From Dehalococcoidia bacterium (GTDB lineage: Bacteria > Chloroflexota > Dehalococcoidia > Bin125): 64,000 nt of DNA. The position numbers were made by a program, and so were the translations under genes. Location of the stretch: the NCBI GenBank assembly GCA_965205165.1, contig OZ242037.1, positions 1,706,576 to 1,770,575 on the forward strand, given 5' to 3'. The notes under the pieces are model-generated. The model saw only the letters and a program-made list of their open reading frames with translations, was not told the DNA's origin and did no database searches. Positions 1 to 64,000 of the stretch are shown here, one piece after another. Position 1 is the first letter of the stretch. The number at the start of each line of letters is the position of its first letter.

Positions 1-813
1 GGCATCGACCTCGGCATCGACGACTTCGACCGCGTCTCCGAGCGCACCCCCCTGATCGGCGACCTCCGCCCCGGCGGCCGCTACGTCGCCCTCGACATGG
101 ACCGCGCCGGCGGCACCCCCCTCCTCGCCAAGCGCCTGCTCGAACACGACCTCATCCACGGCGCCGAAATGACCGTCACCGGCAAGACCCTCGCCGAATC
201 CGCCGCCGACGCCGGGGAAACCGAAGGCCAGGACGTCATCCTCCCCGTCGAACGCGCCCTCAAGCCCACCGGCGGCCTCGTCATCCTCAAGGGCTCCCTC
301 GCCCCCCAAGGCGCAGTCGTCAAAGTCGCCGGCCACGAGCGCCAGCTCCACACCGGCCCCGCCCGCGTCTTCGAGCGCGAAGAAGACGCCATGGCAGCCG
401 CCACCACCGGCCGAATCAACGAAGGCGACGTCGTCGTCATCCGCTACGAAGGCCCCAAAGGCGGCCCGGGCATGCGCGAAATGCTCGGCGTCACCGCCGC
501 CCTCGTCGGCGCCGGCTTGGGCGACTCCGTGGCCCTCCTCACCGACGGCCGCTTCAGCGGCGCAACCCGCGGCCTCATGATCGGCCACGTAGCCCCCGAA
601 GCCGCCATCAACGGCCCCATCGCCCAAGTCCAAGAACACGACCAAATCACCATCGACATCCCCAACCGCCGCCTAGACCTCAACGTCCCCGCCCCCGAGC
701 TCCAAGCCCGAAGGGAAACCTGGACCCCCCCCGCCCCCAACTACGCCCGCGGCATCTTCGCCAAATACGCCGCCCAAGTCTCCGGCGCAGAACAAGGCGC
801 CGTCACCAGCTGA
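1..813 (+). CDS. IlvD/EDD-family dehydratase, C-terminal part (5' end lies outside the window)
   Basis: The frame is open from base 1. The translation '[26 protein letters not shown]...[18 protein letters not shown]...LTDGRFSG' matches the conserved C-terminal region of the dihydroxy-acid/6-phosphogluconate dehydratase family. Confidence 0.8.
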
Positions 814-842
814 CCGTGCTATGATGGACACGGAGCCGCCCC

Positions 843-2222
843 ATGCTGACCGAAATCACCCTAGAAAACTTCCGCTGCTTCCACGAGCAACAAACTGCCC
901 GCTTGGCCCCCCTCACCCTTTTGGTGGGCGAAAACAGCACCGGTAAGACATCCTTCCTAGCGCTGCTTCGAGCGCTAGCGGAGTTCGCCAACACTGGCGA
1001 GACCCCCAGATTTACCGAACCGCCATATGAACTCGGCTCGTTTGCGGACATTATTCATCATACCGAAGGCAACCTCAGACCGCAATCCTTCGATGCTGGT
1101 TTCACAGCGATCTATCCTCGTCGTGGGCCTGTGAAACCAAATGTTCCGATCTCTTTTTCCGTGACGTTTGAAGAGCATGCTGCTACACCTGTGCCTGTCA
1201 GACGAAGAATCTCACATGATGAAGCATGGATCGAAGATCGCTTAATTCAGAAAGCGAACTATAGTATTATATGCCATACTCGCCGTGGCGACTGGAGTAT
1301 CCCGTTTCGCCGCTTCGAAGCAGAGTACGGTGAACTAGGCGACTACAGTCGTACCTTGAGCACCGCATTGCGGCCTCTTCGATGGCCCGGTGTTCAGCAT
1401 GCAGATATAGATATCGATCTTTTCCATCCAATCGCGGCTTCACCTAAGATCGCCGAAGCGGACATTATTGAGCTTCGGAATGTTGCAGAACGTTATTTTT
1501 TTAGTTACCGTGGACAAATAAGCGATCATACATATGCCGGAGCTCCGATCCGATCGCAACCACAACGCACATACCGCCCATCTCGCCCAACTCCAGATCC
1601 GGAAGGAAATTACATTCCTTCGTATTTTGCTGATCTTTCAGTTCGAGACCCCAAGGAATGGCAAATTCTCAAAGGTGAACTTGAAAAATTTGGGAGAGAT
1701 GCTGGGCTATTCGACTCAATCGGTATCATGCAGTATGGCGAGGCAGGTAGCGGTCCGTTCGAAATCCAAATCTATCAAGGAGACAACAAACCTCAGCGTG
1801 CGAGAAATTTGATCGACATGGGATACGGGGTGAGTCAGGTCTTGCCAATAATCACAGAGTTACAGCGCCCAATTCCACGACGAAGCACATCAACACAATA
1901 TCTGCTACAGCAACCGGAAGTTCACCTGCATCCAAGTGCTCAAGCCGCACTCGGATCGCTCCTGTGTAACCTTGCATCCGAGCAGAGACAGCTGTTCGTG
2001 GAGACTCACAGCGATTATATCGTGGATCGTATACGATGGGATGTCCGTGATGGTCGGACAAATCTTCAAGAGAAGGATGTGTCAATCCTCTATTTCGAAC
2101 GACGAGGCACGGATGTCATGATTCATTCACTGGAACTAGATGAAGAAGGCCAAGTTAACGGGCAACCAGAGAGTTACCGAAAATTCTTCACGGCCGAAGT
2201 TCGACGCCAGCTGGATCTCTGA
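843..2222 (+). CDS. AAA-family ATPase (RecF/ABC-like, AAA_21/AAA_15-type), likely the ATPase of a two-gene abortive-infection or defence-like module
   Basis: The N-terminus 'ITLENFRCF...LTLLVGENSTGKTSFL' is a Walker A P-loop. The downstream 'LLQQPEVHLHP...LFVETHSDYIV' gives Walker B/D-loop and signature-like motifs. A TATGAT -10-like box lies about 20 nt upstream. The gene is AT-richer than its surroundings. Confidence 0.75.
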   Translation: MLTEITLENFRCFHEQQTARLAPLTLLVGENSTGKTSFLALLRALAEFANTGETPRFTEPPYELGSFADIIHHTEGNLRPQSFDAGFTAIYPRRGPVKPNVPISFSVTFEEHAATPVPVRRRISHDEAWIEDRLIQKANYSIICHTRRGDWSIPFRRFEAEYGELGDYSRTLSTALRPLRWPGVQHADIDIDLFHPIAASPKIAEADIIELRNVAERYFFSYRGQISDHTYAGAPIRSQPQRTYRPSRPTPDPEGNYIPSYFADLSVRDPKEWQILKGELEKFGRDAGLFDSIGIMQYGEAGSGPFEIQIYQGDNKPQRARNLIDMGYGVSQVLPIITELQRPIPRRSTSTQYLLQQPEVHLHPSAQAALGSLLCNLASEQRQLFVETHSDYIVDRIRWDVRDGRTNLQEKDVSILYFERRGTDVMIHSLELDEEGQVNGQPESYRKFFTAEVRRQLDL

Positions 2223-2223
2223 C

Positions 2224-2709
2224 ATGTGTGCCATCGTTGATGCCAGTGGCGCGAACGATGTGTTCGGTAAGAACCGCCCAGAGATCGGGAGTACGTTTTT
2301 TGATTGGATCAACGATCATGGTCGCATTCTGACTGGCGGAAAACTAACAATGGAGATCGGTGATCTGTGCCCACGCTTTCTCGAGTGGGCGAAAGAAGCT
2401 GAAAGGACAGGTAAATTAAAAAGAATGAGTCACTCGAAAATTCACAGAGAGATAACCGAAGTCATCAAGCGTAAGCATGGTGGTTCTCCTTTGAACGATG
2501 CCCATATACTCGCCATTGCCCGCCTAGGCGGAGCGCGACTGTTGTATGCAAACGATAAAGACTTGTTGGAAAACTTTGTCGATTCGCACCTTGTCTCGCG
2601 TCCACAAGGTGACACATTGACGAGCCTCACTGGGGGCCGCGTCACCGATGAAGATCGAGAAATATTGGAGCGAGCAACAGAGAGATGTCGCCGGCAGAAG
2701 TCCGGGTAA
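2224..2709 (+). CDS. Small partner protein of the AAA ATPase with a PIN-like acidic-residue pattern (possible nuclease)
   Basis: An ATG lies 1 nt after the ATPase stop, suggesting translational coupling. The 'MCAIVDASGAND...NDAHILAIARLGG...LLYANDKDL' segment has a PIN/TOPRIM-like arrangement of conserved Asp residues. The gene is low in GC. The family assignment is tentative. Confidence 0.45.
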   Translation: MCAIVDASGANDVFGKNRPEIGSTFFDWINDHGRILTGGKLTMEIGDLCPRFLEWAKEAERTGKLKRMSHSKIHREITEVIKRKHGGSPLNDAHILAIARLGGARLLYANDKDLLENFVDSHLVSRPQGDTLTSLTGGRVTDEDREILERATERCRRQKSG

Positions 2710-2727
2710 GACTAAAATAGCACCTCC

Positions 2728-4083
2728 CTACCCTGCCACCGTCTCATACGCCCCCGCCACTTGGCACACCGTCGCCTCGTCCCAGTGCCGCCCGCCGATC
2801 ATCAGCCCGATCGGCAAACCCTTCTCGTCAAACCCGCATGGCACCGAAATCGCTGGAATCCCCGTCACGTCAAACGGCGCCGTCAGCCTCGCCAGCTCCG
2901 CAGTCGGATCCCCGTCTTCGATCAGCGGCGCAGTCCGCGAACAAGTCGGCGACACCAGAACATCGACTTGCTCCAGCACACCCCGCGTCTCCTCGATGAA
3001 CTTCCGCCGCAATCGCTGGTCGTTGATGTAATCGACCGCGCTCACCGTGAGCCCCGCCTCGATCCGTGGCAGGATGTCGCCGTATTCGTCCCGCCGCTCG
3101 CGCAGCCACTTCTCGTGGTAGGCCGCCGCCTCCGCGATGATCGTCAGGCCGCGCCCGCTCCCCGTCTGCAGCGGCAACTCGACCTCTTCCACCACCGCGC
3201 CCAGCCCGCGCAGCACATCGACCGCCTCCGTGCATGCCGTCGCGACTTCGTCGTCCACTCCGTCCCACAGCATCTTCGTCGCCAGCCCGATCTTGAGCCC
3301 GGAGATCTCCTCGCCCAACTTCGCCGCCGCGTCGTCCACCGGCCGCTCCGCGCTGCCGGGGTCCGCCGGGTCGTGCCCCGCGATCGCGTTCAGCACCAGC
3401 GCCGCGTCCTCCACCGTCTTCGCCAGCGGCCCCACGTGGTCCAGCGTCCACGAGAGCGGCAGCACGCCCGCCCGCGAGACGCGACCGTACGTCCCCATCA
3501 GCCCGACCACGCCGCACAGCGACGCCGGTATCCGGATGCTCCCGCCCGTGTCCGACCCCAGCGCCGCCAGCGACGAACCGACCGCGACCGACGCCCCGCT
3601 GCCGCCGCTGCTCCCGCCCGGCGAGCGCTCTTCATCCCACGGATTCCGCACCGCCCCGAAATGCGGATTCCGGCTCGTCGTCCCGAACGCGAACTCGTGC
3701 AGGTTCAGCTTCCCCGGCATCACCGCGCCCGCCTCCTGCAGCTTGCGGTACACAGTCGCGTCCGCCTCCGGCACCCGCTCCCGCAGGAAGCCCGATCCTC
3801 CCGTCGTCGCAATCCCCGCCGTGTCCACCAAGTCCTTCAGCGCCACCGGAATCCCGTGCAGCGGCCCCAGGTCGCGCCCGTCCCGCAGCGCCGCGTCCGC
3901 CTCCGCCGCCTGTTCCCGCGCCAAGTCCCCCGTCACCGTGATGTACGCGTTCAGCCGCGGCTCCGTCTCCGCGATCCGCCCCAGCACCGACTCCGTCAGC
4001 CCCGCCACCGTCAACGATCCGTCCCGCAGCGCCGCCCCCGCCTCGACGATCGTCAACTCATGCGGCTGCCGCTCCCCGGCCAT
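2728..4083 (-). CDS. Amidase (amidase-signature family, GatA-like)
   Basis: A full-length 451-aa ORF carries the amidase-signature region 'GGSSGGSGASVAVGSSLAALGSDTGGSIRIPAS' with the Ser-cisSer-Lys catalytic residues in context. Confidence 0.9.
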   Translation of the reverse strand: MAGERQPHELTIVEAGAALRDGSLTVAGLTESVLGRIAETEPRLNAYITVTGDLAREQAAEADAALRDGRDLGPLHGIPVALKDLVDTAGIATTGGSGFLRERVPEADATVYRKLQEAGAVMPGKLNLHEFAFGTTSRNPHFGAVRNPWDEERSPGGSSGGSGASVAVGSSLAALGSDTGGSIRIPASLCGVVGLMGTYGRVSRAGVLPLSWTLDHVGPLAKTVEDAALVLNAIAGHDPADPGSAERPVDDAAAKLGEEISGLKIGLATKMLWDGVDDEVATACTEAVDVLRGLGAVVEEVELPLQTGSGRGLTIIAEAAAYHEKWLRERRDEYGDILPRIEAGLTVSAVDYINDQRLRRKFIEETRGVLEQVDVLVSPTCSRTAPLIEDGDPTAELARLTAPFDVTGIPAISVPCGFDEKGLPIGLMIGGRHWDEATVCQVAGAYETVAG

Positions 4084-4086
4084 CGC

Positions 4087-4284
4087 TCACGCCCCTCCGT
4101 CGAAGCGCAGCCCGAACGCCGGCTCCGTCTCGCCCAGATCGACCCGCTCCCGATCGCGCGAACGCGCCCGGATCACCCGCTCCACCAGCGGCGCCATCTC
4201 CGCCAGCCGCTCCTCCGAAGGCGCCTCGCCCAGCGCCTCCGCCAGCGCCCGCAGAGCCGTCTTCGCCGCTTCCGTCTCCGCCAT
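4087..4284 (-). CDS. GatC-like small protein (Asp/Glu-tRNA amidotransferase subunit C-like), coupled to the amidase
   Basis: The 65-aa product 'MAETEAAKTALRALAEALGEAPSEERLAEMAPLVERVIRARSRDRERVDLGETEP' resembles GatC. Its stop lies 3 nt before the amidase start codon. Confidence 0.5.
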   Translation of the reverse strand: MAETEAAKTALRALAEALGEAPSEERLAEMAPLVERVIRARSRDRERVDLGETEPAFGLRFDGGA

Positions 4285-4383
4285 CGCGCCGCCTCCGAAT
4301 CGCCCGCGAGTATAGGCCGCTCCATCCACCTCCGCGCCTGCCTCTATCCTGCCGCCAACGCGCACCGAACGCAGGAGGCAGCC

Positions 4384-5172
4384 ATGGCCGATGAAGTCCT
4401 GTTCGACATCCACGAGCGGGTGGCCACCATCACGCTCAACCGCCCGGACAAGATGAACACCATCAACGCCGCACTCGGCTCGCAGCTGATCGAATCGCTC
4501 CTCGAAGTCCGCAACAACGACGCGATCCGCGCCGCCGTCATCACCGGCGCGGGCGACCGCGCCTTCTGCGCCGGCGCCGACCTCACCCAAGGCGACGGCC
4601 CCGCCGCCAGCGCCGGACCGGCCGGCCACTTCCAGACCGACGCGCGCCCCCGCTTCGACGAGTTCGACGCCAAGAAGCCGCTGATCGCCGCCATCAACGG
4701 CCACGCCCTCGGCGGCGGCTTCGAAATCGCCCTCGTCTGCGACCTCCGCATCGGCGCTGAAAACGAGCGCGCGCGCCTCGGCCTGCCCGAAATCACGCTC
4801 GGCTTCTTCCCACTCGCCGGCGGCCCCATGCGCCTCCCCCGCGCCATCCCGCAGGCCTACGCCAACGAAATGCTCTTCCTCGGCCGCCGCCTCGACATGC
4901 AGACCGCCCTCCAATGGGGCCTGATCAGCCGCCTCGTCCCCCAGGACCAGCTGCTCCCCACCGCCCAGGAGATGGCCGGCCAGATCGCCGGCTACGCCCC
5001 CATCGCCGTCCGCGCCCTCAAGGAACTCATCTACGCGCAGACCGACATGACCCTCGACCAAGCCAACCGCTTCGGCGCGAGCCTCCGCTGGATCGTCGGC
5101 CAAACCGCCGACTCCAAAGAAGGCCCCCGCGCCTTCGCCGAACGCCGCACCCCCGAATTCAAAGGCGAGTAG
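4384..5172 (+). CDS. Enoyl-CoA hydratase/isomerase (crotonase fold)
   Basis: The 262-aa product contains 'ITLNRPDKMNTIN...AFCAGADL...INGHALGGGFEIALVCDLRIG', which are crotonase motifs. Confidence 0.9.
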   Translation: MADEVLFDIHERVATITLNRPDKMNTINAALGSQLIESLLEVRNNDAIRAAVITGAGDRAFCAGADLTQGDGPAASAGPAGHFQTDARPRFDEFDAKKPLIAAINGHALGGGFEIALVCDLRIGAENERARLGLPEITLGFFPLAGGPMRLPRAIPQAYANEMLFLGRRLDMQTALQWGLISRLVPQDQLLPTAQEMAGQIAGYAPIAVRALKELIYAQTDMTLDQANRFGASLRWIVGQTADSKEGPRAFAERRTPEFKGE

Positions 5173-5210
5173 CGGGCCGGCGACCAATCTCGCGGGAGAA
5201 AGGCAGACCA

Positions 5211-6323
5211 GTGGAACTTCACGATCAGCTCGTGGCACTCGCCCAGCGGCTTCCCAGCCTCCAAGGCAGTCTGCAGACCGAGGAGGCCACCAAGCACGCA
5301 CTGGTGCTGCCGTTCATCGCGGCGCTCGGCTACAACGTGTTCGACCCCGCCCAAGTCATCCCGGAGTACGTCGCCGATGTCGCTGGCCTGAAGGGCGAGA
5401 AGGTCGATTACGTGCTCATGCACGACGGCGTGCCAGCGGTGCTGATCGAGTGCAAACAGGCGAATGTTGAGCTGCTTGACCGCCACCTTGCTCAGATCTC
5501 GCGGTACTTCACTCGAACGCCAGCCAAGATCGGCGTCCTCACGAACGGCATCGTGTACCGGTTCTTCACGGACCTTACCGAGCCGAATGTGATGGACGAT
5601 GAGCCGTTCCTCGCCTTGGACCTCCGCCAACTAGATACGGACGCGGTCAAGGAGCTTCACCGAATCACGCACGATCGCCTCGATCTGGACGGGATGGTCG
5701 AGGCCGCACGCGAGCTCTCGTATCTCAACGGCATGCAAGCAGTGCTTGCACGGCAGTTGACGGAGCCCGACGAAGATCTGGTTCGGTGGCTGGCCGGGCA
5801 GGTGTACAACGGCAGGCTCACAGAGTCGGTCCGTGCCGAGTTCGCCGAGAGAACGAAGAATGCCTTCCGCTCTCTGATCAACGATCGCGTGAATGAGCTC
5901 GTAAAGCGCGCCGCTGAATTCCAGAAGGCCGACTCGGCCGCCGACGCTGATCTAGAGGAAGAGATCGGCGGAGCCGACGAGGACGATCTGGACCCGGACG
6001 ACGAAGGCGACGGCATCGTCACGACTGTGGAGGAGATGGAGGCCCTCGACCTGATTCGGGCGATCTTGGCAGACACAATCAGCGCCGATCGCGTGGTGAT
6101 GCGCGACAACAAGGCCTACTGCGCCATCCTCCTCGACGACAACAACCGCAAGCCGCTGGTCCGATTGCGGTTCGGCAAGCGCAAGAAGGTCATCGGGCTG
6201 TTCGACGCCGAGAAGAACGAGACCAAGTACCCCATCAGGTCGCTCAACGAGCTGTACCGATACCATGATGAGCTGTGCGAGACCGTCGCGCGCTACGACG
6301 AGAATCGAGCAGACGATGACTGA
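5211..6323 (+). CDS. Stand-alone type I restriction enzyme HsdR N-terminal-like (PD-(D/E)xK nuclease fold) protein
   Basis: The segment 'LVLPFIAALGYNVFDP...EKVDYVLMHDGVPAVLIECKQANVEL' fits the D...E-x-K core of the HsdR_N family. It is followed by an acidic Asp/Glu-rich tail. A GTG start follows the RBS 'GGGAGAAAGG'. GC is lower than in the neighbouring genes. Confidence 0.6.
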   Translation: MELHDQLVALAQRLPSLQGSLQTEEATKHALVLPFIAALGYNVFDPAQVIPEYVADVAGLKGEKVDYVLMHDGVPAVLIECKQANVELLDRHLAQISRYFTRTPAKIGVLTNGIVYRFFTDLTEPNVMDDEPFLALDLRQLDTDAVKELHRITHDRLDLDGMVEAARELSYLNGMQAVLARQLTEPDEDLVRWLAGQVYNGRLTESVRAEFAERTKNAFRSLINDRVNELVKRAAEFQKADSAADADLEEEIGGADEDDLDPDDEGDGIVTTVEEMEALDLIRAILADTISADRVVMRDNKAYCAILLDDNNRKPLVRLRFGKRKKVIGLFDAEKNETKYPIRSLNELYRYHDELCETVARYDENRADDD

Positions 6324-7506
6324 CCGCCTCCCCCTCGAAGACCTGTTCGTCCTCGACCTCACCCGCGCACGCGCCGGGCCCACCGCCACGCGCCAGCTCG
6401 GCGACTGGGGCGCAGACGTGCTCAAAATCGAGCAGCCCGCCGCCAAGGGCGCGGCCGACGGCATCACCGGCGACCGCGAATCCAGCGACTTCCTCAACCT
6501 CCACCGCAACAAGCGCTCGCTCGGCCTCAACCTCAAGGAGCCCGAAGCCCGCGACATCTTCATGCGCCTCGCCGAACGCGCCGATGTCGTCGTCGAAAAC
6601 TACCGGCCCGACGTCAAGCGCCGCCTCGGCATCGACTACGAAGCCGTCAGCGCCGTCAACCCCCGCATCATCTACGGCTCGATCTCCGGCTTCGGCCAAG
6701 ACGGGCCCTACGAGCGACGGCCCGGCGTCGACCAGATCGCGCAGGGCCTCGGCGGCCTCATGTCCGTCACCGGACTGCCCGGCGGCGGACCCGTCCGCGT
6801 CGGCATACCGATCGCCGACCTCTGCGCCGGTAACTTCCTCGCCCAGGCCATACTGATCGCGCTGATCGACCGCGGGCGCACCGGCAAGGGCCAGTGGGTG
6901 CACACATCCCTGCTCGAAGCGCAGATCGCGATGATGGATCTGCAAGCAACACGCTGGCTGATCGATGCTGAAGTGCCCGGCCAAGCCGGCAACGACCATC
7001 CCACCCTGATGCCGACCGGCGTCTACGAAACCAGCGACGGCCACATCAACATCGCCGCCGCCGGCGGCCTGCTCTACGAGCGCATGTGCCAAGCCATCGG
7101 CTCGCCCGAACTGATTGACCACCCGGACTACGCCACCACCGTCCAGCGCAGCGACAACCGAGACGCGCTCAACGCGGCGATCAATTCAAAAACCCGCGCC
7201 AAGACCAGCGCCGAATGGATCGACATACTCAACGAAGCCGGCGTCCCCTGCGGCCCGATCTACGACGTCGAGCAGACCTTCGCCGACGAACAGGTGCGGC
7301 ACCTCGGCCAAGCCCGCCCCGCGCCCCACCACGAGCGCGGCGAAGTGACCATCGTCGGCCAGCCGATCAACCTCACCGCAACCCCGCAACCCGCAAGCAT
7401 GCGGCTGCCATGCCCCCAACTCGGCGAGCATACCGACGATGTGCTCGCCGGGCTCGGATACGACCAAGCGCAGATCGCCGACCTCCATGAGCGCGGCATC
7501 GTCTGA
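6316..7506 (+). CDS. CoA-transferase family III (CaiB/BaiF)
   Basis: The N-terminus 'LEDLFVLDLTRARAGPTATRQLGDWGADVLKIEQP' and the family-wide length and motifs match. The start overlaps the upstream stop. Confidence 0.9.
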   Translation: MTDRLPLEDLFVLDLTRARAGPTATRQLGDWGADVLKIEQPAAKGAADGITGDRESSDFLNLHRNKRSLGLNLKEPEARDIFMRLAERADVVVENYRPDVKRRLGIDYEAVSAVNPRIIYGSISGFGQDGPYERRPGVDQIAQGLGGLMSVTGLPGGGPVRVGIPIADLCAGNFLAQAILIALIDRGRTGKGQWVHTSLLEAQIAMMDLQATRWLIDAEVPGQAGNDHPTLMPTGVYETSDGHINIAAAGGLLYERMCQAIGSPELIDHPDYATTVQRSDNRDALNAAINSKTRAKTSAEWIDILNEAGVPCGPIYDVEQTFADEQVRHLGQARPAPHHERGEVTIVGQPINLTATPQPASMRLPCPQLGEHTDDVLAGLGYDQAQIADLHERGIV

Positions 7507-7524
7507 CCGGAACAGGAGCACCCG

Positions 7525-8325
7525 ATGAAAAACGAAATCACCCTCGACACCGACAAGATGCAGGCCTGGTCCGAAGACGGCATCGGCTGGATGGTGTTCA
7601 ACAACCCCGCCCGCCACAACGCGCTCAGCCTCGAAATGCAGCGCGTCGTGCCGACCATCCTCGGCGCATTCCGCGACGACGACAGCGTCCGCGTCGTGGT
7701 CATGCGCGGCGCAGGCGACAAGGCGTTCATCAGCGGCGCCGACATCTCCGAGTTCGAATCGCGCCGCAGCGACCCCGAAACCATCGCCAAGTTCGACAAA
7801 ATCTCCGCCGACGCCAGCCATGCCTACACCGACCTCGACAAGCCGATCATCGGCATGATCCGCGGCTGGTGCATGGGCGGCGGACTGCTCACCGCACTCC
7901 GCGCCGACCTCCGCATCGCCTCCGACGACTCCCGCTTCGGCATCCCCGCCGCCCGCCTCGGCCTCGGCTACGGCTACGGCGGCGTCAAGTCCCTGATCGA
8001 CCTGATCGGCCGACCCGCCACCGAGGAAATCCTGATCACCGCCAAGCGCTTCAACGCCGAAGACGCCCAGCGCTGGGGCCTCGTCAACCGCGTCGTCCCC
8101 GCCCAGGACCTCGAAGCCGAAGTCAAGGACCTCGCCGCCACCATCGCCGACAACGCCCCCCTCACCCTCAAGGCCCTCCGCTACGCCATCGCCCAATACC
8201 ACAAGCCCGAACCCGACCTCGAAGGCGCGGAACGCCTGGCCGCCGCCTGCTTCGCCAGCGAGGACTACAAAGAAGGCCGCCAAGCCTTCATGCAAAAGCG
8301 CCCCCCCAACTGGCAAGGCCGCTAG
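7525..8325 (+). CDS. Enoyl-CoA hydratase/isomerase family protein
   Basis: The 266-aa product carries the crotonase motifs 'AFISGADISEF...GWCMGGGLLTALRADLRIA'. Confidence 0.9.
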   Translation: MKNEITLDTDKMQAWSEDGIGWMVFNNPARHNALSLEMQRVVPTILGAFRDDDSVRVVVMRGAGDKAFISGADISEFESRRSDPETIAKFDKISADASHAYTDLDKPIIGMIRGWCMGGGLLTALRADLRIASDDSRFGIPAARLGLGYGYGGVKSLIDLIGRPATEEILITAKRFNAEDAQRWGLVNRVVPAQDLEAEVKDLAATIADNAPLTLKALRYAIAQYHKPEPDLEGAERLAAACFASEDYKEGRQAFMQKRPPNWQGR

Positions 8326-8370
8326 ACGCTCTGGTACAAGTGTGCTAGTGTGACGCCCAGAGGAGGCAAG

Positions 8371-9234
8371 ATGGCCGTAAAGAGCACCTATCGGGCACTG
8401 AGCTTGGGAGCGGGCGTGCAGAGCACCGTGCTCGCCCTCCTGCTCTCACGGGGTGACAGCCGGCTCCGAAAGCGCGGCTATCCGACACCGGACGTCGCGA
8501 TTTTCGCCGACACCGGCTGGGAACCGCAGTACGTCTACCGCCATTTGGACTGGCTGACCGAGGAGCTCGCGTTCCCTGTCGAGATTGTGAGGGCGGGTGA
8601 CCTGCGCGAGAACCTGCCGCGCGCCCGGACGCCGCAGGGCTACCGGTTCGTGGATGTGCCCCTCTTCACGGTCAACCCCGACGGCAAGAAGGGGATGCTC
8701 CGCCGCCAGTGCACGAACCACTACAAGGTCGCGCCGATCACCAAGGCGGTCCGTGAATGGGCGGGCGGCGTTCGAGGCCGCCCGTTCCCCCCCGATACGC
8801 GGGTTGAGATGTGGCTCGGCATCTCGACCGACGAGGTGCTCCGCATGAAGCCCAGCCGCGAGCACTGGATCGACCATCGCTGGCCGCTGATCGACCTGGA
8901 CATGTCCCGCCAAGATTGTCTAGACTGGTTCCATGCCCACTACCCGGACCGCCACCTCCCCCGCTCCGCCTGCGTCATCTGCCCCTTCCGGTCCGACGCG
9001 CATTGGGCCGAGCTCCGGGACGAGGAGCCCGAGAGCTACGCGGAAGCCGTGGCGTTCGACCGCTCGCTGCGCCAAGGCAGGAGTCGTCACGCGGTGCGCC
9101 GAGTCATCGATGGACGCCCGTATCTCCACGCTTCCCGGCGCCCGCTGGACACGGCGACCGTGGAAGGCTCGCAGGGCCCTGCCATCGACCTTGACGAGTT
9201 CGTCTCAGAGTGCGAAGGCATGTGCGGTGTCTGA
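8371..9234 (+). CDS. PAPS-reductase-like PP-loop ATP pyrophosphatase (DndC/SspD/phage PAPS-reductase-like; predicted nucleic-acid modification enzyme)
   Basis: A 'SLGAGVQST' PP-loop (SGGxDS-type) lies near the N-terminus and a C-terminal Cys cluster 'SACVICPFRSD' is present. An ATG at 8371 follows 'GAGGAGG'. The ORF could instead begin at the GTG at 8350. Confidence 0.8.
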   Translation: MAVKSTYRALSLGAGVQSTVLALLLSRGDSRLRKRGYPTPDVAIFADTGWEPQYVYRHLDWLTEELAFPVEIVRAGDLRENLPRARTPQGYRFVDVPLFTVNPDGKKGMLRRQCTNHYKVAPITKAVREWAGGVRGRPFPPDTRVEMWLGISTDEVLRMKPSREHWIDHRWPLIDLDMSRQDCLDWFHAHYPDRHLPRSACVICPFRSDAHWAELRDEEPESYAEAVAFDRSLRQGRSRHAVRRVIDGRPYLHASRRPLDTATVEGSQGPAIDLDEFVSECEGMCGV

Positions 9235-10486
9235 CAGGACCACATTCGTGGAGACAGCCCTCCCTCTTCACGATTATCAACGACAGGTTCTGCATGACCT
9301 GCTGGTCGCAGTCTTGCCATCCCGGACATCAGGGAGGGGCGGACGCGCCGTTGCCCACATGCCGACCGGAGCAGGGAAAACTCGAATGGCTTGCCATGCC
9401 GCTGCGACGATCCTGAATCAGTGGCCAGCTGAGGGAAAGGTCGTTGTCTGGCTCGCATCATCTGAAGAGCTCTGCGAACAGGCGGCCGATTCGCTGCTGG
9501 AAGCGTGGCGAAGCATCGGTAATCGCGGTATTGCCCTCCATCGGTTCTGGGGTTCCGATGTCGCGCCACTGGAAGATATCTCCGAAGGGTTTCTCGTTGC
9601 CGGGCTTCCCAAATTGAGGGCTGCCGCTAGCCGTAAGCAAGGTCTACTTGCTCCCCTCGCCCAGAACGTTGCTGGTATATTCTTTGATGAAGCGCATCAA
9701 GCGATCGCTCCTACCTATTCGTTGATAACGGAGCAACTTGCGACATACAGTCCGCCACTGATCGGTCTTACGGCTACGCCCGGTCGCACCTATGAAGTCA
9801 AGGAAGAAGACGAGCGTCTAGCCGATATGTTTCATCATAGGAAAGTCGCAATCAATCCACGTGGTCACGAGAACGCGCTCACGTATCTTATTCGGAATCA
9901 GTATCTTGCGGAACCAGATTTTCACATCATGCAAGTTGATTCATCGATCGATCTTGATGAACCATCAGTAGATGCCGAGTACCGCACCGATGGTCTCCGT
10001 TCACTGGGGCGAGACGAGGCTTGGAGAGCGGCGGTTGCATCGGTCACACGTGACGCACTATCACGGCACCGGCGGGTGATTGCATTCTGTCCCTCTGTGT
10101 CTTGCGCGATCAACGTTGCCGAGACACTCAAATCGGAGTCGCTAAATGCTGATGCTATTACTGGCGAAACGCCAACTGAGGACCGCATAGATACTATAGA
10201 TCGTTTCCGCAGCGACTCTCGGATTCCGATGGCGCTGATAAATTTTGGAGTACTCACAACTGGCTTTGACGCCCCACAGACAAGCTGCGTCATCGTTGCT
10301 CGCCCGACTAATTCTTTAGTACTATATTCGCAGATGGTAGGACGCGCAATGCGTGGTCCTCGCTCAGGAGGAAATAGAGACTGCACAATCTATTCACTGA
10401 TCGGTCCAAGCCACGTCGCTTTCGATTCGGTCATCCACGAGTTCGAGCATTGGGAAGAACTATGGCAGACCGAGCAGAACAACTGA
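9227..10486 (+). CDS. Superfamily-2 DEAD/DEAH-box helicase (type III restriction Res-like minimal helicase)
   Basis: Motif I is 'AHMPTGAGKT', motif II 'FFDEAHQ', motif III 'LTATPGR' and motif VI 'QMVGRAMRG'. The start overlaps the upstream stop. The start codon is uncertain and may be the GTG at 9227. Confidence 0.8.
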   Translation: MSDRTTFVETALPLHDYQRQVLHDLLVAVLPSRTSGRGGRAVAHMPTGAGKTRMACHAAATILNQWPAEGKVVVWLASSEELCEQAADSLLEAWRSIGNRGIALHRFWGSDVAPLEDISEGFLVAGLPKLRAAASRKQGLLAPLAQNVAGIFFDEAHQAIAPTYSLITEQLATYSPPLIGLTATPGRTYEVKEEDERLADMFHHRKVAINPRGHENALTYLIRNQYLAEPDFHIMQVDSSIDLDEPSVDAEYRTDGLRSLGRDEAWRAAVASVTRDALSRHRRVIAFCPSVSCAINVAETLKSESLNADAITGETPTEDRIDTIDRFRSDSRIPMALINFGVLTTGFDAPQTSCVIVARPTNSLVLYSQMVGRAMRGPRSGGNRDCTIYSLIGPSHVAFDSVIHEFEHWEELWQTEQNN

Positions 10487-12288
10487 AACTTAATGAGCCA
10501 CTGTTTGACCCACAAGTGGCGATGCGTGCGATGCGCGACAGTAGATACCGGAGAGAATCTAACGCGATCGCTGAACTCATTGACAACTCTGTTGATGCGC
10601 GTGCGCGGCGTGTTGAGCTGCTGCTATTCGAAGAGCAGCGACAAGGCAACGTGAATGATGTATGGCGAGTGGGCCAACTCGCAGTGGTTGACGATGGCCT
10701 CGGCATGGATCCGCGCACGCTCCAGCAGGCGCTCCGGTTCGGTGGAAGATCAGACGACGGACGGATCCACCGCATTGGAAAATACGGCGTCGGGTTGCCG
10801 ACAGCATCGGCGTCACAATGCCTTCGCGTTGATATTTGGACATGGCAAGAGCCGACAGAACAGCCGTGGCATTGTTTTTTGGATATTGGTGCTATTGAGC
10901 GAGGTGAAGTCAGTTCCATAGCGCCTGCAGAGCGTCACCCCTTGGATGAGAGAGTGCGCCGATTCGTGACAAGCCAAGGCTTGCGGAGTAATAGTGGCAC
11001 GGTGGTGCTGTGGAGTGACATAGATCGCATCAAGGCGCGACCAGAAACCATCTTTGGACGCCTTGAGCGTGAAATTGGCCGAATCCACCGACACCGGATT
11101 AGCGATGGCCGACTGACGATACACGCCCGTGCGATTAGAGACGGAGTTGTTCGACCAGAGACCGACAGATCACTTCGCCCAAACGATCCATTGTTTTTGA
11201 TGGAGGATACTGCCACAGCGCCACCTTGGGATCACGAGCCGATGTTTAAGCCATATGGTGAATCTATGCGCTACACTGTAGATGTCGATGGCCGAATGGA
11301 GCATGTAGAAGTTCGATACTCAATGGTGAAACGAGAAGCAATCGGTAATGATCCGACACAGCCTGGACGGCGGCCACATGGTAAAGATGCCATGGAGAAT
11401 GCGGGCGTCTCCATTGTTCGAGAGGAGCGAGAGCTGTTACTTGATCGCTCGTTCGTCGGCGCGGGGGCACGACGCGATGAACCTCAGCATCGATGGTGGG
11501 GTTGCGAGGTCAGGTTCGATTCAGGATGTGACGATCTGTTCGGAGTTGATCACAATAAGCAGATGGCATCAGCGTTTTCCGATTTGGCGGAAGAGATGGC
11601 AAGGAGTGATGATGCAGATTATGTGTTGAGGGAACAACTCAAGGAAGATCATCAACTCTATGAGATCGTTGAAGATATCAGAAGCACTATTCGTGCAATG
11701 CGTGGAGAAATCAATCAAATGTTTGGGCAGAGGCGTGCAGCTTTGCAAAGATCTAAGACTATATCGCCAGAGAAAGAGGCAGAACGTCGGGCCTCGCTCG
11801 CCGTAGCCGATCAACTAGAATCAGGAGCCACACTTACACAGACTGACAGAATGCGAGAACAGACGAGTCCAGAAGTGCGCATAGCACGGTTCGCAAGTTT
11901 CCTGCAGGATCGTGGAGTTGCTGACCCCGAGGATAGTGCTCGTGAGCATGTGGAAGAGAATATTTGGTTTCGGTTCCGATCCGCCGAACTGAGCGGATCT
12001 CAGATATTCATGGTTGAGCGAAGTGAAGGTATCTTGGTCGTAGTCCTCAATGTGCATCACCCGATTCATAAGTTCATCCAATTTCTCGAGCAACGAGAAG
12101 ATAATCAAATGGCCCACCAGTCAGCCGTGGCTATTCTAACACTGATTTTGGCATGGGCCCGCATGGAAGATCATATCGAACGAACCGACGATCGCCGTGA
12201 ATTGCAAAACATCGCTATAGAGTGGGGCAAGCAAGTGGAAAGAATATTGGCGCAACTGGTGACAGAGCTCAGTGCAGGAGACTTATAG
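10450..12288 (+). CDS. GHKL-superfamily ATPase (MORC/MutL-like, HATPase_c)
   Basis: The N-box 'AIAELIDNSVDA' and the G1 box 'VVDDGLGMD' match the Bergerat ATPase fold. The gene overlaps the helicase 3' end. Confidence 0.75.
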   Translation: MGRTMADRAEQLKLNEPLFDPQVAMRAMRDSRYRRESNAIAELIDNSVDARARRVELLLFEEQRQGNVNDVWRVGQLAVVDDGLGMDPRTLQQALRFGGRSDDGRIHRIGKYGVGLPTASASQCLRVDIWTWQEPTEQPWHCFLDIGAIERGEVSSIAPAERHPLDERVRRFVTSQGLRSNSGTVVLWSDIDRIKARPETIFGRLEREIGRIHRHRISDGRLTIHARAIRDGVVRPETDRSLRPNDPLFLMEDTATAPPWDHEPMFKPYGESMRYTVDVDGRMEHVEVRYSMVKREAIGNDPTQPGRRPHGKDAMENAGVSIVREERELLLDRSFVGAGARRDEPQHRWWGCEVRFDSGCDDLFGVDHNKQMASAFSDLAEEMARSDDADYVLREQLKEDHQLYEIVEDIRSTIRAMRGEINQMFGQRRAALQRSKTISPEKEAERRASLAVADQLESGATLTQTDRMREQTSPEVRIARFASFLQDRGVADPEDSAREHVEENIWFRFRSAELSGSQIFMVERSEGILVVVLNVHHPIHKFIQFLEQREDNQMAHQSAVAILTLILAWARMEDHIERTDDRRELQNIAIEWGKQVERILAQLVTELSAGDL

Positions 12289-13113
12289 ATGCGTGCTGTT
12301 GATATTCTGAGTGAACATGCAGCATCTGCCGACGCGGCAGTAATTGTGGCACCGTATATAAAAGAAGACGCACTGAAACCTCTCCTTGAAAAATTACCTC
12401 CTGCCGCGACATTGCTTTGTGTCTCTAGATGGACCGTGGAAGATGTACGTCGTGGCGTATCTGATATTACCTGTTTCAGGCAAGTGATAGACCATGGCGG
12501 TACGTTCCGGCTACATCAGCGCCTACATGCAAAATATTTCCGATTCAGTGATGCTGTATTTATTGGCTCGGCAAATGTAACGCAGAATGGATTAGGCATA
12601 TCGCTTTCACCAAACATCGAGATTCTCCATTCACCGAGTCAGTCTTTTGATGCGCAAAGGTTCGAAGATGAGATAATTGCCGAATCGATTGCAATAAATG
12701 AGAATGAAGCCAAGCTTTGGCAAAAGATACAACAGACGAATCAGCTGGATAATGAGTTATTGCAAGAAGCAATGGCGATGGATACTTGGCTGCCAACGAC
12801 AAGAGAACCATATCATGTGTGGCTGGCATACAGTAGACGAAGTGGTGAAATCATATCGGCAGATGAACGAAGACTCGCGGAACGAGAGTTGGAAAGACTA
12901 AGATTCCCTGAAAACTTAGAAGAAGCTGATTTTAATTCATGGCTCGCAGCTCGTCTATTGAGCTCAGCACGAGTATATGATGTCAGGCTTTCGTTGCAGT
13001 TGGAGGATGCAGTTGGTTGGGATCTCTTGGTCGCGAGATGGGGGGTGAGCCGGAGTGTGGCGGCCCGGACCCAGACGACGGTTGCGAACTGGTTGCGGGA
13101 GATGGTGGGGTGA
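12289..13113 (+). CDS. Phospholipase-D-family (HKD) nuclease, single HKD motif (Nuc/BfiI-like)
   Basis: The motif 'HAKYFRFSDAVFIGSANVTQNGL' is H-x-K-x4-D-x6-GSxN. The ATG starts immediately after the upstream stop. Confidence 0.75.
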   Translation: MRAVDILSEHAASADAAVIVAPYIKEDALKPLLEKLPPAATLLCVSRWTVEDVRRGVSDITCFRQVIDHGGTFRLHQRLHAKYFRFSDAVFIGSANVTQNGLGISLSPNIEILHSPSQSFDAQRFEDEIIAESIAINENEAKLWQKIQQTNQLDNELLQEAMAMDTWLPTTREPYHVWLAYSRRSGEIISADERRLAERELERLRFPENLEEADFNSWLAARLLSSARVYDVRLSLQLEDAVGWDLLVARWGVSRSVAARTQTTVANWLREMVG

Positions 13114-13174
13114 ACCGTTAGTCATTGATGGAGATTCTGCCGCCGGAGTTCGACCGCTGGAAGACCTGATCGGG

Positions 13175-13192
13175 AGGCGCTATCCTGCGGGT
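13175..13192 (+). promoter_or_regulatory. Recurrent promoter-like motif GCGCTATCCTGCGG (approximate coordinates) ~25-30 nt upstream of the LLM oxidoreductase start
   Basis: The same 12-14-mer containing a TANNNT-type -10 hexamer (TATCCT) recurs upstream of at least four other genes in the window. It is followed by GAGGAGG and an ATG. Confidence 0.45.
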
Positions 13193-13213
13193 CTGCGCTG
13201 AGGAGGTGTCGCC

Positions 13214-14347
13214 ATGCCTGTCGAGTTCATCGGGATGATCGGGGTCAAGCCGTCGGAGCGGGATGCGGCGACGAGCATCATCGGAGGCGGCGTCGACCGC
13301 GACTACCTCTGCGAGTTCACCCGCGCCCACGAGGAGTCGGACTTCGACCAGGTGCTGGTCGGCTACACCTCGGCCGCGGCCGACGGGCTGCACGTGGCGC
13401 AGGCCGCCGCCGCCTGCTCGGAGCGGATCAAGTTCCTGATCGCCCACCGGCCCGGCTTCGTCGCGCCGACCCTCGCCGCCCGCAAGTTCGCCACGCTCGA
13501 CTACTTCACCGGCGGCCGCATCTCCGTCCACATCATCTCCGGCGGCAGCGACCCCGAACAGCGCCGCGACGGCGACTACCGCGACCACGACGCCCGCTAC
13601 CGCCGCACCGGCGAGTACCTCGACGTGATGCGGCGCGTGCTGCGCGGCGAGACCCCGTTCGACTTCCACGGCGAGTTCTACGACTTCGAGGCGTCCAACT
13701 CCGACGTCGCGCCCGTGCAGCCCGGCGGCATCCCGATCTTCTTCGGCGGCGCCTCCGAGATCGCCTTCCGGATCGGCGTCAAGCACTGCGACGTCTACAT
13801 GATGTGGGGCGAGCCGCGCGCCTCGATCGCGGCCACCATCGCCGACGTGCGCGCGCTGGCCGCGGAATACGGGCGCGAGCCCCGCTTCAGCGTCTCCTTC
13901 CGCCCGATCATCGCGCCCACCGAGGCCGCGGCCTGGGAGAAGGCCGAGCGCTACCTGAAGACGGTCAAGGACCTGCGCGCCGGCCCGCTCGGCTCCCGCT
14001 CGGAGTCCCGCGGCTCGCAGCGCCTGCTCGAATTCGCCGCCCAGGGCGAGCTGCACGACGAGCGCCTCTGGATGCCGATCGCCGCCGCCACCGGCGCGAC
14101 CGGCAACACCACCGCGCTGGTCGGCACCCCCGAGCAGGTCGCCGACTCGCTGCTCAAGTACATCGACCTGGGCGTCTCGACGATCCTCATCCGCGGCTTC
14201 AACCCGCTGCCCGACGCCCGCGACTACGGCGAGGAGCTGATCCCGCTCGTGCGCGCCGAAGTGGCCAAGCGCGACGCCGAAGCGGCGCGGCAATCGTCCG
14301 CCGCCGCCGAGCGGGAAGCGGCCGAAGCGGTCGCGGTGGCTGACTGA
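13214..14347 (+). CDS. LLM-class flavin/F420-dependent oxidoreductase (luciferase-like monooxygenase)
   Basis: The 377-aa product shows a TIM-barrel LLM signature in 'RISVHIISGGSDPEQRRDGDY...GVSTILIRGF'. Confidence 0.85.
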   Translation: MPVEFIGMIGVKPSERDAATSIIGGGVDRDYLCEFTRAHEESDFDQVLVGYTSAAADGLHVAQAAAACSERIKFLIAHRPGFVAPTLAARKFATLDYFTGGRISVHIISGGSDPEQRRDGDYRDHDARYRRTGEYLDVMRRVLRGETPFDFHGEFYDFEASNSDVAPVQPGGIPIFFGGASEIAFRIGVKHCDVYMMWGEPRASIAATIADVRALAAEYGREPRFSVSFRPIIAPTEAAAWEKAERYLKTVKDLRAGPLGSRSESRGSQRLLEFAAQGELHDERLWMPIAAATGATGNTTALVGTPEQVADSLLKYIDLGVSTILIRGFNPLPDARDYGEELIPLVRAEVAKRDAEAARQSSAAAEREAAEAVAVAD

Positions 14348-15540
14348 TGGCGGCCGACGGCGCGACGCTCGCGCGCGAGGCCGAACGGCGCATCCGCGCC
14401 TACGAGCGGCTCGGCATCCACCGCACCGGCTGGGGCGCCGACGACGCGGCCGCGCACTGGCTGGTGGAAGAACTGGCCGCCATCGGCATCGAAGGCCGGG
14501 TCGAGCAGTTCGATTTCCCGCAGCTGCACATCCGCCGCGCCGAACTGCGGATCGGCGACCGCGCCGTCCCCGGCGTCCCGCTCTACGACTGCGGGACGAC
14601 TGGACGCGAGGGCGTCTCCGCCCCGCTGATCGCCGCGCCCGACGGAGTGCTCGCCGGCCCGGGCCCGGCAATCGCGGTCTGGGAGCTGCCGGACGCCGAC
14701 ACGCGGCGGCTGACCCCCGCGGTCTACGAAACGCTGGAATCGCTGGCCGCGGCCGGCGCAATCGGCGTGCTGATGGTCATGGGCGACGAACACGGCGATC
14801 CCGTCCTGCGCAACGCCGAGCGCCCCGACGACCCGCTCCCCCTGCCCGTCCTGCAAGTCGCCCCCAAGGACATCGGCGAAGGCTTGGCCGGCGAAGCGAC
14901 GCTCGTGATCGACGCCGAGCGGCGGCCGGGCACGGCGCTCAACGTCGCCGCGGAGATCGCCGGGGCGAACCCGTCGCTCGCGCCGGTGGTGCTGATGACG
15001 CCCAAGAGCGGCTGGTACACCTGCGCGGCCGAGCGCGGCGGCGGCCTCGCCGTCTGGCTCGCCGTCGCCGAGGCAATCGCAAAGCAGCCCGGCGAGCGGA
15101 CCCTGAGCCTGATCGCCAGCAGCGGCCACGAACTCCACCACTACGGCCTCGACGCCTGGCTAGACGGCCCGCCCGGCGTGCCGGCGCAGGACGCGCACGT
15201 CTGGATCCACCTGGGCGCGAGCATCGGCGCCAAGCGCGGCATCGGCCGCATCGGCGCTGCCGACGAAGAGCTGATGGCGCTGGCCAAGCAAGCGCTGGCC
15301 GAACACGGCATAGATCGGGACCCGATGGCCGTCGGCTTCTCCGGCTACGGCGAAGCCCGCAACATCGCCGAGCGCGGCGGCCGCTACATCAGCCTCTTGG
15401 GCGGCCACCCCTACTTCCACAGCCCCAACGATGTCTTCGAGCAGGCGGTGGACATCGAGTCGCTGGTCGCGCACGCAATTGCGTGGCGCTCGCTGGTTGC
15501 CGAGCTCGCGCAATCTGCCGATGCTGGCGCGACGGGGTAA
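14347..15540 (+). CDS. Hypothetical protein (possibly peptidase-like)
   Basis: A 397-aa ORF with strong GC3 codon bias. Its ATG overlaps the upstream stop as TGATG. No confident family was recognised. Confidence 0.5.
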   Translation: MAADGATLAREAERRIRAYERLGIHRTGWGADDAAAHWLVEELAAIGIEGRVEQFDFPQLHIRRAELRIGDRAVPGVPLYDCGTTGREGVSAPLIAAPDGVLAGPGPAIAVWELPDADTRRLTPAVYETLESLAAAGAIGVLMVMGDEHGDPVLRNAERPDDPLPLPVLQVAPKDIGEGLAGEATLVIDAERRPGTALNVAAEIAGANPSLAPVVLMTPKSGWYTCAAERGGGLAVWLAVAEAIAKQPGERTLSLIASSGHELHHYGLDAWLDGPPGVPAQDAHVWIHLGASIGAKRGIGRIGAADEELMALAKQALAEHGIDRDPMAVGFSGYGEARNIAERGGRYISLLGGHPYFHSPNDVFEQAVDIESLVAHAIAWRSLVAELAQSADAGATG

Positions 15541-15551
15541 CGGAGCCGGCC

Positions 15552-17207
15552 ATGGCCGATTTCAACGCGGTCAACCGCGGTGTTTATGTGGCCGACAATC
15601 TGGAATTCCTGCGGCGCTTGAATGACGAGTGCATCGACTTGGCCTGCATCGATCCGCCGTTCTCGAAGGGCGACACGTTCGAGGGCGATCAGCTCAAACC
15701 CGATCTGTCCGACCACGAGCGCGAAGTAGAGCTGCGCCTGCTCCGAGGTTGGGGAATCCACGACGAGAACGACGCAAGCGACGCCGGCATCGCCTGGCCC
15801 GCGACGACGGCCGCCGGCTTCAAGGATGTCTGGTCGTGGGAACAGGATATCCATGAGGATTGGATCAAGGACTTGGCCGAGAACCACGCGCCGACGAGCG
15901 ATTTGATCGAGACGACGCGACTCATCCACGACGATCACATCGCGGCGTACCTCTGCTACATGGCGGTTCGACTAATCGAGATCCACCGCGTGCTCAAGCC
16001 CACCGGCAGCCTGTTCCTGCACTGCGACCACACGGCCAATGGCTACCTGCGCCAGCTGCTCGACAGCGTGTTCGGCAAAGACCAAATGCAGAATGAGATC
16101 ATCTGGTGCTATGCCCCCGCCGGCCGCCCGCCGAAGCGCGGCTTCCACCGCAAGCACGACACGATTTTCTACTACCGCAAGGCGAATGCGGGCTCGTTCA
16201 ATCATCAATACGGCCCGATGTCGCCGGAGACCTTGGCGACCTACTCGGAAACGGATGAAGAGGGCAGGCAATATAAGATCGCGCAGGGCGGGCGCCGAAC
16301 CTATCTCGATCAACAGCGCGGACGGCCGATCCCGTCGTGGTGGGATGACATTCCGTCATTCGGAACTGCAACGAATGCGCCGGAGCGCACGGGCTACCGC
16401 ACCCAGAAGCCGATCGCCCTCGCCGAACGCATCATCAGCGCCAGCACGAACGAGGGCGATGTCGTGCTTGACTGCTTCGCCGGCTGCGCATCCTCCGCGA
16501 TTGCCGCGGAGCGCTTGGACCGCAGATGGGTAGCCTGCGACCTGAACCCAAGAGCATGGACGGTGTTCAAGCGGCAATTCAGCAAGCCGAAGCTGGCGCT
16601 GTTGAGGTGCAGCGACGAAGTCTCCGGCCAAGCAGTATGGGGCGACGAGCCAGTCGTGACGGTGCACGGTCCCGGAAATCTGCCCGCTCGCACCTCGCAA
16701 GCCCAAGAGCAGCAGCCCGAGAAACGCGAACCGCACGAGCGTAAATTCAAGGTCCCCTCAAGCATCATCCCCGAAGAAGAGATGAAGGAAAAACTGCTGG
16801 AGTTCTCCGGCTACAAAGCGTGGTGCTGCGGTTTCGCCAACCGCCTGCCGGACGGCACGATCATCAAGACCACGCGCAACTTCCACTTGGATCACATCCT
16901 CCCCCGCTCGGAAGGCGGCTCCCATCAGATCATGAATCGTGCGCCAATGTGCCCATCACACAATCTCCGCAAGAGCACCCGTTCCGTGAATCTCGTTGAA
17001 TACCAGCGCGAGATCGCAGCCGCAGGCGAGCTCTGCGTCGAATCAATTGAGGAGCTCGTTGACCTACCGGAAGCCTATGAGTACGCACTAAAACTCTATG
17101 GCCAAGCCTATCAAGCTGATCAAAGAGTTAAGATTATGAAAACGAGCGTCTCAGTCTACCAGCAAACCACACTCAATCCCAATCGCCTAAGTGAGGTTAA
17201 CCGATGA
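15552..17207 (+). CDS. DNA methyltransferase (beta-class N6-adenine/N4-cytosine) fused to a C-terminal HNH endonuclease domain
   Basis: 'IDLACIDPPFSKGD' is motif IV (DPPY-type) near the N-terminus, and 'VVLDCFAGCASSAIAA' is the later AdoMet motif I. The C-terminal 'FHLDHILPRSEGGSHQIMNRAPMCPSHN' is an HNH motif. Confidence 0.8.
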   Translation: MADFNAVNRGVYVADNLEFLRRLNDECIDLACIDPPFSKGDTFEGDQLKPDLSDHEREVELRLLRGWGIHDENDASDAGIAWPATTAAGFKDVWSWEQDIHEDWIKDLAENHAPTSDLIETTRLIHDDHIAAYLCYMAVRLIEIHRVLKPTGSLFLHCDHTANGYLRQLLDSVFGKDQMQNEIIWCYAPAGRPPKRGFHRKHDTIFYYRKANAGSFNHQYGPMSPETLATYSETDEEGRQYKIAQGGRRTYLDQQRGRPIPSWWDDIPSFGTATNAPERTGYRTQKPIALAERIISASTNEGDVVLDCFAGCASSAIAAERLDRRWVACDLNPRAWTVFKRQFSKPKLALLRCSDEVSGQAVWGDEPVVTVHGPGNLPARTSQAQEQQPEKREPHERKFKVPSSIIPEEEMKEKLLEFSGYKAWCCGFANRLPDGTIIKTTRNFHLDHILPRSEGGSHQIMNRAPMCPSHNLRKSTRSVNLVEYQREIAAAGELCVESIEELVDLPEAYEYALKLYGQAYQADQRVKIMKTSVSVYQQTTLNPNRLSEVNR

Positions 17208-18517
17208 CTGAATCATCGTACTATGGGCTGTTTTGGCCAACATCCCAATCACGCCACCGCCACGCTGTGCCAGGACAGCTCAAAGTCGCGCCAACGGGTA
17301 AGCTGTCGCTTACCCTGTTCTCGCCCCATTATGATGCACGACCTCCGTGGTTTATCCCTCTTCCCGGCGATCCTGTTGAGCGATCTGTGTCGGGTGAGAT
17401 CTCGGGCCTTGGCGCTATCACCATCTTCCGTTGCGTGACCGGATCGCACACTCTATCATTCGGTCTAGATCAAATTATTGTCGCTGAGATGCTCTGTGGC
17501 GACGGTGCCGTTACACGTGTCGCCGCAAACTGCCATACCAGTCTTCGATTAAAGAACTTTACCCTTCCCGTTCCAGAGCTTTCATTATGGCGAGGAATCC
17601 CGTGGGTTCGTCCTGATGAGCACCGCCCTAGAAACGAATATGGATTTACTGTTACTCTTCCGGAATCGATCCGTGCGCAAGTGCAGCGCAATGAGCATCT
17701 GACGATAGATTATAGATATGAGCCGCAAGGAGGCGGAGCCAGCGACGATCGATTCAGCATCCGGTGCACACCAGCTGTAACATTAGCAGCAGCACATGGG
17801 CTCGATATTGATTGTGCACTCCAACGAATCCATGCGATAAAGGCATTCTTCATATTTCTACTAGATTCCCCGATCACTGAATCGCACCTTCTCTGCACCA
17901 TTGAGCAGCTAGCTCTTCGCCCTTCTGTGTGGATGCGAGATTTGCAGCACAATCGATGCGAATTGCTATTGACGCCCTTTCAATATAATTATCGCGAACG
18001 CAAACGCAATCTCCATGATGTTCTGCTGTTCGAGTCGGAGATAGTCTCAAATTTCAGCCAGATGCTCGAGCAATGGCTTCAGGTTTATACGACCGCACCT
18101 GAAGCCATTGTTCAATTCTTGGATGCCGTTCACAGTGAAGATTATAGACTTAATATTAAGTTTCTATTGCTCACCCAAGCGTTTGATGCCCTGCATCGAA
18201 CTAAAACGAAAGAGCAAGACAAGGCTTTCCGCGTTCGTCTTAATGATTGCCTAGCATCCTATCCAAGTTTGTTCGGTGATCAGGCTGCGCGACTTGATCT
18301 CATCGATCAAATTGTTCACACCCGCAATCGATATACACATGGCAGCGAGCGTCGGCCTGAATTTGAAGCTGGCGACGCAGAATTGTTCCCTCTTGCCCGA
18401 AAGATGGAAGCGATCATCATGGTATATTTACTGGATTGGCTTCTTCCAGATAACCATCAGTGGCCAACGCTGATCAAACAACGTCGGCCGTTCAAGGCAC
18501 GCATTAATCCAACATAG
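17204..18517 (+). CDS. Hypothetical protein with a C-terminal HEPN-like R-x4-H motif (Abi/ApeA-like candidate)
   Basis: Its ATG overlaps the MTase stop as ATGA. The gene is low in GC. The C-terminal 'LIDQIVHTRNRYTHG' fits HEPN R-x4-6-H. No other family was recognised. Confidence 0.5.
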   Translation: MTESSYYGLFWPTSQSRHRHAVPGQLKVAPTGKLSLTLFSPHYDARPPWFIPLPGDPVERSVSGEISGLGAITIFRCVTGSHTLSFGLDQIIVAEMLCGDGAVTRVAANCHTSLRLKNFTLPVPELSLWRGIPWVRPDEHRPRNEYGFTVTLPESIRAQVQRNEHLTIDYRYEPQGGGASDDRFSIRCTPAVTLAAAHGLDIDCALQRIHAIKAFFIFLLDSPITESHLLCTIEQLALRPSVWMRDLQHNRCELLLTPFQYNYRERKRNLHDVLLFESEIVSNFSQMLEQWLQVYTTAPEAIVQFLDAVHSEDYRLNIKFLLLTQAFDALHRTKTKEQDKAFRVRLNDCLASYPSLFGDQAARLDLIDQIVHTRNRYTHGSERRPEFEAGDAELFPLARKMEAIIMVYLLDWLLPDNHQWPTLIKQRRPFKARINPT

Positions 18518-18636
18518 TCAATCTGTTTTAATGTGATGGGGCGTGATGAAACACTAATGATATAGATGGAACAGAGAATTCGCCGCTGCGACATGAGACG
18601 CGCTGAAATTGTCTATCTGGCTATTGGATGCAACCG

Positions 18637-19122
18637 CTATCGCGTGGCCCAAGTAACCTGCCTCTCATCGCGTTGCACCTGATCCAGTGTCTGGTAATAG
18701 AAATGATGGAGGAACGGGAGCTGCGGCTCGCGGCCGTGTTGGAGGAACATCCAGAGCCAGAGGACGCGGCCGCTGCGGCCGTTGCCGTCCATGAAGGGAT
18801 GCAGGGTTTCGTAGCGGATGTGGGTCTGCCAGAGGTCGATCGGGTGGGTGTTGGCGTGATTGAGCAGGTCTGCAAGGTCGGTGCGGATTTTGGGGCCGCC
18901 TTGCGGCGGCGTGTGGTTGCCGACGAAGACGTTCATGCCGGGGTGTTCGCGGAGCTCGGCGTTGGCGCAGGTCCAGACGAACTGCTGCATGTCGCCGACG
19001 GTGATGTCGCGTTGGTCGAGGAACAGCTCGTGGGCCTCGATCTCCGCCTCGGTGACGCGGAAGATGCCCTCGATCCGGTTCGATTCTTCGACGAAGTCAT
19101 GCAGGTTGAATTCGCTGGGCAT
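18637..19122 (-). CDS. Fic/DOC-family protein
   Basis: It carries the canonical Fic motif 'HPFMDGNGRSGR' (HPFx[DE]GNGR). Confidence 0.85.
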   Translation of the reverse strand: MPSEFNLHDFVEESNRIEGIFRVTEAEIEAHELFLDQRDITVGDMQQFVWTCANAELREHPGMNVFVGNHTPPQGGPKIRTDLADLLNHANTHPIDLWQTHIRYETLHPFMDGNGRSGRVLWLWMFLQHGREPQLPFLHHFYYQTLDQVQRDERQVTWATR

Positions 19123-19132
19123 GTCGATTCTC

Positions 19133-20356
19133 CTAACCGATACCGGCTCGCCGGATGGCGGCGGGTGCCGCCGGGGCGGCGAGCTCCGAGAGTACCTCGG
19201 CCGTATCCGCGCCGAGCAGCGGCGGCGGGCGGCGGATGCGCCACGGGGTCCGGCCGAGCTTGTAGGGCGCGCCGGGGATGGTTTGTTCCCCGTCCGCGGT
19301 TTGGATTTCGCGCCAGAAGTCGCGTTGCGCCAGCTGGTCGGACTCGGCGACTTCGGCGATGGTATGGACGGGCTGGAAGCTAATCCGGTTGGCGGCGAAC
19401 TGCTCCCAGAGTTCCTGCTTGGTTCGTTCTTTCATCCACGGATGCCAGAGCGCGTCGATTTCGTCGGCCCATTGGAAGGCGGTCCAGCGGTTCTTGAGGC
19501 GCTCGTCGTGCTGCCAATCGGGATCGCCCAGCAGCTCCATGAAGCGGTTCCACTGATCATCGACCAAGGTGATGACCTCGAAGAATCCATCCTTGGCGGG
19601 CGCGACTTGGTACGGATAGAACGAATTCATGCGCACGCCGGCGCGGGAACGGTTCTGGCCGGCGAACAGATACGCGGCGACGCCCGCGCCGGCCATCACG
19701 GAGCTGACGATATCGACGATGCTGACCCAGACATGCTGCCCGCCTGCGCCGTTGCGGGCGGCGCGGCGGCCGAGCAGGGCGGCGATCGCGCCGTGGATGC
19801 CGCCTTGGAATTCGGGCGCGTTGTAGGGCAGGCCGAGCGGCGAGCGGTCGGGGTCGCCGATGCGGTAGGAGATGCCGGAGGCGAGCGAAGCGGTGAGCGA
19901 GGCGGCCTGCCAGCCTTCGCGGCGGGTGCCGATGCCCCACATCGTGATCGAGACCTGCGCGAGCTCCGGGTTGGCGCGCGCGAGGTCGTCCCAAGTCAAG
20001 CCGAGGCGTCGCTGGTCGGCGATGGGGCGGGAGGTGATCACGGCGTCGCTGGATGCGGTGAGCCCGCGGAAGAGCCGCCGCGCCGCCGCGGTTTCGAGAT
20101 CGAGCACGATGCTCCGCTTGTTGGTGTCGAGGAAGAGGTGCAGGCCGCCGCGCTCGCGGTGCGGGAGGTCGCGCGGGAACGGCCCGCGACGGCGGATGTC
20201 GTCGCCCTCGGGAGGCTCGATCTTGATCACGTCGGCGCCGAGATCGGCGAGCAGCTTGCCGGCGTAGGAGGCGGCGATGCCGCCGCCGTCCTCGATGATG
20301 CGCACCCCTTCCAGCGCGAGCGGAGGGTCGGCGACAGCGCCGTCGGCGTCGTTCAT
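19133..20356 (-). CDS. CoA-transferase family III (CaiB/BaiF)
   Basis: The N-terminus 'LEGVRIIEDGGGIAASYAGKLLADLGADVIKIEPP' and the family-typical length of 407 aa match. Confidence 0.85.
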   Translation of the reverse strand: MNDADGAVADPPLALEGVRIIEDGGGIAASYAGKLLADLGADVIKIEPPEGDDIRRRGPFPRDLPHRERGGLHLFLDTNKRSIVLDLETAAARRLFRGLTASSDAVITSRPIADQRRLGLTWDDLARANPELAQVSITMWGIGTRREGWQAASLTASLASGISYRIGDPDRSPLGLPYNAPEFQGGIHGAIAALLGRRAARNGAGGQHVWVSIVDIVSSVMAGAGVAAYLFAGQNRSRAGVRMNSFYPYQVAPAKDGFFEVITLVDDQWNRFMELLGDPDWQHDERLKNRWTAFQWADEIDALWHPWMKERTKQELWEQFAANRISFQPVHTIAEVAESDQLAQRDFWREIQTADGEQTIPGAPYKLGRTPWRIRRPPPLLGADTAEVLSELAAPAAPAAIRRAGIG

Positions 20357-20369
20357 GGCAGCGGATGAT

Positions 20370-20390
20370 AGCCGCTAGCCTGCGCGGGAT
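20370..20390 (+). promoter_or_regulatory. Variant of the recurrent motif (GCTAGCCTGCGCGG) upstream of the MBL hydrolase start
   Basis: One mismatch to the TATCCTGCGCGG core. It lies about 35 nt upstream of the ATG at 20420. Confidence 0.3.
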
Positions 20391-20419
20391 TGCGCGCCGC
20401 GCGCGGGTCAGGAGCCGCC

Positions 20420-21370
20420 ATGTCCACCGAGATCATCACGTCGCGCGACCAGCTGCCGGATCCGGAGCTGGTGGAGGCCGCGCCCGGCGTCTTCGCCTAC
20501 GTGCAGCACGATGGCTCGTGGTGCCTCAACAATCCGGCCTTCATGACCTCGGCGGACGGCGTGATCGCGGTCGACGCCTGCGCGACGGAGCGGCGGACGC
20601 GCGGATTCCGCGAGGCGATCGAGCGCATTTCGGAGCAGCCGGTGCGGACGCTGATCAACACGCACGCGCACTTGGATCACACGTTCGGCAATCACGTCTT
20701 CAAGCCGGACGCGACAATCATCGGCCACCGCAACACGCGGGCCGAGTTGCTGCGCGACCGGGCGGCGATGCCGGACCGCGCCAAGCTGATGTTCCCCGGC
20801 GTCGAGTGGGGCGATGTCGATGCGACTCCGCCGGATGTCACGTTCGACGAGGAGCTGGCGATCTACGCGGGCGATCTGGAGCTGCGGCTGATCTACGTAT
20901 CGCCGGCGCACACCAATACCGACGTGGTGATCTGGCTGCCCGAACACCGGACGCTGATTGCGGGCGACATCATATTCAACCAAGGCACTCCGTTCGCGCT
21001 GATGGGCAGCATCGCGGGCTGGCTGGATGCCCTGGAACGGCTGCGCGGGCTTGGCGCGGAGACGATCATCCCCGGCCACGGCCCGGTCTGCGGCCCCGAA
21101 GTATTCAACGAGGTGGCGGATTATCTGCGGTTCGTGCAGGCGACGGCGGCGGAGGCGCAGGCGACGGGAGCGCCGCCCCTGCAGGCCGCGCGGGAGGCGG
21201 ACTTGGGCCGTTTCGCGGAATGGCACGACAGCGAGCGGATCGTCGGCAACCTGCACCGCGCCTACAGCGAACTGAAGGGGGAGCCGAGGGGTGCGGAGAT
21301 CGATACGGGCAAGGCGTTCGGGGAGATGCTCGAATACAACGGCGGCGAGCCGTTGCGCTGCCTCGCCTGA
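20420..21370 (+). CDS. MBL-fold metallo-hydrolase
   Basis: The 'LINTHAHLDHTFGNH' motif is the HxHxDH zinc-binding signature. Confidence 0.8.
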   Translation: MSTEIITSRDQLPDPELVEAAPGVFAYVQHDGSWCLNNPAFMTSADGVIAVDACATERRTRGFREAIERISEQPVRTLINTHAHLDHTFGNHVFKPDATIIGHRNTRAELLRDRAAMPDRAKLMFPGVEWGDVDATPPDVTFDEELAIYAGDLELRLIYVSPAHTNTDVVIWLPEHRTLIAGDIIFNQGTPFALMGSIAGWLDALERLRGLGAETIIPGHGPVCGPEVFNEVADYLRFVQATAAEAQATGAPPLQAAREADLGRFAEWHDSERIVGNLHRAYSELKGEPRGAEIDTGKAFGEMLEYNGGEPLRCLA

Positions 21371-21398
21371 GCGGGATAGGCTGGCAGGGGAGCGGGCG

Positions 21399-21902
21399 AT
21401 GGAACGCGAGCTGACGCTGAAGTTCGAGGGGCCGGCCACGGAGCAGGTGCACATCCCGGTGCGCAGCCTGCTGGCCATCGTCGATGTGCTCGAGGGGGCG
21501 ATCCGCAAGCGCTGCGGCAGGCTGCACACGCTGAAGACGATGTGCGAGCTCGAAATCGTCTCCTTCGACGCGCCATCGAGCACCGCCCAGCTGCGCCTGC
21601 AAGGCCCCGAGGACTGCGAGCGCGCCTGGCGCTCGGAAGACCCGCTGCAGCGCGTGATGACGGAGCTCGAACGCACGGCCGGCGACACCCCGCACCTGCC
21701 GGGACGGCTGCGTTGCCAGATCGCGAGCAAGCTGGCGGAGGGGCTCCGTCGGGTTGAGTTCGCCGCGCCGGCATGCGGATCGCCGCAGTGGATCGTGTGG
21801 GACGAGCGCGAGTCGCGGCCGTTCAGCCTGCTCCGCCCGGAGGAGAAGATGCCGAACTTCGACGCCGAGGCGTTCAACGACTTGGTGGAGAGCATGCGCT
21901 GA
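21399..21902 (+). CDS. Hypothetical protein, putative cognate partner/antitoxin of the downstream PIN toxin
   Basis: A 167-aa ORF whose stop overlaps the PIN gene start. No recognised fold. The assignment rests on position only. Confidence 0.4.
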   Translation: MERELTLKFEGPATEQVHIPVRSLLAIVDVLEGAIRKRCGRLHTLKTMCELEIVSFDAPSSTAQLRLQGPEDCERAWRSEDPLQRVMTELERTAGDTPHLPGRLRCQIASKLAEGLRRVEFAAPACGSPQWIVWDERESRPFSLLRPEEKMPNFDAEAFNDLVESMR

Positions 21903-22351
21903 TGCCGGATGCGGAATTCAGCGGCATTGAGCTGATCGCCGACACGAACATCTTCTCGTACGAGATGTCCGATCAGCCGGAGTCGATCGAGATCGCGGCG
22001 CGCTACCGGCACGTTTGGGAGGGGCGGCGCGTCGGCTTGTCGTTTCAGTCTGTCGCCGAATTGCGCGTCGGCCTCGAACTGCAAGGGTGGGAGATCGGCC
22101 GATATGAAGAGCTGATGAGCCGGTTCACGCCGATCTATCTGCTGCCCGGGATCGTCGACGCCTATGTCCGCATCCAGGTCGAAGCGGCGCGGCGGGGGAG
22201 GGGTGAACCGGCACGGCGCTCGAAGGCGGGCGATGCGTGGGTGGGCGCGACGGCGCTGTGGCTGGGGGCTCCGTTGGTGACGCACAATGGGCGGGATTTC
22301 AGGGCGGCGGAGGCGCTGGGGTTGGAGGTGGTGAGCCATGGGGGGTGGTGA
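21902..22351 (+). CDS. PIN-domain protein (VapC-like toxin)
   Basis: 'IELIADTNIFSYE' carries the first catalytic Asp, followed by '...AWVGATALWLGAPLVTHNGRDF'. The ATG overlaps the upstream stop. Confidence 0.75.
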   Translation: MPDAEFSGIELIADTNIFSYEMSDQPESIEIAARYRHVWEGRRVGLSFQSVAELRVGLELQGWEIGRYEELMSRFTPIYLLPGIVDAYVRIQVEAARRGRGEPARRSKAGDAWVGATALWLGAPLVTHNGRDFRAAEALGLEVVSHGGW

Positions 22352-22357
22352 GGGGAG

Positions 22358-22378
22358 GGGCGCTATCCTGCGCGGAGC
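22358..22378 (+). promoter_or_regulatory. Recurrent promoter-like motif GCGCTATCCTGCGCGG (approximate coordinates) upstream of enoyl-CoA hydratase 22394
   Basis: The motif is identical to the 13.18-kb instance and again precedes GAGGAGG and an ATG. Confidence 0.45.
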
Positions 22379-22393
22379 CTGAGGAGGTGCTTG

Positions 22394-23278
22394 ATGGCGA
22401 TGCCGGAGTTCGAGAACGTGGTGATCGATCGATTGGGGACGGACGGGCGGGTCGGACGGATCACGCTGAACCGCCCGGAGAAGATGAACGCGCTGTCGCA
22501 GGAGCTGATCTACGACCTGCGGGACGCGCTGGAGTACGTGGAGACGGATGACGGGATGCGGGTGCTGATCCTGCGGGGGGCGGGACGGACGTTCTCGGCG
22601 GGCTACGACCTGACGCCGGCGGGGGGCTACGGGGCGGACGCGATCCACCGCGGGTTCCGGACGACGGACGACGATGGGAACCGGCTGATCATGGGGATCC
22701 GCGGGGGGATGGCGCGGGTGACGGACATCTGGCTCTACTTCTGGAACATGCAGAAGGTGACGATCGCGCAGCTGCACGGGTACGCGATCGCCGGGGGGTT
22801 CGAGCTGTCGATGATGGCGGACTTGGTGACGGCGGCGGATGACACGCAGCTGGGGCATCCGGGGCTGCGCTTCGCGGGGAGCCGGACGTCGGCGATTTTG
22901 CCGCTGCTGACTTCGATGCGGAAGGCGAAGGAGCTGTTCTACACGGGGGATCCGATCCGGGCGACGCGGGCGCAGGAGCTGGACCTGATCAACTACGCGT
23001 GGCCGAAGGAGGAGCTGGAGGAGCGGACGCTGGCGCTGGCGGAGCGGATCGCGAACCTGCCGGCGGACCACTTGGCGCAGCTGAAGGTGCACGTCAACCG
23101 CTTCTACGAGAACATGGGCATCTACTCGTCGCTGCGCTCTTCGACGGACTTGGATGCCGTGGGGACGTTCACGTCGCAGCACTACGAGTGGGCTCGCAGG
23201 ATGCGCGACGAGGGGCTGAAGGGGGCGCTGGCGTGGCGCGACGGGCCGTTCGGGGACTACTCGCAGGGCAAGCGCTGA
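22394..23278 (+). CDS. Enoyl-CoA hydratase/isomerase family protein
   Basis: Crotonase motifs 'ITLNRPEKMNALS...TFSAGYDL' are present. The RBS GAGGAGG lies 7 nt upstream of the ATG. Confidence 0.85.
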   Translation: MAMPEFENVVIDRLGTDGRVGRITLNRPEKMNALSQELIYDLRDALEYVETDDGMRVLILRGAGRTFSAGYDLTPAGGYGADAIHRGFRTTDDDGNRLIMGIRGGMARVTDIWLYFWNMQKVTIAQLHGYAIAGGFELSMMADLVTAADDTQLGHPGLRFAGSRTSAILPLLTSMRKAKELFYTGDPIRATRAQELDLINYAWPKEELEERTLALAERIANLPADHLAQLKVHVNRFYENMGIYSSLRSSTDLDAVGTFTSQHYEWARRMRDEGLKGALAWRDGPFGDYSQGKR

Positions 23279-23330
23279 GCAGGCGCCGGCGCAACCGCCC
23301 CCGCGTTCCGCGCTTTCGTGGCCTGCGGAG

Positions 23331-23861
23331 CTAGGCGCGTTCGAGGCCTTGGGCTTCGCGGAGGGCGTTGAGCTGGTCGGCGTGCATGCCGTCGTGGAAG
23401 GCTTGGAAGAGCATCCAGGCGCGGGAGGGGAGTTCGCCGAAGAAGGCGTGGGGGACCGTGGTTCGGGCGTCGGGCTCTTCGGGCAGGCGTTGGCCAACTG
23501 AGAGGAGGTGTTCGGAGACAGAGACGAGGCGGGCGCGGAGTTCGCGGATGGGGGCGTTTTCGGCGTTGATTTCGCCGGGAGGGCCTTTCGGGGTGGTGCT
23601 GCCATTGGCGGTGGATTCGATGATTGCGGCGACGTTGGGGGTGGCGGTGATGAGGTGGCGGATGACTTGGGAGGCGGACCAGGCTTCTTCGCCTTGGCCC
23701 GTTGGGGGAGTCCAGGAGGCTTGGGCGTCGGAGAGGTCGAGGGTGGCGGCGATGAGGGAGGCGCGGGCGCGGGCGGAGCGGAGCCAGATTTCGGGCCAGG
23801 GGAGGGTTTCGGCGTCGCGGAGGAAGCCTTGGCGGAGTCGGAGGAAGGGGTCGTCGGGCAT
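23331..23861 (-). CDS. DinB/YfiT-like (DinB_2) family protein
   Basis: A 176-aa protein whose His pattern '...HLITATP...HDGMHADQL' is typical of the DinB_2 helical bundle. Confidence 0.6.
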   Translation of the reverse strand: MPDDPFLRLRQGFLRDAETLPWPEIWLRSARARASLIAATLDLSDAQASWTPPTGQGEEAWSASQVIRHLITATPNVAAIIESTANGSTTPKGPPGEINAENAPIRELRARLVSVSEHLLSVGQRLPEEPDARTTVPHAFFGELPSRAWMLFQAFHDGMHADQLNALREAQGLERA

Positions 23862-23914
23862 TGGGGGATGCTAGCGCGAGCGGGCTTTGGGGGTAAACTG
23901 CCGGGCGAGAGGGT

Positions 23915-24772
23915 TTGGACGCGAGGCGGGCGATGGGCGAGGTGCTGCGGGATCTGAATTGGCCGCGATTGCTGGCGTTTCTGGCGATTGCGGGGGTGGC
24001 TGCCGGGGTGGCGTTCGCGGCTGGGTCGTTGAGGGGGTCGCGGGAGGAGACCGTGGGAGGGGAGCATGATTTGACGCTGTCGCTGAAAGCGGCGTCGTAT
24101 TGCGAGGCTTGGGATGCGGAGGGGGTGCTGGACGGGGGGGAGCGGGTTTGGCCGGTTTCGAGGGCGCCGGTCGTGGAGGTGGGGTGGTCGTTGACGGCTG
24201 GGCTGGGGCCGTATCGGTTGGAGATCGAGGGGGAGGAGTACGAGGGGACGAAGGGGGTGGCGGAGGTGCCTTGCGCGATGTCGTACGAGCTGCTGGAGGA
24301 GGCGCATCCGCGGCTGGGGAAGTTGTTCGATCCGGAAGCGCCGATCGTGGTGGAATCGGGGGTGCGGGAGATTCGGGCGATGGCTTGGGATGCGGAGGGG
24401 GCGATCGGGGAGGCGTCGATCGAGGTGTACGTGATTCGGGAGGTTGGGCTGGACGAGGCGATGATGGGGGGGCGGACGTACCGGCTGGGGGCGTTCCGGC
24501 AGTTGGTGACGGTGCCGGAGGGGATTTCGCTGGCGTACGGGGGGAGTTACCAGCCGGATTGCGGCGACATAGAAGCGGAAGAGGGTTGCGAGCGGGTGCA
24601 TGTATTCAACGTGACGGATCCGCCGAATGGGGGGCGGATCGGATTGTACCGGCACTCGTGGAGGGAGCATTTCCGGGAAGTGGGGGTGGCGGAGGTAGAT
24701 GGCATGGCGATGGATGATTTGCTGGATCAGTTCGAGCAGTCGATCGGGCGGCACCCGGAATTGCAGCGTTGA
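23915..24772 (+). CDS. Hypothetical membrane-anchored protein
   Basis: The N-terminal hydrophobic segment 'LLAFLAIAGVAAGVAFAA' suggests a membrane anchor. A TAAACT -10-like box lies upstream. Confidence 0.45.
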   Translation: MDARRAMGEVLRDLNWPRLLAFLAIAGVAAGVAFAAGSLRGSREETVGGEHDLTLSLKAASYCEAWDAEGVLDGGERVWPVSRAPVVEVGWSLTAGLGPYRLEIEGEEYEGTKGVAEVPCAMSYELLEEAHPRLGKLFDPEAPIVVESGVREIRAMAWDAEGAIGEASIEVYVIREVGLDEAMMGGRTYRLGAFRQLVTVPEGISLAYGGSYQPDCGDIEAEEGCERVHVFNVTDPPNGGRIGLYRHSWREHFREVGVAEVDGMAMDDLLDQFEQSIGRHPELQR

Positions 24773-24819
24773 GGGGAGGTAGGCATTGAAGCGAGGCTTG
24801 GCGGCGTTTGGGGTGGGCA

Positions 24820-25719
24820 TCAGCGGAATTCTTTGATGATTTGGTCCATGAATTGGTCGGCTTGTTCGGTGCGTTCGAAGGCGTTGGAGCCGAGGGTGAA
24901 ATCGGGGATGATGAGTTCGTCGACGCCGGCGTCGATATAGGCTTGGATGGTGTTGAGGATGTCGTCTTTGGAGCCGCCGAGGACTGGGCGTCCGGCGGCG
25001 CGGGCTTGGTCGAGGCGTGCTTGGTCTTGGGTTTGGATGAGGAGGGTGCAGGCGCTGCGCTGGATTTCCGAGGGGTCGCGGCCGATGTCCTGGCAGTGGT
25101 CGTCGAGGACGTTGTTCTTGTGGGCGAGGACTTCGGGGGTGCCCCAGACGTTCCACTCGTCGGCATACTTTGCGGCGATGCGGAGGGTGCGTTTTTCGCC
25201 GCCGCCGCCGATCATGAGGGGGAGCGGGGTTTGGACGGGCTTGGGTTCGAGGGGGGCGTCGACGAGTTGGTAGTGCTGGCCGGCGAAGTTGGTTTTCTGG
25301 TAGCGGAAGAGTTCGGTGACGAGTTGGCAGGCTTCTTCGAAGCGGTCGAGGCGTTCTTTGAGGGTGAAGAAGGGGATGCCGTAGGCGCGGTGCTCGTTTT
25401 CCTGCCAGGCTGCGCCGAGGCCGAGGGTGAAGCGGCCGGCGGAGACGATGTCGAGTTCGGCGGCCATTTTGGCGACGACGGCGGGGTGGCGGTAGGTGTT
25501 GCCGGAGACGAGGTGGCCGATGCGGACTCTGGGGACGCGGACGGCGAGAGCGGTGAGGGCGACCCAGCTTTCGTGGACGGGGGCGGAGGTGTCTTCTTGG
25601 TTGGGCATGAAGTGGTCGGCGAACCAGAGGCGGTCCCAGCCGGAGGCTTCGGCGTGTCGGGCGACGGTGAGGATTTCGGCCCAGGGGTTGCCTGCGCCGG
25701 GCCAGAATCCGAATCGCAT
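24820..25719 (-). CDS. LLM-class F420-dependent oxidoreductase
   Basis: The 299-aa product starts 'MRFGFWPGAG...' with the LLM signature. It has its own GGAG RBS, although the upstream frame is open. Confidence 0.85.
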   Translation of the reverse strand: MRFGFWPGAGNPWAEILTVARHAEASGWDRLWFADHFMPNQEDTSAPVHESWVALTALAVRVPRVRIGHLVSGNTYRHPAVVAKMAAELDIVSAGRFTLGLGAAWQENEHRAYGIPFFTLKERLDRFEEACQLVTELFRYQKTNFAGQHYQLVDAPLEPKPVQTPLPLMIGGGGEKRTLRIAAKYADEWNVWGTPEVLAHKNNVLDDHCQDIGRDPSEIQRSACTLLIQTQDQARLDQARAAGRPVLGGSKDDILNTIQAYIDAGVDELIIPDFTLGSNAFERTEQADQFMDQIIKEFR

Positions 25720-27468
25720 GGTGGAGCTCCAGTTCTCGCGTGCTGCGCGGGAATGGAAGGATAGCGATGCGGGCGCGAGGCTGCCGGCGGCCGGGCTGGC
25801 GTCTTGGTTCGGGGTGTCGTTCGGGGGGCGGCGGGGGAGGGGAGGTTGGTTGGTTTGGTGGGGGTAGAGGGGGATGATGTCGGGGTGGGCGGGGGGTTGG
25901 GGGGCGGGTTGGGAGAGGGTTTGGGTGATGGAGTTTTTGGGTTGGGGGATGGTGCAGGGTTGGAGTTTGCCGGCGGCTTCGAGGCGTTTGAGGGTTTCGA
26001 AGCCGATGAGGTCGTGGACGGCGAAGGGGTCGTCTTCTTCTTGCTTGGGGGTTCGGCCTTGTTGCATGCGGAAGAGGTCTTGGAGGGAGCGGGGTTGGCG
26101 CTGTTTGCGGGCGCGGCGCTGGCGGCGGGGGCGGGGGTCGTCGTTGGGGCCGCGCTGGTTCCGGGAGCTGGCGGGACGGTCGGTGCCAGAGCTGCCGGGG
26201 TCAGCGGCGGCCGGAGATTTGAGGCCGGGGTTGCGGCTGCCGGGAGGGTTGAGGGAAGGGAGACGTTCGGGATCGGGGGTTCGGGGGCGGTGGTCGTCCG
26301 GGCTGTCCCAGGATTGGATGAGTTCTTTGGGGGTTCTGGGGTTTTGGGGGTCGGGGGGGCGGGCGTCTAGTTCTTGTTGGGCTTGGTCGACGATGGCGAT
26401 GATGCGGTCGAGGTTGCGGAGTTGTTCGTGGCTGAGCGGGGGGTGCTGGGGTTGGGGGGCGGGTTCGGGGTCGGGTTGGCCGTTGAGGCGGTGGGCGTAG
26501 ATTTGGGCTTGTTCGGCGTCGGTGCATTCGATCACGATGGCGCCGTCGGGGGTGGCGCGGCGGGCCCAGATGCGGGCGGAGTCGTTGCGGAGTTGTCGGT
26601 TGATGGCGTCGGCGAGGGTTTGGGCGTGTTCGCGGAAGTGGCGGCGCTGGCGCTGGAGGGCGCGGTCTTTGGCGGCGTTGCCCCAGGTTTGGTCGGCGAG
26701 GTGGCGGCGGAGTTGTTCGGCGTCGTAGCCGTTCTGTTCGACGAGTTGGAGGGAGTGGCGGGCGAGGTGCTCGTTGTCGGTGTTGATGAGGCGGGCTTGT
26801 TCGACGTTGATGGTTCGGTCGCGGAGGCGCTGGAGGAGGTACTGGGGGAATTTGAGGATGCGGACGGCTTGGTGGAGGCGGTCGCGGTGGAGGCCGAGGA
26901 GTTGTGCGAGGGGGGCGATGCGGATTCCTCGGCGGACGGCGCGCTTGAAGGCGTTGGCGCGTTCGACGGGGTCGAGGGGGAGGCGCTGTTCGTTTTCGGC
27001 GAGGGAGAGGAGGATGGGGCCGGCGGGGTGTGCGGAGTGGAGGGTGGACTTGGGTGCGATGAGGACGGGGATGTCGCGGAGGTTGGCGTGGATGGCGGCT
27101 TGTCGGCGGCGTTCGCCGATGATGAGGCGGAGTTGTCCGTCGGGCAGTGGTTGGGCGATGACGGGTTGGAGGAGGCCGTGGGCGCGGATGGAGTGGGCGA
27201 GTTTTTGGGTGTCGGCGAGGGTGATGTTGTCGCGGGGGTGGTCTTGCGGGGGGAGCAGGTCCTGGGGCGGGAGGTAGCGGAGTTTGAAGCGGCGGTTGAG
27301 TGGGTTGGAGGGGTCGTAGCGGGGTTCTTGGGGTCGGCGGTAGGAGGGCTGGGGCTGTTGGGGAGCTTGCGGTTGTCGGCGGCGGGCTTGGGCTTGTTCG
27401 AGGGAGTGGAGGGCGCGTTGGCGTCGGGCGTCGGCTTTGGGGTCGTGTTCGAAGGCGACGATGGTCAT
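25720..27468 (-). CDS. ParB/Spo0J-like N-terminal-domain protein with a P/Q-rich low-complexity C-terminal region; frame runs uninterrupted into the downstream LLM gene
   Basis: The ParB N-domain is visible in 'LLQPVIAQPLPDGQLRLIIGERRRQAAIHANLRDIPVLI'. There is no in-frame stop before 24820. Confidence 0.5.
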
Positions 27469-27593
27469 TGGGGGATGGTACGGGTGTTCTGCGGGGATGG
27501 GGCGGCGGCGGGGGAGGGAGTGTGGCGGGGGTTGCAGAGTGCTGGGGTAGGCTTCGGGGCGTCGGGAGTTGGCTTGGAGAGGGAGTCGGGGCT

Positions 27594-28277
27594 GTGGCTA
27601 CGGTGTTGATCGTGGAGGATGAGGGGCATTTGGCGGAGACGCTGCGGTTCAACTTGGCGGCGGAGGGGTACACGGTGCGGACGGCTGGGGACGGTGCGGA
27701 GGGGTTGTCGCTGGCGCGGGCGCTGCGGCCGGATTTGGTGCTGCTGGACGTGATGCTGCCGAAGTTGGACGGGACGGAGGTGCTGCGTGGGATTCGGGAG
27801 CATTCGCTTGCGCCGGTGGTGCTGCTGACGGCGCGGGCGGGGGAGGCGGACCGGGTGCGGGGTTTGGATTTGGGAGCGGACGACTACGTGGTGAAGCCGT
27901 TCAGCATGGCGGAGTTGAAGGCGCGGGTTCGGGCGCATTTGCGGCGGAAGCAGCTGCCGACGGAGTTGATCGGGGAGCGGCGGATTGCGTTCGGGGGGTT
28001 CGAGCTGGACTTGGACCGGCGGGTGCTGAGCCGGGGCGGGGAGCAGGTGGGGCTGCGTCCGAAGGAGTACGAGGTGCTGGCGTACTTGGCGCAGCGGGCG
28101 GGGAAGGCGTTCACGCGGGATCAGCTGCTGAACGACGTGTGGGACATTTCGTACGGAGGGGGGACGCGGACGGTGGACGTGCATGTGCGCTGGCTGCGGA
28201 GCAAGATCGAGGAGCCGGGGGCGGAGCCGCGGCATCTGATCACGGTGCGCGGGGTGGGCTACCGTTTCGAGCGCTGA
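27594..28277 (+). CDS. OmpR/PhoB-family response regulator
   Basis: The receiver domain is 'VLIVEDEGHL...LVLLDVMLPKLDG'. A winged helix follows in '...VDVHVRWLRSKIE...GVGYRF'. Confidence 0.85.
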   Translation: MATVLIVEDEGHLAETLRFNLAAEGYTVRTAGDGAEGLSLARALRPDLVLLDVMLPKLDGTEVLRGIREHSLAPVVLLTARAGEADRVRGLDLGADDYVVKPFSMAELKARVRAHLRRKQLPTELIGERRIAFGGFELDLDRRVLSRGGEQVGLRPKEYEVLAYLAQRAGKAFTRDQLLNDVWDISYGGGTRTVDVHVRWLRSKIEEPGAEPRHLITVRGVGYRFER

Positions 28278-28291
28278 GGAGTCTTTTGACG

Positions 28292-29620
28292 ATGCTGGCC
28301 AATGCGACGGCCGCGATTCTGACGGTGGGGGTTTTGTGGGGGCTGGCTGGGCTGGTGCTGGTGAATTCGCTGGACGATTGGATGATCGCCGTGGCAGGCG
28401 CGGCAGGCGGCTTGGTTCTGTGGGCGATCTGGATGTGGATGCGGGCGCGGCAGCGGCGGCGGGAGCGGGGGTTGATCGCGGCGGTGGCGGCTTCTGCCGG
28501 GCTGGAAGCGCCGCGGGGCGAGTCGTCGGAGGCGGAGGTCCGCACGGTGGCGGAGGGCGTGTCGGCGTTGTCGGATTCGCTGGCGCAGGCGCGCGCGGAG
28601 CGGGGGCAGTTCGAGGGGGCGTTGGCGGCTACGGGGGACGTGGTGCTGGCGGTGGACGGGGATAGGCGGATTGCGTATGCGAATCCGGCGGCGCGGGCGG
28701 CGCTGGGGGAGGGAGCGCGGGAGGGTGCGGCGCTGATCGATGCGGTGTCGGATCCGGTGTTGATCACGGCGGTGGAGCGGGCGCTGGCGGAGCCGGGGGC
28801 GGTGTCGTTGAACGTGATGGAGGATTCGCGGCATTACCAGGCGGTGATTGCGCCGCTGGGGGGCGAGGGGGGCTGGCGCTTGGCGGTGGCGCTGCGGGAT
28901 TTGAGCGATCGGCATGAGGCGGAGGCGGCGCGGCGGGATTTTTTCGTGAACGCGTCGCACGAGTTGCGGACGCCGCTGGCGACGATCGCGGCGGCGGCGG
29001 AGACGCTGGAGATTGCGGAGCGGCGGGAGGATGTGGCGAAGTTCGGGGGGATCATTCAGGCGGAGACGGAGCGGATGGGGCAGTTGGTGGAGGAGATGCT
29101 GGCGCTGGCGCGTTTGGAGTCTGGGTTGACGGAGCCGGAGATCGAGGAGGTGGAGGCGGGGGAGCTGGTGGATGGGGCGGTGGCGGCGATTCGGACGCAG
29201 GCGGAGCGGGCTGGGGTGTCGTTGTCGGCGGAGTGCGATGGGGGGCGGGTGTCGGCGGATCCGGAGTTGGCGCGACGGGCGGTGCTGAATTTGCTGCACA
29301 ATGCGGTGAAGTTCACGCCGGCTGGGGGTTCGGTGGAGGTGTTCACGGAGGTTGGGGAGGAGCCCGGGAGCGGTGCGCCGATGCTGTGGTTCCGGGTGCG
29401 GGATACGGGGATCGGGGTGGAGCCGGCTGATCGGACGCGGATTTTCCAGCGGTTCTACCGGGTGGATGGTGCGCGGTCGCGTTCGGGGGGGACGGGTTTG
29501 GGGCTGGCGGTGGTGCGGCATATTGCGGAGGTGCACGGGGGAGCGGTGTCGTTGGAGAGCGAGGTTGGGGAGGGTTCGACGTTCGGATTTTCGGTGCCGA
29601 TGGCGGCGGGCGGGCGCTAA
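28292..29620 (+). CDS. Sensor histidine kinase (PhoR/SenX3-like)
   Basis: Two N-terminal transmembrane segments precede the H-box 'VNASHELRTPLATI' and the HATPase motifs 'LLHNAVKFT...GTGLGLAVVRHI'. Confidence 0.85.
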   Translation: MLANATAAILTVGVLWGLAGLVLVNSLDDWMIAVAGAAGGLVLWAIWMWMRARQRRRERGLIAAVAASAGLEAPRGESSEAEVRTVAEGVSALSDSLAQARAERGQFEGALAATGDVVLAVDGDRRIAYANPAARAALGEGAREGAALIDAVSDPVLITAVERALAEPGAVSLNVMEDSRHYQAVIAPLGGEGGWRLAVALRDLSDRHEAEAARRDFFVNASHELRTPLATIAAAAETLEIAERREDVAKFGGIIQAETERMGQLVEEMLALARLESGLTEPEIEEVEAGELVDGAVAAIRTQAERAGVSLSAECDGGRVSADPELARRAVLNLLHNAVKFTPAGGSVEVFTEVGEEPGSGAPMLWFRVRDTGIGVEPADRTRIFQRFYRVDGARSRSGGTGLGLAVVRHIAEVHGGAVSLESEVGEGSTFGFSVPMAAGGR

Positions 29621-29720
29621 CTGGGTTTTAACGGGGCGTTCCCCGCTTGTTAACCGCTGGCTTGGGGGGGCGTTCGTAGGCTGCCGTGCGAACGGAGCGG
29701 GAACGAGAGGGAGGCTGGAC

Positions 29721-30809
29721 ATGAGCGGACTGATGCGGGGGCGGGTTTGGCTGCTGGGGCTGCTGCTGGCGGTGGGCGTTGCCTTGGCGGCTTGCGGCGG
29801 GGGCGGGCAGCAGGAGGCGGAGGAGCGGGTGGCGGCTGCGAGTTCGGGCGGGGCGTCGGATTCCAGCAGCGCGGCGGCTGGTGCGGATGAGGGGTTGAGG
29901 GGGGAGATTCAGATTGACGGGTCGTCGACGGTGTTTCCGATCACGGAGGCGGTGGCGGATGCGTTCCGGTTCGAGCAGGGCGGGGTGGCGGTGACGGTGG
30001 GGGTGTCGGGGACGGGCGGGGGGTTCAAGCGGTTCTGCGCGGGGGAGACGGACATTTCTGGGGCGAGCCGGCCGGTGCGGGAAGCGGAGGTGGAGTTGTG
30101 CGCGGAGGCGGGGGTCGAGTTCGTGGAGCTGCCGGTGGCGTTCGACGGGCTGACGGTGGTGGTGAATCCGGAGAATGACTGGGTGGATCAGTTGACGGTG
30201 GGGGAGTTGCACAGGATTTTCCGTCCGGAGGATTACGCGGTGACGTGGGCGGATGTGCGGGAGGGGTTCCCGGATGTGGAGATTTCGCTGTACGCGCCTG
30301 GGTCGGATTCGGGGACGTTCGACTATTTCACGGAGACGGTGAACGAGGATGGGGGGGCGCATCGTTCGGATGACACGACGTTTTCGGAGGATGACAACGT
30401 GCTGGTGCAGGGGGTGGCGTCGGAGCGGGGGGGGATCGGGTACTTCGGGTTCAGCTACTACGCGAACAATCGGGAGCGGCTGAAGGCGGTGGCGGTGGTG
30501 AACGAGGCGGGGGAGGCGGTGCTGCCGTCGAAGGAGTCGATCAACGACGGGTCGTACAATCCGCTGTCGCGGCCGCTGTTCGTCTACGTGAGGACGTCGT
30601 CGCTGGATCGGGCGGAGGTGGCGGCGTTCGTGGATTTCTACTTGAACGAGGGGCGGGGGCTGGTGGATTCGCCGGAGGTGGGGTACGTGCAGTTGCCGGG
30701 GGAGTTGTACGAGGCGGTGCTGAGGCGGGTGGCTTCGCGGGTGGCTGGGTCGGCGGTGGCGGCGGCTGGGGAGGGGGCGACGCTGGCGGAGACGTTCGGG
30801 GAGCGGTAG
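29721..30809 (+). CDS. pstS: Phosphate ABC transporter substrate-binding lipoprotein PstS
   Basis: The signal peptide has the lipobox 'LAACGG'. 'IQIDGSSTVFPITEAVAD...' matches PstS. The RBS is GAGGGAGG. Confidence 0.9.
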   Translation: MSGLMRGRVWLLGLLLAVGVALAACGGGGQQEAEERVAAASSGGASDSSSAAAGADEGLRGEIQIDGSSTVFPITEAVADAFRFEQGGVAVTVGVSGTGGGFKRFCAGETDISGASRPVREAEVELCAEAGVEFVELPVAFDGLTVVVNPENDWVDQLTVGELHRIFRPEDYAVTWADVREGFPDVEISLYAPGSDSGTFDYFTETVNEDGGAHRSDDTTFSEDDNVLVQGVASERGGIGYFGFSYYANNRERLKAVAVVNEAGEAVLPSKESINDGSYNPLSRPLFVYVRTSSLDRAEVAAFVDFYLNEGRGLVDSPEVGYVQLPGELYEAVLRRVASRVAGSAVAAAGEGATLAETFGER

Positions 30810-30858
30810 GGGCTCGCAGATTGCGGCGGGTCGGGGAGCAGGGGAGCGAGGGCGGAGC

Positions 30859-31845
30859 GTGAGCGGCGAGGCGCCCCAGGGACGGGATTCGGCGCGTTCG
30901 CTGCTGGCGGAGTTGTGGCGGGAGCGGCTGCAGCCGAGTCGGCCGAGCAGCGGGCGGGAGACGGCGGCGGGGCGGGCGGTTCATTTGGCGCTGTTCTTGA
31001 CGGCGGCGGCTTCGGCGTTCGTGACGCTGGGGATCGTGCTGGTGCTGATTTTCGAGACGGTGGAGTTTTTCCGGGAGGTGCCGTTCTTCGATTTCGTCGG
31101 GGAGACGGAGTGGTCGGCGCTGTTCGCGGAGAAGAAGTTCGGGGTGTGGGCGCTGGTGTGGGGGACGATGCTGGTGGCGGTGGTGGCGCTGGCGATCGCG
31201 GTGCCGATCGGGTTGATGGCGGCGATATTCCTGAGCGAGTACGCGCGGCCGCGGGTTCGGGCGGCGCTGAAGCCGATGCTGGAGATTTTGGCGGGGGTGC
31301 CGACGGTGGTGTTCGGGTATTTCGCGCTGCTGGCGGTGAGTCCGGTGGTGCAGGACGCGGCGGGCTGGCTGGGGCTGGAGGTGGGGATCTTCAACGCGCT
31401 GAGCGCGGGGATCGTGATGGGGATCATGATCGTGCCGATGGTGTCGTCGCTGAGCGAGGACGCGATGAACGCGGTGCCGCGGTCGTTGCGGGAGGGTTCG
31501 TACGCGCTGGGGGCGACGCGGATGGAGACGGCGCTGCGGGTGGTGCTGCCGGCGGCGTTTTCGGGGGTGGTGGCGTCGGTGGTGCTGGCGATGTCGCGGG
31601 CGGTCGGGGAGACGATGATCGTGACGATCGCGGCTGGGGGGAATCCGCAGTTTTTGGTGGATCCGCTGCAGGCGGTGCAGACGATGACGGCGATGATCGT
31701 GCAGTTGAGCCTGGGTGACACGCCGACGACGAGCATCGAGTTCAAGGTGCTGTTCGCGGTGGGGATGACGCTGTTCGCGATGACGCTGGCGATGAACATC
31801 GCGGCGGCTTGGGTGTCGAGCCGGTTCCGGCAGGCGTACGAATGA
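30859..31845 (+). CDS. pstC: Phosphate ABC transporter permease PstC
   Basis: A polytopic permease with PstC-like sequence lying in operon context between pstS and pstA. Confidence 0.9.
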
Positions 31846-33173
31846 CGGCGGCGGCGGCGACTGGGCCGGCGAGGGGGGCGTACCGGGCGCGGGTGAGGGC
31901 GCGGCGGCTGTTGTCGTCGACGTTCCTGGTCGGGTGCGTGGGGGCGATTTTGATCGGGTTGGCGCTGCTGGGTGCGCTGGTGTTCGACGTGGTGCGGGAC
32001 GGGGGGGCGGTGGCGTTCACGTCGGGCGGGACGGACGGGCTGCCGGCGGGGATGGGGTGGATGGCGTGGGCGGTGCCGGCGGCGATGGCGCTGCCGTTCC
32101 TGGCGCCGCGGCTGGGGTTTGCGCGGGCTGGGGTGCGCGGGCGGGGGTTGAAGCTGCTGGCGGCGGGGTCGACGGCGCCGATCGCGGTGTTCATGCACGT
32201 GCTGTACGCGCTGTACGAGGGGGCGCCGGTTGGGGCGGATCCGTCGTACTACATCGAGTTGGAGGGTGCTCGGCACGTGTTCGCGCTGCTGGGGGAGGCG
32301 TCGGGCTGGCAGTTTGCGCGGATTGCCTTCTTCGGGTTCCTGATTCCGGGGGGGCTGGTGCTGTGGGCGTGGCGGGGTGCGGAGCGGCTGCGGTCGCCGT
32401 CGCTGATTTTTCCGCTGCTGGGGATTGGGGCGTGGTGCTTCTACCTGTTCCTGGATTCTGGGTTCCTGCACAATTTCCAGTCGTCGAGTCCGGACCGGGC
32501 GGGGATTTTCACGGCGGTGACGGGGACGCTGTACATGATGGCGATCACGGCGGCGGTGGCGTTTCCGCTGGGGGTTGGGGCGGCGGTGTACCTGGAGGAG
32601 TACGCGAGGCGGAGCTGGTTTTCGCGGATGATCCAGGTGAACATCTCGAATTTGGCGGGGGTGCCGTCGATCATCTACGGGCTGCTTGGGTTGCAGCTGT
32701 TCGTGCGGGCGCTGGAGTTCGAGCGTTCGGTGCTGGCGGGGGCGTTCACGATGGCGCTGCTGGTGATGCCGATCATCGTGGTGGCGGCGCAGGAGTCGCT
32801 GCGGGCGGTGCCGCCGTCGATGCGTGAGGCGGCGTACGCGGTGGGGGCGACGCGGTGGCAGGTGGTGCGGCACCACGTGCTGCCGTACGCGTTCGGGGGG
32901 ATGCTGACGGGGAACATATTGGCGATGTCGCGGGCGATCGGGGAGACGGCGCCGCTGATCGCGATCGGGGCGCTGACGTTCATCACGTTCCTGGCGGATG
33001 ATCCGCGGGACGATTTCACGGTGCTGCCGATCATGATCTTCAACTACGTGTCGCGTCCGCAGGCGGGGTTCCACGCGGTGGCGGCGGGGGCGATCATCGT
33101 GCTGCTGGCGGTGCTGCTGCTGATGAATTCGGCGGCGATCATCATGCGTCACCGGACGCGGACGGAGTGGTAG
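31842..33173 (+). CDS. pstA: Phosphate ABC transporter permease PstA
   Basis: Its ATG overlaps the pstC stop. A polytopic permease carrying the EAA-like loop '[12 protein letters not shown]'. Confidence 0.9.
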
Positions 33174-33177
33174 GGCG

Positions 33178-33471
33178 ATGGGGCGGCTGAGAGGCTGGAG
33201 TTGGCGGCGGGCGGTGCTGGGGGCGCAGTTGGCGCTGGCGGCGGGGGGGATCGCGGTGGGGGTGTACGCGGGTGCGATGGGGGATAGGCTGATCGACCTG
33301 AACGCGGTGTTCGCGGAGGGGGAGATCGCGGCGGAGGAGTACACGCCGGAGTTGTGCGCGGAGATCGGTGACAGCCTGCGGCTGAATCCGAATGCGTACG
33401 CGGGGCCGCCGAGTCCGGTGTCGGCGCGGTACTACTTCGCGGAGCCGTACGGGGAGCACTGCCCGCGGTGA
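33178..33471 (+). CDS. Small hypothetical membrane-anchored protein inserted between pstA and pstB
   Basis: A 97-aa ORF fills the pstA-pstB gap. It has a single hydrophobic segment. It is supported only by position and ORF length. Confidence 0.3.
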   Translation: MGRLRGWSWRRAVLGAQLALAAGGIAVGVYAGAMGDRLIDLNAVFAEGEIAAEEYTPELCAEIGDSLRLNPNAYAGPPSPVSARYYFAEPYGEHCPR

Positions 33472-33498
33472 TGCGGGCGATTTTGGGAGAGGGCGCAG

Positions 33499-34443
33499 AT
33501 GTCGAGGAATCCGCTGACCACGCTGTTCAGCCGCGCGGCGACGGAGGAGCCGGCGGGGATGGCGGCCTCGGGGGCGCCTGGTCCGGCTGGTCCGTTGGGG
33601 CCACGGGCGATTGATCCGCCGCCGGCGCCGGAGATGGGGCCGGGGCCGGAGGCGGAGGTGCGGCATGATGAGGAGATCGAGGATGCGGCGGTGGAGTTGG
33701 AGGAGGTGTCGGTGTTCTACGGGAGTTTCCAGGCGGTGGATCGGGTGTCGCTGAAGGTGGCGCAGCGGCGTGTGACGGCGTTGATCGGGCCTTCGGGGTG
33801 CGGGAAGTCGACGCTGCTGCGGAGCTTGAATCGGATGAACGACTTGATTCCGGGTGCGCGGGCGGAGGGTCGGATCCGGTTCGGGGGGATGGATTTGCTG
33901 GCGGCGAAGGTGGATGCGGTGGACGTTCGGCGGCGGATCGGGATGGTGTTCCAGAAGCCGAATCCGTTTCCGAAGTCGATTTACGAGAACGTGGCGTTCG
34001 GTGCGCGGATCAACGGGTACGGGGGGGACATGGATCGGCTGGTGGAGGAGTCGCTGCGGCGGGCGGCTTTGTGGGAGGAGGTGAAGGACGACTTGGGGAA
34101 GAGCGGTTTGGCGCTTTCGGGGGGTCAGCAGCAGCGGCTGTGCATCGCGCGGACGATCGCGGTGGAGCCGGAGGTGATTTTGATGGATGAGCCGGCGAGC
34201 GCGCTGGATCCGGTGGCGACGCTGAAGATCGAGGATTTGATGCGGGAGTTGGCGGAGGAGTACACGATCGTGGTGGTGACGCACAACATGCAGCAGGCTG
34301 GGCGGGTGTCGGACTACACGGCGTTTTTGCTGGCTGGGGAGGAGCGGACGGGGCGGCTGGTGGAGTTCGGGCCGACGACGGAGATCTTCACGAATCCGCG
34401 GGACCAGCGGACGGAGGACTACATTACGGGGAGGTACGGCTGA
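33499..34443 (+). CDS. pstB: Phosphate ABC transporter ATP-binding protein PstB (start uncertain; ~50-aa P/G-rich N-terminal extension if 33499)
   Basis: Walker A 'GPSGCGKST', the signature 'LSGGQQQR' and Walker B 'ILMDEP' are all present. Confidence 0.9.
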
Positions 34444-34479
34444 GGAGCGGGAGCGAGCGGGCGGGATGACGGAGATGAC

Positions 34480-35154
34480 GTGACGAGGACGACGTTTTCG
34501 AATGATCGGCAGGGGGTGCTGGAGCGGCTGCGGCTGCTGCATGCGCAGGCGGATCGGTCGATCGTGGATTCGATGGAGGCGCTGCTGCGGCGGGACCTGA
34601 TTTTGGCGCGGGCGGTGTGCGAGAACGACGACGCGATCAACCGGCTGCGGTTCGACATCGAGGAGGACGTGCTGAATCTGGTGGCGCTGCAGCAGCCGGT
34701 GGCGGGTGATTTGCGGGAGTTGCTGGGGGTGAACGCGATCGCGTCGAACTTGGAGCGGATCGCGGATCATGCGGAGGGGATCGCGCGGATCGCGATTTTC
34801 CTGGGGGACGACGCGCTGGCGGCGACGGAGCCGGACTTGTGGCGAATGGCGGACGTGGTTCGGGAGATGCTGACGGCGAGCATGCGGGCGTTCATCGAGC
34901 GGGACGCGGATTTGGCGCGGGCGACGTGCGACCGTGACGACGAGGTGGATGATCTGTACACGGCGGTGCACGGGCGGCTGCTGGAGCGGATCGGGGGGGT
35001 GCGGCGGGAGGCGTCGGAGTTCGATGCGTTCACGCACGTGATTTGGTGCAGCCACAATTTGGAGCGGATCGGGGATCGTGCGACGAACATCTGCGAGCGG
35101 GCGCTGTTCTTGGTGACGGGGAATTTCCAGGACGTGAACGTGTCGCGGTACTGA
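34480..35154 (+). CDS. phoU: Phosphate signalling complex protein PhoU
   Basis: Two PhoU repeats are present, with 'NLERIADHAEGIAR' and 'NLERIGDRATNICE'. Confidence 0.9.
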   Translation: MTRTTFSNDRQGVLERLRLLHAQADRSIVDSMEALLRRDLILARAVCENDDAINRLRFDIEEDVLNLVALQQPVAGDLRELLGVNAIASNLERIADHAEGIARIAIFLGDDALAATEPDLWRMADVVREMLTASMRAFIERDADLARATCDRDDEVDDLYTAVHGRLLERIGGVRREASEFDAFTHVIWCSHNLERIGDRATNICERALFLVTGNFQDVNVSRY

Positions 35155-35182
35155 GGTTCGGGCGGCTGGCTAGGCTCGGGGG

Positions 35183-35740
35183 GTGGAAGCGGTCGTCATT
35201 GGGCTGATTCGGGTGGCGGGATCGCTGCCGGTGCTGCGGTGGGCGTTCGTGGGCGGTTTGGTGGCGGTGTTCACGGATTTGTCGGATTTGTTCTGGCGGG
35301 AGTGGCTGGATCTTGGGGGGATTTCGAACTACCAGGGTTGGGACAAGTGGCTGGATCAGGTGTACATGGGGCTGTTCCTGGCGGTGGCGCTGCGGTCTTG
35401 GACGGGTTGGGAGCGGCAGATCGCGGTCGCGCTGTTCGCGTACCGGCTGATCGGGTTCGCGGCGTTCGAGCTGGGGCTGGGGGATCGGGGGATTCTGCTG
35501 TTCTTTCCGAACGTGTTCGAGTTCTGGTTCTTGTTCGTCGCGTCGCGGCGGCATTGGCCGCGGCGGTTGACGGGGCGGGTTGGGGACGGGGACGCGCCGG
35601 CGCTGGGGCTGCGGGGGGTGGTTGGCTGGCTGGGGTTCTTGACGGCGCTGAAGGTGGGGCAGGAGTACATGCTGCACGGGGGGCAGTGGCTGGACCGGTA
35701 CGGGGCGTTCGAGTTCATGGAGATGCTGTGGCCGTTCTAG
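35183..35740 (+). CDS. Hypothetical polytopic membrane protein
   Basis: A 185-aa product with several hydrophobic helices. It starts at a GTG. Confidence 0.5.
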   Translation: MEAVVIGLIRVAGSLPVLRWAFVGGLVAVFTDLSDLFWREWLDLGGISNYQGWDKWLDQVYMGLFLAVALRSWTGWERQIAVALFAYRLIGFAAFELGLGDRGILLFFPNVFEFWFLFVASRRHWPRRLTGRVGDGDAPALGLRGVVGWLGFLTALKVGQEYMLHGGQWLDRYGAFEFMEMLWPF

Positions 35741-35765
35741 GGGTTTGCGCCGCGTAAGGGGGCGC

Positions 35766-35786
35766 GGGGGTATCCTGCGCGGGCGC
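35766..35786 (+). promoter_or_regulatory. Recurrent promoter-like motif GGTATCCTGCGCGGG (approximate coordinates) upstream of ABC ATPase 35813
   Basis: The TATCCTGCGCGG core is shared with the other instances. Confidence 0.4.
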
Positions 35787-35812
35787 GGGATTGAGTGTTT
35801 GGCAGGGAGCAG

Positions 35813-36744
35813 ATGACGACGAGCGCGGCGATGCCGCCGATTTCGGTCGAGGACGTGCCGCGGGGGCGGCATGTGGTGTGCCGCGATCTGTTCAAGATCT
35901 ACAAGATCGCGGATTTGGAGGTGGTGGCGCTGCGGGGGCTGGATTTGAGCGTGGCGGAGGGGGAGGTGCTGGCGATCGTGGGGGCATCGGGTTCGGGGAA
36001 GTCGTCGCTGCTGAATGTGCTGGCGGGGCTGGACGTGCCGAGCGCGGGGACGGCGTTCGTGAACGGGCGTGATCTGCTGCAGATGTCGGAGGCGGACATG
36101 GTGCGGTACCGGCGCGAGGAGGTGGGGTTCGTGTGGCAGCAGACGAGCCGGAACTTGATTCCGTACCTGTCGTCGCAGCAGAACATCGAGGTGCCGATGA
36201 TTTTGTCGGGGCGATCGCGGAGGGCGGCGCGGGAGCGGGCGCAGGAATTGCTGGAGGCGGTGGGGCTGACGGAGAAGCGGCGGCAGCGGCCGGATCAGTT
36301 GTCGGGGGGGGAGCAGCAGCGGGTGAGCATCGGGGTGGCGCTGGCGAATGATCCGCCGCTGCTGCTGGCGGACGAGCCGACGGGGGAGTTGGACACGCAC
36401 ACGTCGGAGGAGATTTTCGAGTTGTTCCGGCGGTTGTCGCAGCAGTTCGGGTTGACGATCGTGGTGGTGACGCATGATCCGGCGATTGCGGCGCGGGTGG
36501 ATCGGGTGGTGGCGATTCGGGATGGATCGATTGCGACGGAGACGGTGCGGCGGATCGAGAATGCGGGGACGGAGTTGTCGGAGGTGGTGCATGAGGAGTT
36601 CGCGGTGGTGGACAGCGCGGGGCGGCTGCAGATTCCGAAGCCGCTGGCGGGGGCGGTGGACTTGGGATCGCGGGTGAAGGTGGACGAGCGCGACGGGCGG
36701 ATCGTGATCACGCCGGTGCGTTCGGCGGACGGGCCGCCGCCGCG

Positions 36745-36748
<4 letters not shown>
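35813..36748 (+). CDS. ABC transporter ATP-binding protein (MacB/LolD-like)
   Basis: Walker A 'GASGSGKSSL', the signature 'LSGGEQQRV' and Walker B 'LLLADEPTGELD' are present. Confidence 0.85.
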
Positions 36749-38037
<1,289 letters not shown>

Positions 38038-38338
38038 GGGCGTCGCAACGGCGTGCTGGCGACTGGGCATGACCGGGCCAGCGTGATCCGGGCAGCGGGC
38101 GCGGCACCGTCGGCGCGAGCCGGCACGGACGTGAAAAGACGGGGTTGCGGGGGTGTTCAGATTGCGTGCTTGGGGCCGCGGGTTGGGCGGATATGCTCGG
38201 CGTCATGGCCGCTGCTCTGGTTTATCGGGATGATCTGCCTCGGGGTTGTCCGCCGGGGGGCGCGGAGATCAGGGGCACGGTGGTCGTCTATCGCTGGGTT
38301 GAGCATGATCCGGTCGACGCGGACGAGGATTTCAAGTC

Positions 38339-38707
38339 ATGAAGAAGGTTCTCCACGCGCGGGTGCTGGACTACTACGACGGGCCTTTGGTGATCGAGGC
38401 GGTGGATGAGGATGGGCGGCGCTACCTGTGCGATTCCCTGCCGGCGGATGGGGAGGGCAGGCGGTTCATCGTGGTGCCGGTGACGGATGGGGAGGTTGGG
38501 GAGCTCAATCGGGGGGAGGCTTGCATGCGGGTGATGATGGAGCGGGTTGGTTGCGGGGAGTGGTATTTGTCGGTGCCGCATTGGGATTTCAGGGAGCCGT
38601 TCGGGATCGAGCGGCAGGCGGGGGCGATTGGGGAGAGCGGGAAGCTGCCGGGGGAGGGGTACATGCTGACGGGGGCTTGGGATGAGGAGGAGGCGGGCGG
38701 GAGATGA
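38339..38707 (+). CDS. Small hypothetical protein, paralog A of a duplicated pair (immunity-protein-like size)
   Basis: A 122-aa product that is near-identical over about 80 aa to the 39079..39444 product ('...VVPVTDGEVGELNRGEACMRVM...YLSVPHWDFREPFGIERQAGAIGESGKLPGEGYMLTGAWDEEE'). Confidence 0.55.
   Translation: MKKVLHARVLDYYDGPLVIEAVDEDGRRYLCDSLPADGEGRRFIVVPVTDGEVGELNRGEACMRVMMERVGCGEWYLSVPHWDFREPFGIERQAGAIGESGKLPGEGYMLTGAWDEEEAGGR
38380..38695 (+). repeat. Direct repeat copy 1 (~315 bp, approximate coordinates), the coding body of duplicated small gene A
   Basis: Near-identical to 39120..39435. About 220 bp at the 3' end differ by only a few nucleotides. Confidence 0.7.
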
Positions 38708-39000
38708 AGAAGGGGGAGAGGTTGAGGTCTGATGGGGCGGGGGGTGAGGTCGGCGGGAGCAGGCGGGGGCTCGTGGTTTCTTTTGCGGTGATCTTTGTGG
38801 GCATTGTCGGGGGGATGTACTTGATCGAGGCGTTTTTGATCGGGCCGGAGACGGAGTACGGGGGGTTGATCGCGCTTGGGGCGAGCAGCGGGGCGGTGCT
38901 GTTGGGGATTGAGATCGCGCGCCGCACGCGGCTGGGCAGGTATCTGCCGGTGCTCGTGATTTGGGCTTTGCTGGGGCTCGTGCTTGACTTGGCGGCCTAG
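38704..39000 (+). CDS. Small hypothetical membrane protein between the duplicated genes
   Basis: A 98-aa product with two hydrophobic helices. It overlaps the upstream stop. Confidence 0.4.
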   Translation: MKKGERLRSDGAGGEVGGSRRGLVVSFAVIFVGIVGGMYLIEAFLIGPETEYGGLIALGASSGAVLLGIEIARRTRLGRYLPVLVIWALLGLVLDLAA

Positions 39001-39078
39001 CGGGGATTTTGGCGTCGGGGCTCGTGTCCGTGTCGTTGACCGGGGCGGGGGGGCAGTGATGAGGGGAGCGGTGGTCGA

Positions 39079-39444
39079 GTGGAGATGATCCGCTATGGGC
39101 GCACGCTTGTCTTTCACGATCGGCCTTTGGTGATCGAGGCGGTGGATGGGGATGGGCGGCGCTATCTGTGCGATTCTTTGGCGACGCGGGAGGAGGGGGA
39201 GTGGTTCGTCGTGGTGCCGGTGACGGATGGGGAGGTTGGGGAGCTCAATCGGGGGGAGGCTTGCATGCGGGTGATGCTGGAGCGGGTTGGCTGCGGGGAG
39301 TGGTATCTGTCGGTGCCGCATTGGGATTTCAGGGAGCCGTTCGGGATCGAGCGGCAGGCGGGGGCGATTGGGGAGAGCGGGAAGTTGCCGGGGGAGGGGT
39401 ACATGCTGACGGGGGCTTGGGATGAGGAGGAGTTGGAGGGTTAG
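39079..39444 (+). CDS. Small hypothetical protein, paralog B of the duplicated pair
   Basis: A 121-aa product that is >90% identical to paralog A over its C-terminal two-thirds. Confidence 0.55.
   Translation: MEMIRYGRTLVFHDRPLVIEAVDGDGRRYLCDSLATREEGEWFVVVPVTDGEVGELNRGEACMRVMLERVGCGEWYLSVPHWDFREPFGIERQAGAIGESGKLPGEGYMLTGAWDEEELEG
39120..39435 (+). repeat. Direct repeat copy 2 (~315 bp, approximate coordinates), the coding body of duplicated small gene B
   Basis: See copy 1. The pattern suggests a recent tandem duplication or gene conversion. Confidence 0.7.
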
Positions 39445-39603
39445 AGGTGCGGGGAGGCGTTGGGCGAGGATCCGGGCGCGAGGATCCGGCGCGAGGGGGT
39501 GGATGCGGGAGGCTGGTTTTTTTGGGGCTGCACGGAGGGGGCGGGGTTCGGCTAGCCTTGCGGGGCTGTCGGGGTTGGTTGGGCAGCGCGGGAGGGCGGA
39601 TTG

Positions 39604-41019
39604 ATGGATGCGCCTCCGGTCCAGTTCACGCAGACGTCGGACGGGGTGTCGATCGCGTACCAGCAGCGGGGGACGGGGCCGCCGTTGGTGGTGGCGTCGG
39701 GGCTGATTCCGCCGTTGGAGGAGGATTGGCGGGAGGATGGCTGGGCTGGGCGGTTGTCGCGGAGTTTCCGGGTGGTGCGGTACGACCCGCGGGGGTGCGG
39801 GTTGTCGCAGTTCGAGGTGGGTTCGGAGGGGGTGGAGGCGGAGGCGGAGGATGTGGCGGCGGTGGCGCGGGCGACGGGCGAGCGGCGGGTGTCCTTGATG
39901 GGGTATTCGCTGGGGGTGCCGGCGGCGGCGGCTTGCGCGGTGGCGGAGCCGGAGTTGGTGGATCGGCTGGTGCTGCACGCGCCGATCATGGGGCGGGCGG
40001 CGGCGGCGAGTTCGCCGATTGATCGGGAGGCGGAGAATCCGGCGGAGATTGCGGGGGACGTGATCGAGGGGTTGATGAAGCTGGGGTTCGCGTACAACGA
40101 CGAGCCTGCGCGGCGGGCGATGATGACGATGGTGATTCCGGAGGCGGGGTTGGAGGAGTTGGCGCTGCTCGGGGAGGGGCTGCGGGCGTATGCGTCGGCG
40201 GAGCGGATTTTGCAGGTGGTGCCGCAGTTGCGTTCGCGGGCGACGGAGGCGCTGTTGTCGCGGTTGGAGGTGGAGACGCTGGTGTCGGTGCCGAACGAGG
40301 AGTCGGGGCGGGCGATCGGTCGGCGGTGGACGCAGGCGATCGAGCGGGCGCAGATGGTGGTGGTTCGGGGGCGTTCGGGGATCATTTTGCCGGGGAGCCG
40401 GACGGTGGAGGATTTCGCGTCGGCGGTGGAGCGGTTCGCGGGCGGGCAGGAGTACGAGGGTCGGGAGGATCATTCGGCGCGGACGCGGACGGTGCTGTTC
40501 ACGGATTTGAAGGATTCGACGGATTTGACGGATCGGCTGGGAAATTTCGAGGCTCGGCGGATCATGCGGGAGGTGGAGCGCTTGACGCGGCAGGCGATTC
40601 AGGTGCATGGGGGGACGGAGGTGAAGGGTTTGGGTGACGGGATGATGGCGTGGTTCCCGCTGGCTTCGGGAGCGCTGGAGGCGGCGGTGCGGCTGCAGTA
40701 CGCGGTGAGCGGGATGGATGCGCCGGCGGAGGTTCAGTTGTCGGTGGGGGTGGATGCGGGGGAGCCGATCGAGGAGGGCGGGGATTTGTTCGGCGCGGCG
40801 GTGAATCGGGCGGCGCGGATCGTGGCGCATGCGGGTGAGAGCGAGATATTGGCGTCGAGCATCGTTCGGGGGCTGGTGCAGGGGCACCGGTTCCAGTTCC
40901 GTGACCGGGGGTTGGCGCAGTTGCGGGGGATTGCGGAGTCGACGCACTTGTTCGAGTTGGATTGGCGTGCGGCGCCGGATCCGGCGGGAGCGGCGGCGGT
41001 TCCGGGGAGCGCGAAGTGA
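39604..41019 (+). CDS. Alpha/beta-hydrolase fused to a class III adenylyl/guanylyl cyclase domain
   Basis: The N-terminal alpha/beta-hydrolase carries the nucleophile elbow 'GYSLG'. The C-terminal cyclase has 'VLFTDLKDSTDLT...GDGMMAWF...GAAVNRAARI'. Confidence 0.8.
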   Translation: MDAPPVQFTQTSDGVSIAYQQRGTGPPLVVASGLIPPLEEDWREDGWAGRLSRSFRVVRYDPRGCGLSQFEVGSEGVEAEAEDVAAVARATGERRVSLMGYSLGVPAAAACAVAEPELVDRLVLHAPIMGRAAAASSPIDREAENPAEIAGDVIEGLMKLGFAYNDEPARRAMMTMVIPEAGLEELALLGEGLRAYASAERILQVVPQLRSRATEALLSRLEVETLVSVPNEESGRAIGRRWTQAIERAQMVVVRGRSGIILPGSRTVEDFASAVERFAGGQEYEGREDHSARTRTVLFTDLKDSTDLTDRLGNFEARRIMREVERLTRQAIQVHGGTEVKGLGDGMMAWFPLASGALEAAVRLQYAVSGMDAPAEVQLSVGVDAGEPIEEGGDLFGAAVNRAARIVAHAGESEILASSIVRGLVQGHRFQFRDRGLAQLRGIAESTHLFELDWRAAPDPAGAAAVPGSAK

Positions 41020-41050
41020 TCCGCTTGCGGGTCGATGGAAGGAGTTCGAG

Positions 41051-42037
41051 ATGAGCGAGATGACGAAGCGGGAGCGTGTTCGGGCGGCGATCGCGGGGGA
41101 GGCGGTGGATCGTGCGCCGGCGTCGCTGTGGGGGCATGATTTCCTGCGGGAGTGGAGCAATGAGGAGCTGGTGGGGGCGGCGGCGGAGCAGTACGAGGCG
41201 TACGGGTGGGATTTCATCAAGCTGAATCCGCGGTGGACGATGTTTCCGGAGGCTTGGGGGGCGGTGTACGAGCCGCCTTCGGAGCAGGTGAATCCGACGC
41301 TGGTGCGGGCGGCGCTGGGTGATGCTTCGGAGTTGGGGGGGGTGGAGGCGGTGCATGCGGAGCGGGGGCTGTTCGGGGAGCATTTGGAGGCGGTGCGGAT
41401 GCTGATCGAGCGGACGGGGGGCGAGGTGGACGTGGTGCAGACGGTGTTTTCGCCGATGTCGGTGCTGGGGTTGATGACGGGGCGCCCGCCGCTGCTGAAG
41501 GCGTGGGCGGCGGAGGATCCGGCGGCGGTGCACGGGGCGATCGGGCGGATTACGGAGACGATCATCGGGTACGGGCTGGCGACGCTGGAGGAGGGGGCGG
41601 CGGGGATTTTCTACGCGCCGCTGCAGTGGGCGTCGCGCGACATTTCGACGGTGGAGTTCTACCGGGAGTTCGGGCGGCCGTACGATTTGCAGGTGCTGGA
41701 TGCGGTGCGGGGTGCGGAGTTCAACATTCTGCACGTGTGCCACACGCACAACATGCTGGACGAGTTGATCGATTATCCGGTGGCGGCGATCAACTGGGAT
41801 GATCGGGGGCGGGGGAACGCGGGCTTGGCGGAGGTTCGGGAGCGGACGTCGACGGCGGTGATGGGGGGCGTCGGGCGGCAGGATTTGGCGGAGCTGGGGG
41901 CGGAGGCGATTTACGGGCAGGCGGCGGAGGCGGCGGGTCTTGGGACCGGGGTGCTGGTGACGGCGGGGTGTTCGATTCCGCCGCAGACGCCGGGGGAGAA
42001 TCGGGCGGCGGTGGCGTCGGGGGTGCGGGGGAATTGA
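41051..42037 (+). CDS. Uroporphyrinogen-decarboxylase (URO-D)-family protein (MtaA/CmuA-like methyltransferase-type)
   Basis: A 328-aa product whose length and motifs ('...FIKLNPRWTM...DDRGRGNAG...') fit the URO-D TIM-barrel family. The exact function is unknown. Confidence 0.7.
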   Translation: MSEMTKRERVRAAIAGEAVDRAPASLWGHDFLREWSNEELVGAAAEQYEAYGWDFIKLNPRWTMFPEAWGAVYEPPSEQVNPTLVRAALGDASELGGVEAVHAERGLFGEHLEAVRMLIERTGGEVDVVQTVFSPMSVLGLMTGRPPLLKAWAAEDPAAVHGAIGRITETIIGYGLATLEEGAAGIFYAPLQWASRDISTVEFYREFGRPYDLQVLDAVRGAEFNILHVCHTHNMLDELIDYPVAAINWDDRGRGNAGLAEVRERTSTAVMGGVGRQDLAELGAEAIYGQAAEAAGLGTGVLVTAGCSIPPQTPGENRAAVASGVRGN

Positions 42038-42066
42038 GGACGGGGCGGCGGGACAGGCATCCGCAG

Positions 42067-42738
42067 CTAGAAGAGGAGTTCCGGGGTTGCAAGAAAATCG
42101 ATCGCTATCACCTCGTCAGCAGCGTTGAGGAGTCCTCTGCTTGCCCTAGATGGAACGGCTGCCACGACGACCTTCCGCTCATATGCCTTCGCATTCCGGA
42201 CCGCACGTACCAGATCGCCGTCACCACTGACCAAGATCGCTACGTCGTACACGCGCCGCCAGGCAGCCTCTGCCAGCGTGAGCGCGAGATCAACATCGAC
42301 CCCTTTCTCCTCGTTTCCCGCAAACTCAGTTCCGCACAGAGGGCAGGAAGCGGTCTTCTCCCTGCAGAGAGGATTAGGGCAGATCGCCGGCTTGCGGATC
42401 GGACGTTGCTTGAATCGATGGACATCGAAATTCCTCTTGACGCGCAGCTGTTTGTTCACGAAATCATCTTCTTTCCTCCCCCCGCGAGTGCGTGGATTGT
42501 ATGAGAAGAACACGTGCGGTGGGGCGTATGTCAGCTCGGACAGGCCCAATTTGACGCACGTCTCCTCGACAAGCCATTCAGGGAAGCGGTCCCAGTCCAA
42601 GCCCAATCGGCCTCGGCGCTCTGCCGCTCTTCTCGCGGGGTTGACGATGTTCCAATAGTCGATGAACAGGTGAGCGCTTTGGCGTTCTTGGCGGCCTGTT
42701 ATCTGGCTCGTCAGCCTGTCTGTTGGGCGGGATGCCAC
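42067..42738 (-). CDS. NYN-domain (LabA-like) protein with zinc-ribbon
   Basis: 'HLFIDYWNI...GVDVDLALTL...AILVSGDGDL' matches the NYN/PIN-like ribonuclease core. The 'CPNPLCREKTASCPLCG' segment is a zinc ribbon. The gene lies in a lower-GC patch. Confidence 0.75.
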   Translation of the reverse strand: MASRPTDRLTSQITGRQERQSAHLFIDYWNIVNPARRAAERRGRLGLDWDRFPEWLVEETCVKLGLSELTYAPPHVFFSYNPRTRGGRKEDDFVNKQLRVKRNFDVHRFKQRPIRKPAICPNPLCREKTASCPLCGTEFAGNEEKGVDVDLALTLAEAAWRRVYDVAILVSGDGDLVRAVRNAKAYERKVVVAAVPSRASRGLLNAADEVIAIDFLATPELLF

Positions 42739-42759
42739 GGGAGCAGGCTCCTAGAAAGG

Positions 42760-42791
42760 GCGAAGGGGCCGTCGCGACGGCCCCTTCGCAG
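42760..42791. other. Perfect GC-rich palindrome/stem-loop 'gaaggggccgtcg|cgacggccccttc' (approximate coordinates) between the NYN gene and the membrane-protein pair
   Basis: A 12-13-bp perfect inverted repeat is seen directly. There is no flanking T-run, so it is not a classical intrinsic terminator. Confidence 0.5.
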
Positions 42792-42942
42792 CTATGACGG
42801 GCCGCGGTTAAGCACTTGCGTGCCGCACGAGTGCCGCACGCCGCCGCAGCCAGCAGCTAAGACGACGCCACCGTACCGGTGCCACGCTCAGTCTGTCAAG
42901 TGCCTCGTCGTCGCCTGCAGCGCAGGAGGGGCGAACTGAGGG

Positions 42943-43782
42943 TTAGGCGTCGTCGGGGGTGCGGCTTAGGCGGTGGGAGAGGGGGGTGGACAGGAGGGCG
43001 GAGGTTAGGGCGAGGGCTAGGACTACCAGGGTCCAGGGCCAGTAGATGTTGTAGGCGCCCAGGGGGTCGGCGTAGATGCGGGCGTAGTGGGCGATGGTTT
43101 CGAACCAGGTGGTGAGGAAGATGAGGAGGATGGTTGCGATGTTGAGGGGGCGGGCGATGGGGCCGGCGAAGCCCCGGCCGGCGATGGCGAGGGCGATGAT
43201 GGCGGAGGCGGCTTGGAGGGCGATCCAGATGGAGCCTGCGCCGGCGCGGGGCGGGTTGACGGGGCCTTCGGCGGTGATGGCGTGGATGATGAACATGAGG
43301 GTGACGTAGATGGCGAGCCAGAGGACGAGGGGGTTGCGGAGCGCGGGTCCGACGAGTCGGGCGGCGAAGAGGGCGCCGGCGTGCATGAGGACCCAGGGCC
43401 AGTTGAGGTCGTGCTGGGCGATTTGGCCGCCGAGGCCGAAGCCCATGCCGAATTGGATGATGATGGTGGCGATGATGGAGACGAGGAGGGTGATGTTGAG
43501 GGGGTCTTCGAGTCCGCCGGAGAGGGGGCGCATGACGAGTGCGCGGGCGATGAGCATGAGGCTGACGGTCATGGCGACCCAGACGCCGGTGTCGACGAAT
43601 TGTCCGTCGACGGTGATGCCGGTGGTTGGGCCGGCGTCGGCGAGGTTCATGGCGATGTTGAGTGCGGCGAGGAGGAGGGCGGCGATGATGGCGAAGCGGG
43701 CGCCGGGGTCGTTCCAGACGGAGCGGAGGGCGGCGGAGGGGTCGTCGGCGAGGCGGGCGAGGGCGTTGGTGACGGGGGTCAT
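42943..43782 (-). CDS. Polytopic membrane protein, paralog 1 of a tandem pair
   Basis: A 279-aa product with about seven hydrophobic helices. It shares 'WPW' motifs and overall architecture with the 43819..44670 product. Confidence 0.6.
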   Translation of the reverse strand: MTPVTNALARLADDPSAALRSVWNDPGARFAIIAALLLAALNIAMNLADAGPTTGITVDGQFVDTGVWVAMTVSLMLIARALVMRPLSGGLEDPLNITLLVSIIATIIIQFGMGFGLGGQIAQHDLNWPWVLMHAGALFAARLVGPALRNPLVLWLAIYVTLMFIIHAITAEGPVNPPRAGAGSIWIALQAASAIIALAIAGRGFAGPIARPLNIATILLIFLTTWFETIAHYARIYADPLGAYNIYWPWTLVVLALALTSALLSTPLSHRLSRTPDDA

Positions 43783-43818
43783 CGCGGGCGTCTTTCGGGG
43801 CGGGGCGGGCAGTCGTGG

Positions 43819-44670
43819 TCAGTCGCGTTCGGGTGCGCCGAGGCGGCGGGAGATGGGGGGTGCGGCGAGGACGGAGAGGGCGGCGACGCCGATGAGGAGC
43901 AGGAGCCACTGGTAGCAGATGGGGGGGTCTCCGAGGTCGGGTGCGAAGCCGCCGTATTCGGCGGCGACTTCGATCCAGAAGAGGGCGGTGAGGGCGAGCA
44001 TGACGGCGATGTGGAGGGGGCGGGCGACGTGTCCGCCGAAGCCGCGGGCGGCGATGGCGAGGGCGGCGATCATGGAGAGGGCGTGGAGGCCGATGAAGAA
44101 GCGGGTGACTTCGATGGAGTCGACGCCGGTGACGGCGCAGACGATGGTTTCGACGACGATGGAGAGGAAGGCGTAGGCGAGCAGCCAGACGACGAGGGGT
44201 CGGGTGGCGACTGGGGCGAGCAGGCGCATGAGGAGGACGGAGCCGCCGTGGATGAGGATCCAGGGCCAGTAGATGTAGCGGCCGCCGAGGTCTTGGAGGA
44301 CGGCGGGTTCGAAGGAGAGGGCGAGTTCGTAGGTGATGATGGCGGCGAGGCCGAGGAAGACGGTCATGTTGGAGACGTCGGCGAGGCGCGGTTCGAGGGG
44401 GCGGAGTGCGAGGAGGCGGGCGATGAGGAGGAGGGAGCAGGTCATGACGGTCCAGACGCCGCCGCCGACGGTCCAGGCGGGTTGGCCGTCGGCGAAGACG
44501 GTGGCGGTGGTCGCGCTGCCGGCGCCGGCCCAGTACATGCAGGCGTTGAGGCCGAAGATGAGGGCGGCGTAGATGATCCAGGTGCGCCACGCCGTGTCGT
44601 TCCAAGCGGAGCGGGCGGCGGCGAGCGGGTCTTGGGCGGCAGCGAGGATGGGTTGGAGGGCGGCGGGCAT
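43819..44670 (-). CDS. Polytopic membrane protein, paralog 2 of the tandem pair
   Basis: A 283-aa product with the same architecture, including the 'YIYWPWILIHGG' motif. Confidence 0.6.
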   Translation of the reverse strand: MPAALQPILAAAQDPLAAARSAWNDTAWRTWIIYAALIFGLNACMYWAGAGSATTATVFADGQPAWTVGGGVWTVMTCSLLLIARLLALRPLEPRLADVSNMTVFLGLAAIITYELALSFEPAVLQDLGGRYIYWPWILIHGGSVLLMRLLAPVATRPLVVWLLAYAFLSIVVETIVCAVTGVDSIEVTRFFIGLHALSMIAALAIAARGFGGHVARPLHIAVMLALTALFWIEVAAEYGGFAPDLGDPPICYQWLLLLIGVAALSVLAAPPISRRLGAPERD

Positions 44671-44802
44671 TGCGCGTTCCTTCACCGGCGCGTGACCGGG
44701 GCGTGACAGGGGCGATCGCCGGCACGGGCACCGGCGCAGGGCCGGGGCGAGGCGGCTAGGATTTGCACTGTAGACAGGATCGGCAGGGGAACGGGGATCG
44801 TC

Positions 44803-45702
44803 ATGCGTAATTTCGAGGGGAAGACGGCGGTGGTGACGGGCGCGGCATCGGGGATGGGTTTGGCGTTCGCGGAGCGGTTCGCGGCGGAGGGGATGAACGT
44901 GGTGCTGGCGGACATCGAGGAGGAGGCGCTGTCGGCGCAGGTGCGGCGGTTGGAGCAGGAGGAGCGGAGGGTGATGGGGGCGGTGGTGAACACGATGTCG
45001 CGGGAGAGCGTGGATGCGCTGCGTGATCGGGCGATCGAGGCGTACGGGAAGGTGCACCTGCTGTTCAACAATGCGGGGGTGGCGAGCCGGACGGATGGGG
45101 GCTTGGGGCGGGGGGAGCGGAGTTTGGCGGTGTGGGAGATGCCGGACGAGACGTGGGAGTGGGTGATGGGGGTGAATTTCCAGGGTGTGCTGTACGGGAT
45201 TCAGTCGTTCGTGCCGCACATGATCGAGCACGGGGAGGAGGGGCACATCGTGAACACGGCGTCGTTGGCGGCGCTGATTCCGGGTGCGTCGGCGTACAGC
45301 GTGAGCAAGCACGGGGTGCTGACGCTGACGGAGGGGCTGTATTTCCATTTGCGCGATCGTGGGACGCGGATCGGGGCGTCGGTGCTGTGTCCGGGGTTCG
45401 TGAACACGCAGATCGGGGTGGCGGGGCGGAATCGTCCGGAGGAGTTGGGCGGGGCGGAGGAGGAGGCGACGGAGGAGCAGCGGGCGGCGATGGCGGTGAT
45501 GCTTGGGGGCGGGATGGATCCGGCGGAGGTGGCGGAGCAGGTGTACGAGGCGGTGGTGGAGGGGCGGGCGTACATATTGCCGCATCCGGGCTGGGACGAA
45601 GTGGTGCGGGGGCGGGTGGAGGCGGTGCTTGGGCGGGTCGCGCCGTACGAGGTGGATTTCGAGGCGCTGCTGGCGAAGCGGGCGCGGGGGGAGCTGATCT
45701 AG
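44803..45702 (+). CDS. SDR-family oxidoreductase (short-chain dehydrogenase/reductase)
   Basis: 'KTAVVTGAASGMGLAFA' is the TGxxxGxG Rossmann motif, and the catalytic 'YSVSK' is present. Confidence 0.9.
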   Translation: MRNFEGKTAVVTGAASGMGLAFAERFAAEGMNVVLADIEEEALSAQVRRLEQEERRVMGAVVNTMSRESVDALRDRAIEAYGKVHLLFNNAGVASRTDGGLGRGERSLAVWEMPDETWEWVMGVNFQGVLYGIQSFVPHMIEHGEEGHIVNTASLAALIPGASAYSVSKHGVLTLTEGLYFHLRDRGTRIGASVLCPGFVNTQIGVAGRNRPEELGGAEEEATEEQRAAMAVMLGGGMDPAEVAEQVYEAVVEGRAYILPHPGWDEVVRGRVEAVLGRVAPYEVDFEALLAKRARGELI

Positions 45703-46253
45703 GCGTCGGGGGCGTCTGCGCCGCTGGCGAGTTGGGCGGCGAATTCCTTGCGGCCGGCGCGTTCCTTGTCGGTTTTTTCGAGGATGGTTTCGGGGATCCA
45801 GAAGGGGACTTGGGCGTCGGCGCGGCTGGGGGCGAGGAGGTCGTCGAGGTCCATGATGAGTTCGCGGCGGTCGTATTTGGTCTGCTCGTGGCCTTCCCAG
45901 AGGGGGAGCATGGCGATGGCGTCGAAGGGGCAGACTTCGACGCAGATGTTGCAGCGCATGCAGCGGCCGAAGTCGATGTAGAACTGGTCGATGACGGACT
46001 TGTGGTTGGAGCGACCGGCGGCGTGGGCGGGGTTTTTGGTGAGCTTGGTGGTCATGCAGTCGACGGGGCAGGCGGCGGCGCACTTGCCGCAGCCGGTGCA
46101 GTTGGGTTCTTCGAGCTGGTGGTTCCAGATGAGGTAGGGGAAGGTGCGCGCGCGCTTGGGGAGCTGCTTTTTTTCGAAGGGGTAGTGGACGGTGACGGGG
46201 CCGCGGGCCATGACTTGGGCGCCGCGGGAGAAGACTTTGAGGACGCCGCGCAT
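45699..46253 (-). CDS. NuoI-like 2x[4Fe-4S] ferredoxin (NADH-quinone oxidoreductase subunit I homolog, stand-alone)
   Basis: The leader 'YPFEKKQLPKRARTF' is followed by two CxxCxxCxxxCP motifs, 'CTGCGKCAAACP' and 'CMRCNICVEVCP'. Confidence 0.8.
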   Translation of the reverse strand: MRGVLKVFSRGAQVMARGPVTVHYPFEKKQLPKRARTFPYLIWNHQLEEPNCTGCGKCAAACPVDCMTTKLTKNPAHAAGRSNHKSVIDQFYIDFGRCMRCNICVEVCPFDAIAMLPLWEGHEQTKYDRRELIMDLDDLLAPSRADAQVPFWIPETILEKTDKERAGRKEFAAQLASGADAPDA

Positions 46254-46386
46254 TTGGGTGCTCCGTTTCCGTTGAACAGGGTAGCAGCAGGTCGGGGGAT
46301 GGTCGCGGGTTCGGGATTGGCTACCCTAGCGGGGAGAGAGAGACGGGCGCGCCTTGGGGGGCGCGGCAAGCGAGGGAGGGTCGGAG

Positions 46387-47595
46387 ATGGCGGCACCTTT
46401 GGACGGGGTCAAGGTGGTGGATTTCACGCGGTACCAGAACGGGCCGCATGCGACGGCGATGCTGGCGGACATGGGGGCGGAGGTGCTGAAGGTGGAGATG
46501 CCGGGGAACGGGGATCCGGGGCGGCAGCTGGGGGTGGGGGCGGACGGGTTCTGCTCGTACTTCGAGGCGCTGAACCGGGGGAAGCGGTCGATGACGCTGG
46601 ATTTGCGGGCGGAGGGGGCGCTGGAGATCGTGCGGAAGCTGGTGGCTGAGGCGGATGTGCTGGCGGAGAATTTCCGGCCGGGGTACTTGGACAGCATCGG
46701 GCTGGGGTACGAGGATTTGAGGGGGGCGAATCCGCGGCTGATCTACGCGACGAACAGCGGGTTCGGACCGGAGGGGGAGTGGGCGAGGCGGGGGTCGTTC
46801 GACGTGGTGGCGCAGGGGATGAGCGGGGCGATGGTGGCGCTGGGCGGGGGGCCGGGGGAGCGGCCGATCACTGCGCCTTGGGGGTTGGCGGATCAGACGG
46901 GGAGCATCATGTTCGCGTACGGGATCGTGACGGCGCTGCTGGCGCGGGAGCGGTACGGGGTTGGGCAGAAGATCGACGTGTCGCAGCTGGGGGCGATGCT
47001 GACGCTGCAGGCGCTGTCGATTCAGGCGTACCTGCATTCGAAGACGCAGCCGGTGCTGAAGCCGGGGAAGTCGTTCAGCGCGACGTTTTCGTGGTACCAG
47101 TGCGGGGATGGGGAGTGGCTGACGGTGGGGGTGCTGGATCCGAAGTTCTGGCCGGTGCTGTGCGGGGTGCTGGAGCGGGAGGATTTGGTGGAGGATTCGC
47201 GGAGCGCGGATCCGTTCCAGCGGCGGGACAACGAGGAGTGGCTTCGGGGGGAGTTGGCGGAGGCGTTTTCGGCGCGATCGCGGGACGAGTGGATCGAGCG
47301 GCTGGCGGCGGGGAAGGTGCCGTGCGGTCCGGTGTACGACTACGCGCAGGTGGCGGAGGACGAGCATTTCTGGCTGAACGGGTACTTGCAGGAAGCGCCG
47401 CACCAGCATTTCGAGGCGCATCACGTGGTGGGGATTCCGGTGTCGTTCTCGGAGACGGGGACGCGGGTGGAGTCGGCTGCGCCGGAGCTGGGGCAGAACA
47501 CGGAGGAGGTGCTGCTGGGGCTGGGGTACGACTGGGGGGACATTGAGCGGCTGCACGATGCGGGGGTGACGGCGGTCAAGCGCAACGGGGCGTAG
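46387..47595 (+). CDS. CoA-transferase family III (CaiB/BaiF)
   Basis: The N-terminus 'LDGVKVVDFTRYQNGPHATAMLADMGAEVLKVEMP' is family-typical. Confidence 0.85.
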   Translation: MAAPLDGVKVVDFTRYQNGPHATAMLADMGAEVLKVEMPGNGDPGRQLGVGADGFCSYFEALNRGKRSMTLDLRAEGALEIVRKLVAEADVLAENFRPGYLDSIGLGYEDLRGANPRLIYATNSGFGPEGEWARRGSFDVVAQGMSGAMVALGGGPGERPITAPWGLADQTGSIMFAYGIVTALLARERYGVGQKIDVSQLGAMLTLQALSIQAYLHSKTQPVLKPGKSFSATFSWYQCGDGEWLTVGVLDPKFWPVLCGVLEREDLVEDSRSADPFQRRDNEEWLRGELAEAFSARSRDEWIERLAAGKVPCGPVYDYAQVAEDEHFWLNGYLQEAPHQHFEAHHVVGIPVSFSETGTRVESAAPELGQNTEEVLLGLGYDWGDIERLHDAGVTAVKRNGA

Positions 47596-47622
47596 GGGGC
47601 GCGGCCGCACGGCCGGGCGTGG

Positions 47623-47919
47623 TCAGCTGTTGCGCCACTCTTGGTAGTAGTAGGTCTCGGTGGTGCCGTCGGGGCAGGTGCGGCGTGCGGTGACCCAGTA
47701 GAGGTAGGTGGTGCTGTAGCGGGTGGCGTGGGCGTCGATGCGGCGCTCGGTGAGGATGGTGCGCGGGCAATTGTTGGAGACGGGCTCGACGGCGGGGGCG
47801 GTGGCCGCGGGGGCGATGCTGACGGCGGCGTCGGCGCCGCTGCCGGGGAGGAGGGCGATCAGGGCGAGGGCTGCTGCGGCGACAACAGCGGCGGCGAGGG
47901 CGGTGATGGGCGTGCGCAT
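47623..47919 (-). CDS. Short secreted Cys-pair protein (family S)
   Basis: A 98-aa product with a signal peptide (AxA-type) and two Cys spaced about 30 aa apart, then '...CPDG...YYYQEW'. Confidence 0.6.
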   Translation of the reverse strand: MRTPITALAAAVVAAAALALIALLPGSGADAAVSIAPAATAPAVEPVSNNCPRTILTERRIDAHATRYSTTYLYWVTARRTCPDGTTETYYYQEWRNS

Positions 47920-47951
47920 CGTTGTCAGGCTGCTTGCCGGTGCGGGGCTGG

Positions 47952-48317
47952 TCACGTGACGACCTGCCACTGGCGGTAGCGGACGGTGCCTGATTGGGCG
48001 TGGGTGCAGGTCTGGGTGCGGGTGTATTCGTAGAGCTCGTAGGTCACGCCGTCGACGACGGAGCGCTGGCCGAGGCTTCGCTTGGTGGTGGTGACGGACT
48101 GGCAGCGCTGGTCTTGGGTGTCGGAGAGGTCGGGGGCGGCGGTGGGCGCGAAGGCGGCGGCGGCGATGGCGTCGGGGGTTTCGGCGATGCCGGTCGAGGC
48201 GGCGTCGGCGCTGCTCCAGGCGAGGAGGCCGATCAGGGCGATTGCGGCGGCCGCGGCGATGGTGGTGAGGGCGGCGAGCTTGGCGGTGCGGAAGTGCGAT
48301 GCGGGGGTGTTCGTCAT
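47952..48317 (-). CDS. Short secreted Cys-pair protein (family S')
   Basis: A 121-aa product with a signal peptide. It is a near-duplicate of the 48434..48799 product. Confidence 0.6.
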   Translation of the reverse strand: MTNTPASHFRTAKLAALTTIAAAAAIALIGLLAWSSADAASTGIAETPDAIAAAAFAPTAAPDLSDTQDQRCQSVTTTKRSLGQRSVVDGVTYELYEYTRTQTCTHAQSGTVRYRQWQVVT

Positions 48318-48433
48318 GATGCTTCCTTCTCGCTGGCGGCGGTCTCGGCACCGTTGTCAGTGTACGGCGGGGGCGGGGGTTTGGCTCAGCTGGGCCGGTT
48401 CTCCCGGTGTACTGGCGGCGGTGCCGGGGCTGG

Positions 48434-48799
48434 TCAGGTGACGGCTTCCCACCCGCGGTAGCGGACGGTGCCTTCGTTGGCTCCGCCGCAGTCTCTGGTG
48501 TTGGTGTACTCGTAGAGCTGGTAGGTCACGCCGTTGACGACGGTGGTCTGTCCGAGGCTTCGCTTGGTGCTGCTCGTGGTACTGCACCAGCTTTGCGGGT
48601 CGGAGGGGTCGGGGGCGGTGGCGGGTGCGAAGGCGGCGGCGGCGGCGATGGCGGCGGGGGTTTCGGCGATGCTGGTCGAGGCGGCGTCGGCGCTGCTCCA
48701 GGCGAGGAGGCCGATCAGGGCGAAGGCGGCGGCCGCGGCGATGGTGGTGAGGGCGGCGAGTTTGGCGGTGCGGAAGTGCGATGCGGGGGTGCTGGTCAT
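48434..48799 (-). CDS. Short secreted Cys-pair protein (family S')
   Basis: A 121-aa paralog of the 47952..48317 product. The two share 'MT(N/S)TPASHFRTAKLAALTTIAAAAA' and '...VRYR.W..VT'. Confidence 0.6.
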   Translation of the reverse strand: MTSTPASHFRTAKLAALTTIAAAAAFALIGLLAWSSADAASTSIAETPAAIAAAAAFAPATAPDPSDPQSWCSTTSSTKRSLGQTTVVNGVTYQLYEYTNTRDCGGANEGTVRYRGWEAVT

Positions 48800-48833
48800 G
48801 ATGCCCGTCTCCTCTCGCTTGCGGGGGTTGGGC

Positions 48834-49145
48834 TCAGCTGCCCCAGTCTTCCCAGTATTGGTGGCGGCGCTGGTTGCGGTCGACGGTGCCGCCGCTGCCG
48901 TCTGGGCAGCGGTCGACGATGGTCTCTTCCCAGAGTCTGTGGTCGACGTAGCCGAAGGAGTCGCGGGTGACGCGGAGGAGGCGGGTGTTGATGACGACTT
49001 CGGTGCAGCCGGCTTGGGTTTGCGCGAGGCTGGGTTCGGCGGGGGCGGCGGGTACTGATGCGGCGCCGGCGGAGGTTGCCGCGAGGGCGAGCGCGCCGGC
49101 GGCGAGGGCGGCGGCGAGGGCGAGCTTGAGCTTGCGGGTGATCAT
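48834..49145 (-). CDS. Short secreted Cys-pair protein (family S)
   Basis: A 103-aa product with a signal peptide and 'C...TIVDRCPDGSGGTVDRNQRRHQYW'. Confidence 0.6.
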   Translation of the reverse strand: MITRKLKLALAAALAAGALALAATSAGAASVPAAPAEPSLAQTQAGCTEVVINTRLLRVTRDSFGYVDHRLWEETIVDRCPDGSGGTVDRNQRRHQYWEDWGS

Positions 49146-49169
49146 CGTTGCGCCTTTTTGGGGAGCGGG

Positions 49170-49478
49170 CTAGCCGTTGTCGAACTCTTGGACGTCGACC
49201 CAGTAGCGGACGCGGCGCTGGTTGAGGTCGACGGTGCCGCCGGCGGCGGTGGTGCAGCGGTCGACGATGGTGTCTTCGATTTGGCGCTGGTCGATGAAGT
49301 TGCCGTCGCGGGTTTCGCTGATGACGCGGGAGGAGATGGTGACGGTGGTGCAGTCATCGGTCGCCGTGCTGGCCTGCTGCGCACCGACGGGCTGGGAGGC
49401 GGGGATTGCGACGAGCAGGACGGCGGCGGCGAAGGCGGCCAGGGCGGCGGTGATGCGGAGGTTCCGCGATGCGGTCAT
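49170..49478 (-). CDS. Short secreted Cys-pair protein (family S)
   Basis: A 102-aa paralog of the 48834..49145 product, with 'C...TIVDRCTTAAGGTVDLNQRRVRYW'. Confidence 0.6.
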   Translation of the reverse strand: MTASRNLRITAALAAFAAAVLLVAIPASQPVGAQQASTATDDCTTVTISSRVISETRDGNFIDQRQIEDTIVDRCTTAAGGTVDLNQRRVRYWVDVQEFDNG

Positions 49479-49520
49479 GTTGGGAGGGCCTCTCGTTGGC
49501 GGCTGTTTTCGGTGGCGGGC

Positions 49521-49871
49521 TTAGCCGCCGTCGCGGGACCAGTAGCTGCGGGAGTAGCTGCGGTCGACGCCGTCGGTGCAGGTTCGCTGGATCTGCTGGG
49601 TGTAATGGACCCAGTCGCCGCCGTCATCGGTGGCGGCGTTCCGGCCTATCTCGCGGGGGGTCTGGGGTTCCCAGGTGCAGGTCACCTGCTGAGCGGGGGC
49701 TGGCTGGCCGGCGGGCGGTGCGAAGGAGATGGCGATGGTCTCGGCTTCGCCGGCGGGCGGGGCGACCTCGGCGGCGTCGGTCTGGGCGGTCCAAGCGAGG
49801 AGGGCGAGTGCCGCGAGGAGAGCGGCGAGCGGCAGTGCTCGGCTGCGGGCGGTGGTTTTGATGGATGGCAT
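49521..49871 (-). CDS. Short secreted Cys-pair protein (family S)
   Basis: A 116-aa product with a signal peptide and 'CTWEP...CTDGVDRSYSRSYW'. The GCTATCCTGCGCG motif lies upstream. Confidence 0.55.
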   Translation of the reverse strand: MPSIKTTARSRALPLAALLAALALLAWTAQTDAAEVAPPAGEAETIAISFAPPAGQPAPAQQVTCTWEPQTPREIGRNAATDDGGDWVHYTQQIQRTCTDGVDRSYSRSYWSRDGG

Positions 49872-49902
49872 CGGGTGCTCCCTTCGCGGGCGGGGCGGTC
49901 TG

Positions 49903-49922
49903 CCCTCGCGCAGGATAGCCGG
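49903..49922 (-). promoter_or_regulatory. Recurrent promoter-like motif GGCTATCCTGCGCG on the minus strand (approximate coordinates) upstream of the secreted-protein gene ending at 49871
   Basis: The reverse complement of 'cgcgcaggatagcc' lies about 40 nt upstream of the start codon. Confidence 0.4.
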
Positions 49923-49938
49923 GCGGGGCGTGGGCGGA

Positions 49939-50658
49939 TCAGTCGGCGAGGTGGGATTCGCCCTGCGGCGGGGTGACCTGGAAGGCGTCCGGGGTCAGGC
50001 CGGGGACGATGGAGACGCGCCAGAGGGTGACGCGGTAGCGGACGGTGATGATCGAGATGGGGGGAGCGGGGGGGATGAGGCCGGCGGGTGCGTCGCTGCC
50101 GTCGGTCATGATCGGGAGCCAGGTGCTGGTGCAGCGGTAGTCCTCGACGCGTTCGATCTGCTCGAAGAGGACGTCGTCGACGGTCTGGGTGAGGCCGGTG
50201 AGGCGGATGCTGTGGATGTCGTTGACGGGGCAGCGGGTCTGGTAGTGCCAGCGGAGCATGGGGTGCTTGTCGTCCTGCATGATCAGGGCGCATTGGAGTT
50301 GCAGGTCGGTGAGGCGGTCTTCCGGTGGGATGCGGGCGACGAGCTTGTCGGAGTCGTCGACGGTCGTGCCGCGGAGTCGGGCGAAGTAGCGGTCTTGGAG
50401 GATGTCGAGGCTGGGGACGCCGGAGCAGTCTGGGCGGTCGTCGTCGGGGTTCGCGGGGGGCGGGGCAGGGTCGTCGTCTCCGTCGTCGGCGTCGCCGGAA
50501 GCGGAGCTGGTTCCGCCGTTGCTTGTGCTGGTGTCGCCGTCGTCGGGCGTTTGGGCGGAGGCGGTTGCGGCGAGGGCGAATACGGCGGCGAGCACGAGGA
50601 GCAGCGCGGCGGGGAGGAGGGCGATGCGCCAGGCGGGTCGGCTTTCAGTCTTGGTCAT
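49939..50658 (-). CDS. Secreted protein carrying shared domain B only
   Basis: A signal peptide, an acidic linker, then domain B 'YFARLRG...DSD...IP..DRLTD...C...HP.L.W...T.C......RLTG.....D.......RV....C.....P.M.DGS..P..LIPP'. Confidence 0.6.
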   Translation of the reverse strand: MTKTESRPAWRIALLPAALLLVLAAVFALAATASAQTPDDGDTSTSNGGTSSASGDADDGDDDPAPPPANPDDDRPDCSGVPSLDILQDRYFARLRGTTVDDSDKLVARIPPEDRLTDLQLQCALIMQDDKHPMLRWHYQTRCPVNDIHSIRLTGLTQTVDDVLFEQIERVEDYRCTSTWLPIMTDGSDAPAGLIPPAPPISIITVRYRVTLWRVSIVPGLTPDAFQVTPPQGESHLAD

Positions 50659-50700
50659 GGGGCGATCCTTTCGCGGGCTCGGGGAGATGGGCGGTCTGGT

Positions 50701-51804
50701 TTAGGTGCATTCGCGCCAGCAGAGCCAGAAGTAGGCGGACGACGGGGCGGTGAGCACCGTTCTCGGCTCGCTGGGGGGGATGAGGTCTTCGGGCGGGGTG
50801 GAGCCGTCGTCCATGGCGGGTGTTTGGACGTAGCGGCATTCGGAGGTGGCGACGCGCTGGAGTTGGATGTAGACGCCGTCTTGCTGGCGTTCTTCGACGC
50901 CGGTTCGGCGGAGGGAGATGAGGTCGAGGATTCTGCAGGTGGTGGTCTCGGACCAGGAGAGGCCGGGGTGCTTGAGGTCTTGGAAGATCTGGGCGCATTC
51001 GCGGCCCTCGTCGGTGATGCGGTCGGCTTGGGGGATCTGGCTGACGAGCCTGTCGGAGTCGGGTTTGGTGGAGCCGCGGGCGCGGGCGAAGTAGCGGTCC
51101 GTGAGGTATGTGCCGTCGCCGTAGGTGTTCACGCATTGGGTGGGGGTGACGGTGCCGGGCGGGCGGGAGAACTGGAAGGTGAAGTCCTCCCAGACGTCGG
51201 TGTTTTCGTCTTGCTCGTTGAAGTAGATGCCGGCGTGGAGGTAGGCGGGGCCGCTGTGGCTGTCGGGGACGGTGAAGGAGATTTCGACGGGGAGGGCGTT
51301 TTCCTCGCTGGTGGCGGTGGTTTCGGTGGGCCAGTGGCCGTCGACGGTTTGGTCGCGCCTGTTGAAGGTGCCGAGGGTGCGGCGGTCGGAGAAGTCGTCT
51401 GGGAGGTAGATGTGTGCGCCGGCGATCAGGGAGCCGTCGGAGCCGGGGGCGTCGCGGAGTTCGAGGTACCACTGGTCGCGGTAGACGGCGCCGCGGATGT
51501 CCTGGACGTTCTCGGCGACGACGTTGGCGGGGCCGCAGTTGCCGATTCCCCACGCTCGGAGGTAGAGGGTGATGGAGGTGGCGCGGGTCCAGGAGTATGC
51601 GCCGGCGGTTCTCTGGACGCTGTCTTGGTTGGGGCAGATGGCGGTGTCGCCGACTTTGGCGTACCAGCGGCCGAACCATTCCCTGTTCTGGGCGTCGACG
51701 GAGGCGCGGGGGAGGAGCGCGGCGGTCGCGCCGAGCAGGATGGCGGCGGCGAGGGCGAGCAGGGCGAGTCGGCCGGCTGGGGCGTTTCGGGCGAGGCGGA
51801 TCAT
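50701..51804 (-). CDS. Secreted two-domain protein (domain A + domain B)
   Basis: A signal peptide, then domain A 'WFGRWYAKVGDTAICP...YLELRD...ISFTVPDSHSGPAYLHAGIYFNEQDENTDVWEDFTFQF', then domain B. A TAAGAT -10-like box lies upstream. Confidence 0.65.
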   Translation of the reverse strand: MIRLARNAPAGRLALLALAAAILLGATAALLPRASVDAQNREWFGRWYAKVGDTAICPNQDSVQRTAGAYSWTRATSITLYLRAWGIGNCGPANVVAENVQDIRGAVYRDQWYLELRDAPGSDGSLIAGAHIYLPDDFSDRRTLGTFNRRDQTVDGHWPTETTATSEENALPVEISFTVPDSHSGPAYLHAGIYFNEQDENTDVWEDFTFQFSRPPGTVTPTQCVNTYGDGTYLTDRYFARARGSTKPDSDRLVSQIPQADRITDEGRECAQIFQDLKHPGLSWSETTTCRILDLISLRRTGVEERQQDGVYIQLQRVATSECRYVQTPAMDDGSTPPEDLIPPSEPRTVLTAPSSAYFWLCWRECT

Positions 51805-51844
51805 CGCGGCACTTCCCGTTTGCGGCGGGCTTGGCGGATCGGGG

Positions 51845-51858
51845 CGATCTTACCCTGA
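51845..51858 (-). promoter_or_regulatory. -10-like TAAGAT element (minus strand, 'cagggTAAGATcgc', approximate coordinates) upstream of secreted-protein gene 50701..51804
   Basis: The 'cagggtaa(a/g)at' context matches that of the paralogous gene. Confidence 0.4.
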
Positions 51859-51877
51859 AGGGGGGTGGCTGGCGGGG

Positions 51878-52528
51878 CTAGGCGCAGTCTTCCCAGCAGA
51901 GCCAGAAATAGGCGACGTGGGGGCCGGTGATTTCGGTTCTGGGTTCGCTGGGGGGGATCAGGTCGTCGGGCGGGGTTGAGCCGTCGTCCATGGCGGGGGT
52001 TTGAACGTGCTGGCAGGAATGTGAGGCGGTGCGCTGGAACTGGGCGTAGGTGCCGTCTTGGCGTTCTTGGCGGGAGCCGGTGAGGCGCAGCGATTCGACG
52101 AGGTGGATGCGGCAGGTGACGCGCTCAGACCAGGAGAGGCCGGGGTGGGCCTCGTTTTGGAGGGACTGGGCGCAGAGGCGCTCATCGGCGGTGAGGCGGT
52201 CGGCTTGGGGGATGGCGGCGAGGCGGCGGTCGGAGCCGTCTTTGTCGGAGCTGGGGATGCGGGCGAAGTAGGTGTTTTGGAGGTCTTGCAGGCCTCCGCT
52301 GTACTGGAGGCACTCGGGGCTGTCGGAGGCGGTGCCAGCGGCACCGGCGCCGGCGGGCGGGTTGTCGTCGCCTTCGCTGATGGTGATCGGGGTGGATGCG
52401 GAGTTGCCGGTTTGCTGTGCGGAGGCGGTTGCGGAGGCGGCGATGATGGCGGCGAGTGCGAGGAGCAGGGCGGCGGCGAGGAGTGCGGGGCGCGGGGAGA
52501 GCGCGGCTTCGAGGTTTTTCCGGGTCAT
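51878..52528 (-). CDS. Secreted protein carrying domain B only
   Basis: A 216-aa paralog of the 49939..50658 product, with '...YFARIPSSDKDGSDRRLAAIPQADRLTADERLCAQ...PAMDDGSTPPDDLIPP'. Confidence 0.6.
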   Translation of the reverse strand: MTRKNLEAALSPRPALLAAALLLALAAIIAASATASAQQTGNSASTPITISEGDDNPPAGAGAAGTASDSPECLQYSGGLQDLQNTYFARIPSSDKDGSDRRLAAIPQADRLTADERLCAQSLQNEAHPGLSWSERVTCRIHLVESLRLTGSRQERQDGTYAQFQRTASHSCQHVQTPAMDDGSTPPDDLIPPSEPRTEITGPHVAYFWLCWEDCA

Positions 52529-52563
52529 GGGGCGTCCTTTCGGGGGCGGGCGGGGGGGCTCTC

Positions 52564-53619
52564 CTAGATCCAGAAGTAGTGGATGAGGGGGCCGGTGGCT
52601 TCGGTCCTGGTCTCGTAGGGGGGGATCAGGTAGCCGGGGACGTGGGAGCGGTCGCTCATCGTGGGACTTGCGGTGTGGCTGCAGTCGAAGGTGGCGGTGC
52701 GCTGGACTTGGTAGTGGAGGTGGCCGTCGGCGCCTCGTTGCTCGGAGCCGGTGCGGCGGAGGGAGATGAGCCTGGTGAGGGAGCAGTCGGTGTCGTGCTG
52801 CCAGGTCAGTGCGGGCCATTGGAGGTTTTGGAGGACTTGGGCGCAGTAGCGCTGGTCGGCGGTGATGCGGTCGGCTTGGGGCGTTCGCCAGAGGGCGTTG
52901 TTCCTGGTGCCGTCGGCATTGAGGGCGTAGTAGCGGTTTTGGATGGTTTCCAGGGCGCCTGGGAGCACGGAGCAGGTCGGGTTGGGGCGGGAGAACTGGA
53001 AGGTGAAGTCTTCCCAGACATCTTCGTTTTCGTCTTGCGAGTTGAAGTAGATGCCGGCGTGGAGGTAGACGGCGCCGGCGTGGTCGTCGGGGATGGTGAA
53101 GGAGATTTCAGCGGCGCGGACGGGGACCTCTTGGTGGTTGAGGGTCGGCCAGTTGCCATCGGTGGTCTGGTCGCGCCTGTTGAGGGTGCCGCTGGTGCGG
53201 CGGCCGCGGAAGTTGTCGGGGAGGTCGATGTGGGCGCCGTCGATCAGGGAGCCGCGGGAGCCGGAGGCGTCGCGGAGTTCGAGGTACCACTGGTTGCGGT
53301 AGATGGCCCCGTCGACGCTGCCGACGGTCTGGGCGACGACGTTGTCCGGGCTGCAGTCGCTGATGCCCCATTCCCTGAAGTGGAGGGTGATGGAGGTGGA
53401 TCCGGTTGTGGAGTAGTCGCCGGCGTCGGCGACGATGTCGTTTTGTTCGGGGCAGATGGGGGTGTTGCCGACTTTGGCGTACCAGCGGCCGAACCAGTTC
53501 ATGTTCTGGGCGTCGGCGGGGGCGCGGGGGAGGAGTGCGGCGGTTGCGCCGAGCAGGATGGCGGCGGCGAGGGCGAGCAGGGCGAGTCGGCGGGCGGGGA
53601 TTCTCGGGGTGATGGTCAC
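52564..53619 (-). CDS. Secreted two-domain protein (domain A + domain B), paralog of 50701..51804
   Basis: Domain A 'WFGRWYAKVGNTPICP...' is followed by a divergent domain B. The start is probably the GTG at 53619. A TAAAAT -10-like box lies upstream. Confidence 0.6.
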   Translation of the reverse strand: MTITPRIPARRLALLALAAAILLGATAALLPRAPADAQNMNWFGRWYAKVGNTPICPEQNDIVADAGDYSTTGSTSITLHFREWGISDCSPDNVVAQTVGSVDGAIYRNQWYLELRDASGSRGSLIDGAHIDLPDNFRGRRTSGTLNRRDQTTDGNWPTLNHQEVPVRAAEISFTIPDDHAGAVYLHAGIYFNSQDENEDVWEDFTFQFSRPNPTCSVLPGALETIQNRYYALNADGTRNNALWRTPQADRITADQRYCAQVLQNLQWPALTWQHDTDCSLTRLISLRRTGSEQRGADGHLHYQVQRTATFDCSHTASPTMSDRSHVPGYLIPPYETRTEATGPLIHYFWI

Positions 53620-53654
53620 GGCGCGTCCTGTTCCCGGTGCGGTTGTCGGCAACG

Positions 53655-53670
53655 GGAATTTTACCCTGAG
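53655..53670 (-). promoter_or_regulatory. -10-like TAAAAT element (minus strand, 'cagggTAAAATtcc', approximate coordinates) upstream of secreted-protein gene 52564..53619
   Basis: An AT-rich hexamer in an otherwise ~70% GC intergenic region, about 40-50 nt upstream of the start. The paralog at 51845..51858 has a matching element. Confidence 0.4.
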
Positions 53671-53705
53671 TCGGGGCAGATGAGGCCGCGAAGATCGGGG
53701 GGCGG

Positions 53706-54365
53706 TCAGCTGGAGGGGGCGGGGATGGCGGCGGGGACGGAGGTGGTCCAGTACTGGTTGTCGATGGTCTGGGTGACGCGTCCGCAGGCGCGGGAGCCGA
53801 CGACGCGGACTTCGTAGACGACGCGGTGGTTGGGGCCGTACATGCCGCGGCGGAGGATCGTCGGGGAGAGGGTTTGGATGGGACCGCAGATGGTCCATTG
53901 CTGGGCATAGGCGGTTCGGCCGCATTCGTTGCGCTCGGTGTTGCGCCAGAGGTATTCGGTGCGGCCGTTGGAGGTGCGCTGGTTGAGGGTTTCGTCGGTG
54001 ATGGTCTTGATGCCGGAGCAGCCGCCGGTGTAGGCGTTGGGGATGTCGGACAGGCGGGTTGGGGACCAGTAGGTCAGCCTTGTGTTGACGGCGGTGCCGT
54101 CGCAGTCGCGCCAGGTGTCTTCGGAGTAGGGGGTGGCGTTGGAGTAGCCGCCGTTGCTGTAGACCAAGCCGGGGCGGCCGATCTGGCGGATGGTGCGCTG
54201 GAGGATGTAGGGGCAGTCTTCGGGGGAGCTGGCGTCGGTGCGGTCGACGGCGCGGGGGGCTTGGGGGAGGGGGCTGGTGCGGGAGTCGGCGGGCTGGGCG
54301 GCGAACGTCCAGGCGGAGAGGCCGGCGATGAGGGCGAGGAGGGCGGCGAGGGTGATCTTGGTCAT
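53706..54365 (-). CDS. Secreted Cys-rich protein (distinct family)
   Basis: A 219-aa product with a signal peptide and six Cys. No family was recognised. Confidence 0.5.
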   Translation of the reverse strand: MTKITLAALLALIAGLSAWTFAAQPADSRTSPLPQAPRAVDRTDASSPEDCPYILQRTIRQIGRPGLVYSNGGYSNATPYSEDTWRDCDGTAVNTRLTYWSPTRLSDIPNAYTGGCSGIKTITDETLNQRTSNGRTEYLWRNTERNECGRTAYAQQWTICGPIQTLSPTILRRGMYGPNHRVVYEVRVVGSRACGRVTQTIDNQYWTTSVPAAIPAPSS

Positions 54366-54504
54366 GGGGGTGCTCCGGATTCCGCCAGCGGCGGTTGGTC
54401 TGGATTCTAGGCGGTTCGGAGGGCGCGTGTCAGGGTGCGGGGGTTGCGGCTGTGGTGCTGCATCATCGTCGTCTCGCGGGCGGGCCCGGATCGGATAGGC
54501 CGCG

Positions 54505-55410
54505 CTAGGACTGGTGGTGGATTTCGGGCGGGATGCGGTCGACTGGGGCGCCGTAGGTGGTTCGGCTGGTGTAGGCGCGGCCGTTGCAGTTGTAGGTGGC
54601 GGTTACCTGGATCGAGATGTAGCGGACTTGGCTGCCGGCGTCGGGCGAGTCGTAGGGCTCGCCGATCTGTTGGACGATGCGCTCGACGGGGCCGACGCAG
54701 GCGCGGTGCGCGGGGGCGTTGAACTTGAGGCGGGCGTGGGTGTGCTTGACGTCATTGGCCCACATGGTGAGATGGAGCCAGACGGGGCCGGAGTGGGAGC
54801 GGGGCACGGAGAAGCGGATGTTGACGCGGGGGAGGTTGCCGACGTGGAGCGCGCCGTCTTGGTCGCAGTAGCCGAAGGTTCCCTTGTCGGGCGAGGCTCC
54901 GATGCGGCGGGCGTAGATGCGATTGTAGGTCTCGCCGTCGGCGTTGCGCCAGGAGCCGTCGCTGCAGGTGAGGCCGCTGACGTACTCGATGTCGGCGCCC
55001 GGGACGAGGTCGCCGGTCTCGCCATGGGCGGTCGAATCGGACGAGGTGATTTTGAGTTCGTAGGCCGAGATGGGGTAGTCGAAGGGGGCGGGGGTGTGGG
55101 TTCTGCAGGGGAGGCCGCGGCCGAGGCGGAAGGCGACGGAGTTCCAAGCGCCGTTGTCGGCGTAGGGGGCGCTGGCGGTGCGGTCGCAGACGTTGCGGTT
55201 TTGGACGGAACCCCAGGTGGTGCCGGCTTCGCCGAGCTGTGCGGTGATGCTGGAGTTGCCTTGGCGCCAGGCGACGGCGCCGGGGTTGCCGTCGGCATCG
55301 GCGGGGGCGGGGGCGAGGAGGAGCCAGCCGCCGAGGAGGAGGGCGAGGGTCAGGGCGAGGAGGGCGGCGCGGCGGAGGGCGGGCCGGGGCCGTGGGGCGG
55401 AAGCGGTCAT
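54505..55410 (-). CDS. Secreted protein sharing sub-domain C1 with 55441 and 56689 products
   Basis: A signal peptide is followed by a C-terminal 'ACVGPVERIVQQIGEPYD...YNCNGRAYTSRTTYGAPVDRIPPEI', comparable with 'CVGPIQRHVQRIG...VDRIPRDI'. Confidence 0.55.
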   Translation of the reverse strand: MTASAPRPRPALRRAALLALTLALLLGGWLLLAPAPADADGNPGAVAWRQGNSSITAQLGEAGTTWGSVQNRNVCDRTASAPYADNGAWNSVAFRLGRGLPCRTHTPAPFDYPISAYELKITSSDSTAHGETGDLVPGADIEYVSGLTCSDGSWRNADGETYNRIYARRIGASPDKGTFGYCDQDGALHVGNLPRVNIRFSVPRSHSGPVWLHLTMWANDVKHTHARLKFNAPAHRACVGPVERIVQQIGEPYDSPDAGSQVRYISIQVTATYNCNGRAYTSRTTYGAPVDRIPPEIHHQS

Positions 55411-55440
55411 GGTTCGGTTCCCTTCAGGCCGGAGGGGGTT

Positions 55441-56658
55441 CTAGGGCGCGGTGATGGTGGCGGGGACGTTGTAGGTCCAGAGGAGGTTGATGAACCAGTA
55501 GGGGCAGCTGGCGTCGAGTTCTTGTCCGCTGAGCTGGTGGCGGAGGTCGACTTGGTAGGCGATGCGGTTGTCGGCGGTGATGCGGCGCTGGAGGATGATC
55601 GGCGTCTGGCTGAGGATGCCGCCGCCGCAGGTGGTGACGCCGATCACGGTGCCGGGGTTGGGGGTGCCGCCGCCGCAGCCTTGGTCGGCCCAGCGGAGCT
55701 GGAAGGAGTAGGCGGTGCGGCCGCCGCGCTGGCCGGCGACGTGCAGGCTGTTGTCCTTGTCGCGCTGGTAGTCGGAGGTGATGCCGGACTTGATCAGGTT
55801 GCAGTCGGCGTGCGGTCGGGGGATATCGCGCGGGATGCGGTCGACCGGGACTCTGTAACGGGTGCGGGTGGTTCGGGCGGTGCCGTCGCAGTCGTGGATT
55901 TCGGTGACTTGGATCACTTGGCGCGAGTTCAGGGGCGGGCCGATTCTTTGGACATGGCGCTGGATGGGGCCGACGCAGGCGTTGGAGGCAGGCGGCGTTG
56001 GAGGCGGGTTGAACTTGAAGGTGAAGGGTTCCCAGACGTCGTTGTTGTCGTGTTGCTCGTTGAAGAAGACGCTGACGTAGAGGTAGACGGGGCCGGTGTG
56101 GCTGCTGGGGACGGTGAAGGAGATTTGGGCGGTTCTCATGTAGGGGCCGCCGCCGTAGTTGGAGTAGTTGGGCCAGTCGCCGTCGCTGGCTTTGTCGAGG
56201 GAGTTGTGGGTGCCGGTGGTGCGTCGGCCGCTGAAGGTGGCGGGGAGGGTGATGCCTGCGCCGCTGATCAGGGAGCCGCCGGTGCCGGTGGCGGTGCGCA
56301 GCTGCATGGTCCAATTGCCGGCGTAATCAGCGCCTTCCTCGCCGCTCTGGGAGTCGGTGAGGACGTTGGAGTCGCTGCAGTTGGGGAGGTCGAAGGCCAG
56401 CATGCGGAGGGTGATCGTGGTGGGGGAGGTGCGCGAGTATTCGCCGGCATCGGCTTCGGTGGCGGTTTCGTCGGGCGGGCAGATGGCGGTGTCGCCGACT
56501 TTGGCGTACCAGCGGCCGTAGAGGTCCCCGGCTTGGGCATCGGCCATGGCGGTGGAGAGAGCGATGGAGCCGGCGAGGAGAAGGGCGAGGGCCAGGGCGA
56601 GCAGGGCGGCGCGACCGAGGGCGGGATGCCGGCGGGTTGCGGGAGCGAGGGTGGTCAT
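55441..56658 (-). CDS. Secreted two-domain protein (domain A + domain C)
   Basis: A signal peptide, then domain A ('GRWYAKVGDTAICP...FTFKF'), then domain C ('CVGPIQRHVQRIG...CGGGILSQTP...SCPYWFINLLWTYNVPATITAP'). Confidence 0.65.
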   Translation of the reverse strand: MTTLAPATRRHPALGRAALLALALALLLAGSIALSTAMADAQAGDLYGRWYAKVGDTAICPPDETATEADAGEYSRTSPTTITLRMLAFDLPNCSDSNVLTDSQSGEEGADYAGNWTMQLRTATGTGGSLISGAGITLPATFSGRRTTGTHNSLDKASDGDWPNYSNYGGGPYMRTAQISFTVPSSHTGPVYLYVSVFFNEQHDNNDVWEPFTFKFNPPPTPPASNACVGPIQRHVQRIGPPLNSRQVIQVTEIHDCDGTARTTRTRYRVPVDRIPRDIPRPHADCNLIKSGITSDYQRDKDNSLHVAGQRGGRTAYSFQLRWADQGCGGGTPNPGTVIGVTTCGGGILSQTPIILQRRITADNRIAYQVDLRHQLSGQELDASCPYWFINLLWTYNVPATITAP

Positions 56659-56688
56659 GGGGTGTTCCCTTCCACGCCGCAGGGTGCG

Positions 56689-57912
56689 TTACGGGGCGGT
56701 GATCGTCTCCGGGACGTCGTAGGTCCAGAGGAGGTTGATGAACCAGTAGGGGCAGCTGGCGTCGAGTTCCTGGCCGCTGATCTGCTGGTGGAGGTCGACT
56801 TGGTAGGCGATGCGGTTGTCGGCGGTGATGCGGCGCTGGCGGATGGTGGGGGTTTGGCTGAGGATGCCTCCGCCGCAGGAGGTGACGCCGATTGTGGCGC
56901 CGGAGTTGGGGGTGCCGCCGCCGCAGCCGAGGTCGGCCCAGCGGAGATAGAAGGAGTACATGTCGCGGCCGTTTCGCCGGCTGGCGACGCGCAAGCTGCC
57001 GTCGGGGTTGAGGGCGTAGCCGAAGGTGATGCCGGACTTGATCAGGTTGCAGTCGGCGTGGGGGCGGGGGATGTCGCGCGGGATGCGGTCGACCAGGACT
57101 CTGGAGGTGGTGCGGGTGGTTCGGGCGGTGCCGTCGCAGTCGTGGATGTCGGTGACTTGGATCACTTGGAACGAGTTCAGAGGGAGGCCGATTCTTTGGA
57201 CGTGGCGCTGGATGGGGCCGACGCAGGAGTCGGAGGCGGGTGGGTCGAACTTGAAGGTGAAGTCCTCCCAGACGTCGTTGTTGTCGTGTTGCTCGTTGAA
57301 GTAGGCGCCGGCGTGGAGGTAGACGGGGCCGCCGTGGCTGTCGGGGACGGAGAAGGAGATGGCGACGGGGTGCATGGCGGGGACGCGAAAGTCCCAGTGG
57401 ACTTCGCCGTTGGGCCAGTCGCCGTCGGTGGTTTGGTCGCGCCTGTTGTGGAGGCCGCTGGTGCGGCGGCCGGTGAAGGTGTCGGGGAGGGTGATGTAGG
57501 CGCCTTGGATCAGCTGGCCGCCGGATCCGGTGCCGGTGCGGAGTTCGAGGTACCAGCGGCCGCTGTAGGAGGCCCCCTCGGTGTAGTCGCTGCCGCGTGT
57601 TCCCCAGCGGAGTTGGTCGACGTTGTCGGGGCCGCAGTCTTCGATTTCCCAGTCCTTGAAGTTGAGGGTGATCGTGTTGGCGGCGGTTCTGGAGTAGGTG
57701 CCGGCGTCGGCCTCGATGTCGGTGTAGGCGGGGCAGATGGCGGTGCCGCCGACTTTGGCGTACCAGCGGCCGTAGGGGCTCATGTTCTGGGCGTCGACGG
57801 CGGCGGGGGCGAGGAGGAGCCAGCCGCCGAGGAGGAGGGCGAGTGTCAGCGCGAGCAGGGCAGCGCTGCGGAGGTCGGGGCGGCGGCGGTGGGCGGCGGC
57901 AGGGGCGGTCAT
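56689..57912 (-). CDS. Secreted two-domain protein (domain A + domain C), paralog of 55441..56658
   Basis: A 407-aa product with the same architecture. Domain C is about 85% identical to that of the 55441..56658 product. Confidence 0.65.
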   Translation of the reverse strand: MTAPAAAHRRRPDLRSAALLALTLALLLGGWLLLAPAAVDAQNMSPYGRWYAKVGGTAICPAYTDIEADAGTYSRTAANTITLNFKDWEIEDCGPDNVDQLRWGTRGSDYTEGASYSGRWYLELRTGTGSGGQLIQGAYITLPDTFTGRRTSGLHNRRDQTTDGDWPNGEVHWDFRVPAMHPVAISFSVPDSHGGPVYLHAGAYFNEQHDNNDVWEDFTFKFDPPASDSCVGPIQRHVQRIGLPLNSFQVIQVTDIHDCDGTARTTRTTSRVLVDRIPRDIPRPHADCNLIKSGITFGYALNPDGSLRVASRRNGRDMYSFYLRWADLGCGGGTPNSGATIGVTSCGGGILSQTPTIRQRRITADNRIAYQVDLHQQISGQELDASCPYWFINLLWTYDVPETITAP

Positions 57913-57998
57913 GGGCTGGTTCCTTTTCCGCGGGCATCGTATACGAGCGGTTGGCTCGGCGGTGGGGCGGGTGGGATCATGGGGAATTTCCGGGGCGG

Positions 57999-58712
57999 TC
58001 AGGTGCCGTTGATGGCGGCGTCCGGGTCGAAGGTGCGGATGTTCCAGGATTGGCGGAGGTCGCCGTCGGCGCATTCGCGGGTGATGGTGACGCGGACGTT
58101 GTAGACCATTTTCCAGTCGGAGCGGCGGACGGAGCGCCCGGTGATGACGCCGGTGCGTTCGGAGATGCGGCTGCAGCTGTTCCAGTGGCTGAAGTTGGCG
58201 CCGAGTCTGGCGCCGCAGGCGTCGACGACGGATTGGCCCCATTCGTACTGGGTTCGGCCGTTTCTGACGCGCTGTCCGCGGCGTTCCAAGTTCCAGCTGG
58301 CTTGGATGTAGCGGCAGGCGGGGGCTTCGACGAGGGCGATGGGGTCGGGGAGGTCGGTGGTCCAGAAGGTGCGGTTGTTGATGGTGTAGTTGCCGTTGCA
58401 GTCGTATCCCTCGCCGACGCGGAGGTGCCAGTTGACGCTGGCGGCCTGCATTTCGGCGAGGCTGTTCCAATGGCGGGTGAAGGCGCTGGCGGGGACGGTG
58501 CTGATCACGAAGACGCGGCGTTCGAGCAGGGTGTCGTCGCACCAAGCGGCGGGGGCGAGGCGGTCGACGGCGGCGGTTTGGGGGGCGCCGGCGGGCGGGC
58601 GGTCGGCGGCGGCGCCGGCGGAGGAGATGAGGGCGAGCGCGGCGATGGCTGCGAGCGCGGCGGCGGTCAGGGTCGCCGGGATGGAGCGGGCTTTGATGCC
58701 GTCTATGCGCAT
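57999..58712 (-). CDS. Secreted Cys-rich protein (distinct family)
   Basis: A 237-aa product with a signal peptide and eight Cys. No family was recognised. Confidence 0.5.
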   Translation of the reverse strand: MRIDGIKARSIPATLTAAALAAIAALALISSAGAAADRPPAGAPQTAAVDRLAPAAWCDDTLLERRVFVISTVPASAFTRHWNSLAEMQAASVNWHLRVGEGYDCNGNYTINNRTFWTTDLPDPIALVEAPACRYIQASWNLERRGQRVRNGRTQYEWGQSVVDACGARLGANFSHWNSCSRISERTGVITGRSVRRSDWKMVYNVRVTITRECADGDLRQSWNIRTFDPDAAINGT

Positions 58713-58833
58713 CTTGGAACCTCGCGGCCATGCACTGGGGGGTCAGGCACTGGCGATTTCGGGTCGGACGGGTGGAGCATATCGGAGCGGGGCGGGGGCG
58801 GGATCGGCCGTTATGGCGGGTGTTGGCGGCGGA

Positions 58834-59523
58834 TCAGCCGGGCGGATCTTGTTCGGGGACGTCGTCGGTCCAGAGGGTGTTGGTCAGCGTTTCGGGGCAA
58901 TCGTCGGCTGCGCCGCTGAGGCGGTGGGTGAGGCGGATTTCGTAGAGGACGCGGCTGCTGGCGTCGACGGCGCGGCGGAGGGTCTCGATCTGCTGGGATT
59001 CGAGGCCGCCGCCGCAGTAGGTTTCGGCGAGGATGTTGCCGTGGCTGGGGCCGTGGGTTGCGGAGTCGCCGCAGGTATCGGAGGGCCACTGGATGCGGAA
59101 GAAGTAGCGGGCGCCTTGGGCGGCCTGGGAGGTGAGGAGGTTGCCGAGGTTGTTGCGGTCGTAGGCCCAGTTGATGCCGGTTTTGACGAGGCGGCAGGAG
59201 GGTGCGGGGGTGGGGGCGATGTCGGGCGGGGGGCTGCCGGGAGCGCGGACGTAGAAGACGCGGTTGGTGCGGGCGGCTCCGTCGCAATCCCAGACGGAGG
59301 TTTCGAGCACGCCGATGGAGCGGACGCCGTTCTTGAGGTAATGGCCGATCACGTTGGAGGTGCGGGAGAGGGGGCCTTCGCAGCCGGGCAGGGAGCGCTG
59401 GGCGGTCTGCGGCGGGGCTGCGGCGCCGAGGGCGGGATTGGAGAAGGAGGCGGCTCCGGCGACGGCGATCAGGCCGGCGAGCGCTCCGAGGGCGGCCACT
59501 GCGGCGGCGAGGAGCTTGGCCAT
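58834..59523 (-). CDS. Secreted protein related to sub-domain C2
   Basis: A signal peptide is followed by a C-terminal 'YCGGGLESQQIETLRRAVDASSRVLYEIRLTHRLSGAADDCPETLTNTLWTDDVPE', comparable with 'CGGGILSQTP...CPYWFINLLWTY.VPE'. Confidence 0.55.
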   Translation of the reverse strand: MAKLLAAAVAALGALAGLIAVAGAASFSNPALGAAAPPQTAQRSLPGCEGPLSRTSNVIGHYLKNGVRSIGVLETSVWDCDGAARTNRVFYVRAPGSPPPDIAPTPAPSCRLVKTGINWAYDRNNLGNLLTSQAAQGARYFFRIQWPSDTCGDSATHGPSHGNILAETYCGGGLESQQIETLRRAVDASSRVLYEIRLTHRLSGAADDCPETLTNTLWTDDVPEQDPPG

Positions 59524-59593
59524 GCGGCTTCCTTTCGCACGGGCCCTCGGCAGGGGCTCTCAGCGGCAGCCTAGCGGGGCCCGGGCGCGCGGG

Positions 59594-59935
59594 TCAGATG
59601 AGGCCGGTGGTTTCGATCCAGCGGGAGCGGGTGGTGTAGGAGCGGGAGCGGATGGTGATGGTGGTGCCGGGGACGTCTTCGCGCCAGGTGCAGGTGTAGT
59701 GGTAGGTGCGCTCGATGGTTTGGGTTCGGCGGGTGCCGCTGGTGCCTTGGGCGACGACGCGGTCGGTTTGGGAGACCAGCGAGCAGGTCTCGTCTTCGCG
59801 GGGGTTGTCGTCGGATTGGGCGGAGGCGGACGGGGAGAGGGCGGCCGAGGCGGCGATGACGAGGGCGGCGACGGCGATTGCGGCGACTGCGGGGAGGATG
59901 ATCGCGGGGAGTCGGCGGGTGCGGAGAGCGGTCAT
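59594..59935 (-). CDS. Short secreted Cys-pair protein (family S'')
   Basis: A 113-aa product with a signal peptide and 'ETCSLVSQTDRVVAQGTSGTRRTQTIERTYHYTCTW...WIETTGLI'. Confidence 0.55.
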   Translation of the reverse strand: MTALRTRRLPAIILPAVAAIAVAALVIAASAALSPSASAQSDDNPREDETCSLVSQTDRVVAQGTSGTRRTQTIERTYHYTCTWREDVPGTTITIRSRSYTTRSRWIETTGLI

Positions 59936-59991
59936 GGCGGCCTCCTTCGGCGTTCGGGTTTGCGGGGGCAAGCCTACGCGGTTGGGCGGGG

Positions 59992-60303
59992 TCAGATGAG
60001 GCCGGTGGTTTCGGTCCAGCGGGTGCGGATGGAGTAGGAGCGGACGGTGTAGGTGGGGTATCGCTGGCCGGGTTCGTCGTGGCGCAGGCTGCAGAGGTAC
60101 GTGGTGGTGCGTTCGATGGTTTGGGTTCGGCGGGTGCCGCTGGTGCCTTGGGAGATGACGCGGTCGGTTTCGCGGAAGAGGATGCAGGTTTCGCCTTCGC
60201 GGGGGCCGTTGTCGGATTGAGCGGAGGCGTTGGGTGAGAGTGCGGTCCAAGCGGCGATGACGAGGACGGCGGCGGCGATTGAGGCGATGGCGGTGTTCTT
60301 CAT
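59992..60303 (-). CDS. Short secreted Cys-pair protein (family S''), paralog of 59594..59935
   Basis: 'ETCILFRETDRVISQGTSGTRRTQTIERTTTYLCS...WTETTGLI' is about 70% identical to the 59594..59935 product. A GGAGGA RBS precedes the ATG at 60303. Confidence 0.55.
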   Translation of the reverse strand: MKNTAIASIAAAVLVIAAWTALSPNASAQSDNGPREGETCILFRETDRVISQGTSGTRRTQTIERTTTYLCSLRHDEPGQRYPTYTVRSYSIRTRWTETTGLI

Positions 60304-60354
60304 GGCGGCATCCTCCGATGTTCGACGGGGCAAGCCTACGCCGATCGGGGCGGG

Positions 60355-62616
60355 CTATGTGGACATTATCTCTTCGAGGCTCTTTTTGAAGGCGTCGACG
60401 GCGTCTAAGAGGGGGATGTCGATGAGGGGGGCGTCGGGGGCGTTTTGGATGATGATGCGGTCGCCGCCGACGACGCCGATTTGGGCGGCGGGGACGTCGT
60501 ATGCGGCGGCGATGGCGAGGAGGGCGCGGAGGTTGGCGAGGGGGGCGCTGACGATGGCGGTGGCGGGGGGTTCGCCGAAGAGGGCGGCGTCGAGGCGGCC
60601 TTGGCCGTGGATGGCGCGGACGCCGATTTGGCCGGCGATGGCGGATTCGGCGAGGGCGACGGCGAAGCCGCCGTCGCTGACGTCGTGGGCGGAGTGGAGG
60701 AGGTTGGCTTCGGCGGCGTGGGCGAGGCAGTCGACGAGGTTTTTTTCGGCTTGGAGGTCTACGTTGACGGGGCCGGCTTCGAGGCCGTGGGCGAGGTGGA
60801 GGTATTCGCTCGCGCCGAGGGTCGAGGCGGGGACGGCGGGTGGGCCGAGGAGGATGACGCGGTCGCCGTCTTGTTGGAAGGCGCTGCGGACGGCTTGTCG
60901 GACGTCGGCGAGGATGCCGAGCATGCCGATGACGGGGGTGGGGGTGACGGGGCCGAGGTCGGATTCGTTGTAGAGGGAGGCGTTGCCGGAGACGACGGGG
61001 GCGTCGAGTGCGCGGCAGGCGTCGGCGATGCCTTGGACGGCTTGGCTGAGCTGGTGGTAGGCGTGGGGGCGTTCGGGGTTGGCGAAGTTGAGGCAGTCGG
61101 TGACGGCGACGGGGCGGGCGCCGGAGCAGGCGACGTTGCGGGCGGCTTCGGCGACGGCGCGGGCGGCGCCGTTGCGGGGGGAGAGTTCGACGGCGCGGCC
61201 GGGGCCGTCGGTGCAGAGTGCGAGGCCGTGCTGGATGCCGCGGATGCGGATGACGGCGGCGTCGGAGCCGGGGGTGACGACGGTGTTTGTGCCGACTTGG
61301 TGGTCGTATTGGCGCCAGATCCAGCGGCGTGAGGCGATGTTGGGGGAGGCGAGCATTCGGAGGAGGGCTGCCGGGGCGTCGGTGGGTTCGAGGTCGGGGA
61401 GCGATGCGGGGTCGAATTGGGCGCGCTCGGTTGCGGAGGGGTCGGGGAAGGCTTCGGGCTCGTATTGGGGCGGGTCGGTGAGGACGGCGACTGGTGCGGC
61501 GGCGACTTCGGCGTCGCCGTCGAAGACGCGGGCGGCGCCGTCGCCGGTGGTTTCGCCGATGGGGGTGCAGTCGAGTTCGAATTCGGCGAACCAGTTGGCG
61601 ACGTCTTGGGCGTGCTGGGGTTTGACGGAGACGATCATGCGCTCTTGGGATTCGGAGAGCATGACTTCGTATGGGGTCATGGCGCGTTCGCGGCGTGGGA
61701 CGCGGTCGGCGTGGATGCGGAGGCCGGCGTCGGCGCGCTGGGCCATTTCGACGGCGGCGCTGGTGATGCCGGCCGCGCCGCAGTCTTGGAGTCCTTCGAT
61801 CCAATCGGGGTGTTCTTGGACGAGGGAGATGCAGGCTTCCATGAGGAGTTTTTCGAGGAAGGGGTTGCCGACTTGGACGGCTGGTCGGCGGTCGGCGGCG
61901 TCTTGGTCGAGTTCGACGCTGGCGAAGGTGGCGCCGTGGAGGCCGTCGCGGCCGGTGTCGGCGCCGACGAGCATGAGGATGCTGCCCGGGGGGCCGGCGG
62001 TGGCGCTGACGAGGGAGCCGGCGGGAGCGATGCCGAGGCACATGGCGTTGACGAGGGGGTTGCCGGAGTAGGAGGGGGCGAAGGCGACTTCGCCGCCGAC
62101 GGTGGGGATGCCGAGGCAATTGCCGTAGCCGCCGATGCCGGCGACGACGCCCTCGAAGAGGCGTTGGTTGCGGGGCTGGTCGAGGGGGCCGAAGCGGAGG
62201 GAGTCGAGGAGTGCGACGGGGCGCGCGCCCATGGCGATGATGTCGCGGACGATGCCGCCGACGCCGGTGGCTGCGCCCTCGCAGGGCTCGATGGCGCTGG
62301 GGTGGTTGTGGGATTCGATTTTCATGACGGCGACGAAGCCGCCGCCGATGTCGATTGCGCCGGCGTTTTCGCCGCCGAGTCGGGTGAGGACGCGGCCGCC
62401 GCCATCGCCGGCGTCGGCGAAGTGGCGGAAGAGGGGGCGGGAGTGCTTGTAGCCGCAGTGCTCGCTCCAGAGTGCGGCGATCATGCCGAGTTCGACTTCT
62501 GTGGGGTTGCGGCCGAGCATGTTGCGGGCGCGGTCGTACTCGTCGCGGGAGAGGGCGATTTGGGCGAGCAGGTCGTCGCCGGCGATGGGGGGATCGGCGG
62601 GTGGATTTGGGGGCAT
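60355..62616 (-). CDS. purL: Phosphoribosylformylglycinamidine synthase subunit PurL
   Basis: A 753-aa product starting 'MPPNPP...' with typical PurL motifs and FGAM-synthase domain order. The upstream part of the ORF is GC-bias read-through. Confidence 0.9.
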   Translation of the reverse strand: MPPNPPADPPIAGDDLLAQIALSRDEYDRARNMLGRNPTEVELGMIAALWSEHCGYKHSRPLFRHFADAGDGGGRVLTRLGGENAGAIDIGGGFVAVMKIESHNHPSAIEPCEGAATGVGGIVRDIIAMGARPVALLDSLRFGPLDQPRNQRLFEGVVAGIGGYGNCLGIPTVGGEVAFAPSYSGNPLVNAMCLGIAPAGSLVSATAGPPGSILMLVGADTGRDGLHGATFASVELDQDAADRRPAVQVGNPFLEKLLMEACISLVQEHPDWIEGLQDCGAAGITSAAVEMAQRADAGLRIHADRVPRRERAMTPYEVMLSESQERMIVSVKPQHAQDVANWFAEFELDCTPIGETTGDGAARVFDGDAEVAAAPVAVLTDPPQYEPEAFPDPSATERAQFDPASLPDLEPTDAPAALLRMLASPNIASRRWIWRQYDHQVGTNTVVTPGSDAAVIRIRGIQHGLALCTDGPGRAVELSPRNGAARAVAEAARNVACSGARPVAVTDCLNFANPERPHAYHQLSQAVQGIADACRALDAPVVSGNASLYNESDLGPVTPTPVIGMLGILADVRQAVRSAFQQDGDRVILLGPPAVPASTLGASEYLHLAHGLEAGPVNVDLQAEKNLVDCLAHAAEANLLHSAHDVSDGGFAVALAESAIAGQIGVRAIHGQGRLDAALFGEPPATAIVSAPLANLRALLAIAAAYDVPAAQIGVVGGDRIIIQNAPDAPLIDIPLLDAVDAFKKSLEEIMST

Positions 62617-62618
62617 TG

Positions 62619-63305
62619 TCAGGCCCAACGCTGGATGATGGAGCGCCAGATGAGGTTGCCGTCGTCGCCGCCGAGGAGTGGGTCGGAGGCGCGTTCGGGG
62701 TGGGGCATCATGCCGAGGATGTTGCCTGAGTCGTTGAGGATGCCGGCGATGTGGTTGGCGGAGCCGTTGGGGTTGGCGGCGTCGGCGAGTTCGCCGCCGG
62801 GGGTTGAGTAGCGGAAGAGGATGCGGCCCTGGTCTTCGAGGCGCTGGAGGGTTTCGTGGTCGGCGTGGTAGTTGCCTTCGCCGTGGGAGATGGGGAGTTG
62901 GAGGACTTGGCCGGGTCGGCAGGCGGAGGTGAAGCCGGAGTCGGCGGATTCGACGCGGAGGTGCTGGGGCTGGCAGCGGAATTTGAGGGAGCGGTTGCGG
63001 AGGAGGGCGCCTGGGAGGAGGCCCGCTTCGCAGAGGATTTGGAAGCCGTTGCAGGAGCCGAAGACGGGGCGTCCGGAGGCGGCGAAGCGTTCGAGCGCGG
63101 ACATGACGGGTGCGAAGCGGGCGATTGCGCCGCAGCGGAGGTGGTCGCCGTAGGAGAAGCCGCCCGGGATGATGACGGCGTCGAAGCCGTCGAGGGAGGG
63201 TTGGCGATGGGGGACGCGCTCGGCGTGCTGGCCGAGATCGGAGAGGGCGTGGATGCAGTCCCAGTCGGACCAAGTGCCGGGGAAGGCGAGGACGGCGAAG
63301 CGCAT
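62619..63305 (-). CDS. purQ: Phosphoribosylformylglycinamidine synthase glutaminase subunit PurQ
   Basis: A class-I glutamine amidotransferase with the catalytic Cys in 'PVFGSCNGFQIL' and 'MMPHPER'. It is immediately upstream of and coupled to purL. Confidence 0.9.
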   Translation of the reverse strand: MRFAVLAFPGTWSDWDCIHALSDLGQHAERVPHRQPSLDGFDAVIIPGGFSYGDHLRCGAIARFAPVMSALERFAASGRPVFGSCNGFQILCEAGLLPGALLRNRSLKFRCQPQHLRVESADSGFTSACRPGQVLQLPISHGEGNYHADHETLQRLEDQGRILFRYSTPGGELADAANPNGSANHIAGILNDSGNILGMMPHPERASDPLLGGDDGNLIWRSIIQRWA

Positions 63306-64000
63306 CAGGAGGGTCCTTGGGGCGGGGTTGGCGCGGGTGCGGGTGCTGGTGCGGGGCGGCGATGGTAGAGGCGGGCGAAGGATTCCTTGAAGGAGATGGA
63401 GATGTCGGCGAGGTCGCGGAGGGAGAGGGAGCAGGATTGGAGCTGGCCTTCGTCGATGCGCTCTTCGATGACGCGGTCGACGAGGAGTTCGATGGTTTCG
63501 CGGTCGCGGTCGGGGCTGCTGCGGATGACGGATTCGCAGGAGTCGGCGAGCATGACGATGGCGGTTTCCCTGGTGTGTGGCTTGGGGCCGGGGTAGGAGA
63601 ACATGGCGGGGTCGACGTTGGGGTCGGAGATGGCGGCGCGGCGGTAGAAGTAGTTGACGCGGCGGGTGCCGTGGTGTTCGGCGATGAAGGCGCGGACGGG
63701 GTCGGGGAGGCCGGCTTGGCGGGCGAGTTCGGCGCCGGCGTGGACGTGGGAGATGATTTCGCGGGCGCTTTCGCGGGGGGAGAGGGCGGCGTGGGGGGAG
63801 TCGCCGGGGCCGCGGTTTTCGGCGTGCATGCGGGGGTTGGCGAGCTTGCCGACGTCGTGGTAGTAGGCGCCGACGCGGCAGAGGAGGGAGTCTGCGCCGA
63901 TGCGTGCGGCGGCGCGCTCGGCGAGGAGTGCGACGGCGGCGGAGTGGGCGAAGGTGCCGGGTGTTTCGCGCTGGAGGCGCTGGAGGAGGGGCTGGTCGGG
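63305..64000 (-). CDS. HD/HDIG-domain phosphohydrolase, C-terminal part (5' end beyond window)
   Basis: The frame is open to the window edge. The minus-strand translation contains '...VGAYYHDVGKLANPRMHAENR...HHGTRRVNYFY...MLADSCESV', which are HD-domain motifs. A PAPAPAP tail follows. Confidence 0.7.
   Translation of the reverse strand, partial: PDQPLLQRLQRETPGTFAHSAAVALLAERAAARIGADSLLCRVGAYYHDVGKLANPRMHAENRGPGDSPHAALSPRESAREIISHVHAGAELARQAGLPDPVRAFIAEHHGTRRVNYFYRRAAISDPNVDPAMFSYPGPKPHTRETAIVMLADSCESVIRSSPDRDRETIELLVDRVIEERIDEGQLQSCSLSLRDLADISISFKESFARLYHRRPAPAPAPAPTPPQGPS

Follow-up and report, generated by a model that had tools for sequence, protein, structure and literature searches.

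A two-gene ATPase–PIN cassette of a Dehalococcoidia genome is a divergent relative of HEC-03 and most likely an anti-phage module

Introduction

In this paper we looked at a window of 64,000 nucleotides from a Dehalococcoidia bacterium (assembly GCA_965205165.1, contig OZ242037.1, positions 1,706,576 to 1,770,575), in which two AT-rich genes are located between an ilvD gene upstream and an amidase gene downstream. The question that is raised by this locus is what an ATPase and a very small partner protein do together at such a site. The initial annotation, made from the letters alone, read them as an ATPase–nuclease defence pair related to PARIS, Gabija or AbiL.

Two known systems are important for this question. 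HEC-03 (Hma-embedded candidate 03) was found in Pseudomonas cichorii by its embedding in an Hma (helicase-methylase-ATPase) system, which is not a strict requirement; it consists of a 461 amino acid DUF3696 ATPase (WP_025259138.1) followed by a 157 amino acid PIN protein (WP_025259137.1), phage defence needs both genes, and the system is toxic upon induction (Payne et al., bioRxiv 10.1101/2024.01.29.577857). Menshen is the three-gene NsnABC system (Millman et al., 2022; Li et al., NAR 2025, PMC12065111). Its NsnC protein starts with a PIN-like domain, which in the predicted complex is held between two NsnB DUF3696 tails, and all 35 NsnC inPIN families lack catalytic residues (PMC12065111).

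Results

Locus layout and base composition

The features of the locus are collected in Table 1. Two open reading frames are present as first described: the ATPase stop codon TGA (2220–2222) is followed, after a single base, by the ATG of the 161 amino acid partner, which contains the three motifs quoted for it, IVDASGAND (residues 4–12), NDAHILAIA (91–99) and YANDKDL (108–114). An alternative in-frame ATG at 2140 would give a protein of 189 amino acids; since the homologues uniformly open with Met-Cys at the 2224 position, we place the start there. No small open reading frame with homologues was found between the ATPase gene, on the ilvD side, and the PIN gene.

Table 1. Features of the ATPase–PIN cassette, in window coordinates.
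Feature	Position	Strand	Basis or remark
TATGAT hexamer, candidate -10 box	820..825	+	18 nt upstream of ATPase start; read from sequence
ABC ATPase gene, 459 aa, OLD/AAA_15 type, DUF3696-like C-terminal tail	843..2222	+	
Walker A / P-loop GENSTGKT, aa 29-36	927..950	+	Sequence; invariant positions in 36 homologues
Low-GC, skew-neutral tract, cassette part that is foreign or turns over fast	1000..2700	.	GC, GC skew, GC3
Variable central insert, aa 86-320, putative sensor/specificity region	1098..1802	+	Lowest conservation among 120 homologues
Non-canonical Walker B LLQQPEVHLHP, aa 354-364	1902..1934	+	Gln-Gln replaces OLD nuclease Glu-Glu
ETHS, aa 387-390, ABC H-loop/switch histidine motif	2001..2012	+	Alignment to OLD and PtuA
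DUF3696-like C-terminal tail, aa 409-459, two beta strands and terminal helix	2067..2219	+	Pfam, homologue annotation
VapC-like PIN-domain protein gene, 161 aa, predicted Mg2+-dependent RNase effector	2224..2709	+	

The composition of the cassette is foreign-looking. GC content is 0.48–0.51 across about 1000–2700 versus about 0.70–0.75 in the flanks, and GC3 is 0.46 and 0.51 in the two genes versus 0.86 in ilvD and 0.90 in the amidase gene. GC skew, which the initial annotation had named as a point on which its defence reading depended, is about zero inside the cassette and -0.2 to -0.35 outside. The AT-richness noticed at first sight is borne out, and all three measures are anomalous. DnaA boxes were considered as the cause of the skew switch and rejected, as none was detected.

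The TATGAT hexamer is present, but its suggested role as the cassette's own promoter found no support: a sigma-70 scan of positions 600–3000 called no promoter, and the hexamer is conserved solely in near-identical strains and is missing from the aligned position in a relative, L004. The spacer between ilvD and the ATPase gene is only 29 nt, and therefore read-through transcription from ilvD is equally possible. A terminator search gave two terminator-like matches, both within the ATPase gene and not above chance expectation. Around the cassette neither a target-site duplication nor a terminal inverted repeat was found, and the short direct and inverted repeats look chance-level. Other low-GC, defence-like islands exist in the same window, within 19 kb of the cassette.

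The ATPase

The first protein has the AAA_15/AAA_21 ABC ATPase fold of the OLD/AAA_15 type and more than 6,700 homologues. Its Walker A residues G29, N31, S32, G34, K35 and T36 show no variation in 36 homologues. Among 131 PADLOC matches the Menshen NsnB model scores highest (5.5e-45, 152.6 bits), compared with 2.3e-27 for the HEC-03 ATPase model PDLC04148 and 1.3e-24 for AriA. A RecF identity was rejected, with a match limited to the P-loop region and 27 bits against a cut-off of 172.

The Walker B motif aligns with IIEEPEMYLHP of the Thermus OLD protein (6p74) and LIDQIELHLHP of PtuA, and its counterpart in the HEC-03 ATPase is FMEQPEIHLHP. Q356, Q357, P358 and E359 are invariant across the ATPase family. 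Because the invariant Gln-Gln replaces the acidic pair of Walker B, the protein may bind ATP without efficient hydrolysis, and its switch mechanism could differ from that of canonical ABC ATPases. The ETHS motif had been taken for a D-loop; it aligns instead with the sTHS of OLD and PtuA, which makes H389, invariant together with E387 and T388, the switch histidine.

The Pfam DUF3696 match to the tail reaches 21.4 bits (E 2.9e-4), marginally below the cut-off of 22 bits. PF12476 is recorded for three homologues of the ATPase (P0021, P0022 and P0063), and the DUF3696 annotation is carried by its plasmid homologues and by the HEC-03 ATPase. By analogy to the predicted NsnB–NsnC complex (PMC12065111), this tail would be the docking site of the PIN partner.

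The PIN protein

The small protein had been described as PIN- or TOPRIM-like, and the PIN half of this description stood: the fold is that of a VapC-like PIN, and the catalytic residues are intact. When solved structures were searched by sequence with the PIN profile, a single marginal VapC match appeared (E 0.33), so the fold was settled by a fold search, in which VapC toxins are nearest. The absence of a nuclease fold, which was also named at the start as a point against defence, thus does not apply. TOPRIM, DUF4276/RloB and AriB identities, of which the second had been named as a profile to compare, found no support in Pfam, PADLOC or the fold search.

The catalytic residues are D6, E44, D92 and D111, and this D-E-D-D set is kept in at least 98% of 82 family members; C2, H94 and C155 are near-invariant too. 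In comparison with VapC the protein has an additional C-terminal helix and conserved cysteines. We predict that it is a Mg2+-dependent RNase and the effector of the pair.

Pairing, distribution and neighborhood

The pairing of the two genes is strict and obligate. Of 78 testable genome loci, which come from many phyla, 77 have the ATPase gene directly upstream of the PIN gene, and in 62 of 81 pairs the gap measures -1 to +4 nt. Conversely, each of three ATPases that were chosen without regard to the PIN has this PIN behind it, in one case in truncated form. All-against-all clustering of the neighbors at 81 loci revealed no conserved third gene.

At 50% identity the PIN family forms 1,721 representative clusters. 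Its members were found in at least 263 species genomes of many phyla, mostly of uncultured marine or symbiont lineages, including Dehalococcoidia, Binatia, Nitrospirales, Rhodothermales, Gemmatimonadota and Acidobacteriota. No members were found on PLSDB plasmids or INPHARED phages. The neighboring genes span more than 80–100 different Pfam families, and the GC content of the pair is below that of its locus in 81 of 81 loci. The module is therefore mobile and accessory and does not belong to a conserved non-defence operon, a setting which the initial annotation had itself listed as evidence against defence.

The HmaB methylase is the upstream neighbor in 5 of 70 loci, and HEC-01A sits upstream at 4 of 70 loci and downstream at 6 of 73. 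Roughly a fifth of the loci lie within or next to Hma or HEC-01 defence genes. Most loci, including that of the window, lie among housekeeping genes and not in a classical defence island.

Alleles, site occupancy and selection

The same ilvD/amidase site in another Dehalococcoidia genome holds a pair with 51% and 37% identity, where the flanking proteins are 78% identical. The cassette was first seen as inserted between ilvD and the amidase gene; the position is right, but since a diverged pair occupies the same site it is not a simple recent insertion. When metagenome contigs were scanned with the amidase, no relative exceeded 67% identity, and neither ilvD nor a cassette was close by. An exact amidase look-up had no match, and a cassette-free ilvD–amidase junction was not found.

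Between near-identical strains, whose flanks are 96–98% identical, dS in the interior of the cassette is about 0.9–1.0 versus 0.05–0.13 in the flanks. Nucleotide identity to the allele of the near-identical strains is at least 97% in 200–1000, 70–80% over most of 1100–1800 and mostly 92–98% past 2500. The ATPase insert has a dS of 0.93–1.03 and a dN/dS of 0.12–0.20 against this allele; for the cassette, dN/dS is 0.15–0.23 overall and 0.03–0.34 by segment. The pair is thus under purifying selection with mosaic allelic diversity. The mosaic pattern hints that recombination within the cassette may reshuffle specificity, both in the insert of the ATPase and in the N-terminal half of the small protein.

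Comparison with known systems

The closest known system is HEC-03. Both systems consist of two abutting or overlapping genes in the same order and of nearly the same length (461 and 157 amino acids in HEC-03, 459 and 161 in the window), that is, a DUF3696-type ATPase of about 460 residues with a PIN protein of the 157-residue class immediately downstream on the same strand. The window ATPase aligns collinearly with the first 399 residues of WP_025259138.1 (BLASTP, 23% identity, E 2e-21); the two are homologous over the full aligned length and have the motifs (E/Q)QPE.HLHPS.Q and ESHS/ETHS in common. Both partners are VapC-like PIN proteins that contain the stretch D..D...LA.A...GA......D.D, and some members of the window family also sit beside HmaB, although the window copy itself is not Hma-embedded.

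The differences are also clear. The ATPases are only 23% identical, and for that of the window the NsnB model gives a better score than the HEC-03 model does. The PIN proteins are alike in fold, size and position but not detectably orthologous: the PADLOC HEC-03 PIN model PDLC04147 gives E 0.039 for the window PIN and E ≤ 0.01 in only 1 of 73 family members, and an hhalign comparison with the HEC-03 PIN reaches 35% probability over 36 columns. The HEC-03 PIN has Glu at the first acidic position where the window PIN has Asp, and an N-terminal Met-Cys with a C-terminal Cys is found only in the window family, whose hosts, unlike that of HEC-03, are mostly uncultured environmental lineages. Based on this comparison, the window pair is not a new kind of system but a relative of HEC-03, divergent, widespread and for the most part unannotated.

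The families suggested at first are more distant, and it is HEC-03 and the Menshen NsnB that stand nearest. In PARIS, Septu, Gabija and OLD the effector is a TOPRIM (AriB, GajA, OLD) or HNH (PtuB) DNase, whereas in the window it is a separate PIN protein, a predicted RNase, and the C-terminal tail of the ATPase is DUF3696. The partner is also distinct from the DUF4435 TOPRIM protein AriB of PARIS, as had been supposed, since neither Pfam nor PADLOC gives a DUF4435 or TOPRIM match. PDC-M55, a three-gene candidate, was rejected as the closest system because its remaining components are unmatched at the window.

Discussion

What, then, does the pair do? The reading that we consider most likely is a conflict module of the HEC-03 type that is complete with its two genes and acts against phages by abortive infection. 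We infer this defence function from homology and genomic context. In favor of it are the architecture in common with HEC-03, the obligate pairing, the mobile and accessory character of the module, the defence genes near some loci, the other defence-like islands of the window, and the diverged alleles of near-identical strains under purifying selection. On the other side are a PIN that is not detectably orthologous to that of HEC-03, the housekeeping surroundings of most loci, the absence of members from PLSDB plasmids and INPHARED phages, and the invariant Gln-Gln of Walker B. By analogy with its relatives, a mechanism can be proposed in which the central variable insert of the SMC/OLD-like ABC ATPase probably senses a phage-derived trigger and the C-terminal DUF3696 tail probably holds the PIN partner, the product of a downstream and presumably translationally coupled gene and a putative endoribonuclease whose D-E-D-D metal site is intact. 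At rest, the PIN would be silenced by an oligomer of the ATPase; upon infection a nucleotide-dependent rearrangement would release or activate it. The active PIN could then cut host and/or phage RNA (tRNA, rRNA or mRNA), which would lead to growth arrest ahead of phage release.

Another option, which we regard as unlikely but as the most serious of the rivals, is that the pair is a toxin–antitoxin or addiction module with no phage role, in which a VapC-like PIN toxin would be countered by the ATPase, a large protein antitoxin or chaperone, and that it persists by post-segregational killing or as selfish DNA. The window PIN indeed shares with VapC both its ribonuclease fold, the nearest that was found, and the catalytic tetrad, the two genes are tightly coupled, the distribution is patchy with variable contexts, HEC-03 is toxic when induced, and an addiction role would leave much the same genomic signatures as defence. 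Yet, unlike in VapBC, there is no small VapB DNA-binding antitoxin gene (AbrB, MazE, RHH or Phd type) upstream, where a 459 amino acid ABC ATPase is found instead. The PIN family is present on none of the PLSDB plasmids, where addiction modules are common, anti-phage activity has been measured for the related DUF3696 ATPase modules HEC-03 and Menshen, and about a fifth of the loci are in or beside Hma or HEC-01 genes. The two roles are not mutually exclusive.

It is very unlikely that the cassette is a decaying, non-functional relic of horizontal acquisition. Damaged relatives do exist (a truncated PIN in L171, a PIN start codon changed to GGT in L004, and disrupted ATPases in L030 and L084), but in the window both open reading frames are intact with all motifs present, and the dN/dS values given above, overall and by segment, speak against decay.

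We also give little credence to a remnant of Menshen in which NsnA and the NsnC effector domain would have disappeared. The likeness to Menshen is considerable: an NsnB-type ABC ATPase (AAA_15 with a DUF3696 tail) is the best PADLOC match of the window ATPase, which also has the GxG signature and the deviant Walker B described for NsnB, and the downstream partner has a PIN fold, as does the start of NsnC, for which docking on the NsnB tails is predicted. However, the gene upstream is ilvD and not NsnA (ParB-DUF262 with ParBDB), and neither DUF262 nor an NsnA family is among the recurrent neighbors of 70 loci. The window partner is a single active-site-intact PIN, whereas NsnC joins its inactive N-terminal PIN-like domain to a C-terminal nuclease effector domain; the inPIN families are catalytically dead in 35 of 35 cases, whereas at least 98% of 82 members of the window family keep the tetrad. 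Moreover, this two-gene arrangement persists across phyla, and purifying selection acts on it.

A housekeeping role in DNA repair or RNA processing, with a RecF/SMC-like ATPase and a PIN RNase tied to the neighboring metabolic genes, is equally hard to credit, given the confinement of the RecF match to the P-loop, a GC3 40 points under that of the flanks, contexts that differ in nearly every genome and alleles that are highly diverged between near-identical strains.

If the HEC-03-type module is functional, the HEC-03 design, so far that of a few cultured Proteobacteria, would through this family reach hundreds of uncultured lineages. The family also links the two-gene ATPase–PIN systems to the three-gene Menshen through a common interface of DUF3696 tail and PIN fold. 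We tentatively raise the possibility that this large unnamed clade of DUF3696 ATPases with active PIN partners is a minimal or ancestral form, in which the PIN would be both docking domain and effector, while in Menshen the PIN would have become a dead adaptor that carries other nucleases, with NsnA added as sensor.

The pair offers a simple system for the question of how ATPases of this kind retain an effector and let it go, and the natural Gln-Gln Walker B and the mosaic alleles of the sensor region can serve as starting points for studies of mechanism and specificity. Current defence-finding models (PADLOC) miss the window family in the lineages that carry it. As a separate observation, the PIN open reading frame is often left uncalled by gene callers.

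The cassette and its two proteins

Between an ilvD-family dehydratase gene and an amidase gene, the window carries a two-gene cassette which is a divergent form of the known HEC-03-type ATPase–PIN system. Both reading frames lie where the initial annotation placed them and are co-oriented. The ATPase stop TGA (2220-2222) is separated by one base from the PIN ATG at 2224, and the spacers to the flanking genes measure only 29 nt on the ilvD side and 18 nt on the amidase side. An in-frame ATG at 2140 was rejected as the PIN start, as Met-Cys at the 2224 position opens all homologues. The hexamer TATGAT, formerly taken for a promoter, is present at 820-825 without anything marking it as one. In the window, a CAA-to-TAA change at 2707-2709 stops the PIN two codons early, giving 161 aa vs 163 aa in its closest relatives, the metagenome contigs L001-L003.

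Features of the cassette and of related loci (positions in the window unless a locus or aa is given)
Feature	Location	Strand	Remarks
ilvD-family dehydratase gene, 3' end	97-813	+	5' flank of cassette
ORF1, ABC ATPase gene	843-2222	+	459 aa
ORF2, PIN gene	2224-2709	+	161 aa
Amidase gene	2728-4083	-	3' flank, convergent with cassette
Walker A, GENSTGKT	aa 29-36 of ATPase		motif
GYG, signature-like	aa 327-329 of ATPase		motif
LLQQPEVHLHP	aa 354-364 of ATPase		motif
ETHS, H-loop/switch	aa 387-390 of ATPase		motif
PIN Cys2, His94, Cys155 codons	2227-2229, 2503-2505, 2686-2688		
SF2 helicase gene	in island 8933-13113	+	ResIII/Helicase_C
GHKL ATPase gene	in island 8933-13113	+	HATPase_c_3, weak MzaB match
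274-aa protein gene	in island 8933-13113	+	weak DrmC/ZacB (PLD-like) matches
Plasmid ATPase locus	L167 3944-6562		Azotobacter chroococcum
Plasmid ATPase locus	L168 3941-6503		Rhodococcus aetherivorans
Tandem second ATPase	L044 2509-3831		Rhodothermales
Tandem second ATPase	L055 2512-3828		Rhodothermales
Tandem second ATPase	L050 1380-2708		Rhodothermales

The ATPase matches Pfam AAA_15 (6e-23) and AAA_21 (3e-17), and its C-terminal match to DUF3696 (21.4 bits) is just below the 22-bit cut-off. Among the PADLOC models it is closest to NsnB of Menshen (5.5e-45), followed by PDC-M55A (2e-30), the HEC-03 ATPase (2.3e-27) and AriA (1.3e-24), while NCBIfam RecF, PtuA and MAD3 matches are limited to the P-loop end. 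The ETHS motif, previously assigned as a D-loop, is the H-loop/switch motif. A Gln-Gln pair, invariant across the ATPase family, aligns to Glu-Glu of Thermus OLD (6p74) and to Asp-Gln of PtuA, whereas the HEC-03 ATPase has Glu-Gln; we infer that the enzyme may hydrolyse ATP slowly or may depend for this on the invariant Glu359.

The small protein scores 24.5 bits against Pfam PIN, just above the threshold of 23.6, and the same model matches 56 of 73 diverse family members. The acidic residues typical of PIN domains, D6, E44, D92 and D111, are each kept in at least 98% of 82 sequences. Given this match and these acidic residues, the protein is a PIN that appears catalytically competent; the PIN half of its former PIN/TOPRIM-like description holds, and TOPRIM, DUF4276 and AriB identities were rejected. 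The conservation of His94 (98%), Cys2 (98%) and Cys155 (95%), together with Cys as the commonest residue at position 88 (44/82), suggests a possible metal site or a structural link of the N-terminal strand to the C-terminal helix.

Relation to known systems

HEC-03 of P. cichorii consists of a 461-aa DUF3696 ATPase followed by an overlapping 157-aa PIN; defence in E. coli needs both genes and their induction is toxic (Payne et al., bioRxiv 10.1101/2024.01.29.577857). Gene order and sizes are alike in the window pair and the ATPases are homologous (23% identity, E 2e-21), but the PINs have only a short motif in common (hhalign probability 35%) and the PADLOC HEC-03 PIN model fails to detect the window family. 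In PADLOC-DB, HEC-03A is the 159-position model and HEC-03B the 458-position model (PDLC04147, PDLC04148); in the preprint the naming is reversed, HEC-03A being the ATPase and HEC-03B the PIN (bioRxiv 10.1101/2024.01.29.577857).

The DUF3696–PIN pairing also links the family to Menshen, where, by prediction, the PIN-like domain at the NsnC N-terminus is clamped by the DUF3696 tail of NsnB (PMC12065111). Yet Menshen requires NsnA, and all NsnC PIN-like domains are missing the catalytic residues (PMC12065111); the window pair has neither an NsnA gene nor such a domain. ATPases of the same class occur in PARIS, Septu, Gabija and OLD, but with TOPRIM or HNH effectors, and VapBC shares the effector fold with a different partner.

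Two plasmid DUF3696 ATPases (L167 and L168) are 25-26% identical to the window ATPase and are followed by an overlapping ~170-aa hypothetical gene and an 'RNA ligase family protein' gene. In Rhodococcus the small protein bears a HEC-03-like DPSDRK...A.D motif. These loci may be an ATPase–PIN–RNA ligase variant.

Distribution and pairing

The PIN belongs to a large, unrecognised family. Just 11 relatives came from a word-indexed search, whereas an exhaustive profile search gave 1,721 representative clusters with a limit of E <= 1e-3, or 1,000 with the stricter E <= 1e-10. A scan of species-representative genomes gave 263 loci in very diverse phyla; the best 80 of these (L006-L085) are MAGs throughout. 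Many of their isolate names (SB06xx_bin, RHO, COS and CAR bins; long-read 'isolate <uuid>' assemblies) resemble those of sponge or marine-symbiont projects, which may point to a habitat enrichment. The family is also under-annotated, since gene callers skipped or fragmented the PIN frame: it is intact and uncalled in L001 (4970-5461), L002 (2031-2522) and L169 (4383-4838), with an antisense ORF called in its place in the first two, and in L004 (7366-7372) GGT stands at the start codon position and the sole call was a C-terminal fragment of 58 aa.

An ATPase, 42-49% identical to that of the window, lies directly 5' of the PIN in 77 of the 78 loci with upstream sequence, two of the 77 being disrupted (split in L030, partial in L084); the PIN of L053 has no adjoining ATPase. 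In 62 of 81 pairs the ATPase stop and the PIN start are -1 to +4 nt apart. Conversely, all three ATPases selected blind to the PIN are followed by one, truncated in one case; in L171 (4349-4468) the first 40 PIN residues are retained and the rest is gone. L171 thus joins L030, L084 and L053 as a decayed relative. In three Rhodothermales loci a second ATPase copy, 40-42% identical, stands in tandem beside the pair.

No conserved third gene was found in the neighbourhoods of the pairs. Immediate neighbours fall into 103 Pfam families upstream and 81 downstream, mostly metabolic, and so do not form a conserved non-defence operon. Among the recognisable neighbours, defence genes are the most frequent: HmaB methylase (upstream in 5/70 loci) and the HEC-01A ATPase (upstream in 4/70, downstream in 6/73).

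Composition and local history of the site

The cassette was noted earlier for its low GC, and it is anomalous against its flanks in GC, GC3 and GC skew. GC falls from ~0.70-0.72 outside to 0.48-0.51 at ~1000-2700, GC3 is 0.46 and 0.51 for the cassette genes vs 0.86 for ilvD and 0.90 for the amidase, and skew is ~0 vs -0.2 to -0.35. The pair has a lower GC than its locus in all 81 loci. Skew over the whole window is very strong (~-0.25 in the first 9 kb, +0.3 to +0.5 beyond 22 kb) and independent of gene strand; the sign switches at ~9000-22000, where low-GC islands sit. No DnaA-box consensus was found anywhere in the 64 kb with one mismatch allowed.

The ilvD–cassette–amidase order is also found in L001-L003, and the mosaic alleles of the cassette are informative at the population level. 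Between the window and L002 the flanking proteins are 98-99% identical (dS 0.045 and 0.127), vs 84% for the ATPase and 86% for the PIN (dS 0.58 and 0.32; dN/dS 0.15-0.23). Nucleotide identity is 97% or higher as far as 1000, 70-80% over most of 1100-1800, where the central ATPase insert is encoded, 79-92% at 1800-2500 and at least 94% beyond 2500. Interior dS is 0.93-1.03 with dN/dS 0.12-0.20, which indicates that old alleles were swapped by recombination within the cassette and that relaxed or positive selection is not the sole cause. The opposite pattern is seen between L001 and L002, with near-identical cassettes (dS 0.02) and amidase genes further apart (dS 0.14). In the Dehalococcoidia MAG OZ241913.1 (L004, the same as L079), the flanking proteins are 78% identical to those of the window and the same site holds a pair of intermediate GC that is 51% and 37% identical. 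From these allele patterns and the diverged pair, the site is either long occupied or a hotspot, with contents that turn over. A cassette-free version of the ilvD–amidase site was searched for and none was found.

Proposed mechanism

The initial annotation proposed an ATPase plus small-nuclease defence module, and the homology to the HEC-03 type, the pairing and the context support such a reading. The most likely mechanism, which we consider probable, is that the DUF3696 tails of an ATPase oligomer would hold the PIN, that the variable insert (aa 86-320) would sense a phage cue, and that a nucleotide-dependent rearrangement would then free or activate the PIN, which would cleave RNA and abort the infection. 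For the pair itself the evidence comprises folds, motifs, pairing, selection and context only; we infer complex, trigger, substrate and outcome from HEC-03, Menshen, Septu and PARIS. Its strongest competitor is a toxin–antitoxin or addiction role without phage defence, which we hold to be rather unlikely; the genomic evidence cannot cleanly separate this role from defence.

Other defence-like islands in the window

A stand-alone HSDR_N/HSDR_N_2 protein (5214-6323, + strand; 369 aa, GC ~0.62) is encoded between enoyl-CoA hydratase and CoA-transferase genes and is missing at that position in L004. Since the allele matches L002 at 99-100% identity and L001 at only 61-87%, this gene forms a second hypervariable cassette, two genes from the ATPase–PIN pair. 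A three-gene low-GC island (8933-13113, + strand; GC 0.45-0.58) looks like another defence system. At 15483-18517 (+ strand), the gene of an N6/N4 DNA methylase–HNH fusion (574 aa) has a 4-nt overlap with a low-GC gene of the ApeA type (ApeA_NTD1 and HEPN_Apea; PADLOC PDC-S58), and a small Fic/DOC protein of 161 aa with a SoFic-like PADLOC match (1.8e-13) is encoded at 18637-19122 on the - strand.

Follow-up and report, generated by a model that had tools for sequence, protein, structure and literature searches.

A probable core-flanked defence hotspot within the CoA-metabolism genes of a Dehalococcoidia bacterium

Introduction

The core defence hotspots of Pseudomonas aeruginosa are flanked by conserved genes, have low GC and show no obvious mobile-element family, and recombination in the conserved flanks has been proposed as their means of transfer (PMC10250203). 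Here we examine a Dehalococcoidia region that is, in all probability, a chromosomal hotspot of this core-flanked kind: a block of CoA-metabolism genes, syntenic throughout an uncultured Dehalococcoidia clade, whose five fixed intergenic slots carry defence or toxin cassettes. The window (the whole 64-kb stretch of DNA that was analysed) was compared with about ten related loci, several of them partial. The original prediction had read the region as a permissive defence hotspot of at least six modules, each acquired separately.

Results

Ten related Dehalococcoidia loci have a common backbone order (ilvD, amidase, ECH, CaiB, ECH, LLM, unk397, CaiB, MBL, ECH), with the slots between these genes at identical positions (Table 1). 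The closest genome locus, from a Dehalococcoidia MAG (L001), has backbone genes 89–94% identical to those of the window at the amino acid level, and L168, L169, L081, L084, L177 and L178 keep the same order in a series reaching down to ~70%. L167 and L170, which come from one sample and are 95–99% identical to the window in backbone nucleotide sequence, were counted as one conspecific strain. At the left edge, ilvD is 79–99% identical (amino acids) in L170, L001, L177 and L178. Searches with Pfam and PADLOC bore out all six modules with their stated domains, as well as the claimed backbone identities (ECH, CoA_transf_3, Bac_luciferase, Amidase and Lactamase_B), while the boundaries of the ATPase–PIN and PIN2 pairs needed refinement (Table 1). 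The annotation of unk397 is limited to a faint Peptidase_M28.

Table 1. Backbone genes, slot occupants and strain-variable segments in the window.
Feature	Position	Strand	Evidence
ilvD (dihydroxy-acid/6-phosphogluconate dehydratase), C-terminal part; left flank of slot A	97–813	+	Pfam ILV_EDD_C 1e-74
Slot A gene 1, NsnB-like ABC ATPase (AAA_15/AAA_21 + DUF3696)	843–2222	+	Pfam; PADLOC NsnB 5.5e-45, PDC-M55A, AriA
Variable cassette of slot A, GC ~0.49	974–2725	.	blastn vs L170 (96–98.6% flanks) and L001
Slot A gene 2, small PIN-domain protein (PIN1)	2224–2709	+	Pfam PIN 24.5 bits vs cut-off 23.6
Amidase, backbone	2728–4083	-	Pfam Amidase 6e-119; 79–97% identity in relatives
Enoyl-CoA hydratase ECH1, backbone	4384–5172	+	Pfam ECH_1; start taken from GC3 profile
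Slot B, solitary HsdR-N-type PD-(D/E)xK nuclease	5211–6323	+	HSDR_N
Family III CoA-transferase CaiB1, backbone	6316–7506	+	Pfam CoA_transf_3; ATG start at 6316
Enoyl-CoA hydratase ECH2, backbone; left flank of slot C	7525–8325	+	Pfam; alignment to all relatives stops at 8323–8348
Slot C variable cassette	8324–13201	.	Unrelated cargo instead in L001, L168, L169, L177, L178, L167/L170
Slot C gene 1, PP-loop/PAPS-reductase-like enzyme, phage-type subfamily, host-like GC	8371–9234	+	PADLOC SspD 5.7e-11
Slot C gene 2, SF2 (ResIII/DEAH) helicase	9227–10486	+	Pfam ResIII/Helicase_C
Recombination breakpoint inside slot C operon	9450–9600	.	Sliding identity profile
Slot C gene 3, MORC-like GHKL ATPase	10462–12288	+	Pfam HATPase_c_3 68.7 bits
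Slot C gene 4, single-HKD phospholipase-D-family (PLD) nuclease	12289–13113	+	PADLOC DrmC 2.6e-9
Luciferase-like monooxygenase (LLM; Bac_luciferase), backbone; right flank of slot C	13214–14347	+	Pfam; 74–99% identity in relatives
unk397, conserved 397-aa protein of unknown function, backbone	14347–15540	+	All relatives, 47–94% identity
Slot D, N6/N4 DNA methyltransferase fused to HNH nuclease (MTase-HNH)	15552–17207	+	Pfam N6_N4_Mtase + HNH
Variable cassette of slot D', GC ~0.47	17142–18669	.	Other cargo in L167 and L168; ApeA at 19% identity in L169
Slot D' cargo ApeA (ApeA_NTD1 + HEPN_Apea, Rx4H motif)	17204–18517	+	Pfam 63.2 and 37.4 bits, both above cut-offs
Minimal Fic protein, downstream of CaiB2	18637–19122	-	Pfam Fic; HPFMDGNGRSGR + N-terminal SNRIEG inhibitory motif
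CoA-transferase CaiB2, backbone	19133–20356	-	Pfam; 70–98% identity in relatives
Metallo-beta-lactamase-fold protein (MBL; Lactamase_B), backbone	20390–21370	+	Pfam; 69–98% identity in relatives
Slot E gene 1, 167-aa PIN2 partner	21399–21902	+	Orthologue in L168, L169
Slot E variable segment, normal GC, gapless; partner C-terminus + most of PIN2	~21720–22290	.	Nucleotide identity profile
Slot E gene 2, PIN (VapC-like) protein, PIN2	21902–22351	+	Pfam PIN 38.3 bits
Enoyl-CoA hydratase ECH3, backbone; right flank	22391–23278	+	Pfam; 98–100% identity in L167–L169

Compared with conspecific strains, whose backbone is 96–99% identical in nucleotide sequence, four sharply bounded segments of the window are replaced (variable rows in Table 1), and the first three of these are its GC-poor stretches. 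In 500-bp windows, exactly three stretches of the 64 kb fall below a GC of 0.58 (701–2900, 9401–13300 and 16701–19000); they range over 0.44–0.57 and bottom out at 0.44–0.50, against an average of 0.685±0.028 and a minimum of 0.582 elsewhere. The three predicted GC-depleted segments are the only ones of their kind in the window, and that they are horizontally exchanged is borne out by the unrelated or highly divergent DNA found in their place in the conspecific strains. The drop placed at ~9240 is real, but begins at about 9450–9600, inside the helicase gene. Third-position GC looks foreign in the slot A ATPase (0.46), PIN1 (0.51), helicase (0.52), GHKL ATPase (0.49), PLD (0.42) and ApeA (0.46) genes, and host-like in those for HsdR-N (0.81), the PP-loop enzyme (0.84), MTase-HNH (0.76), Fic (0.85) and PIN2 (0.83; core genes 0.84–0.97). 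Because the host-GC PP-loop gene sits in the swapped cassette, GC understates the extent of slot C, and the fourth variable segment, in the PIN2 pair, gives no composition signal, its GC being normal.

Slot A held an AAA_15 ATPase and a small partner in each locus seen, with the ATPase–PIN pair lying between ilvD and the amidase gene also in L001, L177 and L178. The pair of the window differs from every other allele (46–47% amino acid identity for the ATPase, 30–34% for the partner), its ATPase being equally far from that of L170, whose flanks are 97–100% identical. The breakpoints fall 130–170 nt inside the ATPase gene on the left and at the amidase stop codon on the right. The PIN protein is 30% identical to its L001 counterpart, whose MCAIVDA start fixed its start codon. 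Judging from these domains, a Menshen/PARIS-like ABC ATPase would control a small PIN nuclease.

In slot B, the HsdR-N nuclease is present in the window, in L170 with identical junctions, and between ECH1 and CaiB1 in L081, L177 and L178 at 64–65% identity; the slot is empty in L001, where 2 bp separate ECH1 and CaiB1, and contains MITE-like repeats in L084. The protein comprises a nuclease domain, a helical linker, a disordered acidic stretch and, at the C-terminus, a beta-rich domain, and its family is very large, with 45–50% identity across Bacteria and Archaea. One family member adjoins RtcB and a 5'-nucleotidase gene. Overlapping stops and starts had been described around the gene; its stop does overlap the CaiB1 start (ATGACTGA at 6316–6323), but ECH1 ends 38 nt before it. 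By its domains, it would represent a solitary restriction-type nuclease translationally coupled into the metabolic operon.

Slot C houses three unrelated cargos among the relatives: the four-gene operon of the window, shared with L083, L081, L084 and L085; a DUF6339 set in L001, L168, L169, L177 and L178; and an M78 peptidase plus methyltransferase-like set in L167 and L170. The PP-loop protein scores below the Pfam PAPS_reduct cut-off (17.5 vs 22.5); its family numbers 4272 cluster representatives, relatives pass that cut-off, many of them as DUF6339 fusions, and in phages its homologues carry a PAPS reductase annotation. A GTG start at 9227 gives a helicase of 419 aa, equal in length to that of L081. 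In the window helicase the motifs GAGKT, DEAH and QMVGRAMR can be read, as can the Bergerat motifs ELIDNSVDA, DDGLGM and GKYGVG in the GHKL ATPase. The latter has >650 full-length homologues, and among PDB entries its sequence is closest to human MORC2 (3e-5). The PLD protein had no Pfam match; it contains the HxK...GSxN motif as HAK...GSANVT, and RefSeq plasmids encode homologues at 28–32% identity under the annotation ‘phospholipase D family protein’.

Divergence along this operon grows from 5' to 3' in every comparison (identities of 76–94% for the PP-loop protein, 60–77% for the helicase, 54–77% for the GHKL ATPase and 45–57% for PLD). Between the window and L083, identity falls from ~0.92 to ~0.7 over about 150 bp, at the point in the helicase gene where GC shifts from 0.63 to 0.53, and in L083, as in the window, the PP-loop gene is high in GC and the helicase after it low. 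Operon GC is 0.57–0.67 in L081 and L084 and 0.45–0.57 in the window and L083 alleles. Elsewhere, the helicase–GHKL–PLD trio recurs on plasmids of three phyla, adjoining SspBCD phosphorothioation genes and also near toxin–antitoxin pairs and integrases, and IS elements lie around the four-gene cassette in other hosts.

Between unk397 and CaiB2, the relatives carry MTase-HNH with ApeA, MTase-HNH with a trypsin-like peptidase, GmrSD, a Dam-like methyltransferase with NotI, or nothing; the gap is only 233 bp in L084. MTase-HNH is fixed at the species level, apart from its final 22–23 codons, which belong to the downstream cassette; it is 82–97% identical in L001 and L167–L169 and absent from L081, L084 and L177. 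In L001 a degenerate direct repeat of 146 bp brackets it, which points to another insertion mechanism for this event, Campbell-type or site-specific. In L167 and L168 the adjoining slot D' is taken by a gene for a trypsin-like peptidase; ApeA, whose HEPN motif here is RNRYTH, occurs at the equivalent site in L001 and in L169, in the latter at 19% identity. The nearby Fic protein is 92–99% identical in L167–L169 and absent from L081 and L084. By their domains, these genes would provide a methyltransferase–HNH fusion with an interchangeable abortive-infection effector downstream of it, here an HEPN RNase, and a Fic protein that would be auto-inhibited.

Slot E, between MBL and ECH3, contains a putative PIN toxin pair, of which the partner had no Pfam or PADLOC match. 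Its 570-bp variable segment is 99% identical to L167 and only 44–67% to L168 and L169 in nucleotide sequence, with flanks at 95–100% (L168) and 86–97% (L169).

As predicted, no integrase or transposase domain occurs in any scanned ORF of the window, and the 64 kb yielded no tRNA genes or Rfam matches. The short direct repeats expected at the slot flanks were not found beyond chance: the longest word common to both flanks of any slot is 6–8 nt, a length equalled in 69–100% of random controls.

Discussion

The slots are old, as are some of the occupants, and the cassette or allele in each slot varies between close relatives, with sharp breakpoints in or at the conserved flanking genes. The ATPase–PIN pair, HsdR-N and the PP-loop/helicase/GHKL/PLD operon are old occupants and not fresh insertions: relatives with core proteins no more than 70–90% identical have them in these same positions. 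Slots A and C were occupied in every genome sampled, and since none of the about ten loci, several partial, has either slot empty, the original acquisitions there are not reconstructable.

We consider it unlikely that six mobile modules entered a once uninterrupted CoA-metabolism operon of this genome independently and fairly recently. The claim of separate acquisition is supported for MTase-HNH, Fic and the slot D cargo, which are missing from relatives at 70–77% identity, MTase-HNH having left an insertion footprint in the L001 repeat; the closed slot B of L001, the short L084 gap and the three strongly GC-poor segments fit as well. It fails for the ATPase–PIN pair (L001, L177, L178), HsdR-N (L081, L177, L178) and the four-gene operon (L081, L084, L085), for which the synteny comparison found homologous genes, 45–78% identical, in the same order. 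The ever-filled slots A and C, the host-like third-position GC (0.81–0.85) of HsdR-N, PP-loop, Fic and PIN2, and the lack of target-site duplications in the window likewise speak against it. Only repeated site-specific insertion could reconcile the shared positions with this scenario, and the conserved target motif and the integrase that it requires were not found. Still less probable is purely vertical inheritance, with ancestral cassettes diverging in situ through an arms race and AT-biased mutation, without horizontal exchange. Syntenic occupants across the clade and the 5'-to-3' climb in divergence agree with it, but conspecific strains with flanks 96–99% identical carry non-homologous cargo in C and D' and a slot A ATPase only 46% identical, the slot A allele of the window is no nearer to the alleles of close relatives than to those of distant ones, identity and GC within the helicase gene change abruptly rather than gradually, and operon GC differs between L081/L084 and window/L083.

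The uncultured genome comes from a metagenome assembly and its GC contrast is extreme, as chimeric assembly or binning of GC-poor pieces from another organism would produce. We give this almost no credence: the same junctions recur in independent assemblies, including the L083 GC transition, the L170 HsdR-N junctions, ApeA in L169 and L001, and the ATPase–partner pair in L001, L177 and L178, and ORFs span the junctions, where stop and start codons overlap. It is also improbable, to about the same degree as vertical inheritance, that several modules are housekeeping genes in a variable metabolic neighbourhood (HsdR-N in repair, PP-loop in sulfur or tRNA metabolism, Fic as a regulator, helicase/GHKL/PLD in repair). 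Host-like codon usage in HsdR-N, PP-loop, Fic and PIN2, the coupling of HsdR-N to CaiB1, the breadth of its family with its RtcB-linked member, and the lack of a complete known PADLOC system in the region lean that way; against this, relatives' slots hold unmistakable defence genes (GmrSD, Dam-like methyltransferase plus NotI, ApeA, a PDC-M33A-like protein), the trio has defence and mobile neighbours on plasmids, and strain-level variation in presence or absence is atypical of housekeeping genes.

Returning to the hotspot reading, we infer from the sharp breakpoints and the lack of repeats that cassettes would be exchanged among lineages when DNA that was taken up or transduced recombines homologously within the conserved flanks, and would not be moved by integrases of their own. 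Transposition may contribute, because MITE-like repeats occur in slot B of relatives and IS elements surround the four-gene cassette elsewhere. The GC-poor cassettes (A, most of C, and D') would stem from an allele pool circulating more widely than the high-GC core, with the GC-normal occupants (HsdR-N, PP-loop, MTase-HNH, Fic and the PIN2 pair) being presumably longer-term residents.

The helicase–GHKL–PLD trio is the most interesting content of the locus. On plasmids it neighbours SspBCD phosphorothioation genes, whereas in the window it is headed by a phage-type PAPS-reductase-like enzyme, a combination for which we found no matching named system. Going by sequence, slot C appears to house a restriction-like system of four genes that is as yet undescribed, in which the PP-loop enzyme would mark self DNA, in the manner of restriction-modification, and the SF2 helicase, MORC-like GHKL ATPase and PLD nuclease would attack unmarked DNA. 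As a whole the locus is an ordinary kind of defence island; its unusual part is this four-gene cassette.

Gene content and composition of the region

Because a high-GC genome yields many spurious open reading frames, genes were picked by codon-position GC and by comparison with relatives. All of the domains named in the original prediction were confirmed by Pfam, PADLOC and NCBIfam searches, the weaker assignments being those of the PLD protein, which has no Pfam match, the PP-loop protein and PIN1. As had also been predicted, the region is a hotspot without recombinases: the Pfam scan of the window found no integrase or transposase domain in any scanned ORF, and tRNA and Rfam scans found no tRNA genes and no Rfam families within the 64 kb.

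Genes of the region, with window positions, strand where reported, and supporting matches
Feature	Coordinates	Strand	Support
ilvD, 3' end	97-813		
NsnB-like ABC ATPase	843-2222		
PIN protein (PIN1)	2224-2709		Pfam, barely over cut-off
amidase	2728-4083	-	
ECH1	4384-5172		
HsdR-N nuclease	5211-6323		
CaiB1	6316-7506		
ECH2	7525-8325		
PP-loop	8371-9234		PADLOC SspD 5.7e-11; below Pfam PAPS_reduct cut-off
SF2 helicase	9227-10486		
GHKL	10462-12288		HATPase_c_3
PLD	12289-13113		PADLOC DrmC 2.6e-9; HxK...GSxN motif; RefSeq homologues annotated as PLD family
LLM	13214-14347		
397-aa protein without known function (unk397)	14347-15540		
MTase-HNH	15552-17207		
ApeA	17204-18517		
Fic	18637-19122	-	
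CaiB2	19133-20356	-	
MBL	20390-21370		
167-aa partner	21399-21902		
PIN2	21902-22351		Pfam PIN, 38.3 bits
ECH3	22391-23278		

The window has an overall G+C content of 0.664. Measured in 500-bp windows along the 64 kb, it falls below 0.58 in exactly three stretches (701-2900, 9401-13300 and 16701-19000), outside of which the mean is 0.685±0.028 and the minimum 0.582. GC3 values of 0.76-0.85, found for HsdR-N, the PP-loop gene, MTase-HNH, Fic and PIN2, are compatible with long residence. The coding strand is strongly C-rich: GC skew is close to -0.25 at 1-9000 for genes on the + strand, and +0.3 to +0.55 from 22 kb on (22000-30000), a stretch in which some genes at least are on the - strand. The GC-poor cassettes have a skew near 0 to +0.2 on their own coding strand, a second compositional contrast with host genes. 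Just beyond the island, at 24820-27468 (- strand), lies a gene of unusual architecture, encoding an 882-aa fusion of ParB_N, HTH_ParB and luciferase-like monooxygenase domains, which is kept in the conspecific locus L167 (845 aa).

A conserved backbone with five slots

A one-genome-per-species scan with CaiB1 gave as its best locus L001, from a Dehalococcoidia MAG, whose backbone proteins are 89-94% identical to those of the window; further loci came from searches with the GHKL, CaiB2 and HsdR-N proteins followed by contig look-ups. Loci L167 and L170, with a backbone 95-99% identical to the window at the nucleotide level, come from one sample and overlap at 97% identity, and were counted as one conspecific strain. 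Nucleotide identity to the window is 92-94% for L168 and 83-92% for L169, L083 is a 4.9-kb contig, and the core proteins of L081, L084, L085, L177 and L178 are ~70-92% identical to those of the window. A scan of metagenome contigs with the LLM protein returned only relatives of 64% identity or less, useless for synteny.

The backbone runs in the same order (ilvD, amidase, ECH1, CaiB1, ECH2, LLM, unk397, CaiB2, MBL, ECH3) in L001, L081, L084, L167-L170, L177 and L178, and the modules occupy slots between these genes. The original prediction had described each module as a separate acquisition into a locus whose ancestral operon was uninterrupted. What the relatives show, in place of six fresh insertions into an intact operon, is a set of fixed, old slots in which cassettes and alleles turn over; for the ATPase-PIN pair, HsdR-N and the four-gene operon, the insertion model fails by the test that came with it, as related genomes carry homologous genes in the same order.

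Slots A and B

Slot A, between ilvD and the amidase gene, holds an AAA_15 ATPase and a small partner in every genome that covers it. The window's ATPase is 46-47% identical, and its partner 30-34% identical, to all other alleles including that of L170, in which the genes flanking the slot are 97-100% identical to the window's. On the left, nucleotide alignments end at 973/1013, some 130-170 nt within the ATPase gene, and on the right they restart at 2726/2739, where the convergent amidase gene has its stop codon. The ATPase matches Pfam AAA_15 (6e-23) and PADLOC NsnB (5.5e-45), and it scores 21.4 bits for DUF3696, just under the cut-off of 22. PIN1, at 161 aa, has a PIN domain and no second domain, and no third gene encoding NsnA (ParB-DUF262) accompanies the pair between ilvD and amidase. 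We infer that the two genes make up a system related to Menshen, with the ATPase gating a PIN nuclease.

Slot B, between ECH1 and CaiB1, holds HsdR-N. L170 has an identical protein there, and those of L081, L177 and L178 show 64-65% identity. In L001 just 'cg' separates the ECH1 stop from the CaiB1 start, and in L084 the slot holds ~900 bp of MITE-like repeats and no HsdR-N remnant. In the window the HsdR-N stop overlaps the CaiB1 start (ATGACTGA), and as the opening few codons of CaiB1 differ in every lineage, the junction has been repeatedly rebuilt. We had considered 5176-5200 as a leftover of the original CaiB1 5' end, which would have given the insertion a polarity, and dropped the idea: the CaiB1 N-termini differ in L081, L084 and L001, so the junction was rearranged in every lineage. 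The L084 repeats comprise three copies of a MITE-like unit of ~200 bp, whose terminal inverted repeats read CCGTCATTCCTGCGCAGGCAGGAATCC ... GGATTCCTGCCTGCGCAGGAATGACGG (L084:2960-3760), together with short CCCTTCCGTCATTCCTGCGGCC tandem units, at the position that HsdR-N occupies in the window.

HsdR-N itself is a 370-aa protein in which an HsdR-type N-terminal PD-(D/E)xK nuclease domain precedes a long linker, helical in structure, and a disordered acidic stretch. Residues D66, E80 and K82 are invariant among 73 homologues, and over 5300 family members, 45-50% identical, are spread across Bacteria and Archaea. It is probably a stand-alone restriction-type nuclease, and in the one outside context inspected it was solitary: around the homologue P0320 of another lineage (loci L171-L175), the gene stands between a SNIPE/T5orf172 nuclease-domain gene, itself with RtcB upstream, and a 5'-nucleotidase gene. 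One further family member, P0288, has an additional HARE-HTH domain.

Slots D/D' and E

Slot D/D', between unk397 and CaiB2, was found in five states. It is empty in L084 (233 bp), holds GmrSD in L081 and a Dam-like MTase with NotI in L177, and in the window and its closer relatives it holds MTase-HNH, in which a beta-class N6/N4 methyltransferase is fused with an HNH nuclease, followed by an exchangeable gene. In the window this gene encodes ApeA; L169 and L001 have an ApeA of 19% identity in its place, whereas L167 and L168 have a trypsin-like peptidase. The exchanged D' segment (17142-18669) takes in the last 66 nt of MTase-HNH and reaches as far as the Fic stop.

The arrival of MTase-HNH itself looks older and of another kind. 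In L001 a 146-bp, 82%-identical direct duplication of the unk397 3' end brackets the gene (L001:18453-18597 and L001:20369-20514), and a remnant of it survives in L169 as a 52-aa ORF between MTase-HNH and ApeA (L169:13134-13292), while in the window it is lost; the duplication resembles a trace left when MTase-HNH first inserted, by another route.

The window's ApeA scores 63.2 bits for ApeA_NTD1 (cut-off 25.5) and 37.4 for HEPN_Apea (cut-off 24.4), and its Rx4H motif reads RNRYTH. The neighbouring Fic protein (Pfam Fic, 31.7 bits) carries the active-site motif HxFx(D/E)GNGRxxR as HPFMDGNGRSGR in translation and the N-terminal inhibitory motif (S/T)xxxE(G/N) as SNRIEG; with a canonical active-site motif and the inhibitory motif present, it looks auto-inhibited and class II-like. 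Assignment to the SoFic equivalog was ruled out (NCBIfam SoFic, 38.6 against a cut-off of 550).

Slot E, between MBL and ECH3, varies by a gapless segment. From ~21720 to 22290, a stretch encoding the final third of the 167-aa partner, at its C-terminus, and the greater part of PIN2, the window is 44-67% identical to L168 and L169, between flanks that match L168 at 95-100% and L169 at 86-97%; with L167, identity over this segment is 99%. The partner, upstream of the PIN gene where a VapB-type antitoxin would stand, has no family match. The C-terminus of the partner and the PIN gene vary together, and in this the pair appears to behave like a toxin-antitoxin-like module with a co-varying interface.

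Slot C: alternative cargos and a mosaic operon

Between ECH2 and LLM, slot C holds three unrelated cargos among the loci, with breakpoints at 8324-8328 and at 13125 or 13202. Cargo (i), the PP-loop/helicase/GHKL/PLD operon, is found in the window, L083, L081, L084 and L085. Cargo (ii), carried by L001, L168, L169, L177 and L178, comprises a DUF6339 protein, a PDC-M33A-like protein of 670-710 aa, a ~260-aa protein and a second DUF6339-like protein. Cargo (iii), in L167 and L170, comprises a 227-aa protein, an HTH-M78 peptidase and a methyltransferase-like protein. The PP-loop gene, of host-like GC, is part of the cassette, as it is lost along with the helicase-GHKL-PLD trio in L001 and L167-L169.

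The operon is itself a mosaic. Identity between the window and L083 is ~0.92 up to ~9450 and 0.56-0.79 from ~9600 to 13044, a fall that coincides with the GC drop in the operon and marks a recombination breakpoint in the 5' part of the helicase gene. The orthologous operons of L081 and L084 have a GC of 0.57-0.67, and the low-GC alleles of the window and L083 therefore form a distinct allele class.

The alternative cargos were delimited as follows. Cargo (ii) lies at L168:12082-16367, L001:12030-16286 and L177:13299-16788, the last with only the final three genes and no first DUF6339 gene; its 670-710-aa protein matches PADLOC PDC-M33A at 8e-16. Cargo (iii), at L167:16726-19837 (the same as L170:12978-13736), belongs to the conspecific strain, and its second and third genes encode an HTH plus Peptidase_M78 protein (ImmA/IrrE-like) and a short N6_N4 methyltransferase-like protein.

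Cargos (i) and (ii) may be related systems. Both kinds of gene stand side by side in L176 and L086, with weak sequence similarity (25%, 1e-8), and fusions of DUF6339 to PP-loop domains exist; that the two cargos might be halves of one system we leave as a lead. In L176, the genes weakly similar to cargo (ii) adjoin a helicase-GHKL-PLD cassette, and in L086 the link to cargo (ii) consists solely of a 625-aa protein resembling the 621-aa protein of L176.

The helicase-GHKL-PLD trio and its PP-loop partner

The GHKL protein scores 68.7 bits for HATPase_c_3, its Bergerat N, G1 and G2 boxes are intact by sequence, its best PDB match is human MORC2, and it has more than 650 full-length homologues. 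The order helicase-GHKL-PLD recurs in L081, L083 and L084. It is also kept in L086, in L176 and by plasmids from Geminocystis, Trichormus variabilis, Roseobacter litoralis and Hymenobacter, where identities to the window are 41% for the helicase, 33% for GHKL and 30% for PLD. Aminobacter and Agrobacterium have a more divergent form. Of seven plasmid contexts examined, six have phosphorothioation-type genes no more than ~7 kb from the trio or its GHKL core: either a PAPS reductase, which may be accompanied by DUF4007, a ~1100-aa ATPase and a DndB/DGQHR protein, or else a cysteine desulfurase. In Cyanobacterium HL-69 the desulfurase is the sole such gene listed. Three of these genes correspond to named components, SspB being DUF4007, SspC the ATPase and SspD the PAPS reductase (PMC12839542).

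The window's PP-loop protein, 23% identical to the plasmid SspD-type proteins, is by sequence comparison a distant relative of them. The subfamily to which it belongs comprises 4272 cluster representatives. Phages commonly encode members, at 35-46% identity (Pelagibacter phage HTVC034P, Thermus phage P23-77, mycobacteriophages), and DUF6339-PAPS_reduct fusions are a frequent form. Full-length homologues occur in MW273922.1, GQ403789.1, JN880423.1, OP341628.1 and mycobacteriophage prophages (hits H16-H30); the hosts of such phages include Pelagibacter, Thermus, Salisaeta, Geobacillus, Mycobacterium and Synechococcus, and the annotation is PAPS reductase-like. Many relatives (proteins P0363, P0365, P0366, P0368, P0369 and P0479) are ~540-aa fusions with DUF6339 N-terminal and PAPS_reduct C-terminal, and DUF6339 is also the first gene of the alternative slot C cargo. 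In L176, a DUF6339 gene, a 45%-identical PP-loop gene and the trio are consecutive, and IS elements flank the four-gene cassette in other hosts. A single-sequence AlphaFold2 model of the PP-loop protein reached a pLDDT of 34, and a profile search against the PDB gave only chance matches. Neither the literature searched nor the PADLOC v2 models contained a named system of PP-loop, helicase, GHKL and PLD, and the searches found no literature on DUF6339.

We lean slightly towards reading the PP-loop gene and the trio as a 'modification plus restriction' system. The PP-loop enzyme would install a self mark, most likely sulfur-based, and the helicase, the GHKL ATPase and a PLD dimer would translocate on unmarked DNA and cleave it. 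The four genes of the cassette (8324-13201) include no DUF4007 gene, large ATPase or cysteine desulfurase, and the enzyme would draw on a housekeeping cysteine desulfurase. That the PP-loop protein is a sensor or regulator instead of a modifier seems to us improbable. What likelihood is left by these two readings falls to non-defence roles for the cassette.

More broadly, the trio could be an unrecognized restriction module partnered with DNA modification by PP-loop enzymes of the PAPS-reductase superfamily, an idea we put forward tentatively and with more doubt than belief. The trio-bearing plasmids belong to Cyanobacteria, Bacteroidota and Alphaproteobacteria and carry SspBCD beside the trio, with or without DndB-like and cysteine desulfurase genes; the minimal four-gene form, led by a phage-type PAPS-reductase-like enzyme, is found in this Dehalococcoidia clade and L176, and in slot C would alternate with a DUF6339-based sister system. 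The cassette would then be a new restriction-modification family, based on phosphorothioate or on some different mark that depends on a PP-loop enzyme. About 84% of sspBCD clusters are without a known restriction partner (SspFGH paper), and if the proposal is true the trio would fill part of that gap.

The PP-loop-led helicase-GHKL-PLD cassette and its link to DUF6339 are the most novel content of the region. They leave two leads: a widespread trio repeatedly linked to PP-loop or SspBCD modification genes, and DUF6339 as a partner of phage-type PAPS-reductase-like enzymes.

Turnover of the cassettes

The three GC-poor stretches coincide exactly with the cassettes in which the window departs from the conspecific strain. 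The claim that the GC-poor pieces were horizontally exchanged holds. Slot E is variable yet of normal GC. GC dips thus flag only the cassettes that are currently exchanging, and miss both ameliorated residents and allelic swaps of normal GC. Short flanking repeats, which had been suggested as insertion traces, fared less well: at every slot in the window, searches for flanking direct or inverted repeats and target-site duplications returned only chance-level words, the longest words common to both flanks being 6-8 nt, a length reached by 69-100% of random controls. The sharp breaks in or at conserved genes, the lack of recombinase genes in the window and the gapless replacement in slot E fit homologous recombination in the conserved flanks, by which, we infer, the cassettes would turn over.

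Comparison with known systems

The slot B protein shares with the HsdR subunit of type I restriction enzymes its N-terminal PD-(D/E)xK nuclease domain. Unlike HsdR, it has no SF2 motor domains, and its neighbours are ECH and CaiB genes rather than hsdM and hsdS. ApeA is reportedly a single-gene defence (Gao et al., 2020, Science), and the window's protein resembles it in having both Pfam domains over cut-off and the HEPN Rx4H motif. Unlike a single-gene system, ApeA here is exchangeable, directly follows MTase-HNH and overlaps its stop codon, in a position that alternates with a trypsin-like peptidase in sister strains.

In Menshen (NsnABC), a DUF3696-tailed ABC ATPase is predicted to clamp a polymorphic PIN-like partner (PMC12065111). 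Slot A is alike in that a DUF3696-tailed ABC ATPase of the NsnB type precedes a PIN-like protein, and in the extreme polymorphism of this PIN-bearing partner. It differs in having no NsnA (ParB-DUF262) gene and in the partner itself: unlike NsnC, this 161-aa protein has no separate C-terminal effector domain, and while the PIN-like domains of NsnC are described as inactive (PMC12065111), the acidic residues of PIN1 appear, as read from the translation, to be present.

For slot C, close precedents include the MORC/paraMORC operons of Iyer, Abhiman and Aravind (2008, PMC2292703), in which a GHKL ATPase stands beside an SF2 helicase and a nuclease, in a few of them with an HKD (PLD) domain; these were predicted in 2008 to be restriction-modification-like, and they are laterally mobile and found in hotspots (PMC2292703). 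One validated variant of Shedu is a GHKL-nuclease fusion (PMC12137116). In the published operons the partner is a DNA methylase; slot C has no methylase, its leading position being taken by the PP-loop/PAPS-reductase-like gene, or by SspBCD on the plasmids. Also, HKD is fused to the helicase in the published operons, whereas the slot C PLD is a separate 274-aa protein.

With Ssp (SspABCD with SspE or SspFGH; PMC8092258), the cassette shares a PP-loop enzyme of the PAPS-reductase superfamily ahead of an ATP-dependent nuclease module, and the plasmid trio directly adjoins DUF4007, the ~1100-aa ATPase and PAPS reductase genes, sometimes along with a DndB-like gene and a cysteine desulfurase. Unlike Ssp, the window's cassette has no SspB, SspC or cysteine desulfurase, and its PP-loop protein, so distant from SspD, is of a subfamily common to phages and DUF6339 fusions. 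SspFGH was rejected as a name for the trio since the domain compositions differ, and the trio is also unrelated to SspE. PbeABCD (Xiong et al., 2019, PMC6459918; reinterpreted in PMC10853773) likewise combines PLD nuclease and SF2 helicase chemistry with a large ATPase and a PP-loop (DndC) modification module, and the PADLOC PbeA match in slot C is weak (7e-13). However, PbeA is a PLD-helicase fusion and PbeC a CxC-type ABC ATPase, whereas in slot C the helicase and PLD are separate and the ATPase is GHKL, and PbeB and PbeD have no counterparts there; this name too was rejected on domain composition.

As a whole, the locus is a core-flanked defence hotspot, of a kind already known from the core defence hotspots cDHS1 and cDHS2 of P. 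aeruginosa, for which recombination in conserved flanks was proposed (Johnson et al., 2023, PMC10250203), and from the defence-island hotspots of the E. coli pan-genome (Hochhauser et al., 2023, PMC10121019). As in these, conserved core genes flank the site, the defence cargo differs between strains and is lower in GC, and the site is not obviously within any mobile-element family. GmrSD, NotI, ApeA, NsnB-like and PDC-M33A-like genes are among the cargo of the slots. In contrast to their one large variable region, the Dehalococcoidia locus has five small slots of 0.6-4.9 kb, 1-3 metabolic genes apart, a fine-grained form of hotspot threaded through a metabolic block, each slot with its own turnover rate. 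The HsdR-N cassette is translationally coupled into a metabolic operon, spliced in with a shared stop and start, and some occupants persist across species-level divergence. The core-flanked hotspot concept is thereby extended from Pseudomonas and E. coli to an uncultured, high-GC lineage of Chloroflexota.

Follow-up and report, generated by a model that had tools for sequence, protein, structure and literature searches.

Layout of the cassette

Within a 64-kb window of a Dehalococcoidia genome, the whole stretch of DNA that was analysed, a PAPS-reductase-like gene is followed by genes for a helicase, a GHKL ATPase and a nuclease, which raises the question of what such a set does and whether it belongs to a defence system that already has a name. 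A first-pass annotation, made from the sequence alone, had described four co-directional, overlapping or abutting ORFs, assigned a domain to each and regarded the set as a candidate undescribed defence system. Re-reading of the junctions confirms this layout, and Pfam, PADLOC and AF2 matches, together with conserved motifs, bear out each of the four domain assignments.

The cassette occupies 8371-13113 on the plus strand. ORF1 (8371-9234, 287 aa) encodes a PAPS-reductase-like protein, distantly resembling SspD, whose PP-loop is degenerate (profiles, alignment, AF2 model); ORF2 (9227-10486, 419 aa, GTG start) a compact SF2 DEAH helicase (profiles, motifs); ORF3 (10462-12288, 608 aa) a MORC/MutL-like GHKL ATPase with a transducer module (profiles, AF2 model, motifs); and ORF4 (12289-13113, 274 aa) a single-HKD PLD-family nuclease (PADLOC, motif, PLDc_2 matches of its homologues). 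ORF1 may start at GTG 8350 or, more likely, at ATG 8371, since direct reading of the sequence reveals a Shine-Dalgarno-like GAGGAGG (8359-8365, plus strand) 5 nt upstream of this ATG; ORF3 may start at TTG 10450 or, more likely, at ATG 10462. The ORF1 stop and the ORF2 GTG at 9227 share 8 nt (GTGTCTGA), ORF2 and ORF3 overlap by 25 nt when the ATG at 10462 is used, and the ORF4 ATG at 12289 abuts the TAG stop of ORF3. Identical 8-nt and 25-nt overlaps recur in two homologous loci (L001 and L003), and a public protein collection holds the exact products with starts at 8371, 10462 and 12289.

The PAPS-reductase-like protein

ORF1 scores 17.5 bits against the Pfam PAPS_reduct profile, below the cutoff of 22.5, and matches the PADLOC SspD model at 5.7e-11. 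The top Foldseek matches of its AF2 model (pLDDT 86) are CysH, which ranks first, APS reductase, LarE and TtuA; the fold resembles those of Fe-S-dependent sulfur transferases and APS/PAPS reductases. Its motifs are S11-LGAGVQS, F45-ADTGWE, RRQC114T..K119 and SAC201xxC204P, and a flexible C-terminal tail contains EC281xGxC285G. In an alignment with short SspDs, FxDTGxE, RxCT..K, SxCxxC and the C-terminal CxxxC are invariant, whereas the overall identity to SspD is ~23% and the nucleotide-binding loop reads GAGVQS instead of SGGKDS. The Lys and Asp of this PP-loop are lost throughout the ORF1 family: the segment ‘SLGAGVQST’, which had been read as SGGxDS-like, is not an intact PP-loop, and the motif lends no support to the accompanying proposal of a modification made via an adenylated intermediate. 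Because of this loss, ATP-pyrophosphatase chemistry as in DndC/SspD is doubtful. Judged by its sequence, ORF1 is a distant homologue of short SspD with a degenerated PP-loop.

An ordinary CysH, the identity that the first-pass annotation had named as speaking against defence, was considered for ORF1 and rejected: an NCBIfam search gave no match, CysH included, the Pfam score is sub-threshold, relatives reside on phages and plasmids, and no cys or sulfate-assimilation genes lie next to ORF1, the flanks encoding a CoA-transferase, an enoyl-CoA hydratase and a luciferase-like oxidoreductase.

Helicase, GHKL ATPase and PLD nuclease

ORF2 matches Pfam ResIII, DEAD and Helicase_C and carries PTGAGKT, FDEAHQ, LTATPGRT and QMVGRAMRG. 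ORF3 matches Pfam HATPase_c_3 at 7e-19, and its AF2 model matches the ATPase modules of MORC2, SMCHD1, MORC3 and MutL; the GHKL ATPase and transducer extend over approximately aa 30-360 and a helical C-terminal domain over approximately aa 363-604. ORF4 itself has no Pfam match, its homologues match PLDc_2, and PADLOC assigns it weakly to DrmC (2.6e-9) and ZacB (1e-7); its HKD motif, HxK(x4)D(x6)GSxN, is conserved (LHAKYFRFSDAVFIGSANVT), and its C-terminal half is family-specific. Within their families, the catalytic motifs of all three proteins reach at least 90% conservation; for the helicase these include motifs I, II (DEAH), III and VI.

Conservation across phyla

The four genes are a conserved, co-inherited unit across phyla. 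In all 20 of the closest ORF1 relatives in GTDB (58-70% identical), counterparts of ORF2, ORF3 and ORF4 follow directly downstream in the same order, with ORF2 decayed to a 120-aa remnant in one locus (L011) and the contig ending before ORF4 in another (L017). The hosts, among them Gemmatimonadota, Chloroflexota, Latescibacterota, Rhodothermaceae and Alphaproteobacteria, cover at least six phyla, and metagenome loci give a matching picture; the gene-neighbourhood check that had been suggested for this locus thus finds the co-occurrence conserved. The distribution over phyla is patchy, and transposases occur in the flanks. Mean conservation is 62% for ORF1 vs 51, 42 and 37% for the trio of ORF2, ORF3 and ORF4, and in three loci (L011, L002 and L093) the trio decays while ORF1 stays intact; this pattern of conservation and decay resembles that of a modification/restriction pair. 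One locus (L090) combines the trio with PDC-M33A/B-like genes and has no ORF1-like gene.

Relation to phosphorothioate systems

Phosphorothioate synthesis as published requires, besides a PAPS-reductase-domain protein, both a DNA-targeting protein and a P-loop ATPase, either DndD or SspC (PMC12914056; PMC12707154). Remote homologues of the trio were detected with family HMMs (1e-70 to 1e-97 for helicase and GHKL ATPase, 1e-11 to 1e-21 for the PLD nuclease), and wherever a locus offered at least 4 kb of flanking sequence, SspA/B/C/D-type genes adjoin them (36 of 36 loci). A cysteine desulfurase and SspC-type genes are present in every Ssp-linked trio locus. In L121 the order is SspB-SspC-SspD-helicase-GHKL, SspD standing where ORF1 stands in the window cassette; plasmid A of Trichormus variabilis ATCC 29413 contains a cluster of the same Ssp-trio type, and a further plasmid (L174) carries helicase and GHKL genes without nearby Ssp genes. 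Since ORF1 is a remote SspD homologue and the trio homologues consistently lie beside Ssp genes, the cassette appears to be a stripped-down relative of phosphorothioate systems.

Both kinds of system would follow one logic, with a modification module and a distinct restriction module, and ORF1 has the Cys motifs of the sulfur-inserting PAPS-reductase-domain protein SspD to which it is homologous. The cassette differs from Ssp in the low identity and degenerate loop of this protein, in a restriction part that is not SspE (DUF262/DUF1524) and in the absence of SspA, SspB (DUF4007) and SspC (DUF499/BrxC-like ATPase). SspA/B/C of two Ssp loci (L102 and L105) gave no tblastn match, either at E<=1e-3 in the 64-kb window or at E<=1e-6 in the four-gene loci, and the window, like the surrounding 8 kb in related loci, has no partners of the SspB, SspC or DndD type. 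Unlike ORF2-4, SspFGH combines a Walker-A protein with an FtsK/SpoIIIE-like protein and a third protein of unknown type (PMC8092258), and the restriction branches listed in a 2025 review are only dndFGH/sspFGH, sspE and pbeABCD (PMC12707154). The trio corresponds to none of SspFGH, SspE and PbeABCD, and no name was found for it. The earlier statement that the genes cannot be placed in Ssp is too strong in view of the SspD homology of ORF1 and the Ssp-linked trio loci.

Comparison with other named systems

PADLOC-DB v2, which had been proposed as a check, distributes the four proteins over four different systems and assigns them to no single one, and the exclusion of BREX-4, Dnd and DISARM is borne out, their required components being without PADLOC matches. 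For Dnd, the four proteins have no PADLOC or NCBIfam matches to DndC, DndD or DndE, with a trace match to dnd_restrict_1 (21.7 bits, cutoff 600) as the only related one; for BREX type 4, none of the four matches PADLOC PglZ, BrxC or BrxL, and the neighbouring genes are metabolic; for DISARM, Mza and Azaca, searches for DrmA/DrmB, MzaA, MzaC, MzaD, MzaE and ZacA/ZacC gave no match, and only weak single-component matches were obtained (MzaB, 64 bits, cutoff 850).

The combination of GHKL ATPase, SF2 helicase and HKD nuclease, correctly invoked in the first pass, is a restriction-like theme with a DNA methylase as partner (Iyer, Abhiman, Aravind 2008, PMC2292703); a PAPS-reductase or PP-loop partner is not mentioned in that paper. 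Like these paraMORC systems, the cassette joins a GHKL+S5 ATPase, an SF2 helicase and an HKD nuclease in a predicted operon, yet the PAPS-reductase-like ORF1 takes the place of the methylase, and no DNA methyltransferase was found in the cassette or in gene-annotated related loci. PbeABCD and the HKD-SF2 nucleases linked to Dnd (PMC10853773) also employ an SF2 helicase and an HKD nuclease as restriction arm in a phosphorothioate-type module, and ORF2 weakly matches PADLOC PbeA (5.6e-13); in contrast to PbeABCD, helicase and nuclease are separate genes in the cassette, with the GHKL ATPase between them, and a CxC ABC ATPase and DndE are missing. As a candidate undescribed defence system, the cassette is indeed unnamed and outside any single PADLOC system; it is a relative of Ssp and not of an unrelated kind.

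Relatives on mobile elements and in PDC-M33-like loci

Members of the ORF1 family occur solo on phages (84 records), and on conjugative and Ti plasmids they immediately follow ardC; examples are gp12 of Pelagibacter phage HTVC034P, ORF3 of Thermus phage P23-77 and the post-ardC gene of pTi-SAKURA. These orphans (38-51% identity) have the GAGVQS loop and the ECEGxCG tail in common with ORF1 and stand without the trio; even a phage genome of just 17 kb (P23-77) has such a gene on its own. They presumably serve in anti-restriction and may be likened to orphan methyltransferases; according to one paper, host Dnd is evaded with the help of a phage PAPS reductase (PMC13551039).

In clade B, ORF1 domains are fused to a DUF6339/M33C C-terminus and lie downstream of M33A and M33B in PDC-M33A/B-type loci, which then carry the trio, DndB-like genes, or GmrSD/SspE-like genes; this swapping of partners mirrors SspBCD with its alternative restriction partners. 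The M33 set precedes an ORF2-4-type trio in L036, L040 and L091, M33A is itself a GHKL ATPase, and the PADLOC M33C models span the DUF6339 part only. HMMs from 24-28 loci detect M33A, M33B and M33C in the sister loci L032, L036, L040 and L091 and none of the three in the window. The system of L091 is adjoined by an HNH gene with a ScoMcrA-type sulfur-binding domain, of a type that cuts phosphorothioated DNA.

Proposed function

On balance, we favour the view that the cassette is a self-contained modification-restriction defence unit of the phosphorothioate type (Ssp-family-like) that lacks SspA/B/C; what we observe are the genes present, their conserved linkage, their homologies and the conservation of their catalytic motifs, and from these we infer the chemistry. 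ORF1, a putative Fe-S/cysteine-based sulfur-transferase-like enzyme with a PAPS-reductase fold, would mark the cell's own DNA, probably drawing its sulfur from a housekeeping cysteine desulfurase; the likeliest mark would be a sulfur in the DNA backbone (phosphorothioate) or a sulfur-dependent modification closely akin to it. ORF2-ORF4 may assemble into a restriction complex driven by ATP, in which the DEAH helicase would translocate on DNA, the MORC/MutL-like GHKL ATPase would dimerise there to form a clamp or switch, and the single-HKD nuclease, as a dimer, would cut unmarked DNA, so that presence of the mark would distinguish self from non-self. With neither SspB (DNA targeting/nicking) nor SspC (ATPase) at hand, ORF1 would act alone or with the helicase and GHKL ATPase of its own operon as DNA-handling partners. 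Against this reading stand the absence of the partners required for phosphorothioate synthesis, the loss of the PP-loop Lys and Asp, the L090 trio without an ORF1-like gene and the L174 helicase and GHKL genes away from Ssp genes; the ScoMcrA-type gene beside the L091 system is awkward if the mark is an ordinary phosphorothioate.

More tentatively, the ORF1 family might represent a stand-alone DNA-marking enzyme of 260-300 aa, either a partner-free minimal phosphorothioate writer or the source of a new sulfur-dependent modification, with a CysH-like degenerate nucleotide loop, a three-Cys Fe-S site and a C-terminal Cys tail as its features. If so, a minimal phosphorothioate writer would need no SspB, SspC, DndD or DndE partners, cells would run a helicase-MORC-PLD restriction machine with ORF1 as its ‘M’ subunit, and phages and conjugative plasmids would use an ORF1-family protein alone as a portable anti-restriction coat.

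It seems unlikely that ORF1 is instead a nucleotide- or sulfonucleotide-binding sensor, regulator or antitoxin-like subunit, its degenerate P-loop and redox-active Cys tail holding the helicase-MORC-PLD part inactive until infection, which would make the cassette an innate, modification-independent or abortive-infection nuclease. Such a role would suit a PP-loop degenerate as in CysH, which binds PAPS and does not hydrolyse ATP, the absence of SspB/SspC-type partners from window and related loci, the stop/start overlap between ORF1 and ORF2, suggestive of a stoichiometric complex, and the L090 trio that exists without an ORF1-like gene; however, the Cys residues common to ORF1 and bona fide SspD are invariant, the solo phage and post-ardC members fit a protective modifier better than a regulator of a missing nuclease, and the Ssp-linked relatives of the trio always come with a full modification set.

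Less probable again is that ORF1 alone installs a mark other than phosphorothioate, a sulfur-containing or PAPS-derived base or backbone adduct, which the trio reads. The divergence from SspD in identity and nucleotide-binding loop and the lone genes of small phages would agree with this, and the ScoMcrA-type nuclease in L091 would be tolerable; yet the experimentally tied relatives are only phosphorothioate enzymes (SspD, DndC, BrxP), and the Ssp-linked trio loci all bring cysteine desulfurase and SspC-type genes.

Genomic site and base composition

The cassette is embedded among metabolic genes, 45 nt from the co-directional gene upstream, and in a related genome (L092) it lies between matching CoA-transferase/enoyl-CoA hydratase and luciferase-like genes. 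This co-directional setting, the conserved site and the first rank of CysH in Foldseek would suit a housekeeping or repair module, with ORF1 as assimilatory PAPS/APS reductase and ORF2-4 as a MutL-like repair set adjoining it by chance, a highly improbable reading that is largely refuted by the missing NCBIfam CysH match, sub-cutoff Pfam score and missing cys neighbours of ORF1, by the patchy distribution and transposase-bearing flanks, by the relatives on phages and plasmids, by the linkage of cassette relatives to Ssp, DndB and GmrSD genes, and by the mosaic GC inside the operon.

GC3 amounts to 0.84 in ORF1, 0.52 in ORF2, 0.49 in ORF3 and 0.42 in ORF4, vs 0.86-0.97 in the flanking genes. 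An N6_N4 MTase-HNH at 15549-17207 has no counterpart in the syntenic L092 and L093. Nucleotide identity to L092 drops from ~0.7-0.85 to ~0.5-0.6 at ~9500-13110, which delimits a low-GC stretch (9500-13110) unusually diverged from the related genome, with its 5' edge inside ORF2. Horizontal acquisition, which had been proposed from the AT-richness of the genes, holds only in part: low GC is indeed found in ORF2-4 from ~9500 onwards, but ORF1 has host-like GC3 and L092 has the cassette at the same site. Together with the position of the low-GC edge inside ORF2, these observations suggest that only the nuclease part has been replaced or has diverged fast.

The four-gene cassette

The four open reading frames that the first-pass annotation had reported at this locus are present as described, and its interpretation of them is supported in part. 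All lie on the + strand: ORF1 (8371-9234), which most likely starts at ATG 8371, with a GAGGAGG box ahead of it; ORF2, whose GTG start at 9227 gives an 8-nt overlap with the ORF1 stop; ORF3, which most likely starts at ATG 10462 and overlaps ORF2 by 25 nt; and ORF4, whose ATG start at 12289 lies directly 3' of the ORF3 stop. The public protein collection contains products beginning at 8371, 10462 and 12289, and the 8-nt and 25-nt overlaps are also present in the cassettes of other genomes. A promoter and terminator scan of 7400-13400 revealed nothing above chance.

Pfam profile searches bear out three of the four domain assignments: the helicase ORF2 matches ResIII, DEAD and Helicase_C, the GHKL ATPase ORF3 matches HATPase_c_3, and the PAPS-reductase-like ORF1 matches PAPS_reduct below threshold. 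ORF4 remained without a match in the Pfam search; its assignment to the PLD nucleases is upheld by matches to the PADLOC models DrmC and ZacB and by a complete HxK(x4)D(x6)GSxN motif kept throughout its family. The catalytic motifs of the helicase, GHKL and HKD families are all at least 90% conserved. In an AlphaFold model of ORF3 (pLDDT 82), the nearest structures are the ATPase modules of MORC2, SMCHD1, MORC3 and MutL, beyond which an extra helical C-terminal domain is present. A protein-by-protein look-up in PADLOC-DB v2 and NCBIfam, of the kind the annotation had proposed, gave no one named system that takes in all four.

Conservation of the gene linkage

Relatives of ORF1 number in the thousands (1,597 clusters at 50% identity, E<=1e-30). 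When GTDB was scanned at one genome per species, 80 loci were obtained; in all 20 loci with an ORF1 58-70% identical to that of the window, homologues of ORF2, ORF3 and ORF4 follow directly and in the same order, so that the co-occurrence on which the annotation had staked its reading is conserved. Two of these loci are incomplete: nothing but a 120-aa ORF2 remnant is left in one (L011), and the contig ends ahead of ORF4 in the other (L017). The hosts comprise Gemmatimonadota, several classes of Chloroflexota, Latescibacterota, Rhodothermaceae and Alphaproteobacteria; complete chromosomes with the four-gene cassette include OZ244775.1, OY282446.1, OY282385.1, OZ251449.1 and OY282377.1. Along the operon, mean identity to the window drops from 62% for ORF1 to 51% for ORF2, 42% for ORF3 and 37% for ORF4.

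The first-pass annotation had considered the helicase, ATPase and nuclease genes probably horizontally acquired, and this view requires refinement. In a related genome (loci L092 and L093), the cassette is flanked by the same genes as in the window, those for CoA-transferase/enoyl-CoA hydratase on one side and the luciferase-like gene on the other. Amino-acid identity between the two sites is 77% for the CoA-transferase, 69% for the enoyl-CoA hydratase and 74% for the luciferase-like gene; within the cassette it is 78% for ORF1, 62% for ORF2, 54% for ORF3 and 45% for ORF4. GC content and nucleotide identity both fall at ~9500, inside ORF2, and are regained at ~13200. The shared site and the drop in mid-operon together indicate that the cassette is old at its chromosomal position, and that its nuclease part has undergone either replacement or rapid divergence. 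Similar GC mosaics are seen within the operons of three other loci (L015, L018 and L020).

ORF1 and its relatives outside the cassette

ORF1 and the short forms of SspD, a protein of the phosphorothioate-marking Ssp systems, have in common the aligned motifs FxDTGxE, RxC114T..K119, DE..R, SxC201xxC204, W212 and a C-terminal C281xxxC285. The cysteine pattern fits a site of the DndC type, where three cysteines reportedly hold a [4Fe-4S] cluster. Where SspD has the PP-loop SGGKDS, ORF1 and its relatives from phages and plasmids have GAGVQS, which resembles the degenerate nucleotide loop of E. coli CysH; the C-terminal tail, disordered in the AlphaFold model of ORF1 (pLDDT 86), may be likened to the catalytic ECGLH tail of PAPS reductase. 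The nearest structures to this model are CysH, APS reductase and the Fe-S-dependent sulfur transferases LarE, TtuA and NcsA. Judged by its cysteine motifs, loop and tail, ORF1 is built like a cysteine/Fe-S sulfur-transfer enzyme; that it would adenylate any substrate is doubtful. PDB searches with ORF1 yielded chance matches only for the single sequence (e.g. NOTUM) and, for the profile, a marginal match, 'PptA' 21fy_C (E 0.057), on which no paper was found.

Among more distant relatives, at 42-51% identity, the helicase-GHKL-PLD trio is mostly absent, and three other settings are seen. (i) Loci resembling the PADLOC candidate system PDC-M33 (n=29, mainly Dehalococcoidia MAGs) encode the ORF1-like domain as the C-terminal half of a ~540-aa protein, the N-terminal half being DUF6339 (PDC-M33C); the gene order is PDC-M33A, itself a GHKL ATPase, PDC-M33B, the fusion, and then DndB-like or GmrSD/SspE-like genes. 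(ii) On alphaproteobacterial conjugative and Ti plasmids (182 records), an ORF1-family gene lies directly 3' of ardC. (iii) In phages (84 records), among them Pelagibacter phage HTVC034P, Thermus phage P23-77 and M. abscessus prophages, a 'PAPS reductase-like' gene occurs solo; Piel et al. 2022 are said to have dealt with a phage PAPS reductase acting against Dnd. Hybrid loci tie these settings to the cassette: in L036, L040 and L091, M33A, M33B and the DUF6339-ORF1 fusion are followed by the trio, and L032 carries this gene set too, its trio being convergent.

The PDC-M33 arrangement ahead of DndB-like or GmrSD/SspE-like genes, found in many Dehalococcoidia MAGs (L030-L075, e.g. L033, 4397-10691), is present in two copies in several genomes (e.g. 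OZ242308.1 and OZ243964.1); it has the look of a modification module analogous to Ssp, whose restriction partners can be exchanged. Directly downstream of the seven-gene version of the system in L091, at 8930-9820, lies a gene for a ScoMcrA-type sulfur-binding domain and HNH; nucleases of this kind cut phosphorothioated DNA. A view of M33A and M33B as diverged copies of ORF3 and ORF4 was discarded: M33A shares GHKL N-terminal motifs (hhalign E 1e-4), and M33B has no PLD similarity.

The trio beside Ssp genes

A much wider set of trios was obtained by a metagenome scan with the GHKL alignment, the loci then being searched with family HMMs. GHKL identity in this set is 25-34%, and the helicases span ~565 aa. 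Wherever the flank extends to 4 kb or more (36/36 loci), SspA/B/C/D-type genes are neighbours: SspC (PADLOC 1.6e-98) and SspA immediately upstream of the trio in L105, a short SspD (2e-113) beside it in L116, DUF4007 (SspB) beside it in L102, and the order SspB-SspC-SspD-helicase-GHKL in L121. Trichormus variabilis ATCC 29413 is a cultured organism with such an Ssp-linked trio, on plasmid A (AVA_RS27545, AVA_RS27540 and AVA_RS27535). Two exceptions were seen: L090 combines the trio with M33A/B-like genes and has no ORF1-like gene, and L174 has helicase and GHKL genes with no Ssp genes nearby. In the latter (Agrobacterium tumefaciens pAtCFBP7129b, 5705-17964), downstream of the pair lie a gene for a 359-aa protein without a PLD HMM match and then a DndFGH/SspFGH-like set of three genes, the last of which encodes a very large protein with an FtsK/SpoIIIE domain; Ssp modification genes are absent from the stretch examined.

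Because of these neighbourhoods, ORF2-4 were at first read as SspFGH, which is ruled out by the description of SspF as a Walker-A protein and of SspH as FtsK/SpoIIIE-like (PMC8092258). The only restriction branches for phosphorothioates recognized in a 2025 review are dndFGH/sspFGH, sspE and pbeABCD; the literature searched yielded no description of the trio or cassette gene set, of DUF6339 or of PDC-M33, and the accessible literature no name for the trio. About 84% of sspBCD clusters were without a known restriction partner (PMC8092258), and the trio, widespread in gut, marine and cyanobacterial sequences, is a candidate for part of this gap.

A predicted modification-restriction unit

On balance, the cassette more likely than not represents a phosphorothioate-type modification-restriction unit, pared down to one SspD-like enzyme and the unnamed putative restriction module of helicase, MORC-like ATPase and PLD nuclease. 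Such a pairing fits the conservation of ORF1 above that of the trio, the preferential decay of the trio, the orphan ORF1 relatives on mobile elements in anti-restriction positions and the interchangeable restriction partners of the ORF1-containing module. Against this reading stand the absence from the cassette of SspB/SspC-type partners, thought essential for phosphorothioation, the degenerate PP-loop of ORF1 and the few linkage exceptions (L090, L174). ORF1 might instead be a non-modifying regulator or sensor, which appears unlikely; that it makes a modification of different chemistry is somewhat less likely again, and a housekeeping role is highly improbable. The four-gene form poses the question of whether DNA can be marked by one SspD-like protein whose PP-loop is degenerate, with neither the ATPase nor the nickase that are currently regarded as essential. 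Were ORF1 able to do so, either the minimal requirements of phosphorothioation would change or a new modification would come to light. A role would also be found for the 'PAPS reductase' genes that have long been noted, but not explained, in phages, archaeal viruses and the leading regions of plasmids, and the cassette offers a tractable bacterial setting for the coupling of MORC-type GHKL ATPases to a helicase and a nuclease.

Neighbouring genes and composition

Two neighbours were considered as further components. A stand-alone HSDR_N/HSDR_N_2-domain protein is encoded 2 kb upstream (5226-6323, +); L003-L006 have such a gene just upstream, and since the other loci and the syntenic L092 lack it, its candidacy as a fifth component was rejected. 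Likewise, an N6_N4 DNA methyltransferase with a C-terminal HNH nuclease fusion (15549-17207, +) has no counterpart in the syntenic L092/L093 and was therefore dismissed as a candidate for the actual modification enzyme of the cassette. The fusion gene shares 4 nt with the next gene, of the ApeA family (ApeA_NTD1 and HEPN_Apea; 17204-18517, +), which lies in a low-GC stretch, at whose edge a small Fic/DOC-family protein with a HPFMDGNGRSGR motif is encoded (18637-19122, -). Further upstream, an AAA_15/AAA_21 (AbiEii/OLD-like) ATPase with a DUF3696 tail (843-2222, +) and an overlapping small PIN-domain protein (2140-2709, +) share a low-GC islet (GC ~0.49); the pair (843-2709) is likely a separate two-gene defence or toxin module.

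No DnaA box (TTATCCACA, <=1 mismatch), tRNA or Rfam match was found in the 64-kb window. The + strand (G-C)/(G+C) is extreme and strand-linked, lying between -0.15 and -0.30 over 1-8500 and between +0.3 and +0.5 over 22000-64000. Plus-strand genes are C3-rich on the left (enoyl-CoA hydratase: G3 0.17, C3 0.73) and G3-rich on the right (PstS-like ORF, 30000-30600: G3 0.69, C3 0.20). The sign changes at about 18500-22000, which looks like a skew switch of the origin type or the breakpoint of an inversion.
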